64,000 nt of DNA from Eledone cirrhosa (GCA_964016885.1 OZ024742.1:290470001-290534000), one strand, 5' to 3'; positions 1 to 64,000 are shown, counted from the first letter of the stretch. Notes: generated by a model not told the origin, from the letters alone. Translations and numbers: made by a program.

Positions 1-3000
1 CGGAAGGCATCGGTTTGCCTCCACGATCCGAGTTGCAAGCCGATGGACTTTACCCGGTTCAGCTTCGCTCCTGTGAACCTTTTGTATTCCTTCAGTAAGG
101 TGCCAACGTCCTCAATTTGCGAGGTGCTCGACACCATTATTGTTACGTCGTCGGCGTAGGCCGATGCCGCTTTCCGCAGTCCCGGTTCCAGAGGGATGCC
201 CTACAATAGCTCCAACTTCCGCAGTAGTGGCTCGAGAATCAGTACGTACAGAAGGGAGGAGAGAGGGCATATTTGTCGAATGGATCGCATGATATGGAAC
301 GACTCTGAGAGGTAGCTGTTCACCTTGACCCTTGAACAGATGCTGCTGTTGTGCATTGCAGCAATCCAGCCCCTGAACATGGGTCCAAAGCCTGCCGCCT
401 CGAACACCGCATTCAGGTAACGATGGTCAACCCTATCGAAAGCCTTAGATTGATCCAAGTTGATCAGGGCCCCACCGAGTTTACACCCTACCCTCTCTAT
501 GATGTATCGCATGAGGTGGAGGTTGTCGTGTATGGACCTGGTCGGGATTGTGCATGTCTGCGCTTCTCCCACCAGGTTTTCGACGACAAGCGCCAGCCTC
601 TTTGCCAACACCTTGGCCAAAAGCTGTAACTCTGTGTTTAGCAGAGTTATGGGCGGAAGTTGCCTATGTCATCCCCCTTATTCTCGTCCTTCCTGACTAG
701 TGTGACTACGCCCCTGGTCACAGAACTGGGAATTCTCCTGTTCTGCTGCCAGTTGCAGTAGACCGGAGAACAAGTCCGGCATTTCTACGTAAAATACGTA
801 GGGTAGACCGTCGAGACCTGGAGATTTGCGTTTGTCGCATTGGCTCAGCACATCCCCTATCTCAGCGTCTGAAATCGACTTTTCGCAGAACTTCACCTCG
901 CTGTCCGAGAGTCGCGGTACGCCGTTGAGATATGGACCAAAATCCATAGCCCCTCCCGGCGCGCTGCCCTGCTCGAACAGCTGAGCAAAGTGCCGCTGAA
1001 AGGCCGCGCACATCTGCTTCGGCTCACGTATCACGTGTCCGTCTTGGTCCTTCAAAGACCGAATTGTGGACTTGTTGCCACTTTTTGCCTCCATCACCTA
1101 GGCCCAGCTAACAGCTTTGGCTCCCTCGTTACCCAGAGCACGTATTTTGCTTCTGACAACGCAGCCCTCATGCTTTGTGTCGAAGAACTGGTCCAAGGCC
1201 GTTCTCGTTGCTAGCACGCTGGTTACGTTTCCACTTCTAATTGCCTCTTCTACTTTATCTATCAGTTCCTTCTCGGTACTATTTCTATTTAACGTTAATT
1301 CTTTACTAAAAACTAGCGAGTCTAATCTAACTGCCCTCGTAAGAGAGTACCACCATCTGTTGTTGACAACGGCCCCTGTCAAGTGCTGTTTAACTAAAGT
1401 GCTAATTCGCCTACTGTAGGCTTTGCATGTCGGTAATGACATGTTCAGCTTCCAGTAGCCGGGTCCTTGTCTATGGGTTCTATCAAGGTTGACCATGCAG
1501 GTCACTAGTTTGGGATCTGAATAGGCAACCTTGAACATTTGTGGACAGCTTAACATGTCCCTATCTTTATTTCTAACTAGAACCCTATCTAGGTACGATC
1601 TAGATGTTCCGCTGCGATTAGTCCACGCCCACAGTGGCACAGTCGGAAAATCTAGTCGATATCTATCGGCCAGGTCAAATCGGCCGATTAACTGTTTGAG
1701 GCTGTTACACCCCCCTTTATCAGGACATGCTCCCACATAGTCCCAACGTGCATCTAGGATTCCATTCCCCCACTAAAAGCAAGGAGTGGACGTTCCCATA
1801 AAAGTCTCTAGACGTTTGAAGATGTCTGGCTATGGTGTCCCGGATGGGGCATATATAGCCACCAGCCTGAAGGCTCCACCTTCACTACCGTCAACGTCTA
1901 AGACCACCAGTCGACCCACAAGGTCCAGATGTATCGTCTGTGTTACGACTTCCAGGTGTTTCCGCAGCAAAACGGCAAACCCGCCCCCACCTCCCAGCTG
2001 ACAGAGAGATACGTAGATCTCAAAGTCGTCGAAGATGGAAGCCAGCTGTCGCCCGCTGTGGATCCTGGACTCGCAAATGGCTACTAATCCATACTGTGCG
2101 ACCTGAGGTTGTTTAAGAGTTTGCCCTGTTTCCAGGTCATCCCCAGGCCGCGTACATTCACACATCCAACTCTTATATTGGCCATGTTGATGCTGCAAAG
2201 TTAAAAGAAGAGGAAAAGAAATCACTCACCTCTTCGTCTTCTGGGGACCAGGCTGCACAATGTCCATGGGGGTGTTGGAGGGGTTGTTTGGTAGGGTGGT
2301 GGTTCCTGGCGGGGTGGTGAGGGGTTGCTGGTAGGGTGGGGGTGGGGAAATGTTTCAAGAGGACGCGGTTCGTTGGTTTAAAACACATATTCCCTACATC
2401 CTCAGCAAAGTTTTCCTTTAAGGACTTATAGATGTCCGTAAGAACCCTAATCATCCTTAAATTAGGTTTGTCTTTACATTTGGTAAAATATTTCTCTTCG
2501 GTTTCCACGGAAGGGTTTTTGGAGATGACCTCCATCAAGATTTCATTGTCAGTGTTTATGTATGTATAATATTTTTGTTGTGTTGTGTTAGTTTTTGTCT
2601 GTTGTTCTTGTGTGTGTTTTCGTTTTGTTGTGGGTATTTGTGTTTGGAGTGTTGTCATTGTTTTGTTTTCGGGAGGGGGGATTTTTGTTTGTAATGTTTG
2701 TGTTGTTTGTGTTGGTGGGTGTGTGTTTGTTGCCTTTTTGTTCGTGTTATGTCTCTTTTTCTTTTTTTTGGAGCGGAGGGGTTCTCCTTCATCATCACTG
2801 ACTGATGATGAGGGGGGCCTCATCCGTTGTGGTGTCTGTGTTATTTGGAAGGGATATGTTTTGGGGAGCTGTTGTGTTTGTGGGTGTTTTTGCAGTGGTT
2901 TTAAGTGGAGTGGGGTTGGGTGGGACTGTGCTTGCAGTTTGGTTTGTTGTTCTTGTTTTGATTATGTCTGTGTGTTGTTGTTGTTGTTGTTGTTGTTGTT

Positions 3001-3281
3001 GCAATGGTGGTTGTGTTGTTGTTTTGGGTGTTGGCAGTAGTGCCTCTTGTTTTTTCGTAGTTAGCTGAGGACAGTAAGCCTTCAGGTGACCACTGCTTAA
3101 GCAGTGGTAACATGAAGGCCGCCTACCCTCAACAGAAATATTTATGTATGAAATCCCATCCAGAGGCATACGTTGGGGTATTTTAGCTATCCGTTCTGGC
3201 CTCATTTGGACCAGAACTTCCAGGCTTGTACCATTGAATGTGCCTCTGGAGGACTTTCCCACCAAAATGATGGTGTCTTCA
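1..3281 (-). mobile_element. Degenerate Tx1/L1-clade non-LTR retrotransposon (ORF1 with CCHC knuckle; ORF2 APE endonuclease + RT fragments), continuing past the window start
   Basis: ORF 2795..3265 has CYHCLSSGHLKAYC (CCHC). 1830..2225 and 1098..1736 have APE motifs (AIYAP, SYLDRVLV, GPGYWKLN). 678..1097 has KSPGLDGLP and 201..620 has LDQSKAFDRVDH. YADDV lies at ~143-159 on the - strand. Multiple frameshifts/stops; 5' end abuts (TAGA)n at ~3283. Confidence 0.9.
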
Positions 3282-4005
3282 ATAGATAGATAGATAGATA
3301 TGTTATAAATAGATAGATAGATAGAGAGATAGATATGTTATAAATAGATAGATAGATATGTTATAAATAGATAGAGAGATAGATATGTATTACAAATTAT
3401 CAAAGCATCGGGCAATTTTGAAAACATGAGAACCTGAAACACAGAAAAATAAGCAGAACAACAGTCAATCACTATAAATAAGAACTTAGAAAATCGAATA
3501 AAATATTCTTAGAGTTGGCAAAAAGTTGCCAGCAGCTACTATGAAGAAACGAACTCTGTATCTTTTGAATTACAGCTGAGTGCTTTTACTATTAAGCTAA
3601 GGGATGAGAAAATAAGTGTTATAATTTATAAGTGCTGAGTGATTTTGAAAATGTGTGAATCCTAAAAGCAGAATAACTGTAACGATAGTTGATTGCTATG
3701 AATATATGGAAATATATTGATTCCAGTAGTATGAAAAATAAAACAGTTAGGTTGTGAAAATGATGTGTAAGTGGCTTTCAGCATTCAACAGGCACGTGCA
3801 CCCTTGACATAATTCTAAGGGAGGTTTAGTTAGACAAAGCTGGCCCTTTGAATTATAGGTACTTCTTATTTTTGCCATTCAAATGGAATGGAGCAATGTG
3901 AAATGAAGCATTACTGATTCAAATGATTGTGAGCTGACCACCTTATCCACTATACCACACACTTTTACACTTTGAAAGACTTAATACATTAAGTAAAAAA
4001 AGGTA

Positions 4006-4130
4006 CATAATTTATTTTGTATAGAAATGATATCTACAGGGCTAGCACTGTTTTATTTGTTTGAATGATGATTTCAACTGAATAAAACAGTGCCAGTCCT
4101 GTAGAAGTCATTTCTATCCAAAATGAATTT
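4006..4130. repeat. Short imperfect palindrome (~50-bp arms)
   Basis: ATAGAAATGATATCTACAGGGCTAGCACTGTTTTATT is nearly the reverse complement of AATAAAACAGTGCCAGTCCTGTAGAAGTCATTTCTAT. Confidence 0.7.
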
Positions 4131-4714
4131 ATATATATACATAAACAGCCAAGTTCACACTATATGCAAATGAGCATTTCCAACTGATGTTTTCTATTTG
4201 CTATATGCAGTATGCGTTGAATGTGTGCCATTGTTAAAAGATTAACAAATCTTGAAACAGCACTGTCTGACATTCTCAAAACCATACTGGCAACTTTGTG
4301 ATATATTCACAGAGGAAAATAGAAAAAATATAATCTTTTTGTTAAGAAAACATATTTTTCTTTGACAGCAAAGCTACCCAAATGTTTATTGTAGATAAAG
4401 GTATAATGTATATTTATATGTGTTTTCATATACATTTCCATTATACTTAAAAGCTGTCTTAGTGCTACAGACAATTAAATGTACCGTATATACTCGAATA
4501 TAATCCAAGGAATATGTAACCAAAAAATCGATGGTAAAATGTGGGATCAGCTTATATTCGGGATCAATATTTTGACGATTTTCACCAACTTCCAATCTTA
4601 CATAAATAAGATGCTAAAATATCTGAAATGTTTTTCTACATTTCCTCTATTGTCAGGAGTTTTATTTATAGATTGTCTTAAGAACATTCCCACAAAATTT
4701 CATCATTTGAACTT

Positions 4715-4930
4715 GGGTGGTGGATTGGCAGTATCGGTAGAGTGTCAACACCATGGTTTGCAGCATAGTTATGGCCCTTTACGTTCTGAGTTCAAATCCT
4801 GTCGAGGTTAGCTTTGCTTGTCATCATTACAGGGTCGATAAATTAAAGTACAAGTAATGCACTGGGGTTGATTTAATCGACCCCCCCCCATAAAAAATTA
4901 CCTGCCTTGTGCCTAAAGTAGAAACAATTA
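4715..4930 (+). mobile_element. tRNA-derived SINE
   Basis: Box A-like TGGCAGTATCGG and box B-like GTTCAAATC; same family as the minus-strand copies at ~9390-9525 and 39944-40128. Confidence 0.7.
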
Positions 4931-5591
4931 TTTGAGCTTTTTAATACATAAATATCACCTACACATACATGCACATGTGTACATAAACACTGACTGTTTT
5001 TCTCTATAACTTATGTAAATATACCTTTTCTTTCAATCTTGTTTGGTTTTATCTTCATCAGTCTCTCTCCCGTCTCTTTCGTCCTTTCTTTTCCTCCCTC
5101 TGTCTCTCCTCTCTGTCTTGCTTACTGTAAAAAATCTACCTGAAGCTTCAATACTTGTAGAACATAACATTTTTTTCCAAGAGTTTCACAATACGGATTT
5201 CATTTGATGTGTATATTAAATAAATTTCTGTTACATTCAGGAGATTGTGCTATTGTCTTCTTAGAAAAAAAAAGTAAAATACTCCCAGTATGTCAGTGGC
5301 CAGAGAAGTAAAAAAAAAATTCGAAAAACTTGAAACTTTATAAAATTACTGGATTTGTGAAACAAAAACTATACTCTAAATGACACTTACAACATTTAAA
5401 TATTAAAACTTTCTAAATATTTTCTCCACTCATGAGAATTTGAAAACAGCACCATAATATCTTGATTAGCTGCCTCAGCTTATAAACGAGGTTTCTCATA
5501 CATAAAATAGTGTGGGGAGGTCATCTTATATTTGAGTATATATGTTATATATATTTTGTGTAAAAATATTACTAAAGCAAACTATTTGCAG

Positions 5592-5840
5592 GTGGACAAG
5601 TAATTCAGTATGAGTCTGATACGATCATGCAGGCAAGACGCAGCGAAGTGCCAACTGGTCATGTTGTTTCTACAAGCGCTGGCAAACTCAAATGTAAAAC
5701 TATCATCCATGCAATTGGACCTGTTTGGTATGGTGGCCATAAAAGGGAATTGTTTTTTCTTGAGAGTGTTGTTAAAAATTGTCTGAAATTTCTGGATGAA
5801 CATTCTTATACATCAATTGCAATTCCAGCTATCAGTACAG
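5592..5840 (+). CDS. Exon A of macrodomain (PARP9/14/15-like) gene; central part of first visible macrodomain
   Basis: ttgcag acceptor, gtgagt donor, 249 nt, phase 1-1. Translates (G)GQVIQYESD...GHVVSTSAGKLKCKTIIHAIGPVW...SIAIPAIST(G), typical macrodomain motifs. Confidence 0.92.
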
Positions 5841-7069
5841 GTGAGTGTTCAGCATTTTTAATATTATTCTGTTTAAAATATTACAGAGGAGTGATGGGAA
5901 TAGAACAGTGATAAATGAGATGGTTGGGTTATGTTTTGAGGATGGATAAAAGTGTTTTGGTGATAGGAGTGATGGAAATAGTCAGTGATGAATGTTGTGA
6001 AGAAAAATGGGATGGCTGGATTGTGTGTTAAGGAAGGATGAAAGTGAGAGGAATAGAACCAATGATAAGTATTGTGAAGAGACATGGAATAAGATGTTTG
6101 GATCGTGTTTTGAGATGTTTATTTTAAAGAGTGTGTATTTATCTAAAAACTTCCATTATAATTCTATAAAAACCTTTAAGTTTTGTTTCAAACACCAGCT
6201 TAATAATGAAAAAGTTATATCACTAAATTTCTCCAAATTCATAATCATTAATATTTTCAAAATGATTTAAAAATCATAAGTAGTGTGTTTCATTAAAAAT
6301 ATAGTAGTAAAATGATTAAAGTGTTTATATTTATCTAAAACCCTTCCATTATAATTTTATGTAAGGATATTGGTATAGTTGTTCCAAACTTCAGCTTAAT
6401 AACGAGAAAGTTAGTTATATTACTTAATCCATCCAAATTCTTGATTATTTAAAAAGTTATTTGAAAATCCTAGGCAGTGTCTTTCATTAGCAATATTATA
6501 ACAAATTGTTTAAAAATACATGGATATACTAGATAAATCCAATAGGGTTGTCATGCTTAGAATAACAGTCAAATAGTATCAAGACAACACACAGACACCT
6601 GTGTTCCACCAAATGTAGATGAAATCTAAAAGTGATGATTCTACATGAAAAAGATTTTAACTATTTTGTTACCATATTTCTAATGAAAGCTAATAAAAGG
6701 TGAGGCAGACATGTCAAGAATTGCTGAGCTCTTTGGAGTGAGAACTAGCAGACATGGCTCTGGTTTGAAAGAAGGCTCTTGACAGGGCTTACGATTGTGA
6801 TGGGTAGATATCTGATCACTCAATGTTCTATAGGAGAAACCCACTCACTCCTCACTTGCACATAACTCACCACTCACATGTCACTCATCACCCACTCCTC
6901 ACTCATTCCTCACTTGTACATAACTCACCACTCACATGTCATTAGCTGGTATCTGGAAGATAAGTGGTTCAATTCCTCACAGCAGTCGTTGGCAAATTCT
7001 TTTTCCATCTTTTAAGAGTCTTCACCATATTTTATAAGCTATGTTTATAGCATTTCTGTGCTTGAGCAC

Positions 7070-8239
7070 TGTTGTGCGTTCTAATATTGCAAAACTATAG
7101 CTCCAATTCCAAGCTTTTATTCAATATCTAGAATATAAAAACAGTAATTAGTCTTGAAGAAATATAACAATAATATTTGTAAGAAAAGAAAGATATGCAA
7201 TAAAACAAAGTTATATTGAGGATAGATGAACTTCATAACATTCTTCGCCGATTTTATTGTTCTTCAATATAGCGCTTGGGGGCTACGCGTATACGATTGC
7301 TTCGTCTCACGGGGTCAACAGGAACTTGCGGTAGGATGCTAGTGCTATTTGTCACGGGATTTAAATCAATCACGGTTTCATCTAAGAGTAGATCGTTACT
7401 GTGGTCGATGTTAAGTGGTCTCGGCATATCAGCAGGACTGCTAATCGAACTGTTTTCTTGGATGGATTGATTGTCATTATTTTGACAATTAATTGGGCCA
7501 GGGGAGAGGTCTGCTGTTGAGACTGTACTAGATCTTCCATTTTGATATCTGACAACCGCGAAATTAGCATTCACCATCTGTTCGATAATAACTTTATTCA
7601 CTAATGGGTCGTTCTTTGTACGAATAAAGTTTCTAATATAGGCGTCGTTTCCAACTCTAAGCCAATCTGGTAGGGAAAATCCTAAGGAACCCTTTCGATC
7701 GAATCTAAATATATGGTTATGGGGTGTCTCATTAGTCACTGTACAGAGAAGTGATTGTTGCGAGGCAAGGACTTCTGGTATGATATCTTCCCACTTAGTT
7801 TCTTTAAGTTTGCGCGAGTTAATTATGCATTGAATTCCTTTCCAGAGGACTCCGTTGTAGCGCTCGTTTTGGCCATTTCCTTGTGGATGGTACGGCGAAG
7901 TGCGCGTGTGGGATATACCATTGGATAAGCAGAAATGATCGAATTCTTTGGAGAGAAACTGAGTTCCTCGATCGAAGTGTATGAATGAGGGAGCTTCGAA
8001 TATTGAGAAGATTTGTTTGAGACAGTTAATGACAGTGTTTGAGGTGATGTCACACATACCGAAAGCAAAAGGGAATCTGCTGAATTCGTCTACTGCAGTA
8101 AATAAGTATATGTTTCCTGCTTATATCTAGAATATAAAAACAGTAATTAGTCTTGAAGAAATATAACAATAATATTTGTAAGAAAAGAAGGATATGCAAT
8201 AAAACAAAGTTATATTGAGGATAGATGAACTTCATAACA
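7070..8239 (-). mobile_element. Internally deleted Ty3/gypsy-type LTR retrotransposon (integrase only) with 5-bp TSD AGCAC
   Basis: TG...CA termini; AGCAC at 7065-7069 and 8240-8244. Complete 171-bp 3' LTR at 7070-7240; its part 7124-7240 recurs at 8123-8239 with 1 mismatch. Purine-rich tract precedes the 3' LTR. Integrase ORF 7254..8057 (DRGTQF, YHPQGNGQNER) is the last domain. Confidence 0.9.
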
Positions 8240-8254
8240 AGCACTTTCTTTATA

Positions 8255-8291
<37 letters not shown>

Positions 8292-8392
8292 TTGTATATT
8301 CTTAGTGCTTCAAAAGCCGAAAATTTGACTTTGTACGTTGTTTTTATTAGAAATATATTTTTTTTAAATTAAAAATTTTTTTCTTTCCCCAG

Positions 8393-8566
8393 GAATTTTT
8401 GGAATCCCCATTGAAGAAGGAACCAAATGTATAGTGAAGTCTATTAAGTTTTATTTTGATAATGTCAATTCTAATATAAATCACATCTGTTTGATTGATT
8501 TGAGGAAAGAGGTTATTAGACATTTTAAGCTTCATCTTGAAAGATTGTTTGGAATTGCTGTAAAAG
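8393..8566 (+). CDS. Exon B: C-terminal part of first macrodomain
   Basis: ttctttccccag acceptor, gtagg donor, 174 nt, phase 1-1. Splicing to exon A restores PAISTG-IFG, followed by IPIEEGTKCIVKSIK...HICLID...LFGIAVK. Confidence 0.9.
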
Positions 8567-9285
8567 GTAGGATTTGCTATTTATTCTTTTATTATTTTAC
8601 TGATTTCAGACATTATATTGTAACCATGTTAAGGCTCTGCCTTGTAGGAATTTAGTTGGTCATACCAGACCCCCCCCCCTTCCCGAGTGCTTAGTTTTTC
8701 AAGTCTGGTACTTATTTTATTGATCACTTTTTTATTTTTTTCAGTTGACCTGATAAGTTACAGGATATGAACACAGACACAAATGCAGGCACAGATATTC
8801 ATACACATACAATACACACACACACAAATATATGAAGGATTTCTGCAGTTTCCGTCTAACAAATTCTACTCATAAGGAACTGGTCAACCCTATAGTAGCA
8901 GACACTTGCCCAAGGTGCTGTGCAATAGAACTGAATCAAAAAGCACTTAGTCACGTCTACATTTATTTATTAAAATATTTTAATGACTTACTCTATTTTC
9001 CAAGTAAAAAGGTTTACTCTTTTGCACCCAATAAATGTTATGTCTTAAATCTACCTATATCTTATTCACATCTAAAAACGGCCCCCTTTTAGTCATAACT
9101 ACCCGTGGGTTTACACTTGGGAAGTTAAAAAGTCTGTATCTGATTCACTTCTGTGTATTCTGTGTTCAAATCCCACCTCATTCTGCTAAAGGATGCTACT
9201 GGCAGACAGTATCATCAGAGTTTAATATCAAAATCTATATGTATCCTGTATACAACAATTTCCACTAAGGAACAAGACCACCAAT

Positions 9286-9314
9286 TTTTATTTTTATTTT
9301 TATTTTTATTTTTA

Positions 9315-9345
<31 letters not shown>

Positions 9346-9360
9346 TTTATTTATTTTTAT
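9286..9360. repeat. (TTTTTA)n microsatellite
   Basis: Directly visible hexamer array. Confidence 0.9.
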
Positions 9361-9389
9361 TCCTGAAATTCATTCTAATCCTTGACTGA

Positions 9390-9525
9390 TACTTTATTTT
9401 ATTGACTGGAGAAGGATGAAAAGCAAAGTTGACCCCAAGGAATTTGAACTCAGAATATAAAAAGAGCCAGAGAAAATACCACAAAATATTTTGGCTGATG
9501 CTCTAACGATTCTGCCAGTCTACTA
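9390..9525 (-). mobile_element. tRNA-derived SINE fragment
   Basis: Reverse-complement similarity to 4715-4930 (GGATGAAAAGCAAAGTTGACC, TTTGAACTCAGAA, CGATTCTGCCA). Confidence 0.6.
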
Positions 9526-10477
9526 CTGTCTTTATGAATATAGTAATAATGAAGATGGTTGTGGTTGTGATGGTGATGGTATTGTGTTGTACCACCATTG
9601 GTTCTGATGAGAGAGTTCCAGTTGTTCAATCAATGAAACAGCTTGTTCTTGAAATTAACATACAATGGGCTGAGCATTCCACAAATACATGCACACTTAA
9701 CATAGTTCTCAGGAAGATTTAGCATGATAGTGGGTGATATGTTCCTTTGAATTACAGATACAACTCAATTTTTCTAGCTAAGTGGACTGGAAAAATGTGA
9801 AATAAAATGTCTTGCTCAAGGACACATAGCACCACTGGAAATCAAACTCATGACCTTATGATTGCGAATAAAACAGCTTAACCATTAAGCCATGTACCTT
9901 CACTGGTGATGGCGATAATATTAAAATAATATTTATGTACACTATACACCAGCTATGTAATATACAGGGGGCAGCAGAAATATCTTCCATAATTTACAGG
10001 ATCAACCATTAAAATGTGGCAGGTATTTTTGCCACAGCCTGTATTAGTAAAGCTGTATATTGGACAGGTATGCATAGTTTAGTACATTTTAATACCTAAT
10101 TAATACCATTATTGATATTTCTCTTGTAAAATAATTCCCCCAAAACATAACTATTTACATTTCTCCTTAATTCATGAAAAAACTGAATCAATTACAGGTA
10201 ATAGATATAGGTGAAATATTTGTAATTTATTGCAGGTCATTAAGGTAATAGAGGTAGATGAATGTATTTGTAATTATACAGTAATTGTAAGTAATAGATA
10301 AAGGTGAAAATATTTGTAAATAATCAGTAATTATTGGTAACATATTTCAATGAACACTCAGTCCTCATTAAATGTATGATTAAACCTCTACCTGTCATGA
10401 CCAATTTCTATTTTTTTTGTGCATAGTTTATATAGGAAAACATTATCCAATGTGTCATATCTTGTTAAAGACATTAA

Positions 10478-10698
10478 CCCTTTAGTATTTCCGTTACTCT
10501 ATATTTACTATTGTATTTTCACTGTAAAGGCTTTACCTCACATAATTATCTCACATAAAATCGAATCTATGAGATTTTGATTTTATTTATTTTGAGAACA
10601 ATACCTTAACATTGGTATAAGTGGCTAGTTATGGCTGGTTTAAACAGAAAGGGATGAGTGAATTCTGGCTGGATATGACCAGTTTAAATGCTGAAGGG
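10478..10698. mobile_element. piggyBac-type MITE (~221 bp)
   Basis: TTAA|CCCTTTAGTATTT ... AAATGCTGAAGGG|TTAA; termini resemble those of the piggyBac at 13518-16011. Confidence 0.75.
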
Positions 10699-11585
10699 TT
10701 AAAGTGTGATTTGTGGGAGATTCTGCAGCTGTTTCTTGGAGATGAATCAACAAGCATGTGGAATGGCCCTTTGTTGGTTTTGACAATGAGTATTCCAGGT
10801 GTTTGATCACTAGGCTAGCATGCAGGTGGTTGAGCATTTCATTGATATGTTTACCTTTAACATAATTCTTGGGAAGATTCAATGTGACACAATATGTAAT
10901 AAGGCTGGCCATCCCATAAGTTTCCAAACAGTTTCTGTCTACTTAATTTCCCTCGCCTGGCTTGGCTTGGCCCAAGGCTATGGTAAATGATACTTGCTCA
11001 AGATGTCATGCAGTGAGATTTATCCTGAGACCTAATGATTTCAAATCAAACTATTTAACCATATGGTCATGCTGTATCAACATGTAACCATATAATGGCT
11101 CTGTAATTGGCCTTGTAATATATTTTATTAGCTATTCTTACCATATGATACTGTTTAGAAACTGATAAAATTACCAGTCCTTGTTTGACCATAGAGTCAT
11201 AACTAACAAGTTTATGGGACAAACACCTGCTGATGACTATGTGTGAGTCCTATTTGCTTATGTAGTTACTGTGGATGTGCAGATATATATAACCACATGT
11301 ACAGTTGGTGTGTATTAAAAACTACTATGGACCAGGTAAACATATTTATTTTTTTCCCTGGGTATTTGTTAATGACTCCTGCAGGAGGTTCACATGTCTA
11401 TGCTATTTGTTCGTGTTCCTTTCTAATTTGAATAATGAATTGCCACTCAAAAACAATGAATTTATTTCCTGTACGATTTAGTATTGATATTTGTCTGTCT
11501 ATCTCTATTGATCTGTCTATCTATATTGATCTGTCTGTCTGTCCACCCATTGGTTGATTAATAGATAGATAGATGCATAGATATA

Positions 11586-12970
11586 TTTCTTTATTTGCCA
11601 CACGGGCGCACAAGAAAAGGGGACAATTCAAAGACACATGCCGGGGATTTTACATACAGTCGTGTAAAAAAAAAATAAATAAAACAAACAAACAATTATA
11701 ACAATCGAAATCCCCAATAGGGGGCAGACGCCACAAATGGGTTGTTTAATACCCCGTCGATAGAACAACCCTCAACTTCAGGAGCATGTTGTGCAAGTGC
11801 TCCTTTCTTCCTTTTGCTCTCTTCTTTAACCTACAAGCTTATAATCAGAAGGCCCAATCACTCGGGCCATTTTCACTTCATTCACCCACCTTTCAGTAAA
11901 TTTACTGGGGTGCAGTGCCTCTCTCTCCACTCTGATTCTTCTTCTAAAGTGATACTTAAAGAAGGCAATCAATTGTTGTCCAGAGAGAAAGGCATCTGTC
12001 CTCAGTCCTCTCAATCTCATCCACCATATAACTTCTTTCACCATAGCCACTGTACAGAGGAAAACCGCCTCTCTTTCGTTTTTGAAAGAGGCTGGCGGTT
12101 TGATCCTTACTATGGACTTGGCAGTCAACTGGATTTGTCTCATATGCAACAGCAGTTGTTTTGCATAGTTCCACAGGTCGCTTACGCCCGGGCAGTGTAC
12201 AATTGCGTGCAAGACGGTTTCAATGTCCTGCTCGCATCTTGGACACGTCCTCTTGGAACGATCCCTGCTGGGGTGTCCGTGCCTGTAGATCTTATCTCGA
12301 ACGGGTAGAACTCCTCGGTAGCACTGCCAGGCCAGGGACCTCTGGAAGTTGTCCATAGGTCCCGGGCGGAAAGTCCTACCGAACAGACTGGTGAGCTCGT
12401 CGTCTTCGATGCCTAGAGTCTCCCCGAGCACGTCGTCGCACTTGTAAAGTACTAACCCTCTATAGAATGTCGAAGTGGAGTCTCCACTGATTGCTGTGCC
12501 CGCTTGACAGAGGACTGTGAGCGCCTGGGCGCATTCAATGTGCCAGGCGCCCATCTTCTTCGATCTTCGCTTGACCCAGGGCTGCAGCTCCGTCAGCGAG
12601 ACAAGTTGTGGGAAGGCCTGTCTCACAAACGGTGCCCACACCGGTTGGTCGGTGAGGTATACCTGGAGATGCCATAGCTTCAGCGCATGTTTGCGCATCA
12701 TTAGCCACGGCATGCCCAGCCCTCCGTTGGAAGGGTGTTGACAGCAGACGGATCTCCTCACCAGTGGAGCCTGCTTCTTCCACAAGAACTGGAAGAGCAT
12801 GCGTTCCATCTTGGTGAGGTATTCACGGAGACAAGGCACGACATTCAAGCGGAAGTAGATGACGGACGCTATGAAAGTGTACGCCACCTCCGCTCGACCT
12901 TTCAAAGACAGTTTGCACTCTGCCCACTTCTGGGTGAGCGCAAATACCTTGGCCATGACCTCGTTCCAGT
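11586..12970 (-). mobile_element. 5'-truncated Tx1/L1-clade LINE (ORF2 C-terminus with zinc finger, 3' UTR) inserted in (GATA)n
   Basis: ORF 11826..13058 has GGLGMP and CPRC...ETVLHAIVHC. AATAAA lies near the 3' end (~11590, - strand). (TAGA)n flanks both sides. Confidence 0.88.
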
Positions 12971-13123
12971 AGATAGATAGATAGATGGATAGAGATAATG
13001 TACACACACGCTCACACACAGATAATGTACACACTCGCACACACACACACACATACATACATAATACTATTCTGCTATGTCAGTACCAGCCTTGTAAAAT
13101 AGTATTTTTGTGTTTATTTTCAG

Positions 13124-13248
13124 GAGGGACTCCATCAAAGACAACTGTTCCTGATTCACAACAAAAACATTTGTCTCCTAGCACCAATCTGGTATATTCA
13201 AAATATATTAATATCAAAATAATGCTTGATTCAATTTCGAATGTCTCT
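13124..13248 (+). CDS. Exon C: linker and first strands of second macrodomain
   Basis: ttttcag acceptor, gtgagt donor, 125 nt, phase 1-0; GGTPSKTTVPDSQQKHLSPSTNLVYSKYINIKIMLDSISNVS, in frame with exons B and D. Confidence 0.85.
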
Positions 13249-13517
13249 GTGAGTAAACAATTTTATATCAAATATTTAAATTTACTTATTTTATTTTCAA
13301 ATAATAAACTATTTATGTTGACTGAAACAGTAAAATGCAACCTCTAAATTTTCTTCATATAACACTGGCAATCTTTTAAACCGTTTTTCTACCAAACCAG
13401 CTGAAACTAACCCTGGTTGTATGATACAAAACTATTGGTTTTTCAAGCAATTATATTTATCTAAAAACCTTCCACCATATTTCATGCATAACTCTTAATT
13501 AAGAAACACCAGTTTAA

Positions 13518-16011
13518 CCCTTTAGCATTCACATTAATTTTCAAATGTCATGCGTATCTATTCACATTATTTTGAGTTAATTATACTCAAGAGGGTTATC
13601 AATTTTAGCAGATTTGAAATTTTGTCAGCAGATATTAAAATATTAATAATTTACAATTGTATATTTTTACTGATTTTTGTTTATGGGCAGGTGAAATTAA
13701 TTAACAGGTGTAAAAGTAATGACTTTATGGATAAACACAAAAATTTAAACTTTATCTGACTTACCTGTTAGATTTGTTACAAAAAATATCCAACAATGAC
13801 CTAGATGTTGACTTCCAACAATTTTAGCACTTTTCCGAACAGGTGAATTAATTTAAAATGCAGTATAATCAGTGCCTGGTTTTAGTCTGTCTCTACGTTT
13901 TATGCAAATATTTTCATTGAAAAAAATGTATAAAACCCTTTCACCAGTCAAAATAATATTGGCAATGTACTCTTACACAATGTACTCAGTAGATTTAAAA
14001 AGAATGTGCTCAATATTTAAGTTCATTAACAGGTGTGACAGGTGAATGCAGGTGTTTTTGTATCTAATATGCTTTAATATATTTTTTAAATATTATTTTC
14101 AATATTGTCAGACAATATTCCTATCATGATATTGGCCAAAACAGCCTTTACATAATGGCACTTTGCAAAAGGAACACATAAATGAGGTTTCAATTGGATA
14201 ACCTTTAGCAGTTTTTCTCTTTTGTAAAGAGCACATTCGGCAAACCTTCTTCCCATCAATTTTCTCCACTTTATGAAAATCAATATTTCTTTGTTCACCT
14301 CAGATAATTTTGACTTTCTCCCAGCTTTGTGTTTGCAAGAAGTATATCCTCCACACAGCTGAGATGCGACATCCACACAAAATTTCACGTGGCAGTAGTC
14401 CTTTGGTGGTGGCGGATCCTTGTGGCTTTTAGTGAATACAATAAAAGAATTCACAATGGTTAAATTCACTAAAAACCACAAGATATATCTCCACCATTTC
14501 TTCCCAGGGCGTCCAACTGGGTAATATGTGCAATATTGATCGGATTTGTCAACCCCGCCCATACATTTATTATAGGAGAGGTTGACTAAAGGTTTACTTT
14601 CAGCCCCAACTCCTGGTTGCTGGTTAGAAGCAAAATTTGCCGTTTGTCTTTGTACAATGTGGCTAACATGTTCCCTTTTTGCACTTGGAGAGTGTCCCCT
14701 CTCTTTTTAAATTTTGTGATTTTTATTTCTTGGGGTTGCCCTTTGCGATTCCCCATTATTGTACAGCAGGTGTACGTATTTACGAGGGAAGAACCTCTGC
14801 TAGAAGCACTAAAGAAAAAAAACGATCAAAATATATGTGTCTGTGTTGAGAGTGGAATGGTTCAGTCAGAGACCACACAACATCATACCCCAATCCATTT
14901 TTTCTCTCTCCGTTGTGTTTCTTTCCTGTGTAAACATCAAAGTTTGCACAGTAGCCTGTGTCCGATTCACAGAGTTTCCACACCTTGATGCCCCATTTGG
15001 TGGGTTTAGTTGGCATATATTGTCTGAAATGTACTCTACCCTTATACCCAATCATAGCTTCATCAACACTAAGATTTTTCCCAGGTATATATACTGTTTT
15101 AAATTTTTCAGATAGTATTTTAATTAATGGTTGAACTTTATAAAGAGGGTCATAATTCAATTCATTTCTATCAGGGACATTTGAAGTATCAACCAGATGC
15201 AAATACTGGTTTAATTTTAAATACCTTGTTTTTGCCATAATACTTGATATATAAGGGTCACTAAACCTTATATCAGTGTTCCAGTAATTCCATAGTCTTG
15301 GAAATTGTTTTATACCAAACATAATATTTATGGTAAAAAACGCTTGCATCTCCGCAGCATCTGTCAGTCGCCATAACAGATCGGGTTTTCTTTGATTTGA
15401 AATTTGTTGTTGGGCATATCAATTAGTTTCTTTTGCCACAACTTTGGAAAAAGTTTGTGGCAAAAACAAAAAGAAATAATCCAGTGCTTTAGCATCAGGA
15501 GGTAATGTGTGTTGTGGACCAGTGTTTTCAATAAAATCGGGAACATGTATAGGTGTGGTATTTGTTGACCACGTTGCTGTAATATCTTCAATGGCGTCCT
15601 GGAGATCTCCTTTGTTTTCACTTTCAAAACAACAATCATCGTCGGATGAAATTTCAGAAATGTAAACATCTGATTAATTTGAGGATAAATCACTAATATT
15701 ATCTTTTGTTTCATCGTGTGTAAAACCTTCAAAGTCGGTATCGCTACTTTCACAAGCCATGTTGATACACACAAAAAAATCTGTTCTACTTTCAACGTTA
15801 AAAAAACACATGTTGTTTCAAGTTGTTTCACTATGTTAAGTATTAATTTTTGCAATAAGGGCCTAATCTCGAATTGACGAGATTTTGATGACGTATTGTT
15901 TATTTTTAGAACAATATTTTAGTGTGGGTGTAATTGGCCGTTTTGGGCCGGATTGAACAAATGAAGAGGAAATAATTGCGGCCGGTTTGGGCTGGTTTGA
16001 ACACTAAAGGG
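13518..16011 (-). mobile_element. Degenerate piggyBac DNA transposon (PGBD4-like transposase, frameshifted)
   Basis: TTAA TSDs; TIRs CCCTTTAGCATTCA / TGAACACTAAAGGG. ORF fragments contain VDEAMIGYKGR, YMPTKPTKWGIKVW, IYFDRFF and MGGVDKSDQ. Confidence 0.92.
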
Positions 16012-16704
16012 TTAATAATCTCTTCTTTTTACTCCTTTTGTCCTTAATATCTGCTTTGTGTGTATTGTGGAAGGAGATAACAGTGAATGATATGTTTCTA
16101 GGTCATGTGATTAGAAGCTATATCAGACTATTGGTGATGGTCAATGTGACATTCTTGAAAGGATTTCTTCATAGAATCCTTGTATCTTTCTTAATGTAAT
16201 TACATTAATGACACCAGTCTTCCAATACTCTATATATGAGTCTAATAATACTAACATAATTATTACCTCCTCCTACTCCTTCTCATCATCATCATCATTT
16301 AGCATCTACTTTCCCTGCTTAGGTTGGACGGGTTGTCACAGACCAAGTATGTACTTAATTGATGCCATTAACCTTTCAGACAAGATGGGAAACTAAATTT
16401 TGCTTACATACATTCCCGCATTGGGTGTCTTATTTTGGGACAGCAATAAAGAGGTTGCATGTCTTTGACATGACTAATAAATCCTCTTGACCCTTTGTTT
16501 AGTAATTTCTTTTTTTCAGCTTGATACCCTTTCTTTCACCAACCAGTTCACAGAATATACCGTATGCATTTTATCAAGCCACTAATACTACAGAGATTGA
16601 TCTGTTATTGACACAACTGACGAGTCCTTTTGACACATAACAACAATATGTAATTATTTTCAGTGTCCAAATTTCTTAGCTGTTACCCTAATTTACTCTT
16701 GTAG

Positions 16705-16932
16705 GTTGATGTTATTGTTAACAGCACCAATAAAGAACTCAATCTTAATTCTGGTGGTATCTCCAAATTTATTTTGCAAACTGCTGGTCCACAGATACAA
16801 GATGAGTGCAATGCAAATTATCCTCAAGGTATTTCTACATCTACAATAGCCGTCACAAAGGGCTATAACCTGAAATGTGAATATGTATTTCATGTTTGTT
16901 TACCTAGATGGGATAAAGATAAAGCTGATGAA
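16705..16932 (+). CDS. Exon D: N-terminal half of second macrodomain
   Basis: cttgtag acceptor, gtaagt donor, 228 nt, phase 0-0; VDVIVNSTNKELNLNSGGISKFILQTAGPQIQDEC...AVTKGYNLKCEYVFHVCLPRW. Confidence 0.93.
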
Positions 16933-18752
16933 GTAAGTATCAATTAAATACCATATCATCACCATCATCAACGTCTCCACCACCACCACCACCACCACCA
17001 TTGTCATTATTGCTATCATTATTTTCCATTCACTTTCTATGTTGACATAGGTTGGGCAGATTGTCAGGGTTTGAGCTTTAAGAATCACTTCAACAAACAT
17101 AACACTAGATGACTGGTTACCAAAGTGGGTTCTGCCGAACTCAAGGGTTCCGCAAAGGTGTGTCTGGGATTCCATGAAAATGGTAGAGGAGTATATTTGT
17201 ATTACAATCATATAACAGTATTAGACTTTGGGGTTCCCCAAATGTTTCTGCACCTAAAAGTGTTCCGCGTTTGAAAAGGTTTGGAAAAGCCTGCACGAGA
17301 TGAAGAAATTCATTAAATTTAGAGGATTAATGAATGACAGATATTTGAATAGATTGGTAGACCAAGCCATATATGAATATAGACCTGAATACAATGGAAC
17401 ACAAACTTCAGGCACCATAGCTATTAAAAATACACAAACTGGACATAAAGTATACTACTCTCGGATCCCAAATGATAGGGAATAAGCTGGGAAGGTCAGT
17501 AACTTTTCTAGGTTGTCTCCATTGATTTTTTAGAAAACCAGAATTAGTTGTTTAGTTTACATATTGAGACACCAAACCATCGTATTCATTCTATAATGTA
17601 TGGGATTTCAAGTAATGAAATTTTTCTTCTCATGTATAATGTTTTTTAATGTCTAAAGAAAATTAATTGTCGCAGGAATGCTACTTAAAATAAAATTTCA
17701 CCAGGGATAGAGTAGGATAATTTAATAAGCAGGGGATTGGAAAAAAACGGAAAAATTAATAAGTGGTGGGGGATGATTATTTGAGACATCTGAGAATATA
17801 TGAATTAAATGTATACAAACTACAAGACAGATGAATATGTAATCATAAATTTGCATCACACCAAACCATAAATTAACAGTTACAATGTACTAAAATGAAT
17901 AAACTCATTATTAACAGTATGCAAACCTAGAAATGAATAACACGATTTATTCATTTGGTTACAAAAATGAAAGTTATAAACTTCATGAAAACAACTGTTA
18001 CATTGGCCATTGATGTATAACACATACATGAATGCTCACCATCCATTTACAAGAACGAGAAATAGCAGCACACTACACCAGCCACCATAAGAGTGAGACC
18101 AGCCAAGCTTATGGATGTTATCCAACTATCTTGCTTGGGGTCTACCCTTGAGTCTCCTGCCGGTTGATTTTGTCTGTAAAATTTCTCCAGCATTTCTTTC
18201 CTGAGACATTCTTACCACATGCCCATAGTATTGAAGCTGTGATGTAGTGTCTCTACCTGGCGTGCCTCTCTGATCTCCGACCTACAACTTTATCGAGTAC
18301 CATTACTCCAAAGACCTTTCAGCAGAACCCTATTTTGGCCACTTGTATTTGCGATCGTATTCTTTCAGTCCTAATGCAAGATTCATGGTCATAGGTAAGG
18401 GTTGGCACAGAAATCAAATTGAAGATAGCGATTTTGGTTTTTATACCGGCCTCCCTTTTTCTGATTACTGAATGCTGAAGTGGCGCATTACTGCATCAGC
18501 TCCTGCGATGCTAACACTTAATTCAGCCTCTTGCCTTCCATCACTCATCACAGAAGAAAAACGTGTTTCATTGCTGCAAACATCCCTGTCCCATGAAACT
18601 CTTTTCCTTCTAACATGGTTGGTTCTGCAGCTAAACTTTCAAACTTTTTCTCATTGCCAAGACAATGCTTTCTGATTCCTATTCCATGAATAATAAATAT
18701 TTCCATGGTTGTCATTCTACCAAGCTTTCTTCATTTGATCATCCTATTATTG

Positions 18753-21700
18753 TTGCTAACCATTTTACATATCTCTTGCTAACAATTTAAACATCTCTTG
18801 CGAACCATTTGACATCTCTTGTTAACCATTTGACATCTCTTGTTAACCATTTGACATATATTACTCACCATTTGCCAATCTCTTGCTAACCATTTGTCAC
18901 AGGTCTTGCTTACCATTTGACAGATCCCTTGCTAACCATTTGGCATATTTCTTGCTAACCATTTAACATACTTCTTGCTAACCATTTGACATAATTGTTG
19001 CTAACCATTTTACATCTCTTGCTAACCATTTGACATATTTCTTACTAACAAATTGACATCTGCTGCTAACCATTTGACATATTTCTTACTAACAAATTGA
19101 CATCTGCTGCTAACCATTTGACATATCTGTTGTTAACCATTTGACGCATGTCTTGATAACCATGTGACATATCTCTAGCTAATCATTTGACATATCTCTT
19201 GCTAGCCATGTGACACATTGATACTTCTCTTGCTAACCATTTGACACATCTGTGACTAACCATGTGACATATCTTGCTAACTATTTGAAACATCTGTGGC
19301 TAACCATTTGACATATCTCTTGCTAACCATTTGACATCTTTTGCTAACCATTTGACATATCTCTTGATAACCATTTGACATATCTGTTGATAACCATTTA
19401 ACATCTCTTGCTAGCCATGTGACACATTGATATATCTCTTGTTAACCATCTGACACATCTCTTGCTAACCATTTGACATCTTTTGCTAACCATTAGACAA
19501 ATCTCTTGTTAACCATATGACATCTCTTGCTAACCATTTGACACTTCTTTTGCTAACCATTTGACATCTGTTGCTAACCATTTGAAAACGCTTGCTAACC
19601 ATGTACACATCTCTTGCTAACCATTTGACATCTCTTGCTAACCATTTGACACATCTCTTGCTAACCATTTGATATCTGTTGCTAACCATTTGAAAACGCT
19701 TGCTAACCATGTACACATCTCTTTCTAACAATTTGACACATTTCTTGCTAACCATTTGACATATCTTTTGCTAAGCATTTGATATATCTGTTGCTAGCCA
19801 TTTGGCATCTGTTGCTAACCATTTCACATCTTTTGCTAACCATTTCATACATCTTTTGTTAACAATTTGCCATATCTCTTGCTAACCATTTGAAATCTCT
19901 CGCTAAACATTTGACACATCCCTTGCTAACCATTTGGCGTATCTCTTCCTAACTGTTTGACATATTTTGTTAACCATTTGACATCTCTCTTGCTAACCAT
20001 TTGACATCTCTCTTGCTAACCATGTACACATCTCTTTCTAACCATTTGACACATCTGTTGCTAACCATTTGACATCTCTTGCTAAATATTTTACATCTCT
20101 TGGTAACCCTTTGGCATCTCTTGCTAACCATTTGACATATCTCTTGCTAACCATTTGAAATCTCTCGCTAAACATTTGACACATCCCTTGCTAACCATTT
20201 GGCATATCTCTTGCTAACTGTTTGACATATTTTGCTAACCATTTGCCATCTCTCTTTCTAACCATTTGACATCTCTCTTGCTAACCATTTGACATCTCTC
20301 TTGTTAACTGTCTGACATCTTTTGCTAAACATTTGACATATCTCTTGCTCACCACTTGACATCTTTTGCTAACCATTTGACATCTCTCTTGCTAACCATT
20401 TGACATCTCTCTTGCTAACCATGTACACATCTCTTTCTAACCATTTGACACTTCTGTTGCTAACCATTTGACATCTCTTGCTAAATATTTTACATCTCTT
20501 GGTAACCCTTTGGCATCTCTTGCTAACCATTTGACATATCTCTTGCTAACCATTTGAAATCTCTCGCTAAACATTTGACACATCCCTTGCTAACCATTTG
20601 GCATATCTCTTGCTAACTGTTTGACATATTTTGCTAACCATTTGCCATCTCTCTTTCTAACCATTTGACATCTCTCTTGCTAACCATTTGACATCTCTCT
20701 TGTTAACTGTCTGACATCTTTTGCTAACCATTTGACATATCTCTTGCTCACCACTTGACATCTTTTGCTAACTATTTGACATCTCTTGCTAATCATTTGA
20801 CACATCTCTTGCTAACCATTTGACACATCTCTTGTTAACCATTTGACATATTTCTTGTTTACCATTTGACATCTCTTGGTAACCATTTGACATCTGTTGC
20901 TAACCATGTACACATATTTTGCTAACTATTTAACACATTTCTTGCTAACCATTTGACATATCTTTTGCTAAGCATTTGATATATCTGTTGCTAAACATTT
21001 GGCATCTGTTGCTAAATATTTCACATCTTTTGCTAACCATTTCGTACATCTTTTGTTAATAATTTGACATATCTCTTGCTAACCATTTGAAATCTCTCGC
21101 TAAACATCTGACACATCCCTTGCTAACCATTTGGCGTATCTCTTCCTAACTGTTTGACATATTTTGCTAACCATTTAACATCTCTTGCTAGCCATGTGAC
21201 ACATTGATATATCTCTTGCTAACCATCTGACACATCTCTTGCTAACCATTTGACATCACTTGCTAACCATGTGACACATCTTTTGCTAACCATTTGACAT
21301 CTCTCTTGCTAACCATTTGACATCTCTCTTGCTAACCATTTGACATCTCTTGCTAAACATGTACACATCTCTTGCTAACCATTTGACATCTCTTGCTAAG
21401 TATTTTACAACTCTTGGTAACCATTTGGCATCTCTTGCTAAACATTTGACTTATGTCTTGCTAACAGTTGTACATATCTTTTGCTAAGCATTTGATATAT
21501 ATGTTGCTAACTATTTGACATCTTTTTCTAACCATTTCATACATCTTTTGTTAACCATTTGAAATTTCTCGCTAAACATCTGACACATCCTTTGTTAACC
21601 ATTTGGCGTATCTCTTCCTAACTGTTTGACATCTTTTGCTAACCATTTGACATCTCTCTTGCTAACCATTTGACATCTCTCTTGCTAACCATGTACACAT

Positions 21701-24374
21701 CGCTTTCTAACCATTTGACACATCTGTTGCTAACCATTTGACATCTCTTGCTTAATATTTTACATCTCTTGGTAACCCTTTGGCATCTCTTCCTAACCAT
21801 TTGACATATCTCTTGCTAACCATTTGAAATCTCTCGTTAAACATTTGACACATCCCTTGCTAACCATTTGGCGTATCTCTTGCTAACTGTTTGATATATT
21901 TTGCTAACCATTTGACATCTCTCTTGCTAACCATTTGACATCTCTTTTGCTAACCATTTGACATCTCTCTTGCTAACCATTTGACATCTCTCTTGTTAAC
22001 TGTCTGACATCTTTTGCTAACCATTTGACATATCTCTTGCTCACCACTTGACATCTTTTGCTAACTATTTGACATCTCTTGCTAACTATTTGACACATCT
22101 CTTGCTAACTATTTGACATCTCTTGCTAATCATTTGACACATCTCTTGCTAACCATTTGACATATTTCTTGTTAACCATTTGACATCTCTTGGTAACCAT
22201 TTGACATCTGTTGCTAACCATGTACACATGTTTTGCTAACTATTTAACACATTTCTTGCTAAGCATTTGATATATCTGTTGCTAAACATTTGGCATCTGT
22301 TGCTAACCATTTCACATCTTTTGCTAACCATTTCATACATCTTTTGTTAACAATTTGACATATTTCTTGCTAACCATTTGAAATCTCTCGCTAAACATTT
22401 GACACATCCCTTGCTAACCATTTGGCGTATCTCTTCCTAACTGTTTGACATAGTTTGCTAACCATTTAACATCTCTTGCTAGCCATGTGACACATTGATA
22501 TATCTCTTGCTAACCACCTGACACATCTCTTGCTAGCCATTTGACATCACTTGCTAACCATGTGACACATCTTTTGCTAACCATTTGACATCTCTCTTGC
22601 TAACCATTTGACATCTCTCTTGCTAACCATTTGACATCTCTTGCTAACCATGTACACATCTCTTGCTAAGTATTTTACAACTCTTGGTAACCATTTGGCA
22701 TCTCTTGCTAAACATTTGACTTATCTCTTGCTAACAGTTGGACATATCTTTTGCTAAGCATTTGATATATCTGTTGCTAACTATTTGACATCTTTTTCTA
22801 ACCATTTCATACATCTTTTGTTAACCATTTGACATATCTCTTGCTAATCATTTGAAATCTCTCGCTAAACATTTGATACATCCCTTGCTAACCATTTGAA
22901 ATCTCTCGCTAAACATCTGACACATCCCTTGTTAACCATTTGGCGTATCTCTTCCTAACTGTTTGACATCTTTTGCTAACCATTTGACATCTCTTCCTAA
23001 CTGTCTGACATCTTTTGCTAACCATTTGACATATCTCTTGCTCACCACTTGACATCTTTTGCTAACTATTTGACATATTTCTTGTTAACCATTTGACATC
23101 TCTTGGTAACCATTTGACATCCCTTGCTAACCATTTGACATATTTTGCCAACCATTTGACACATCTCTTGCTAATCATTTGACATCTCTTGCTAATCATT
23201 TGACATCTTTTGCGAACCTTTTGACAGCGCTTGCTAACCATTTGACATCACTTGCTAACCATGTGATACATCTCTTGCTAATCATTAAACATCTGTTGCT
23301 AATCATGTGACGCATCTCTTGCTAACCATTTGATACATCTCTTGCTAACTATTTGACATATCTCTTGCTAACCATTTGACATATCTCTTCATAAACATTT
23401 TACATCTCTTGCTAACCACTTGACACATCTTTTGCTAAGCATTTGATATATCTGTTGCTACCCATTTGACATGCCTTGCTGACCATTTGGCATATGTCTT
23501 GCTAACTATTTGACATCTTTTGCTAACCCTTTGACATATTTTGTGCTAACCATTTGACATCTCATTCTATCCATTTGACACACCTCTTGTTAACCATTTG
23601 ACATATCTCTTGTTAACCATTTGACACAACTCTTGATAACATTTGACATCTCTTGCTAACCATTTGGTATAGTTCTTGCTAACTATTTGACATATCTCTT
23701 GTTAACCATTTCACATATCTCTTGCTAACAATTTGACATCTCTTGCTAACCATTTGGCATATTTCTTGCTAACCATTTGACATACTTCTTGCTAACCATT
23801 TGACATATTTGTTGCTAACCATTTTACATCTCTTGCTAACCATTATACATATTTCTTACTAACAAATTGACATCTGCTGCTATCCTTTGGTATATCTCTT
23901 GTTAACCATTTGACGCATGTCCTGATAACCATGTGACATATCTCTAGCTAACCATTTGACCTATCTCTTGCTAGCCATGTGACACATTGATATATCTCTT
24001 GCTAACCATCTGACACATCTCTTGCTAACCATTTGACATCTTTTGCTAACCATTAGACACATCTCTTGTTAACCATATGACATCTCTTGCTAACCATTTC
24101 AGTTCTCTTGCTAACCATTTGACACATCTCTTTCTAATCATTTGACATCTCTTCCTAACCATTAGACACATCTCTTGTTAACCATTAGACCTCTTTTGCG
24201 AATATTTTGACATATCTTGCTAAGCATTGATACATCTCTTGCTAACCATTTGACATCTCTTGCTAACCATTTGACATATCTCTTGCTAACCATTTGGCAT
24301 CTCTTGGTAACCATTTGACATATCCCTTGCTAACTATTTGACATAGCTCTTGCTAGCCATTTGACACATTTCTT
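18753..24374. repeat. Intronic satellite, 20-22 bp monomer, consensus TGCTAACCATTTGACA(TA/CA)TCTCT
   Basis: ~5.6 kb of tandem diverged monomers with recurring variant order. Confidence 0.97.
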
Positions 24375-24594
24375 CACTGATTCTCATTCTTCCTCTGTGG
24401 TTGTTTTCCTCTTTCCTCAAAAGTCTTTCTAATGGATTTCTTTTCAGTCTTCTTGTTTCCTATGATAGATATAATTATAAGTGTTTTAAATCTTCAGCTC
24501 ATTATTTCCTGATTTCAAGGGCAGCATCTAATTAGGTATAATTTTATTCTTCTTTTCTTTTGTAACTGGCAACAAACAAACTGGTTGCTTGACA

Positions 24595-24740
24595 CTTGCT
24601 GTATTGCTGGTTACTGCCTTGTTGAGACTTGCTGAATTGCTGGTTACTGCCTTGTTGGGACTTACTGTATTGCTGGTTACTGCCTTGTTGGGACTTGCTG
24701 TATTGTTTGGACTTGCTGTAGGTTACTTACTACCTTGTTG
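24595..24740. repeat. 33-bp minisatellite upstream of exon E (about 3-4 units)
   Basis: Unit TTGCTGGTTACTGCCTTGTTGGGACTTACTGTA. Confidence 0.85.
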
Positions 24741-24816
24741 AAAGTGACTTACAATAACATTATTGTAAGATGTCATTGTAAAATATTAATTGCAAATTAT
24801 TAAACTTTTTTTTTAG

Positions 24817-25044
24817 GTATTGCAGTGTTTAGTTAACATAATAATCACTTCTCTAAAAGCTGCTGAGGAAAGGGGAGCCAAAAGCATTGCATTCCCTATA
24901 TTAGGGTCTGGAGAATTGAAGTACCCTCTTGACAAACTACCTTCAACCATGTATGAAGCAGTGAAAACATACTCACATAGAAATACAAGTCATATTGATG
25001 TTGTCAACTTTGTTATTTTACCTAAAGATTCAAACATAATAGAG
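24817..25044 (+). CDS. Exon E: C-terminal half of second macrodomain
   Basis: poly-T ag acceptor, gttggt donor, 228 nt, phase 0-0; VLQCLVNIIITSLKAAEERGAKSIAFPILGSGELKYP...VVNFVILPKDSNIIE. Confidence 0.92.
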
Positions 25045-25070
25045 GTTGGTTGATCTATTTTGTTTTCATT

Positions 25071-26133
25071 CATCATCATCATCATCATCATCGTTTAACG
25101 TCCATGTTCCACGCTTGCATGGGTTTGGACGGGAGTTTTCCCACTTGACGCAAGAGTGGTTGTCTTGCTCACATAGGACTGTCAGGCGGGTTTTCTACAG
25201 CTGGATGCCCTTCCTAACACCAACCACATTTACAGTGTGGGGCTGGGAGGTTTTTACCGTGTTGCCTACACGGCCACATTACAGCGTGGACTGTGTGTTG
25301 AAAGGGGCGGTGTGGATGGGGTGGGGGTGGTGGGACGGGGGTGTATTTTGTTAGAGATGCCTACTGACTGTAGTAGGTTTTACTTTGTATTTAGGTAAGG
25401 CAGGTCTTCTCTATTACTGAGTACCGCCAAAGATCTCGGTCCAGTGACATTGTCTTGGAGAGGTGTAAGTGTGTGAGGTCGGAATTTATCAGGTCGTCCC
25501 AGGTTTTTCTGGGTCTGCCTACTCCGTGGTTACCGTCTATCTTTTTTGCCCTGCACTTTGTTATACAGCTGTCGTCTTTCATGCGCATCATGTGACCATA
25601 CCAACGTAGCCTTCTCTCGAGTAAACAACATCTGATCCCTCTTATTTCTAATTTTTTCCTTAGTTCGTTTATGCTTTGCCGTTCACGTATATTACTATTA
25701 CACATCCAGCGGAGCATGCAAGCTTCGTTCCTCTCTAGTCTGCATATATCCTCTGCACACAATGCCCAGGTCTCACTGCCATGCAACATTGCTGTTCGTA
25801 TGCAGGCATCATACAACCTGCCTTTCATTTTTAGGGAGAACCCTTTAGCGGCTAATAGTGGTATAAGCTCTCTGAACTTTTTCCATCCAGTTCTGACTCT
25901 AGCTACTGTACTTTCCGAACACCCTCCCCCACTGCTGATTTTGTCACCCAGGTAACGGAAGCTGTCCACTATTTCTATAGAATCCTCTGCGCAATTGAAA
26001 GAGCTAGTATTCCCTGGGCACTTGCTGCTACTTATTGCACCAGAGCACCGGCCACATGTAAAATCTATGTTCTTAGTTAGCTTACCTGTGATCCCACTAC
26101 ATCTTTTATGCACCCATACTTTACATTTGGGAC
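25071..26133 (-). mobile_element. 5'-truncated RTE LINE with (GAT)n tail
   Basis: ORF 25391..26113 (FRYLG, MLHGSETW, RRLRWYGH, GRPRKTW); closely matches the 3' end of the RTE at 42600-46616. Confidence 0.93.
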
Positions 26134-26699
26134 TTAATATAGTAGAAAATATCTAAAATCTGCTTTGCTAATTCAAATATTTCTATCTTTGGTAGTGGAC
26201 ATATTATGAAAATTTGCAGTTGTAGAAGACTAAATCATTTTTTACTCTTATTACCATGTAATTATTTAGAAGAAAAGTATCTAGAAACGGATTTGTTAAT
26301 TCAAATGTTTATTGGTGGACAGTGTGTTGTTAACATTTTCAGTCTTAGAGTAAAGACTGTAATTTTTAATGTAATTTAGGCATAGTTATCTATATATATA
26401 AAACTGATGTCTGTGTGTCCTCATTTTTGCAAAGTCAATACAAATCCACATTTCTACTCCGATTGACTTGAAACTCGCATTTATATATTCCTTGCGGTCT
26501 AAAGATATTAACTGCCGCTTTTTTTTTCTTTCAATTTTCTGTTGTTAAAGGGTGTTAGGCGCCGGTTATCCATCTCCGTCGCGCTCTAATAATATCTGTC
26601 TGTATGCCTGGCTGTCTGCATAACGTCATTGCTGACTTATTATCTTCGCTACATTCACACACATACACGCGCGCACGCACATATATATATATATATACT

Positions 26700-28370
26700 T
26701 ATATAGAGATTACATGAATCAAAGTTCTGTTTAAATCATTTATTTGCTTACAGTTGTTTCTTCCAAACCGGTGTTTGGAGTCTTCGGAGCAATTATTCAG
26801 TGATTTTTAACATACTTGACCTCCTTTTCAACACAAGAGACATATAGAAACATATGTATATATTGACCCACAGTGGGTTGACATCCATTATAATAATATA
26901 GCATGGTAATTTACATACAAAGATTACAGTCATATTAAAGGACAAAATTAAAGTTAAAATTAAAATTAAAATAAAACATTGGCAGTTTACTAAGATAAAG
27001 CAAGAGGAAAGTTTGGAGTAGCCAGTGTATGCAACAGTCACACGTGTGGCATGCACGAGTGTCCTATTTATATAAGATTATAGTGCGGCAGATTGTTACA
27101 TGTAAAACAAGCAGTCAAAGCAGGCAATTAAGAGCATCATGGGGGTTGTACTGGTAAAGCATTATTCACACACACCTGTACGATATAGAAGCCCGTGTGT
27201 TGAGAAACACCAAAAATATCAAAAATATTACAAATGAGAAGCAAAACAGCACCACTGTCCTCGTACACACAACCACTCTCACAATCCAGGAAATGCAATT
27301 TATAGACTACATGTCCATCACACAATCCACGATGATTCAACATTGGGTGCCTGGTGAACCATGCTAGAACATCACAGCTTGACGTTTTTTAATTCGATTC
27401 TATAGAGCAGGTTGTATTTGTTGTGAGAGTTAACATCGTATTATATTCCGGAAGTGTGTGTGTGATTAAGGGGAGTTAATGCGTAAGTGGAGGTAACTAG
27501 CTGATTTCTATAGCTAAATTTATTATCCTAAAGTACATTAATGGTGTCTCAAATGAGTTCCTATCATATAAGGTTATAAACAATTTCTAAATTTAAGTAT
27601 CTTATCTATAAATTACAGTGTAGTCTATCAAGAAGTATTAAAGGTGTTCATATTAGGATGATTACCTTCTATCATAGAGTGCCACCACCGAATATTCCAC
27701 ATGAAGAGTCAGATCTCCAAATCAATGATCTTTGTAAGTGTAGTCCACCCGCAGAACCTGGCAGGGTCTTATTAGAATCACTTCTATATATGACTCCTGG
27801 TAAGCTCTGGGTCATTGCATGTCTGATTGCATGGCAAAGTTTTGCTTCTCATTTGTAATATTTTTGATATTTTTGGTGTTTCTCTATACACGGGCTTCTA
27901 TATCGTACAGGTGTGTGTGAATAATGCTTTACCAGTACAGCCCCCATGATGCTCTTAATTGTCTGCTTTGACTGCTTGTTTTACATGTAACAATCTGCCG
28001 CACTATAATCTTGTATAAATAGGACACTGTTGCATACACTGGCTACTCCAAACTTTCCTCTTGCTTTATCTTAGTAAACTGCCAATGTTTTATTTTAATT
28101 TTAATTTTAATTTTAACTTTAATTTTGTCCTTTAATATGACTGTAATCTTTGTATGTAAATTACCATGCTATATTATTATAATGGATGTCAACCCACTGT
28201 TGGTCAATATATACATATGTTTCTATATGTCTCTTGTGTTGAAAAGGAGGTCAAGTATGTTAAAAATCACTGAATAATTGCTCCGAAGACTCCAAACCTC
28301 GGTTTGGAAGAAACAATTGTAAGCAAATAAATGATTTAAACAGAACTTTGATTCATGTAATCTCTATATA
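26700..28370. repeat. Long inverted repeat (~545-bp arms, ~590-bp spacer), likely Penelope-type pseudo-LTR pair
   Basis: 26700-27246 is the reverse complement of 27839-28370; each arm carries a hammerhead-like motif; (TA)n flanks. Confidence 0.88.
28278..28326 (+). ncRNA. Variant minimal type I hammerhead ribozyme motif (antisense twin at 26744-26792)
   Basis: TTGCT-CCGAAGA-C TCCAAAC CTCG GTTTGGA A-GAAA-CAATTG-TA-AGCAA; core deviates from CUGANGA at one position. Confidence 0.6.
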
Positions 28371-28689
28371 ACTGCTCTGTAAAACAACTGATGTTGTTAC
28401 ATTGAGCTATTTATCTTACTGGTAATAAGATAGTAATAAATTACTGTCTTTCACTATTTAGGGTATAAAATATATATAACTATAAAAGGTTTTAGTATAT
28501 ACATAATCATAAATAGTATCCTTAATACTATATACTTATATATACATATATATACACATATGTACATATACACACACATATATACACATATACATATTAA
28601 GGGTGAAAGCAGCGATTCTTTGCTTAAACTTTAATCTGTTATTCTAATAAATATATATATATATACATATACAAACACATACAAACTGT

Positions 28690-29590
28690 GGCTTATCGGC
28701 AGTGAGGAACATGACCAATGCTGCAGTGGGAGGAGTGGGTTTTGTTTTCAGCACAAAAACCATTCTATTGGTGAGGGAAATTATACCTGTCTCTCCGCAA
28801 GTGTTGAGGGTGACCTTCAATGGAAACCCAAGACTGACAGTCACCTCAGCCTATAGTTTTGGTGACAAATACAGTGAAGGAGGCAGAGGATTTGATGCAG
28901 GAGGTTGAGACTGTGTCGATGAGTGTGGGGCTGAGAATGAATGAGACTAAAACAAAATATCTGGTAGAGAATGTTGAGAAGCCAGAGGGGATCACTAATG
29001 TAGGCAGGAAGCCGCTAGAATTGGTTGAGGACTTCCTGTATTTGGGAGCAAAGATTGGGAATACAGAAGATGATGTGGTTGAGAGGAAGAGCAAGACCTG
29101 GGCGGCATACCCCAGCTTGAGAGCAGTGTGGAAGTCGGACCTTCGTAAAGACCTGAAAATCCGCCTCTTCATTGCTGTAGTGGAGTCTGTGCTGCTGTAC
29201 GAGTCTGAGACTTGGACACTGACCAAGAAACTCACTCAGATGGTCGATGGGTGCTACACAAGAATGCTGAGGATGGCTCTGAACATTAATCAGTATACAC
29301 TGAGGATGAAAAACTCAGAGCTGTATGGGAGCCTCCCAAAAGTCAGCTCAAAAGTGACACAGAGGAGACTGAGGTTAGCTGGACATGCTCACCAGCATCC
29401 AGAGTTGACATTGCACTCAGTTGTCCTGTGGGAGCCCCTACATGGACACACTGGAAGAGGAAGACCAAGGTTGACGTATGTTGATGCCCTAAGGACAGAC
29501 ACTGGTCTGTTGGAGATGCAGGACATGGCAGCGATAATGAGGGACAGAGACCGCTGGAGAGAACTTGTCCATGGATCTCGGGAATACTCA
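28690..29590 (+). mobile_element. Internally deleted RTE-clade LINE of a second family (APE fragment fused to post-RT region)
   Basis: GGVGFVFS...VTSAYS followed by DFLYLG, LLYESETW, RRLRLAGH and GRGRP. Confidence 0.85.
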
Positions 29591-30046
29591 TCTTTTTCCA
29601 TTTCTCCGAGGGTTCTTAACCCTACTATCAGGCTAAATAATTTCTTTAATTTCTTTAGTCAAACTACGGCGATAGCTTATATTTATAATTTCAAACTGGC
29701 TCGCTGTTTCGAAAATATTCTTACTTGATATATATACAGATACATTGTAGGTTGCTTTAACCTGTCTTTTATTATTCAAAAAACTTCTTGCCAATAAACA
29801 TTAACCCTTTGTGCGCCACTCATCTAACTGTAGACCAACAAATACCAAAAAACGGAGCGTTGACAAGAACGATGGCGAATGAATGTTCGAGATAAGCAGT
29901 TTCCTCCCGAGCTGTTAGTTCACGCGGGATTCTCTGCTACATCTTTTCGTAATAATACCGAACAACGTAATGCTGGTCACTCCTTCCTCCAAAAGCTGTA
30001 CAAAGCATCTCTCTCTCTCTCCCTATATATATATATATATATATAT

Positions 30047-30348
30047 ATATTACTTCAAAATATTAATAAATATAGACAGTCATGTGATCAAATATATTTT
30101 ATTATACATATTTCAGAGGTACTGAGCTATATCATCAGTACGTCCTCATCAGATAAAATAAATTGATGTCTGACACACCTCAACTGTGCTGATGGTTCAA
30201 TTCCAGTCTTGGCAGTATTTGGCAGACATCAATTTATTTTATTTGATGAGGACGTACTGATGATATAGCTCAGTACCTCTGAAATATGTATAATAAAATA
30301 TATTTGATCATATGAATGTCTATATTTATTAATATTTTGAAGTAATAT
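30047..30348. repeat. ~300-bp hairpin palindrome in (TA)n, hammerhead-bearing
   Basis: ~130-bp arms are near-perfect reverse complements around a ~45-bp loop. Confidence 0.9.
30096..30159 (-). ncRNA. Minimal type I hammerhead ribozyme (intact core); + strand twin at 30236-30299 has a TTGATGA core mutation
   Basis: - strand: ATTTTAT-CTGATGA-GGACGTACTGA(TGATATAGC)TCAGTACCTCT-GAAA-TATGTA-TA-ATAAAAT. Confidence 0.78.
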
Positions 30349-30701
30349 TAATAACTCCAGAAAATCTTTTTTGTCGAGTGCTTCTAATCTATTGTAAAAC
30401 TTTATTCATTGATTACTCAATGAACCTTGTTAAACTTTTGGTTATATATATATATATATATATATCATCATCATCATCATCATCATCATTTTTCATCCAC
30501 TTTTCCCTGCTTGCAAGGGTGGGACAGGAACTGATTCTGGTTTGATTTCTACAGCTGGATGCCCTTCCTAACACCAACCTCATTTACAGTGAGTGCTGGG
30601 TGCTTTTTGCCGTGGCACCTTCACGACCACTTTGCAGTGGAATGATAGGGACCCCGGTCCTATCATCTCATTTCTACAGCTGAGTAAACTGGAGCAATGT
30701 G

Positions 30702-30742
<41 letters not shown>

Positions 30743-30810
30743 GGAGGTGAGTTTTATTGTAGTACAATAAAGCAATGCAGATATCGGATAAGAAGCACTC
30801 TACAGTTTGT

Positions 30811-33532
30811 AGAGAGAGAGAGATAGCTTTTATAACTGAGAAAAATATATTGTTTTACATAGAGAGGTTGAAAAACCGTTGGAAGATAATGTATGAATTA
30901 AAAGAATTTGAAAATTAACGAAGAGAAAAAATAATGTATATTGAAGGGTTTAATAATATGTGCGATGAAAAGAAATTGTTAATATGTATTAAGAATAATA
31001 TTTAAGGGTTTAATAATATGTGCGATGGAAAGAAAATGTTAATATGTATTAAGAATAATTTTAAGGGTTTAATAATATGTGCGATGGAAAGAAAATGTTG
31101 ATATGTATTATTAAAAAAACACATAAGTAATGTAAGTAAGGATATATTGTGAGATGAGCATGAATAAGTTAGATGAAAGTGAGAACAAAAATAATGAATA
31201 GAGGATGAATAATCTAACGTCAAAAAAAATGTTTATGTTTACGAAGGATTTTTTCAAGGTGATATAAAGTAAGAATATAGTGTATGTGTAATAATTGATT
31301 CTATGTTAGGCACAGTGAGAAAAGGTACAGATTAGGGGTTAGAAATTAAAAGAAAAAGCAAAAGAAAAGAAAAGGAAAAGGAAGAAAGAGAAGTGATGAA
31401 TAGGAATGATATAGAATATGATAAATAACTTTGAAATAAGGTAGAAAGATGGATATATTTTTAAAGAAGTATATATATATATATGTGCCTTTGAGAAAAG
31501 GATTCTGAATTGATAAAGTTTAGGATATTAGCTGTATACTTTATGGAAAGTTCTGTGGAATTTATGCAAGCAGATAGAAAGCAAGTCAGTGCGTCTATTT
31601 ATTATAGAATCTAAATTAGATATAATGGTAAATTTTTCATTCAGACAGAGATTGCAAGTCTTGGATAGAGAACTGTTCAAGTATGGAGAAGCAGAGGAAA
31701 CCTTCTTCCAAGAGATGTTATATTTAATATTTTTGTCTTTCAAGGACCATATGAGTTCTGAGAGAGGCGTGTTGGTTCTTTTAAGTTTATATTTAAAAGA
31801 CGAATGATGATTATAAAGACGAGCTTTAAAGGAGGTGGAAGTGGAGCCAAAATAGGTGAAGGAATTGGTGTCAGTTATAACTTTACATTCGTAAATTAAG
31901 TTTTTATCAAGACAATGGTTGTTGAGAGGACATTTATTTTTAGCAGGGCAATTGCAATTGCAATTAGAGAGATTATTAACGAGTGACCTAGTGTTATCTA
32001 TAGAAGGAATTGGATTGGAGAAGTTATTTGCGATAGCAATAATAGTTTCTTGATTTAGAATGGGATTAAGAACATTTAGCGAAGTTGTGTTTGACGTTGT
32101 ATTTGGGTTTGCAGAAATTAGCCTACGGTTTACAATGACGTCGGGAGTACTATTACTATTATTATGATATTCAGTGTTGGAAGGAAGAGATTTAGTATTT
32201 AGTATTTTATTGTTGTGTTTAGAGATAATGTTGGAAATGTTGGAGGATGTTGAATAGGAAAATTTTATAGTGTGTTTGTTAAATATTTTACTATAGATAT
32301 GTGAGGGAGGGAAGCATTTATTTAAGGCACTAAAGAATAATTTAGGAATATTATTATTAATAGAGATGGAGAAAGGAGCATTATACCAGATTATGTTTTT
32401 GTATCTAGGTCTTTTATTAAAGTTATTGGAATGATCATGATTAATTATTCTACTGTAAGATTTTCTAGAATTTGTTTCTTTATTATATTTGATTTTATCA
32501 GGATAGCCGGCTTTAGAAAGCGCGTTATTATAGTAATTGGCGTTAGCATCGAAGATGTTTTTATTAGAAGATAGGTTAGATATTCTTTTTCCAATATTAC
32601 TAACTATAGCATCATTCTTAATATTAGTAGGGTGGTTAGATTTAAAATTAACATAATTTAGGTTCTCATTGTTTTTATGGCCAGTGTCTGTGCCTAACAT
32701 AGAATCAATTATTACACATAGACTATATTCTTACTTTATATCACCTTGAAAAAATCCTTCGTAAACATAAACATTTTTTTTTGACGTTAGATTATTCATC
32801 CTCTATTCATTATATTTTTCTCACTTTCATCTAACTTATTCATGCTCATCTCACAATATATCCTTACTTACATTACTTATGTGTTTTTTTAATAATACAT
32901 ATCAACATTTTCTTTCCATCGCACATATTATTAAACCCTTAAAATTATTCTTAATACATATTAACATTTTCTTTCCATCGCACATATTATTAAACCCTTA
33001 AATATTATTCTTAATACATATTAACAATTTCTTTTCATCGCACATATTATTAAACCCTTCAATATACAAACCTTAACTTTACATTATTTTTTCTCTTCGT
33101 TAATTTTCAAATTCTTTTAATTTATACATTATCTTCCAACGGTTTTTTAACCTCTCTATGTAAAACAATATATTTTTCTCAGTTATAAAAGCTATCTCTC
33201 TCTCTCTATCAGCTATCTCTCCTCCTATCTCATCCTTCCTCATTACACTCCTCCCCCTCCACTTTTTACTCTCATCTCCTCCTCTTTTTTATCCTTTCCA
33301 CCCCCACGACCCCCCACAAAAAAATTTTTTTTTCCCCAATATCACATATCAATCTAAAACTACTTTTCATATGTTGATTTAAAACTGCACTATCCACAAG
33401 TGTTTTTAACCTTCATATCATGTCCTCATATTTTATCTGATGAAAACACAAATGTTATTGCATGATGATATTTGTTTTTGAAATGCGCATAATAAAATAC
33501 ATGGAACTCATTTAACCATCTTTTGATCTTAA

Positions 33533-33533
<1 letters not shown>
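30811..33533. mobile_element. 5'-truncated Penelope-like element (GIY-YIG endonuclease) with inverted terminal duplication
   Basis: ORF 31528..32700 (-) has CNC..CPL, LIYECKV...TYFGST..FKARLYNH and CNLCLNEK. 30811-31315 is the reverse complement of 32688-33207. The + arm continues to a hammerhead and (TA)n. Confidence 0.9.
33429..33499 (+). ncRNA. Minimal type I hammerhead ribozyme in Penelope terminal repeat
   Basis: TATTTTAT-CTGATGA-long stem II (ACAAATGTTATT/GATGATATTTGT)-GAAA-TGCGCA (palindromic stem III)-TA-ATAAAATA; all core nucleotides canonical. Confidence 0.87.
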
Positions 33534-33563
<30 letters not shown>

Positions 33564-34708
33564 ATAAGAACAGATTAAAGTTTAAGCAAAGAATCGCTGC
33601 TTTCAACATTAACGGGATCTTCTGAAGCTAAAAAATATAATCTGTGAACGCAGAAGTAAATGAAACTGAAGGAAAACAGGAAGACGATATTTTGGTTCGT
33701 GAAGACAATAAATGGAAAAAAAGCGAGGATAATACGTCGTTATGTGGACTGAGAAGAACAATTTCATGCAAAGACAAGACCAAGTTTATGGCATAAATGG
33801 AGTCGTTAGACTAATATTCTATTTAAAATAACCGAATGATTTCCAGCCCCGGAGTTTAAGAATTATGTAAATAAAATTGAAAACGAAAATGACAGAGGTT
33901 ATTAAAATAGTAAAAGTAAATAGGGAAGATTTAGGCCAGTACATATGTATGCGCCGACGGACATACACATACATATACATACACACACACACACAAACAC
34001 ACACGCACGAACGCACATGTGTGTGTGTGTTTAAGACTTATGCCTTTCTACAGTATTTTCACCAAACTTAAGACATAAGTTACTTATGTACTCCGGATGG
34101 TCATGGGCACTTTCATTTTTACAGATATTGATTATAGGGCTCCCTGGCAGATAACCCCCTTCAACCGCTTCCTTGGAGTTGACTGAAGCACTGCAGTGCA
34201 ATGTAACAAAACGTCATAACTTCTGGAGTTCGCAACCGATTTTCACAAAACTTGACACATGGGCTACGTTTGTTCTACAGATGAATGTGATTTGGCACAT
34301 ATCGAGTAGGGGACCCCAGGGGGCAGGAACCCCCTTTTGGAAAAAGCCGATGATTTTGTAAAAGTATAGTTTTCGAATCAGTACTGAAGTATTGACATAA
34401 ATGGTATACATAACTGCTATTTAATACCTGAGCAACGCCGGGTACCTCTGCTAGTATTTTATACATTTGAAGAATGCCTTGCAAATGTGGTTTTATGCAG
34501 TACATGATGTTAAGAGTTAATGTGATGCAGTCATACTGTTCTGTTATACTTTTCAAGAACATGTTGCCAATGCAGTTTCCTGAACTGTACGACATGCAAA
34601 GTTAATTTGAAAATAAAATTTAGCCCTTTGTGCTCCATTATTCTATTTGCAAACATCTAAAATCAAAATGGAAGTAAACATGATTCTATTTATTATTTCT
34701 TCTAACAG

Positions 34709-34796
34709 AAATTTGACGAGTATTTTATATGTCACGTGATGGATACAAGTGGAGCTATTTCAAACACGGAAGAAAGGAATGCATTTATATCAGAGG
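34709..34796 (+). CDS. Exon F: last helix of macrodomain + linker
   Basis: ttcttctaacag acceptor, gtaaag donor, 88 nt, phase 0-1; KFDEYFICHVMDTSGAISNTEERNAFISE(G); bridges exon E (phase 0) to exon C' (phase 1) in frame. Confidence 0.75.
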
Positions 34797-35489
34797 GTAA
34801 AGTATTTGTTACTTAATTCTGAATATTATTATTAAGAAGACTTTAAAGAGTTGTCAAGGGCACAACAGCCACTCTAGTGTTGGTGATATCACTTTACAGA
34901 ATGGATTGCGTGCATTTTATCATGGCAGTTGCACAAAGTGATCATTGCATTACAATGCCTGTGTGTGAAGTGCAATACTGCGTAGTAGTGAAACATGGAC
35001 TGTGACTGCAGAGGGCATATGTAGACTGGAGAGAAATTAAACAAACATGCTCCGTTGGATATGTAGTGTAAGTGCAAGAGAGAGGCAGAGCTAGGTTTAA
35101 GAGAAATGTGAGGTAGTGTGCAGGAGAGAAGACTGCATTGGTTTGGACATGTGATGAGCATGGACAATGATCATTGGGTGAAGAAGTGCTAGGAAATGCC
35201 TGTGGGAGGAAATAACGGTAGAGATAGACCAAGAAAGACCTGAACAGAGGTTGTAAAAGCTGACTTCAAATCACTGAGATTTACAGAGGTGATGATAAAG
35301 GATTGCATTGTGTAGAGATGCCATATTGAGGAGAAACCATCCAACCCATACAAGTGTGGAAAAGCGGATGTTAAATTAATGATTATTATGATGATGATGA
35401 TGATAATATATATAGTTAGAAATAGAAGCTTTCATCGCATTTTAACCAAAGAAAATTATACTTACTACAAATTTATAGTTTATAATTTG

Positions 35490-36130
35490 AATGTTATAGT
35501 TCTCCAGGCTGTAACAGAGGAGTTTCAGACTGGCTGTCTATGGCAACTTCTATATGCATATGATTTAGTTCTTATTGCTGAATCATAAGAAGAGCCTGAA
35601 AAGAAATTCCTGCTGGAGAAACAGAATTTAGAATGAAAAGGGTCTAGATTAAATATAGCAAAGACCAGTCTTAGTAAATAAGAAAGAAGACAAAACTCTG
35701 ACTCTATGAAGGAAGTGCCTGTGCTTGATGTGTAGAAAAAGAGTAGGTAGGAACTCCACATGATGTACACAATGTAAAACATGGATACAGTGGGATACCT
35801 GACAGGTGTAGTTTGTAGTTAGTGCAACATTGAAATAAACTTTTTCCTATCTTGGGATGATTCAACAGAGGTACTGGGTAGCTTCTGTTACTTAGGTAAC
35901 TTAATTAGCTGTGAAGCATAGTGTCTAGAATAAGAACAGGTTGGAAAAACTTTTAGGGGTAAAGGGTTGATTATATGATACCTGCATGAGAAATGTGATG
36001 TTGCTTGGCAGAGAGATATGGGCAATGAATGCAGAGGATATTTGGAGGCTGGAGAGAAATTAAGTGAGGATGCTCTGTTCGATCTGTATTGTTAATGTGC
36101 TTGAACAACAAAGCATAGATGAGCTGAGAA
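35490..36130 (+). mobile_element. Old, highly decayed RTE fragment
   Basis: VLQAVTEEFQTGCLWQLLYAYDLVLIAES is homologous to the RT region of 45099..46241. Confidence 0.75.
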
Positions 36131-36299
36131 TTAGATATAGTACTATTTTACATGTTTTTAATAATATGCCTCAATCTGTTGGACCCTTTCTAAAAACTAA
36201 CCTTCTCCTAAAGTTACCCATTTCCCCCTCCCAATACCACCATTGCTATTTGGTACAATCATAACTCAGCGGTTTATAGTAAGTTCTCTTACCAATCTC

Positions 36300-39200
36300 T
36301 ATAGCAAAACCACCACCTCGGTTATTACTCCTTATGTTTAGACCTGGTTGCCTTTCGGTTTGCTAAATGAACTGCAGAATTTGGAGAGTCTGAACACTCA
36401 ATGACAATGTCACAGATAAAGATAAATTCACCTTCCACTGCCAGACGAGAATGCAAGGACTCCTCTTTATTTCAGACATGGATGACCAACATAATTCTGT
36501 CTCCCACAGCCCTCCCTGCGCTCCCAACCCATCCATTCCACCCACCCAACGAAATCCAAAACTTCAGAGTTGGTACCATGAACGTAGGCACATTGAAAGG
36601 TCACTGAAATGAGGTTGTAGAGATGCTTGAACGTAAGGAAGTTGATGTTTGTTGTGTTCAAGAGACTAGGTGGAAGGATGGATTTGCTAGATTCATTGTG
36701 GGTAAAAAACGAAGCTATAAACTTTTCTGGGTGGGAAATGATAATGGGCTGGGGGAAGTAGGAATTAATGTTAGATGAAAATAGGTAGATAAGGTAATTG
36801 CCGTAAATAGAGTGAATGACAGAATAATTAAAATACAACTAGTTCTAAATAGAACTACTGTGACAATAATATCCGCTTGTGAACCCCAATCTGGCCTACT
36901 TAACGTTATAAAAGACAGGTTCTATGAGTTGCTAATGCTCACTACCTCCCAAATAACCGACACTGACTACTTAATTATTGCTGGTAACCTTAATGGATTA
37001 TATCCTTACTAGAAGACGTGACAGAGTGTCTGTTGTAAACACTAAGTCCCTCCTCCATGAAGAATGCGCCTCCCAACATAGCCTAGTAGTTAGTGACCTC
37101 ATAGTCAGAACTAGACGCACTCAACGACAGAGGAGGACTACCTTGAGGAGAAGAATATGGAAGTTAAAGGACCCCACAACCAGTGACAAATTTAAAAGCT
37201 TATTACTTGATGCTTTTTGAAAGTAAGGAAGAGCAATTAGAGACGTACAATATAGAGGAACAGTGGGTATTCCTGAAAGTTAACCTGCTTGAAGGCAACA
37301 GATGAAATCTGTGGCTAGAGCAGACCTATAGGCAGGAGGAGAGTAACTTGGTGGTGGAACAGTAAGATGGAGGAGACAATCAAGGCCAAAAAGCAGGCTT
37401 CGAAAGTATGGTGGGATGGGGCAAATAGAGAACACTATCAAGTGGCCAGGAGAGAAGTTATGGGACAAGTGTACCTAGCAAAAAGGGAAGCAAAGGATAG
37501 AAAGTTCAAGCATGTTCTACAACGTGAGGTGTTCAGGATTGTGAGACAATGTGTCAAAGAAAATTGTGATATTGTCGGGAGAAGTGTGTCCGTAATGATG
37601 ATGGTGTACTTGCCCTCACTTACACTGATAAGAAGATAGCTTGGAAGTGTCACTACGAGAGACTACTAAATGAGGACAATAAATAGGAAAAAGATCTAAT
37701 AGAGGGACCAGCAGTGCAAGTTAGTGGTTGTATAATAAGTAAGGCAATCAAAGATATGAAGACGGGGAAGGCGGCTGGGCCTTTGGAGATAGTTGCTGAG
37801 ATGTTGAAAGCATCTGGAATGATGGGACATACTATGGTCACCCGGATAGTAAACCAAGTAATACAGAATGGGGTCATACCAAAGGACTGGCATAGCAGCA
37901 GCATCATTAACTGCTACAAGGCTAAAGGAGATGCTCTAGATAGGGGAAACTTTAGAGGCATTAAGTTAGTTGACCAGGTCTTGAAGATCACATTAAAGAG
38001 TTATAGCACAACTAATCAGAGATCGAATTGATCTAGATGAAATGCAGTTTGGGTTTGTGTCAAGTAAAAGTACCACAGATGCTCTTTTCCTTGTACAACA
38101 ACTACAGAAGTACCTAGCTAAAAATAATAACCTCTACTTAGCTTTTGTTGACTTGGAGAAAGCCTTTGACAGATTCCCACGCTCTATTATCTGGTGGGCC
38201 CTTAGAACACTAGGAGTAGATCAATGCCTTGTGAGAGCTATACAAGCCATGTATAAAGATACAGTCAGCAAGATTAGATTAACAATGCATATAGTGAAGA
38301 ATTTAGCATAAATGTTGGTGTTTTTAGCAGTATTAGTTATAGATGTTATCGAGATACGAGTGACATAATAATTATTTCAACAGCAGAAATTAGAGATGAA
38401 ATATACGTTTATTTTTTGATGTAGCACAAACAATGGTGTTGTACAGAGGCTGGTTTTTCTGTTTCTGGCGTGTGATCAGTCGGCTTTCCAGTGGCTGTCT
38501 GTCTTTTCTTTCTGGCGTTCTCAACCGGCGTTGTTCTATCAAGGAGCGTGAGGCGTCTTACTACAGTACCTCGAGCCAGATTTTCAAATTATTGAAAATC
38601 GATGTCGTTACTCACATGTGGAGTAAGATGGCGAACAATGCAACAAGGGGGAGCTATCCGTTCTAGCAAAAATTGAATCCAGAATAAGGATTTGAAAAAT
38701 GTTAAATGTGAAAAATGTTAAATGTTTATTATTGCCCTTCAGGCTATAACAGAGGAGTTTAACACTGGCTGCCCAATGGAACTTCTATACGCAGATGATC
38801 TAACTCTCATAGCTGAATCTATGGCTTAACTAGAGAAGAAATTCCAAACATGGAAGATTGGCCTAGAATCAAAAGGCCTTAAAGTTAACTTGTCTAAGAC
38901 TAAAGTTCTAGTATATAGAAATGAAAATGGGAAATGGCCATGCTCAGTGTGTAGGAAAGGAGTAGGTAGAAATTCCATTCTATGCTCCAAATGCAAACAA
39001 TGGGTACATAAAAGATGTAGTGGGATCTCAGGCAAGCTATCTAAGAACGTAGATATTATATGTGGCCGATGCTCAGGTGCAATAAGTAGCAAATGCCCAC
39101 TGGATACTAGCTCCTTCAACTGCCCAGATGGTTTTATAGAAATAGTTGATACTTTCTGTTACCTGGGTGACAAAATCAGCAGTGGTGGAGGGTGCTCTGA

Positions 39201-39800
39201 AAGTACAGTAGCCAAAGTTAGAACGGGATGGACAAATTTCAGAGAGCTTATACCGCTGTTGGCCACAAAATGTTTCTCTCTGAAAATGAAAGGCAGATTG
39301 TTTGATGCTTGTATACGAACAGCAATGTTACATGGCAGTGAGACATGGGCATTGTGTGCAGAGGATCTGCCCAGAATGGAAAGGAACGAAGCATGCATGC
39401 TCCATTGGATGTATAATAGTAATATACACGAACGGCAAAATGAACTAAGTGAGAAATTAGGAATAAGAGGGATCAGATGCTGTTTACTTGAGAGAAGATT
39501 ACGTTGGTATGGTCACATGATGCGCATGAAAGATGACAGCTGTATAAAAAAGTGAAGGGTGTTCAAAATTAATTGAAGTTATGGAGTAGGTAGACCCAGA
39601 AAAACCTGGGACGACATGATAAATTCCGACCTTGCACACTTGTACCTCTGTAAGACAAAGTCACTGGATCTGAAGATCTTTGGTGCCACACAGTAATACA
39701 GAAAACCCACCTTCCCTATGTGCAAAGTTAACCTACAGTCAGTAGGCCCCTCCAAACCAAACATACACCCCAACTACCACTACTGCATTAAACAATGATG
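36300..39800 (+). mobile_element. Near full-length degenerate RTE LINE, interrupted at ~38321-38725
   Basis: Fragments homologous along their length to 43051..46241 (NVGTLKG, AFVDLEKAFDR, LYADDL, RRLRWYGH); many stops and indels. Confidence 0.9.
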
Positions 39801-39943
39801 ATGATGTGCAAGAAAGGAGATTGTGTTGGTATGGGCATGTGGTTCAAATGGTACAGAAATCCTAGTGTAAGAAAGACTGAGGAAAACCTGGGCAGAAGTT
39901 ATGAGAGCAACTCTCCAAAGTAAGAACCTCACAGAGAAGATAA

Positions 39944-40128
39944 TTGTTTCTACATTTGGCACAAGGCCAGTAATTATCCCAGTGCATTACTGGTACTTTA
40001 TTTTATCGACCCCGTAAGGATGAAAGGCAAAGTTAACCTCAGCGAGATTTGAACTCAGAATGGCAAGGGGCGTAACTCTATGCGTCAAAGCATGGCTTCC
40101 GACCCTCTACCGATACTGCCAATCTATG
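39944..40128 (-). mobile_element. tRNA-derived SINE with 17-bp TSD
   Basis: CCTCACAGAGAAGATAA at 39927-39943 and 40129-40145; box A/B-like motifs on the - strand; same family as 4715-4930. Confidence 0.85.
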
Positions 40129-42599
40129 CCTCACAGAGAAGATAAAGGAATAAAACAAATGAGTTGAGGTTGGGCTGGGGAAGACTGTTTAATCATGGAT
40201 TAACAGTTGTATATAGATGATGATGATTATATAGGTATGTGAGGGAAAAATGAGTTAGTTTTAGGAAGACACTACAATACAAATGGAACTATGAATATTG
40301 AGTTAACTATGCAAGATAAAGAAAAAAGGAAAGTGAGAGATGAAAAAAAAACAGAACAAAAAAAAAAAAAGCAAAGAAAGCATTGCTTATGCATACGCTC
40401 AACCCACAAATCAACAACAGAATGGAACTCAGCACATATTATTTTACATAAAAGGACACACACACACACACAACAATTTACACAAGAAATTTGCTTTAAC
40501 TAGATAATACATATGGCCATTGGTGTCATCCTCCTTCTTCTCGTGGATACTACAGCAAATGTCATGCACAACGCTTGAAAGTGGTTTAGAAAATTTAAAT
40601 TTAAATCTAATTTCAAAGCAAATAGACTGGAACGTTTTGCTCTTAGAGTTCCCAATACTCCGAGGAAGGGAATTTTAAGTCCTGAAATATTAGATTGAAA
40701 GGAAAAAAAAAAGATAATAGTAGTAAATACCAAATAACTAACCTTTTCATTGACTTCATTTTACCGTTTATTTCGTATTGTCTTAGCCTTAAACATAACA
40801 CTTTCTACATTATATACTAGATACAATGCTTCAAGCAAACTACAACATTCTATTATTACAAAAATTGATGGGATTGAATGTAACCTTAGAAATATTTAAT
40901 TGTGTTGTATATTTCAGATAAGATATCACTTATCAACATAACAAAGCAAAATGCTAATTAACTTTCTGGATTGAACAGGTCTTTACAGATCAAGTTAGTA
41001 CTTATGTGGGTCTACTGACATTGCAATAGGACAGGAGTCCATATTCTTTCTTACACATGATCTCACACTCTACTGAGTTCATTTTATCATAGCATAAGCA
41101 CTAGAGGAGTTGTAATGATTTGACACAACTGAGGAGGCTTTCAAACCCTTGTTTGGCAAGCTTTCCATGGCTGGATGTCCTTCACCAACTACTTTGCAGT
41201 GTGTACTGAGTCTATTTATAGTGTAGGTCACTAACACTAGGGAGATTTTGCATGCTGTTGCTGCAACTCAAGGGTCCTCACAACCTTTTGGCATGGTCTC
41301 TAAGGCCATGTGCCCTTTATCGCCTACCACGCTTACAGGATGTACTGAGTGCATTTCCATGTTACCAACATTAGAGAGGTTGTCAGTTATTGTCCCAAAT
41401 GAAGAGCCCTCTCTGTTCTGCAAGGGTGGAGGGAGGTTAGGAGATGGGAGCTAAGCATGAAGTTATGGATGATGTATGGTGGGGTGTGATTTGATAGAAT
41501 GATGAGTAGTTTGAGGAGTGACATCTAATAGTGTCAGGATGTATAGTGATGTTGAGAATACCTAAACTGTGGTAGTGGTGGCGGTGTGATCACGTGTGTG
41601 GGGAGGGGCTGTGTAGTATTGAAGAGCTAAGAAGTGGTAGTGGAGGGGGAATTGGTAGAGAGAAATGCACATGTGTGGAGAAATAGCTACTAGGGTGCAA
41701 TAGAGAAGGTGCCTAAGGACTTTAGAGGTAGAGGGAGGTATTGCTAAGAAGTGATACTGGGATGGAAATGTGCAGTGATGGGTCAGGTTACATTTATGCT
41801 GGTGGCTGAGTCTTCAACAACTTTGTGATGTGTATATATGAAAATAACGCTAAAAGTTCGACCAGCCTGACCTCTTTTGAGAAAGGCCATGTGACAACAC
41901 AGGCAGACTTACTATAATTAAATGCCTATGTTAACAGACCAAGCCTTGGATACAAGAGAACAAAACCTGCAGAAGACAGGAACTCCAGTTCCATCATGGA
42001 AATGCACTCTTGAATTGCATATGCATTATGCAACTAATGGTGTAATTACCAGTGCCCAGAAACCTATCAAAGATTTTAATTTCTATTGATTCTAATTCAC
42101 TTGAGATGGTTCAGGTTAGTCTTCAACCTATTTGTATTTATTACTGAGGTATAAGTATGGTCACTGCCTTCAGTCGTTTTTCTTGGTGTCACACTTTATT
42201 AATTGTTGTGTTTACTCTGGAGGATAATGTTTAACTTCTCGCTCCATTGAGTGCTTTGTGATTGCCTCAAACAACTCGATTAGTACCTACAACATTGTGG
42301 CAAACAACTTTGTTAACTTGGATAGGTTCAGCCAATATTAGCTCAGGCAATGTCTAACTTAATATCATCATCAGCTGAAGCCTTTTAAATCATGCTTCAT
42401 ATATCAGTCTTATATTCGGCACCATGGCTCATTCAAGTAAGGAGTTGATGGTAGAACCATATCCATATGTAGATAGTACATCTGAAATTTTGGGGAGGAA
42501 TTTGTCCAGAAGGAATATGCATATATTAATGGTCAGTCCGCTTCTACGAAATGTAACGTATAAATAACATTTTCTTCTTGCCTCCCCACCCTTCGGTTC

Positions 42600-45500
42600 A
42601 TTCATCCATATATCTATAATCGCCCAGAATCCAAATCCTACTTCATAATTGCTATTCTATAATTCTGTCTCACTGTTCTAAAAAAATCTTCTCCATGCTT
42701 GTTCTAAATAATCTTCTCGCTACCATTTTGGCCTAAAATTTTTCCAGGATTCATAAAAATGGCCTCTCTCTCTCTCTCGGCCCTCTAAAATCGCTATCAC
42801 CCCCACTCTCTCTATCATATACGCCGCTCTCTCAATCTCTCTCTCACTCCCTCTCACTCCCTACTCGCACCAAATATAAATAAGCCTGCTCCTCGCTAAC
42901 TACCCCTGCCACCCGCCCCCACTCTCCACCTTTAATATTTGGACCAATCACAAGTCAACGGCCTATGCTATCACTTCTGGTTGCTTTTCGATATGATGGA
43001 TGGACTAGGGAATTTCTGGAGAGTCTGAAGAATCTGGACACTCGAAGACAATGCCAAAGATAACGACAAATTCACCTCATGCTGCCGGACGAAAGGGCAA
43101 TGCCCCCTCCTCTTTGTTGCAGCCACGGATGGCCAACATAACCCCAACCCCAACCCCCTCACCCATCCATGCACCCCACCCACCAAATGCAATCCAAAAC
43201 TTCAGAGTTGGTACCATGAATGTAGGCACCTTAAAAGGCCGCTCTAACGAGGTTGTAGAAATGCTTGAACGTAAGGAGGTTGATGTTTGCTGTATCCAAG
43301 AGACCAGGTGGAGGGGCGGGTCTGCTAGATTCATTGTGGGTAAAAAACGATGCTATAAGCTTTTCTGGGTGGGAAATGACAATGGGCTGGGTGGGGTAGG
43401 AATCATGTTAGCAGAAAAATGGGTGGATAAGATAATAGACGTAAATAGAGTGAATGACAGAATAATTAAAATAAGATTTGTTCTAAATAGAACTACTGTG
43501 ACGGTAATATCTGCGTACGCACCCCAATCCGGACTTCCTGGCGCTATAAAAGACAGTTTCTATGAGACACTGATGCTCACTACCTCCCAAATAACCGACA
43601 GTGACTATATAATTATTGCTGGCGACCTAAATGGTCATGTTGGACAACATTGTGACGGCTATGATGGAATCCGCGGAGGCTATGGGTTTGGTACTAGAAA
43701 TGAGGAAGGCTACAGAATCCTGGAATTCTGTGACGCAAATAACCTAACTATCTGTAACACTAACTTCAAAAAACGAGACAATCACTTGATCACCTACAGA
43801 TCAGGGGAACATACCAGCCAGGTAGATTATATCCTTACCAGAAGACGTGACAGAGTGTCTGTTGTAAACACTAAATCCCTCCCCCGTGAAGAATGCACCT
43901 CCCAACATAGACTGATAATTAGCGACCTCATAGTCAGGACGAGACGTACTCGACAGCAGAAAAGGACTATCCTCAGGAGAAAAATATGGAAGCTAAAGGA
44001 CCCCACAGCCAGAAATAAATTTAAAAGCATATTACTTGATGCTTTCGACAGTAAGGAAGAGCATTTAGAGTCGTACAATATAGAAGAACAGTGGGAATTC
44101 CTGAAAGCAAACCTGCTGATGGCGGCAGATGAAGTTTGTGACTGGAGCAGGCCTATAGGCAGGAGGAGAGTAACATGGTGGTGGGAGAGTAAGGTGGAGG
44201 AGTCAATTAAGACCAAAAAGCAGGCTTGGAAAGTATGGCGGGATGGGGGAAGTAGAGAAGACTATCAAGTGGCCAGGAGGGAAGCTAGGAGACAAGTGTA
44301 CTTCGCAAGAAGGGAAGCAGAGGAAAGAAAGTTCAAGCATGTTCTACAACGCGAGGACCAAAAACGTGAGGTGTTCAGGATTGCTAGGCAATGTGTCAAG
44401 GAAAACCGTGATATTATTGGGGAGAAGTGGGTACTTAATGATGATGGTGTACTTGCCATCACTGACGCTGATAAGAAGGTAGCTTGGAAGTGTTACTACG
44501 AAAGGCTGCTAAATGAGGAGAATAAATGGGAGAAAGACAGTCTCTCCCACATCGACCCAATAGAGGGACCAGCAGTGTTAGTCGAAGGTAGTATAATAAG
44601 TAAGGCAATGAAAGATATGAAGACAGGTAAGGCGGCTGGGCCTTCGGAAATAGTTGCTGATATGCTGAAAGCTTCTGGAACGGTGGGACACACCATGGTC
44701 ACCAGGATAGTAAACCAAGTCATACACAATGGGGTTGTTCCGAAGGACTGGCGTAGCAGCATCATCATTAACTGCTACAATGCTACAAGGGTAAAGGAGA
44801 TTCCCTAGATAGGAGTAACTATAGAGGCATTAAATTAATCGACCAGGTCATGAAGGTCACAGAAAAAGTAATAGCGCAACTAATCAGAGAGAATTGATCT
44901 AGATGAAATGCAGTTCGGGTTTGTGTCAGGCAAAAGTACCACAGACGCTCTTTTCATTGTACGACAACTACAGGAGAAGTTTCTAGCTAAAAGTAAACCC
45001 CTCTACTTAGCTTTTGTCGACTTGGAGAAAGCCTTCGACAGAGTCCCCGTTCCATTATCTGGTGGGCCCTTAGAAAACTAGGTGTCGACGAATGGCTTGT
45101 GAGAGCTATACAAGCCATGTATAAAGAAACAGTCAGCAAGGTTAGAATTAACAACGAATATAGTGAAGAGTTTAGCGTAAAAGTTGGTGTTCATCAGGGC
45201 TCCGTTCTTAGCCCCCTACTATTTATTATTGCTCTTCAGGCTTTAACAGTGGAGTTCAAGACCGGCTGCCCATGGGAACTCCTATACGCAGATGATCTAA
45301 CGCTCATAGCTGAATCAATGGCCGAACTAGAGAAGAAATTCCAAACATGGAAGCATGGCCTAGAATCAAAAGGCCTTAAAATTAACCTGTCTAAGACTAA
45401 AGTTCTAGTTTGTAGGAAGGAAAATAGGGCGCCGGTCCCGTCCGGGAAATGGCCATGCTCAGTGTGTAGGAAAGGAGTAGATAGAAACTCCATTTTATGT

Positions 45501-46616
45501 CCCAAATGCAAAGTATGGGTGCATAAAATATGTAGTGTGATCACAGGTAAGCTAACTAAGAACATAGATTTTATATGTGGCCGGTGCTCTGGTGCAATAA
45601 GTAGCAGCAAGTGCCCACAGAATACTAGCTCTTTCAATTGCACAGATGGTTCTATAGAAATAGTGGACAGCTTCCGTTACCTGGGTGACAAAATCAGCAG
45701 TGGGAGAGGGTGCTCTGAAAGTACAGTAGCTAGAGTCAGAACTGGATGGAAAAAGTTCAGAGAGCTTATACCACTATTAGCCGCTAAAGGGTTCCCCCTA
45801 AAAATGAAAGGCAGGCTGTATGATGCCTGCATACGAACAGCAATGTTGCATGGCAGTGAGACCTGGGCATTGTGTGCAGAGGATATACACAGACTAGAGA
45901 GGAACGAATCTTGCATGCTCCGCTGGATGTGTAATAGCAATATACGTGAATGGCAAAGCATAAACGAACTAAGGAAAAAATTAGAAATAAGAGGGATCAG
46001 ATGTTGTTTACTCGAGAGAAGGCTACGTTGGTATGGTCACGTGATGCGCATGAAAGACGACAGCTGTATAAAAAAGTGCAGGGCAATAAAAATAGACGCT
46101 AGCCACGGAGTAGGCAGACCCAGAAAAACCTGGGATGACTTGATAAATTCCGACCTCACACACTTAAACCTCTCCAAGACAATGTCACTGGACCGAGATC
46201 TTTGGCGCTACACAGTAATAGAGAAGACCCGCCTTACCTAAATACAAAGTAAAACCTACTACATCAGTAGGCACCTGTAACAAAATACACCCCCATCCCA
46301 CTACCCCCACCCCATCCACACAACCTTTTTCAATGTAAAGTTATGTTGGTCCCACAACATCCAGGCCGAAACAAATGAGGTCATGTAGGTGTCACGACAA
46401 AAAAACACACAGTCCACGCTGTAATGTGGCCGTGTAGGCAACACGGTAAAAACCTCCCAGTTCCATGTGGTTGGTGTTAGGAAGGGCATCCAGCCATAGA
46501 AAACCTGCCAGACAGTCCTATGCGAACAAGACAACCACTCTTGCCTCAAGTGGGAAAACTCCCGTCCAAAGCGTGGAATATGGACGTTAAACGATGATGA
46601 TGATGATGATGATGAT
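42600..46616 (+). mobile_element. Young near full-length RTE LINE (APE + RT), frameshifted; 5' boundary approximate
   Basis: ORF 43051..44808 is APE (CIQETRW, SAYAPQ, GDLNGHVG, QVDYIL); ORF 45099..46241 is RT (GVHQGSVLSP, YADD). An 8-bp duplication TGCTACAA at ~44773-44788 breaks the frame; (GAT)n tail. Confidence 0.95.
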
Positions 46617-46944
46617 ATATAACAAGGCTGTCATGTTCTGATGTTAGATTGATTGGGGGCTGTTTGGCTTTGATCAATGGTTGCTTAATACAATCTACTT
46701 AATAGCATGTACTGGGAGTATTCTACTGTGGCACCAACATTGCCACTGTCTGTCTCTCTCCATTTATCCATCCATCTATCCTTCGATCTGTCAGTCCACC
46801 CACCAGTTAGCTGAAAGAAAGATAAGTAGATAGACCACTAGCTAGACTATGGACATACATGCATGCACACACACATACATACATAATACTATTCTGCTAT
46901 GTCAATACCAACCTTGAAAATAGTATTTTTGTATTCATTTTCAG

Positions 46945-47069
46945 GAGAGACTCCATCAAAGACAGCTGTTCCTGATTCACAACAAAAACATTTGTCTCCT
47001 AGCACCAATCTGGAATATTCAAAAAATATTGATATCAAAATAATGCTTGATTCAATTTCTAATATCTCT
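46945..47069 (+). CDS. Exon C' (duplicate of exon C)
   Basis: Same splice sites, 125 nt, open; GETPSKTAVPDSQQKHLSPSTNLEYSKNIDIKIMLDSISNIS. Confidence 0.83.
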
Positions 47070-47487
47070 GTGAGTAAACAAATTTGTATCAAATATTTAA
47101 ATTTACTTATTCTATTTTCAAATAATAAACTATTTATGTTGACTGAAACAGTAAAATGCAACCTCTAAATTTTCTTCATATAAAACTGTCAATCTTTTTA
47201 ACCGTTTTTCTACCAAACCAGCTGAAACTGAAAGAGGTTGCATATCTTTGACATGACTAATAAATCCTCTTGACCCTTTGTTTAGTAATTTCTTTCTTTT
47301 AGCTTGATACCCTTTCTTTCACCAACCAGTTCACAGAATATACCGTATGCATTTTATCAAGCCACTAATACTACAGAGATTGATCTGTCATTGACACAAC
47401 TGACGAGTCCTTTTGACACATAACAACAATATGTAATTATTTTCAGTGTCCAAATTTCTTAGCTGTTACCCTAATTTACTCTTGTAG

Positions 47488-47715
47488 GTTGATGTTATTG
47501 TTAACAGCACCAATAAAGAACTCAATCTTAATTCTGGTGGTATCTCCAAATTTATTTTGCAAACTGCTGGTCCACAGATACAAGAAGAGTGCAATGCAAA
47601 TTATCCTCAAGGTATTTCTACATCTACAATAGCCGTCACAAAGGGCTATAACCTGAAATGTGAATATGTATTTCATGTTTGTTTACCTAGATGGGATAAA
47701 GATAAAGCTGATGAA
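47488..47715 (+). CDS. Exon D' (duplicate macrodomain N-half)
   Basis: Intact ag/gt, 228 nt, one difference from exon D (GAT>GAA). Confidence 0.9.
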
Positions 47716-49553
47716 GTAAGTATCAATTAAATACCATATCATCACCATCATCAACGTCTCCACCACCACCACAACCCCCACTACCACCACCATTGTCATT
47801 ATTGCTATCATTATTTTCCATTCACTTTCTATGTTGGCATAAGTTGGACAGATTGTCAGGGTTTGAGCTTTAAGAATCTCTTCAACAAACATAACACTAG
47901 ATGACTGGTTACCAAAGTGGGTTCTGCCGAACTCAAGGGTTCCGCAAAGGTGTGTCTGGGATTCCATGAAAATGGTAGAGGAGTATATTTGTATTACAAT
48001 CATAGAACAGTATTAGACAGTATTAGACTTTGGGGTTCCCCAAAATATTTCTGAACCTAAAAGTGTTCCGTGTTTGAAAAGGTTTGGAAAAGCCTGCACG
48101 AGATGAAGAAATTCATTAAATTTAGAGGATTAATGAATGACAGATATTTGAATAGATTGGTAGACCAAGCCATATATGAATATAGACCTGAATACAATGG
48201 AACACAAACTTCAGGCACCAAGCTATTAAAAATACACAAACTGGACATAAAGTATACTACTCTCGGATCACAAATGATAGGGAATAAGCCGGGAAGGTCA
48301 GTAACTTTTCTAGGTTGTCTCCATTGATTTTTCAGAAAACCAGAATTAGTTGTTTAGTTTACATATTGTGACACCAAACCATCGTATTCATTCTATAATG
48401 TATGGGATTTCAAGTAATGAAATTTTTCTTCTCATGTATAATGTTTTTTAATGTCTAAAGAAAATTAATTGTCACAGGAATGCTACTTAAAATAAAATTT
48501 CACCAGGGATAGAGTATGAAAATTTAATAAGCAGGGGATTGGAAAAAAACGGAAAAATTAATAAGTGGTGGGGGATGATTATTTGAGACACCTGAGAATA
48601 TATGAATTAAATGTATACAAACTACAAGACAGATGAATATGTAATCATAAATTTGCATCACACCAAACCATAAATTAACAGTTACAATGTACTAAAATGA
48701 ATAAACTCATTATTAACAGTATGCAAACCTAGAAATGAATAACACGATTTATTCATTTGGTTACAAAACTGAAAGTTATAAACTTCATGAAAACAACTGT
48801 TACATTGGCCATTGATGTATAACACATACATGAATGCTCACCATCCATTTACAAGACGAGAAATAGCAGCACACTACACCAGCCACCATACGAGTGAGAC
48901 CAGCCAAGCTTATGGATGTTATCCAACTATCTTGCTTGGGGTCTACCCTTGAGTCTCCTGCCGGTTGATTTTGTCTGTAAAATTTGTCCAGCATTTCTTT
49001 CCTGAGACATTCTTACCACATGCCCATAGTATTGAAGCTGTGATGTAGTGTCTCTACCTGGCGTGCCTCTCTGATCTCCGACCTACAACTTTATCGAGTA
49101 CCATTACTCCAAAGACCTTTCAGCAGAACCCTATTTTGGCCACTTGTATTTGCGATCGTATTCTTTCAGTCCTAATGCAAGATTCATGGTCATAGGTAAG
49201 GGTTGGCACGGAAATCGAATTGAAGATAGCGATTTTGGTTTTTATACCGGCCTCCCTTTTTCTGATTACTGAATGCTGAAGTGGCGCATTACTGAATCAG
49301 CTCCTGCGATGCTTGCACTTAATTCAGCCTCTTGCCTTCCATCACTCATCACAGAAGAAAAACATGTTTCATTGCTGCAAACATCCCTGTCCCATGAAAC
49401 TCTTTTCCTTCTAACATGGTTGGTTCTGCAGCTAAACTTTCAAACTTTTTCTCATTGCCAAGACAATGCTTTCTGATTCCTATTCCATGAATAATAAATA
49501 TTTCCATGGTTGTCATTCTACCAAGCTTTCTTCATTTGATCCTCCTATTATTG

Positions 49554-52500
49554 TTGCTAACCATTTTACACATCTCTTGCTAACCATTTAAACATCTCTT
49601 GCGAAACATTTGACATCTCTTGTTAACCATTTGTCACAGGTCTTGCTTACCATTTGACAGATCCCTTGCTAACCATTTGACATCTCCTTCTAACCATTTG
49701 GCATATTTCTTGCTAACCATTTAACATACTTCTTGCTAACCATTTGACATATTTGTTGCTAACCATTTTACATCTCTTGCTAACCATTTGACATATTTCT
49801 TACTAACAAATTGACATCTGCTGCTAACCATTTGACATATCTCTTGTTAACCATTTGACGCATGTCTTGATAACCATGTGACATATCTCTAGCTAACCAT
49901 TTGACTTATCTCTTGCTAGCCATGTGACACATTGATACATCTCTTGTTAACCAATTGACACATCTGTGACTAACCATGTGACATATCTTGCTAACTATTT
50001 GAAACATCCGTGGCTAACCATTTGACATATCTTTTGCTAACCATTTGACATCTTTTGCTAACCATTTGACATATCTCTTGATAACCATTTGACATATCTA
50101 TTGCTAACCATTTAACATCTCTTGCTAGCCATGTGACACATTGATATATCTCTTGCTAACCATCTGACACATCTCTTGCTAACCATTTGACATCTTTCGC
50201 TAACTATTAGACACATCTCTTGTTAACCATATGACATCTCTTGCTAACAATTTGCCACTTCTCTTGCTAACCATTTGACATCTTTTGCTAACCATTTGAC
50301 ATCGCTTGCTAACCATGTACACATCTCTTTCTAACCATTTGACACATTTCTTGCTAACCATTTGACATATCTTTTGCTAACAGTTTGACATATCTTTTGC
50401 TAAGCATTTGATATATCTGTTGCTAACTATTTGACATCTTTTCCTAACCATTTCATATCTTTTGCTAACCATTTCATACATCTTTTGTTAACAATTTGCC
50501 ATATCTCTTGCTAACCATTTGAAATCTGTCGCTAAACATTTGACACATCCCTTGCTAACCATTTGGCGTATCTCTTCCTAACTGTTTGACATCTTTTGCT
50601 AACCATTTGACATCTCTCTTGCTAACCATTTGACATCTCTCTTGCTAACCATTTGACATCTCTCTTGCTAACCATGTACACATCTCTTTCTAACCATTTG
50701 ACACATCTGTTGCTAACCATTTGACATCTCTTGCTAAATATTTTACATCTCTTGGTAACCCTTTGGCATCTCTTGCTAACCATTTGACATATCTCTTGCT
50801 AACCATTTGACATATCTCTTGCTAACCATTTGAAATCTCTCGCTAAACATTTGACATCTCTTGTTAACCATTTGTCACAGTTCTTGCTTACCATTTGACA
50901 GATCCCTTGCTAACCATTTGACAGATCCCTTGCTAACCATTTGACATCTCTTGCTAACCATTTGGCATATTTCTTGCTAACCATTTAACATACTTCTTGC
51001 TAACCATTTGACATATTTGTTGCTAACCATTTTACATCTCTTGCTAACCATTTGACATATTTCTTACTAACAAATTGACATCTGCTGCTAACCATTTGAC
51101 ATATCTCTTGTTAACCATTTGACGCATGTCTTGATAACCATGTGACATATCTCTAGCTAACCATTTGACCTATCTCTTGCTAGCCATGTGACACATTGAT
51201 ACATCTCTTGCTAACCATTTGACACATCTGTGACTAACCATGTGACATATCTTGCTAACTATTTGACACTTCTCTTGCTAACTATTTGAAACATCCGTGG
51301 CTAACCATTTGATATATCTCTTGCTAACCATTTGACATCTTTTGCTAACCATTTGACATATCTCTTGATAACCATTTGACATATCTGTTGCTAAACATTT
51401 AACATCTCTTGCTAGCCATGTGACACATTGATATATCTCTTGCTAACCATCTGACACATCTCTTGCTAACCATTTGACATCTTTTGCTAACCATTTGACA
51501 TCGCTTGTTAACCATGTACACATCTCTTGCTAACCATTTGACATCTGTTGCTAACCATTTGACATATGTTGCTAACCATTTGACATCGCTTGCTAACCAT
51601 GTACACATCTCTTTCTAACCATTTGACACATTTCTTGCTATTTGACATATCTTTTGCTAAGCATTTGATATATCTGTTGCTAACCATTTGGCATCTGTTG
51701 CTAACCATTTCACATCTTTTGCTAACCATTTCATATATCTCTTGTTAACAATTTGCCATATCTCTTGCTAACCATTTGAAATCTCTCGCTAAACATTTGA
51801 CACATCCCTTGTTAACCATTTGACGTATCTCTTCATAACTGTTTGACATCTTTTGCTAACCATTTGACCTATCTCTTGTTAACCATTTCACATATCTCTT
51901 GCTAACCATTTCACATATCTCTTGCTAACAATTTGACATCTCTTGCTAACCATTTGGCGTATCTCTTCCTAACTGTTTGACATCTTTTGCTAACTATTTG
52001 ACATCTCTCTTGCTAACCATTTGACATCTCTCTTGCTAACCATTTGACATCTCTCTTGCTAACCATGTACACATCTCTTTCTAACCATTTGACACATCTG
52101 TTGCTAACCATTTGACATCTCTTGCTAAATATTTTACATCTTTTGGTAACCCTTTGGCATCTCTTGCTAATCATTTGACATATCTCTTGCTAACCATTTG
52201 AAATCTCTCGCTAACCATTTCACACATCCCTTGCTAACCATTTGACATATCTCTTGCTCACCACTTGACATCTTTTGCTAACTATTTGACATCTCTTGCT
52301 AACCATTTGACACATCTCTAGCTAACCATTTGACATATTTCTTGTTAACCATTTGACATCTCTTGGTAACCATTTGACATCTGTTGCTAACCATGTACAC
52401 ATATTTTGCTAACTATTTAACACATTTCTTGCTAACCATTTGACATATCTTTTGCTAAGCATTTGATATATCTGTTGCTAAACATTTGGCATCTGTTGCT

Positions 52501-55500
52501 AACCATTTCACATCTTTTGCTAACCATTTCGTACATCTTTTGTTAACAATTTGACATATCTCTTGCTAACCATTTGACATCTCTAGCTAAACATTTGACA
52601 CATCCCTTGCTAACCATTTGGCGTATCTCTTCCTAACTGTTTGACATATTTTGCTAAACATTTAACATCTCTTACTAGCCATGTGACACATTGATATATC
52701 TCTTGCTAACCATCTGACACATCTCTTGCTAACCATTTGACATCACTTGCTAACCATCTGACACATCTTTTGCTAACCATTTGACATCTCTCTTGCTAAC
52801 CATTTGACATCTCTCTTGCTAACCATGTACACATCTCTTGCTAACCATTTGACATCTCTTGCTAAGTATTTTACAACTTTTGGTAACCATTTGGCATCTC
52901 TTGCTAAACATTTGACTTATCTCTTGCTAACAGTTTGACATATCTTTTGCTAAGCATTTGATATATCTGTTGCTAACTATTTGACATCTTTTCCTAACCA
53001 TTTCATACATCTTTTGTTAACCATTTGACATATCTCTTGCTAACCATTTGAAATCTCTCGCTAAACATTTGACACATCCCTTGTTAACCATTTGACGTAT
53101 CTCTTCCTAACTGTTTGAAAACTTTTGCTAACCATTTGACCTATCTCTTGTTAACCATTTCACATATCTCTTGCTAACCATTTCACATATCTCTTGCTAA
53201 CAATTTGATATCTCTTGCTAACCATTTGGCATATTTCTTGCTAACCATTTGACATACTTCTTGCTAACCATTTGACATATTTGTTGCTAACCATTTTACA
53301 TCTCTTGCTAACCATTTGACATATTTCTTACTAACAAATTGACATCTGCTGCTATCCTTTGGCATATCTCTTGTTAACCATTTGACGCATGTCCTGATAA
53401 CCATGTGACATATCTCTAGCTAACCATTTGACCTACCTCTTGCTAGCCATGTGACACATTGATATATCTCTTGCTAACCATCTGACACATCTCTTGCTAA
53501 CCATTTGACATCTTTTGTTAACCATTAGACACATCTCTTTTTAACCATATGACATCTCTTGCTAACCATTTCACATCTCTTGATAACCATTTGACCCATC
53601 TCTTGCTAACCATTTGACACATCTCTTGCTAACCATTTCACATCTCTTGATAACCATTTGACCCATCTCTTGCTAACCATTTGACACATCTCTTGCTAAG
53701 CATGTGACACATCTCTTACTAACCATTTGAAATATCTCTTGCTAACCATGTGACACATCTCTTGCTAACCATTTGACACTTCTTGCTAACCATCTCTTGC
53801 TAACCATTTGACATCTTTTGCTAACCATTAGATACATCTCTTGTTACCCATTTGACATCTCTTGCTAACCATTTGACATATCTTACTAACCATTTGCCAA
53901 ATCTCTTGCTAACCGTTTGTCACAGGTCTTGCTTACCATTTGACAGATCCCTTGCTAACCATTTGACATCTCTTGCTAACCATTTGGCATATTTCTTGCT
54001 AACCATTTTACATCTCTTGCTAACCATTTGACATATTTCTTGTTAACCATTTGACGCATGTCTTGATAACCATGTGACATATCTCTAGTTAGCCATGTGA
54101 CACATTGATACATCTCTGGCTAACCATTTGACATCTTTTGCTAACCATTTGACATATCTGTTGCTAACCATTTAACATCTCTTGCTAGCCATGTGACACA
54201 TTGATATATCTCTTGCTAACCATCTGACACATCTCTTGCTAACCATTTGACATCTTTTGCTAATCATTAGACACATCTCTTGATAACCATTTGACACTTC
54301 TCTTGCTAACCATTTGACATCTCTTGCTAACCATTTGACACATCTCTTGCTAACCATTTGACATCTGTTGCTAACCATTTGACATCACTTGCTAACCATG
54401 TACACATCTCTTTCTAACCATTTGACACATTTCTTGCTAACCATTTGAAATCTCTCGCTAAACATTTGACACATCCCTTGCTAACCATTTGACATCTCTC
54501 TTGCTAACCATTTGACATCTCTCTTGCTAACCATTTGACACATCTGTTGCTAACCATTTGACATCTCTTGCTAAATATTTACATCTCTTGGTAACCCTTT
54601 GGTATCTCTTGGTAACCATTTGACATATCTCTTGCTAACCATTTGAAATCTTTCGCTAAACATTTGACACATCCCTTGCTAACCATTTGGCGTATCTCTT
54701 GCTAACTGTTTGACATATTTTGCTAACCATTTGCCATCTCTCTTGCTAACCATTTGACATCTCTCTTGTTAACTGTCTGACATCTTTTGCTAACCATTTG
54801 ACATATCTCTTGCTCACCACTTGACATCTTTTGCTAACTATTTGACATCTCTTGCTAACCATTTGACACATCTCTTGCTAACCATTTGACACATCTCTTG
54901 CTAACCATTTGACATATTTCTTGTTAACCATTTGACATCTCTTGGTAACCATTTGACATCTGTTGCTAACCATGTACACATATTTTGCCAACTATTTAAC
55001 ATATTTCTTGCTAACCATTTGACATATCTTTTGCTAAGCATTTGATATATCTGTTGCTAAACATTTGGCATCTGTTGCTAACCATTTCACATCTTTTGCT
55101 AACCATTTCATACATCTTTTGTTAACAATTTGACATATCTCTTGCTCACCATTTGAAATCTCTCGCTAAACATTTGACACATCCCTTGCTAACCATTTGG
55201 CGTATCTCTTCCTAACTGTTTGACATATTTTGCTAACCATTTAACATCTCTTGCTAGCCATGTGACACATTGATATATCTCTTGCTAACCATCTGACACA
55301 TTTCTTGCTAACCATTTGACATCACTTGCTAACCATCTGACACATCTTTTGCTAACCATTTGACATCTCTCTTGCTAACCATTTGACATCTCTCTTGCTA
55401 AACATTTGACTTCTCTTGCTAACCATGTACACATCTCTTGCTAACCATTTGACATCTCTTGCTAAGTATTTTACAACTCTTGGTAACCATTTGGCATCTC

Positions 55501-57460
55501 TTGCTAACCATTTAACATATTTCTTGCTAACAGTTGGACATATCTTTTGCTAAGCATTTGATATATCTCTTGCTATCTATTTGACATCTTTTTCTAACCA
55601 TTTCATACATCTTTTGTTAACCATTTGACATATCTCTTGCTAACCGTTTGAAATCTCTCGCTAAACATTTGATACATCCTTTGCTAACCATTTGAAATCT
55701 CTCGCTAAACATCTGACACATCCCTTGTTAACCATTTGGCGTATCTCTTCCTAACTGTTTGACATCTTTTGCTAACCATTTGACATCTCTTCCTAACTGT
55801 CTGACATCTTTTGCTAACCATTTGACATATCTCTTGCTCACCACTTGACATCTTTTGCTAACTATTTGACATATTTCTTGTTAACCATTTGACATCTCTT
55901 GGTAACCATTTGACATTCCTTGCTAACCATTTGACATATTTTGCCAACCATTTGACACATCTCTTGCTAATCATTTGACATCTCTTGCTAATCATTTGAC
56001 ATCTTTTGCGAACCTTTTGACAGCGCTTGCTAACCATTTGACATCACTTGCTAATCATGTGACGCAGCTCTTGCTAACCATTTGATACATCTCTTGCTAA
56101 CTATTTGACATATCTCTTGCTAACCATTTGACATATCTCTTCATAAATATTTTACATCTCTTGCTAACCACTTGACACATCTTTTGCTAAGCATTTGATA
56201 TATCTGTTGCTAACCATTTGACATGCCTTGCTGACCATTTGGCATATCTCTTGTTAACTATTTGACATCTTTTGCTAACACTTTGACATATTTTGTGCTA
56301 ACCATTTGTCATCTCTTTCTAACCATTTGACACACCGCTTGTTAACCATTTGACATATCTCTTGTTAACCATTTGACATGCCTTGCTGACCATTTGGCAT
56401 ATCACTTGCTAACTATTTGCCATCTTTTGCTAACACTTTGACATATTTTGTGCTAACCATTTGACATCTCTTTCTAACCATTTGACACACCGCTTGTTAA
56501 CCATTTGACATATCTCTTGTTAACCATTTGACGCAACTCTTGATAACCATTTGACATCTCTTGCTAACCATTTGGTATAGTTCTTGCTAACTATTTGACA
56601 TATCTCTTGTTAACCATTTCACATATCTCTTGCTAACCATTTCACATATCTCTTGCTAACAATTTGACATCTCTTGTTAACCATTTGGCATATTTCTTGC
56701 TAACCATTTGACATACTTCTTGCTAACCATTTGACCTATTTGTTGCTAACCATTTGACATCTCTTGCTAACCATTTGACATATTTCTTACTAACAAATTC
56801 AAATCTGCTGCTATCCTTTGGCATATCTCTTGTTAACCATTTGACGCATGTCCTGATAACCATTTGACCTATCTCTTGCTAGCCATGTGACCCATTGATA
56901 TATCTCTTGCTAACCATCTGACACATCTCTTGCTAACCATTTGACATCTTTTGCTAACCATTAGACACATCTTTTGTTAACCATATGACATCTCTTGCTA
57001 ACCATTTCACATCTCCTTGATAACCATTTGACCCATCTCTTGCTAACCATTTGACCTTTTTTGCTAACCATGAGACACATCTCTTGCTAACCATTAGACA
57101 CATCTCTTGTTAACCATTTGACACCTCTTGCTAACCATCTGACCCATCTCTTGCTAACCATTAGATACATCTCTTGTTAACCATTTGACATCTCTTGCTA
57201 ACCATTTCAGTTCTCTTGCTAACCATTTGACACATCTCTTTCTAACCATTTGACATCTCTTCCTAACCATTAGACACATCTCTTGTTAACCATTAGACCT
57301 CTTTTGCGAATATTTTGACATCTCTTGCTAAGCATTTGATACATCTCTTGCTAACCATTTGACATCTCTTGCTAACCATTTGACATATCTCTTGCTAACC
57401 ATTTGGCATCTTCTGCTAACCATTTGACATATCTCTTGCTAACCATTTGACACATTTCTT
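49554..57460. repeat. Intronic 20-22 bp satellite, copy 2 (~7.9 kb)
   Basis: Same monomer and flanks as 18753-24374. Confidence 0.97.
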
Positions 57461-57679
57461 CACTGATTCTCATTCTTCCTCTGTGGTTGTTTTCCTCTTT
57501 CCTCAAAAGTCTTTCTTATGGATTTCTTTTCAGTCTTCTTGTTTCCTATGATAGATATAATTTTAAGTGTTTTAAATCTTCTGCTCATTATTTCCTGATT
57601 TCAACGGCAGCATCTAACTAGGTATAGTTTTATTCTTCTTTTCTTTTGTAACTGGCAACAAACAAACTGGTTGCTTGAC

Positions 57680-57905
57680 ACTTGCTGTATTGCTGGTTAT
57701 TGCCTTGTTGAGACTTGCTGAATTGCTGGTTACTGCCTTGTTGGGACTTACTGTATTGCTGGTTACTGCCTTGTTGGGACTTACTGTATTGCTGGTTACT
57801 GCAATGTTGGGACTTACTGTATTGCTGGTTACTGCCTTGTTGGGACTTACTGTATTGCTGGTTACTGCCTTGTTGGGACTTGCTGTATTGTTTGGACTTA
57901 CTGTA
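57680..57905. repeat. 33-bp minisatellite, expanded copy (about 6-7 units)
   Basis: Same unit as 24595-24740. Confidence 0.88.
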
Positions 57906-57993
57906 GGTTGCTGTTGAAAGTGACTTACAATAACATTATTGTAAGATGTCATTGTAAAATATTAATTGCAAATTATTAAACTTTTTTTTTTAG

Positions 57994-58221
57994 GTATTGC
58001 AGTGTTTAGTTAACATAATAATCACTTGTCTAAAAGCTGCTGAGCAAAAGGGAGCCAAAAGCATTGCATTCCCTATTTTAGGGTCTGGAGAATTGAAGTA
58101 CCCTCTTGACAAACTACCTTCAACCATGTATGAAGCAGTGAAAACATACTCACATAGAAATACAAGTCATATTGATGTTGTCAACTTTGTTATTTTACCT
58201 AAAGATTCAAACATAATAGAG
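57994..58221 (+). CDS. Exon E' (duplicate macrodomain C-half)
   Basis: Intact splice sites, 228 nt, open; differs from exon E by S>C, E>Q, R>K and one silent change. Confidence 0.9.
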
Positions 58222-58247
58222 GTTGGTTGATCTATTTTGTTTTCATT

Positions 58248-59296
58248 CATCATCATCATCATCATCGTTTAACGTCCATGTTCCACGCTTGCATGGGAGT
58301 TTTCCCACTTGAGGCAAGAGTGGTTGTCTTGCTCGCATAGGACTGTCTGGCGGGTTTTCTACAGCTGGATGCCCTTCCTAACACCAACCACATTTACAGT
58401 GTGGGGCTGGGAGGTTTTTACCGTGTTGCCTACACGGCCACATTACAGCGTGGACTGTGTGTTGAAAGGGGCGGTGTGGATGGGGTGGGGTGGTGGGACG
58501 GGGGTGTATTTTGTTAGAGATGCCTACTGACTGTAGTAGGTTTTACTATGTATTTAGGTAAGGCGGGTCTTCTCTATTACTGAGTACCGCCAAAGATCTC
58601 GGTCCAGTGACATTGTCTTGGAGAGGTGTAAGTGTGTGAGGTCGGAATTTATCAGCTCGTACCAGGTTTTTCTGGGTCTGCCTACTCCGTGGTTACCATC
58701 TATCTTTATTGCCCTGCACTTTGTTATACAGCTGTCATCTTTCATGCGCATCATGTGACCATACCAACGTAGCCTTCTCTCGAGTAAACAACATCTGATC
58801 CCTCTTATTTCTAATTTTTTCCTTAGTTCGTTTATGCTTTGCCGTTCACATATATTACTATTACACATCCAGCGGATCATGCAAGCTTCGTTCCTCTCTA
58901 GTCTGCGTATATCCTCTGCATGCAATGCCCAGGTCTCACTGCCATGCAACATTGCTGTTCGTATGCAGGCATCATACAACCTGCCTTTCATTTTTAGGGA
59001 GAACCCTTTAGCGGCTAATAGTGGTATAAGCTCTCTGAACTTTTTCCATCCAGTTCTGACTCTAGCTACTGTACTTTCCAAGCACCCTCCCCCACTGCTG
59101 ATTTTGTCACCCAGGTAACGGAAGCTGTCCACTATTTCTATAGAACCCTCTGCGCAATTGAAAGAGCTAGTATTTTGTGGGCACTTGCTGCTACTTATTG
59201 CACCAGAGCACCGGCCACATGTAAAATCTATGTTCTTAGTTAGCTTGCCTGTGATCCCACTACATCTTTTATGCACCCATACTTTACATTTGGGAC
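58248..59296 (-). mobile_element. 5'-truncated RTE LINE (duplicate of 25071-26133)
   Basis: ORF 58554..59276; same junctions as copy 1. Confidence 0.93.
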
Positions 59297-59863
59297 TTAA
59301 TATAGTAGAAAATATCTAAAATCTGCTTTGTTAATTCAAATATTTCTATCTTTGCTAGTGGACATATTGTGAAAATTTGCAGTTGTAGAAGACTAAATCA
59401 TTTTTTACTCTTATTATCATGTAATTATTTAGAAGAAAAATATCTAGAAACGGATTTGTTAATTCAAATGTTTATTGGTGGACAGTGTGTTGTTAACATT
59501 TTCAGTCTTAGAGTAAAGACTGTAATTTTTAATGTAATTTAGGCATAGTTATCTATATATATAAAACTGATGTCTGTGTGTCCTCATTTTTGCAAAGTCA
59601 ATACAAATCCACATTTCTACTCCGATTGACTTGAAACTCGCATTTATATATTCCTTGCAGTCTAAAGATATTAACTGCCGCTTTTTTTTTCTTTCAATTT
59701 TCTGTTGTTAAAGGGTGTTAGGCGCCGGTTATCCATCTCCGTCGCGCTCTAATAATATCTGTCTGTATGCCTGGCTGTCTGCATAAACGTCATTGCTGAC
59801 GTATTATCTTCGCTACATTCACATACAGCCACGCGCGCACGCACATATATATATATATATACT

Positions 59864-60894
59864 TATATAGAGATTACATGAATCAAAGTTCTGTTAAAAT
59901 CATTTATTTGCTTACAGTTGTTTCTTCCAAACCGATGTTTGGAGTCTTCGGAGCAATTATTCAGTGATTTTTAACATACTTGACCTCCTTTTCAACACAA
60001 GAGACATATAGAAACATATGTTTATATTGACCCACAGTGGGTTGACATCCATTATAATAATATAGCATGGTAATTTACATACAAAGATTACAGTCATATT
60101 AAAGGACAAAATTAAAGTTAAAATTAAAATTAAAATTAAAATAAAACATTGGCAGTTTACTAAGATAAAGCAAGAGGAAAGTTTGGTGTAGCCAGTGTAT
60201 GCAACAGTCACACGTGTGGCATGCACGAGTGTCCTATTTATACAAGATTATAGTGCGGCAGATTGTTACATGTAAAACAAGCAGTCAAAGCAGGCAATTA
60301 AGAGCATCATGGGGGCTGTATTTTTGATATTTTTGATATTTGTATTTCTGATATTTTTGATATTTTTGATATTTTTGGTGTTTCTCTATACACAGGCTTC
60401 TATATCGTACAGGTGTGTATGAATAATGCTTTACCAGTACAGCCCCCATGATGCTCTTAATTGCCTGCTTTGACTGCTTGTTTTACATGTAACAATCTGC
60501 CACACTATAATCTTGTATAAATAGGACACTCGTGCATGCCACACGTGTGACTGTTGCATACACTGGCTACTCCAAACTTTCCTCTTGCTTTATCTTAGTA
60601 AACTGCCAATGTTTTATTTTAATTTTAATTTTAATTTTAACTTTAATTTTGTCCTTTAATATGACTGTAATCTTTGTATGTAAATTACCATGCTATATTA
60701 TTATAATGGATGTCAACCCACTGTTGGTCAATATATACATATGTTTCTATATGTCTCTTGTGTTGAAAAGGAGGTCAAGTATGTTAAAAATCACTGAATA
60801 ATTGCTCCGAAGACTCCAAACCTCGGTTTGGAAGAAACAATTGTAAGCAAATAAATGATTTAAACAGAACTTTGATTCATGTAATCTCTATATA
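59864..60894. repeat. Long inverted repeat, collapsed duplicate of 26700-28370 (hammerhead-like motif at 60802-60850)
   Basis: Same arms; spacer replaced by (TTTTTGATA)n-like repeats at ~60320-60375. Confidence 0.88.
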
Positions 60895-61858
60895 ACTGCT
60901 CTGTAAAACAACTGATGTTGTTACATTGAGCTATTTATCTTACTGGTAATAAGATAGTAATAAATTACTGTCTTTCACTATTTAGGGTATAAAATATATA
61001 TAACTATAAAAGGTTTTAGTATATACATAACCATAAATAGTATCCTTAATACTATATACTTATATATACATATATATACACATATGTACATATACACACA
61101 CATATATACACATATACATATTAAGGGTGAAAGCAGCGATTCTTTGCTTAAACTTTAATCTGTTATTCTAATAAATATATATATATATACATATACAAAC
61201 ACATACAAACTGTAGCTTATCGGCAGTGAGGAACATGACCAATGCTGCAGTGGGAGGAGTGGGTTTTGTTTTCAGCACAAAAACCAATCTATTGGTGAGG
61301 GAAATAATACCTGTCTCTCCGCAAGTGTTGAGGGTGACCTTCAATGGAAACCCAAGACTGACAGTCACCTCAGCCTATAGTTTTGGTGACAAATACAGTG
61401 AAGGGAATACTCGGGAATACTCATCTTTTTCCATTTCTCCGAGGGTTCTTAACCCTACTATCAGGCTAAATAATTTCTTTAATTTCTTTATTCAAACTAC
61501 AGCGATAACTTACATTTATAATTTCAAACTGGCTCGCTGTTTCGAAAATATTCTTACTTGATATATATACAGATACATTGTAGGTTGCTTTAACCCGTCT
61601 TTTATTATTCAAAAAACTTCTTGCCAATAAACATTAACCCTTTGTGCGCCACTCATCTAACTGTAGACCAACAAATACCAAAAATCGGAGCGTTGACAAG
61701 AACGATGGCGAATGAATGTTCGAGATAAGCAGTTTCCTCCCGAGCTGTTAGTTCACGCGGGATTCTCTGCTACACCTTTTCGTAATAATACCGAACAACG
61801 TAATGCTGGTCACTCCTTCCTCCAAAAGCTGTACAAAGCATCTCTCTCTCTCTCCCTA

Positions 61859-61897
<39 letters not shown>

Positions 61898-61903
<6 letters not shown>

Positions 61904-62199
61904 CTTCATAATATTAATAAATATAGACAGTCATGTGATCAAATATATTTTATTATACATATTTCAGAGGTACTGAGCTATATCATCAGTACGTCCTCAT
62001 CAGATAAAATAAATTGATGTCTGACACACCTCAACTGTGCTGATGGTTCAATTCCAGTCTTGGCAGTATTTGGCAGACATCAATTTATTTTATTTGATGA
62101 GGACGTACTGATGATATAGCTCAGTACCTCTGAAATATGTATAATAAAATATATTTGATCATATGAATGTCTATATTTATTAATATTTTGAAGTAATAT
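61898..62199. repeat. Hammerhead-bearing palindrome (duplicate of 30047-30348)
   Basis: Essentially identical sequence; intact hammerhead on the - strand at ~61947-62010. Confidence 0.88.
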
Positions 62200-62704
62200 T
62201 AATAACTCCAGAAAATCTTTTTTGTCGAGTGCTTCTAATCTATTGTAAAACTTTATTCATTGATTAATCAATGAACCTTGTTAAACTTTTGGTTATATAT
62301 ATATATATATATATCATCATCATCATCATCATCATTTTACATCCACTTTTCCCTGCTTGCAAGGGTGGGACAGGAACTGATTCTGGCTTGATTTCTACAG
62401 CTGGATGCCCTTTGTAACACCAACCTCATTTATAGTGAGTGCTGGGTGCTTTTTGCCGTGGCACCTTCACGACCACTTTGCAGTGGAATGATAGGGACCC
62501 CGGTCCTATCATCTCATTTCTACAGCTAAGTAAACTGGAGCAATGTGAAATATATATATATATATATAGTTAAAAGAATAGAGGTGTAACACACAAGTTA
62601 TTATATATTGGTAAACGGAATAGAAAATGCTGACAAATTGTTCACAGTTGAAAAATGGTTTAATTAGGAATAAAAGAGTATTAGTGATTGTATGGGTTAG
62701 TATT

Positions 62705-62902
62705 CAGTTGTGGTTTTAAGTTTTTAAGTTTTTACCGGTTGCGCATTTCTAAATGCTTTTCAAAAATAAATTTGAGATAGAGTGTCCGTGCTGTTTGCTC
62801 TGATCTGAGCAAACAGCACGGACACTCTATCTTAAGATTATTTTTGAAAAGCATTTAGAAATGCGCAACCGGTAAAAACTTAAAAACTTAAAACCACAAC
62901 TG
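62705..62902. repeat. ~200-bp near-perfect palindrome unique to copy 2
   Basis: CAGTTGTGGTTTTAAG...GTTTGCTC TGATCT GAGCAAAC...CTTAAAACCACAACTG. Confidence 0.9.
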
Positions 62903-63644
62903 TGCCTAACATAGAATCAATTATTACACATAGACTATATTCTTACTTTATATCACCTTGAAAAAATCCTTCGTAAACATAAACATTTTTTTTTGACGTT
63001 AGATTATTCATCCTCTATTCATTATTTTTTTCTCACTTTCATCTAACTTATTCATGCTCATCTCACAATATATCCTTACTTACATTACTTATGTGTTTTT
63101 TTAATAATACATATCAACATTTTCTTTCCATCGCACATATTATTAAACCCTTAACATTATTCTTAATACATATTAACATTTTCTTTCCATCGCACATATT
63201 ATTAAACCCTTAAATATTATTCTTAATACATATTAACAATTTCTTTTCATCGCACATATTATTAAACCCTTCAATATACAAACCTTAACTTTACATTATT
63301 TTTTCTCTTCGTTAATTTTCAAATTCTTTTAATTTATACATTATCTTCCAATGGTTTTTCAACCTCTCTATGTAAAACAATATATTTTTCTCAGTTATAA
63401 AAGCTATCTCTCTCTCTCTATCAGCCATCTCTCCTCCTATCTCATCCTTCCTCATTACACTCCTCCCCCTCCACTTTTTACTCTCATCTCCTCCTCTTTT
63501 TCATCATTTCCACCCCACCCCACACACCCCACCCCCCCCCAATTTTTTTCCCCAATATCACACATCAATCTAAAACTACTTTTCATATGTTGATTTAAAA
63601 CTGCACTATCCACAAGTGTTTTTAACCTTCATATCATGTCCTCA

Positions 63645-63715
63645 TATTTTATCTGATGAAAACACAAATGTCATTGCATGATGATATTTGTTTTTGAAAT
63701 GCGCATAATAAAATA
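63645..63715 (+). ncRNA. Minimal type I hammerhead ribozyme (duplicate of 33429-33499)
   Basis: Identical core and stems I/III; the one stem II change (T>C) turns a U-G pair into C-G. Confidence 0.87.
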
Positions 63716-63743
63716 CATGGAACTCATTTAACCATCTTTTGAT

Positions 63744-63789
<46 letters not shown>

Positions 63790-64000
63790 ATAAGAACAGA
63801 TTAAAGTTTAAGCAAAGAATCGCTGCTTTCAACATTAACGGGATCTTCTGAAGCTAAAAAATATAATCTGTGAACGCAGAAGTAAATGCAACTGAAGGAA
63901 AACAGGAAGACGATATTTTGGTTCGTGAAGACAATAAATGGAAAAAAAGCGAGGATAATACGTCGTTATGTGGACTGAGAAGAACAATTTCATGCAAAGA

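What the first reader, a model, noticed from the sequence alone, without database searches (positions are those of the whole stretch)
5592..58221. Macrodomain number expanded by in-frame tandem duplication of a 4-exon, ~34-kb module in a PARP14-like gene
Seen: exons C(125)+D(228)+E(228)+F(88) total 669 nt = 223 codons and begin and end in phase 1. They are followed by C', D' and E' with intact splice sites and no stops, so A-B-C-D-E-F-C'-D'-E' is one open frame. Known: vertebrate PARP9/14/15 carry 2-3 tandem macrodomains and act in antiviral ADP-ribose signalling. Inference: this invertebrate gene is gaining macrodomains by symmetric-module duplication and may be copy-number variable.
Basis: partly seen in the sequence, partly recalled or inferred. 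Interest (0 to 1): 0.75.

Follow-up and report, generated by a model that had tools for sequence, protein, structure and literature searches.

The report
Octopus PARP14 with swapped reader domain
This octopus-type PARP14 immune-family gene holds two near-identical in-frame copies of one macrodomain but only the family's usual three macrodomains in all, and a change in its first macrodomain is predicted to block tag removal, so it likely adds and reads ADP-ribose tags without erasing them, within a four-gene cluster that shuffles these parts.

Summary
The exons, phases and open frame are as described, and F', KH-WWE and PARP catalytic exons follow past the window. But this gene is not gaining macrodomains. 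It is gene 2 of a four-gene tandem PARP14-like cluster in an octopod and has three macrodomains, the ancestral number. Its last one was replaced by a ~24-kb copy of its own D-E-F tract; the older end module was likely deleted at an LTR element. Both duplicates group with PARP14 macrodomain 2 (reader); no octopod copy groups with macrodomain 3 (AU test does not exclude it). Macrodomain 1 carries Arg at the glycine equal to human G832, where Glu diminishes hydrolase activity. The real expansion is neighbour gene 3: seven macrodomains, four macro-KH-WWE repeats, broken catalytic exons. An RNA-type run holds spliced A-B-C, C-D, D-E, D-E2 and WWE-to-C joins; F-C' was not seen. Octopus RefSeq models already hold 1-6 macrodomains, and this scan noted gene 3 and other octopus clusters before. 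A real new variant of a known, fast-evolving family.

The parts
5592..5840 (+). Exon A, middle of macrodomain 1 (phase 1-1); the domain begins in exon K upstream of the window (G000:C3:290463127-290464647), which carries the Gly-to-Arg codon at C3:290464620
8393..8566 (+). Exon B, end of macrodomain 1 (phase 1-1)
13124..13248 (+). Exon C, linker and first strand of macrodomain 2 (phase 1-0)
16705..16932 (+). Exon D, N-terminal half of the MD2-like macrodomain (phase 0-0); 11 copies in the genome, all in this cluster
18753..24374 (.). 23-bp satellite, 252 copies, in the D-E intron; marks modules of the first type
24817..25044 (+). Exon E, C-terminal half of the MD2-like macrodomain (phase 0-0)
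34709..34796 (+). Exon F, linker (phase 0-1), closes the symmetric module
46945..47069 (+). Exon C', start of the second module; belongs to the older F-C' context shared with genes 1 and 3
47231..64000 (+). Young copy of this gene's own D-E-F tract (continues to G000:C3:290541736, then an LTR element, then exons G, H, P1-P3 to C3:290570935)
47488..47715 (+). Exon D'
49554..57460 (.). 23-bp satellite, 352 copies; the end modules of the other genes carry a 33-bp satellite instead
57994..58221 (+). Exon E' (E type, 98% like E; the end modules of genes 1, 3 and 4 have the 87% diverged E2 type)

Best explanation
The window is the middle of an open-frame PARP14-like gene with three macrodomains, the last two being recent copies of one macrodomain-2-type module, and the protein likely writes and reads mono-ADP-ribose but is predicted not to erase it, because macrodomain 1 has Arg at a pocket glycine. 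Shown: exon order RRM-K-A-B-[C-D-E-F]-[C'-D'-E'-F']-KH8/WWE-ART; four such genes in tandem over ~736 kb with 1, 2, 2 and 6 modules; most exons or exon groups start and end in phase 1, so modules can be gained or lost in frame. Inferred history: octopods lost macrodomain 3 and refilled the slot by duplicating macrodomain 2 (gene 1 keeps this state, with a diverged end module E2/F2). In gene 2, unequal crossing-over between modules near exon D added a D-E-F tract (four macrodomains), then a deletion from inside an LTR element to ~320 nt before exon G removed C-D-E2-F2, leaving three. Inferred function: by analogy to human PARP14 G832E, gene 2 would raise ADP-ribose marks on its targets; an antiviral role is assumed from the family only.
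For: Gene models and splice sites. Second module's D-to-post-F sequence best matches this gene's own first module, incl. stretches found nowhere else in the cluster, and carries the 23-bp, not the 33-bp satellite. Junction: post-F intron ends at C3:290541736, a 2.35-kb element with 98.5% alike 264-nt terminal repeats follows, then pre-G intron. Trees: all 39 octopod non-first macrodomains of 123 rows form one group (SH-aLRT 100), this genome's 11 their own group (99); in a 48-row careful tree they sit inside mollusc MD2 (99/96), apart from 12 of 12 MD3 (100/99); PDB best hit of exon D is PARP14 MD2 (49 bits vs 32 for MD3 and 28 for MD1 entries). Gly-to-Arg maps to G832 by the 212-residue offset to G1044 in the 3VFQ alignment; it is in genes 2 and 4, so hardly a base-call error. 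ART exons keep H-Y-I-type motifs. RNA-type run X4 covers exons only and holds spliced joins. DNA depth per assembled copy 7.1-10.5, r 0.97 and 0.996.
Against: AU test does not reject grouping the octopod repeats with MD3 (p 0.099). F-C' splice not seen among 9 X4 contigs; no contig carries a letter unique to gene 2, so expression of this particular gene is not shown. Gene 2 lacks exon R1 of genes 1 and 3 and no start exon was found, so it may be truncated or silent. Variants among copies show no purifying signal (118 non-synonymous vs 19 synonymous sites, ratio 1.5, p 0.086), which fits neutral decay as well as diversifying selection. Arg for Glu at G832 is an analogy, not an assay. Depth test had no single-copy control and cannot resolve one module among 11.
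Confidence: 0.68

Rival explanations
1. Net gain: the gene is adding macrodomains by tandem module duplication.
For: Two in-frame modules; neighbour gene 3 has six modules and 4 of 17 Octopus models scanned have 4-6 macrodomains; the inferred history passes through a four-macrodomain stage.
Against: Three macrodomains in total, equal to gene 1 and to the ancestral number; no third module between F' and G.
Confidence: 0.1
2. Neutral churn: gene 1 is the working gene; genes 2-4 are young, decaying duplicates whose frames stay open only because they are young and phase-symmetric.
For: Each of genes 2-4 has a lesion: R1 loss and MD1 Gly-to-Arg (2), broken ART exons (3), split R2 and lost A-B (4). 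The X4 contig over K-A-B-C has gene-1-type letters. No purifying signal.
Against: No stop or frameshift in 4.6 kb of gene 2 or in 7.86 kb of gene 3 before its ART exons, against 3 lesions in those ~0.58 kb; gene 3's rearranged K exon stays in frame; a spliced H-C join exists in X4. This rival overlaps the best explanation in the history and differs only in function.
Confidence: 0.3
3. Assembly artefact: the second module is an uncollapsed haplotype.
For: Copies are 95-99% alike and hold long satellites; no long read was available.
Against: Different flanks and inserts, a unique LTR junction, same F-C' context in three genes; depth follows copy number; no N in the 864 kb around the window.
Confidence: 0.04

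Closest known systems
Octopus sinensis / O. vulgaris PARP14-like gene models (P0009, P0015, P0001, P0002, P0034)
   Same: 65-75% identity over exon D; RRM-KH-MD1-MD2-like repeats-ART layout; repeated MD2-type module; some models also join K straight to C (P0014).
   Different: This genome's 11 repeats form their own group, so they were multiplied or homogenised separately. They keep the loop-2 glycine that some Octopus copies lack. No retrieved protein has a full KH8-WWE unit before a macrodomain (0 of 136), as gene 3 does.
Human PARP14 (MD1 hydrolase, MD2/MD3 readers, KH8, WWE, mono-ART)
   Same: Same domain order and three macrodomains; MD1 motifs present in genes 1 and 3.
   Different: Third macrodomain is an MD2 copy, not MD3; gene 2's MD1 has Arg at G832; fewer RRM/KH domains found.
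Vertebrate PARP9 and PARP15
   Same: Partial PARP14 duplicates: PARP9 keeps the eraser with a dead ART, PARP15 keeps readers and ART without MD1 (PMC13224862, PMC10221186 passages). Gene 3 resembles the first, genes 2 and 4 the second.
   Different: Independent and very young (paralogous exons 93-100% alike); function of the octopod copies untested, gene 3's stop would invite nonsense-mediated decay.

Membership tests
PARP14-like macro-PARP | Tandem macrodomains N-terminal to a PARP catalytic domain in one frame | tested here: met
   3 macrodomains, PF00644 on exon P3 above cut-off, 1543-aa open model
PARP14-like macro-PARP | RRM and KH domains N-terminal, KH8-WWE before ART | tested here: met
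   R2 hits RRM_PARP14 models below cut-off (E 8e-5); G-H aligns by profile to the KH8-WWE span of vertebrate PARP14; direct Pfam WWE hit only E 0.02
PARP14-like macro-PARP | MD1-MD2-MD3 order | tested here: not met
   third domain groups with MD2; AU p 0.099 leaves MD3 affinity not rejected
PARP14-like macro-PARP | MD1 hydrolase residues (loop-1 Asn and Gly, loop-2 hydrophobic + aromatic) | tested here: not met
   gene 2 has N and I-F but Arg for the second loop-1 Gly; genes 1 and 3 meet all
PARP14-like macro-PARP | Mono-ART catalytic motifs (H, Y, hydrophobic third residue) | tested here: met
   WHGT, GVYFA, IYVIFHD aligned by eye with retrieved PARP14s; H-Y-L/I rule recalled
PARP14-like macro-PARP | ADP-ribosyltransferase, binding and antiviral activity | not testable with these tools
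   needs assays
Inactive reader macrodomain (PARP14 MD2 type) | G1044-equivalent pocket glycine kept, no loop-2 aromatic | tested here: met
   SGGIS aligns with RGPLS; loop 2 GSGEL

The most novel reading that the evidence does not exclude
Within one young cluster an octopod has re-evolved the vertebrate PARP14/PARP9/PARP15 split: a full eraser-reader-writer (gene 1), an eraser-dead writer (gene 2), a writer-dead eraser with six readers and four KH-WWE units that is spliced (gene 3), and a one-reader writer (gene 4), all working proteins under diversifying selection, with macrodomain 3 replaced lineage-wide by macrodomain 2 copies.
Probability: 0.2. Interest if true: 0.72.

Novelty: new variant of a known kind. 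Interest (0 to 1): 0.42.

Why it matters
Macro-PARPs are known to duplicate and to lose hydrolase activity repeatedly in vertebrates, and three distinct macrodomains are held to be the ancestral form. Octopods appear to have dropped macrodomain 3 and to run on copies of macrodomain 2 whose number changes in frame. The cluster offers near-identical natural variants (98-99% alike) that differ in eraser, reader number and writer, a ready test of what each part does in an invertebrate. For the window's own gene the change is a replacement with no net gain, which lowers the surprise.

Tried and rejected
No RNA holder was listed by the look-up of sequencing runs; X4's RNA nature is my inference from exon-only cover and a GT..AG joint. 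F-C' join: not among the 9 X4 contigs laid on 46900-47745; contigs show presence only. Runs X5 and X6 gave short diverged pieces, nothing usable. First lay was crowded by repeats, so its joint table showed no exon joins. Search for a start exon with the first 62 aa of P0019 found only R2. Search with exon H for longer proteins found none at E 0.001 among 95 candidates (weak evidence). First-pass H donor was 3 nt short; corrected to 364 nt, frame unchanged, so lengths are one residue short per H exon. One search failed on a grouping error and was rerun; one search is the quick tree, the careful one did not finish. A positive-selection claim was not made: the non-MD2 subset gave p 0.03 (33 vs 2) but it is a post-hoc split and the whole set gives p 0.086. 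Back-splicing as source of the H-C join was considered: letters argue against gene 1's circle, but a gene 4 circle is not excluded. PF01661 search of the genome gave 6 further Macro matches elsewhere, of 20; I did not fetch them, so an MD3-bearing gene elsewhere is not excluded. No structure or complex was predicted.

Full report
Observation. Pfam Macro passes its cut-off on 5 of 8 exon peptides. The window is G000:C3:290470001-290534000. Nearest proteins are Octopus PARP14-like models at 65-75% identity (31 of 33 hits), so the animal is an octopod.

Context. Exon D has 11 copies and exon A 3, all within one cluster. I fetched 1.0 Mb around the window and mapped exons. Four genes lie head to tail. 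Gene 1 (290.237-290.353 Mb): R1 R2 K A B [C D E F][C D E2 F2] G H P1 P2 P3, open, 3 macrodomains. Gene 2 (this window): R2 K A B [C D E F][C' D' E' F'] G H P1-P3, open, 3 macrodomains. Gene 3: R1 R2 K(shortened, in frame) A B [C D E F], then [C D E2 F2 G H] four times, then C D E2 F2 and catalytic exons with a stop, a 4-nt insertion and a ~330-nt insertion; 7 macrodomains, 2635 aa to the first stop. Gene 4: split R2, K joined to C without A-B, one module, G H, intact catalytic exons. G-H is KH8-WWE by profile match to vertebrate PARP14.

How gene 2's second module arose. From 47231 to C3:290541736 the sequence is a 95-100% copy (less in the satellite) of gene 2's own D-E-F tract, with stretches that match only that tract. 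D-E introns of first modules carry a 23-bp satellite (3 of 3) and those of E2 modules a 33-bp one (7 of 7); gene 2's second module has the 23-bp type. After the copied tract come a 2.35-kb element with two 264-nt terminal repeats (98.5%) and then ~320 nt of pre-G intron. There is no homology between post-F and pre-G introns, so I infer crossing-over that added D-E-F followed by a deletion from within the element, not simple conversion. Net macrodomain number is unchanged.

Which macrodomain. Exon D's best solved relatives are PARP14 MD2 entries; exon E agrees weakly. In a quick tree of 123 domains from 39 of 140 proteins (isoforms, fragments and most fish left out; domains under 140 aa dropped), all 39 octopod non-first domains form one group inside MD2, and this genome's 11 form their own. 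A careful 48-row tree puts them among mollusc MD2 (99/96), MD3 apart (100/99); the AU test does not reject a join with MD3 (p 0.099). PMC10221186 (section 3.1 read whole; passages) calls three tandem macrodomains ancestral, molluscs included, and finds only MD1 active. So octopods likely lost MD3 and repeat MD2.

Mechanism. The MD2 copies keep the pocket glycine equal to human G1044 and lack the loop-2 aromatic: predicted readers. MD1 of genes 1 and 3 reads HIGGL and keeps loop-2 I-F; genes 2 and 4 read HIGRL. By the 3VFQ alignment the changed glycine is 212 residues before G1044, i.e. G832; PMC10499325 (passages) reports that G832E blocks the site, diminishes hydrolase activity and raises cellular mono-ADP-ribosylation. 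Gene 2 is therefore predicted to write and read without erasing. This is analogy; an antiviral role rests on the family (PMC13224862 and PMC4038475, passages).

Reads. In DNA-type runs X1 and X2 (one sample), 7 of 8 listed contigs each (the integrase-element contig left out) give 7.1-10.5 depth per assembled copy over 3-11 copy stretches, r 0.97 and 0.996; no single-copy control, and the tool warns that such depth is no copy number. Run X4 covers exons only: one 1383-nt contig fits exon A exactly and also C with B's end before it; C'-D' skips 418 nt GT..AG; loose ends show D to E, D to E2 and the end of H before C. H is followed by C only in gene 3, and the joined string is not genomic, so the macro-KH-WWE repeat is spliced at least once unless the join is a back-splice. 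F-C' was not among the 9 contigs; record 2 starting at 46948 implies a second, unlaid input that would fit gene 1's F-C' (my inference; depth sums). Nothing proves expression of gene 2 itself.

Selection. Variant sites among copies: 118 non-synonymous, 19 synonymous, ratio 1.5, p 0.086; gene 3's K and catalytic exons, gene 4's R2 and 14 codons at an indel were left out. No purifying signal; diversifying selection not shown.

Known or new. Of 17 Octopus models scanned, counts run 1-6 and 4 have four or more (isoforms included). PARP14 clusters, births and losses are described in vertebrates, lancelet and sponges. Four literature searches (listings only) showed no paper on octopod PARP14 structure; 'PARP14' with 'octopus' gave 3 papers, 2 listed, neither on this by title and abstract start. 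No supplements were read. Earlier AI notes of this scan cover gene 3 and other octopus genomes; I reached my reading before seeing them. Added here: the whole-cluster map, the replacement history, the MD3 loss, the MD1 change and the spliced H-C join. Verdict: real, a new variant of a known kind, interest 0.42.

Noticed in passing
G000:C3:290598561-290821858 (L027-L049): Gene 3: seven macrodomains, four macro-KH8-WWE repeats, broken catalytic exons; H-to-C splice present in run X4. Layout absent from 136 retrieved proteins.
   Followed up: partly
G000:C3:290858317-290973168 (L053-L064): Gene 4 lacks exons A-B, so K joins C; Octopus model P0014 shows the same join, suggesting repeated loss of macrodomain 1.
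   Followed up: partly
G000:C3:290629490-290630467 (L030): Gene 3's K exon is 978 nt instead of 1521-1542, with ~60 unrelated bases at the break, yet stays in frame without a stop.
   Followed up: partly
G000:C3:290541737-290544082 (L021-L022): 2.35-kb element with 264-nt terminal repeats at the deletion junction; a relative (87%) lies inverted in gene 1's E2-F2 intron. No coding check done.
   Followed up: partly
G000:C3:290371890-290374419 (L011): Short-unit satellite runs up to ~90 nt before R2 where genes 1 and 3 have exon R1; gene 4 lacks R1 too, with a different edge.
   Followed up: partly
window 7257-8120 (-), 11829-13079 (-), 14089-14706 (-), 204-668 (-), 43009-44805 (+), 38830-39552 (+): Mobile-element remains in introns: integrase (rve), zf-RVT, DDE_Tnp_1_7 transposase, reverse transcriptase, endonuclease, PHD-like finger.
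   Followed up: partly
window 31531-32730 (-), between inverted repeats 30810-31316 and 32688-33208: 400-aa open stretch with no Pfam hit, looks Penelope-like (recalled); absent from the second module, which keeps one repeat arm.
   Followed up: no
exon D, 16897-16926, and its 10 copies: Five of six amino-acid-changing variant sites of exon D fall in its last 12 codons and occur in mixed combinations, as expected from exchange between copies.
   Followed up: partly
G000 C3:261.69-261.70 Mb, C2:279.43, C4:286.60, C11:15.05, C14:38.81 Mb: Six other Macro matches in the genome, not examined.
   Followed up: no
G000:C23:885055-888682 (+) and 1444641-1448286 (-): A PARP-domain gene appears twice with identical scores in inverted orientation.
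   Followed up: no
G000:C3:290195951-290196150: 200-N assembly gap ~41 kb upstream of gene 1's first found exon; the cluster's left edge may be incomplete.
   Followed up: no
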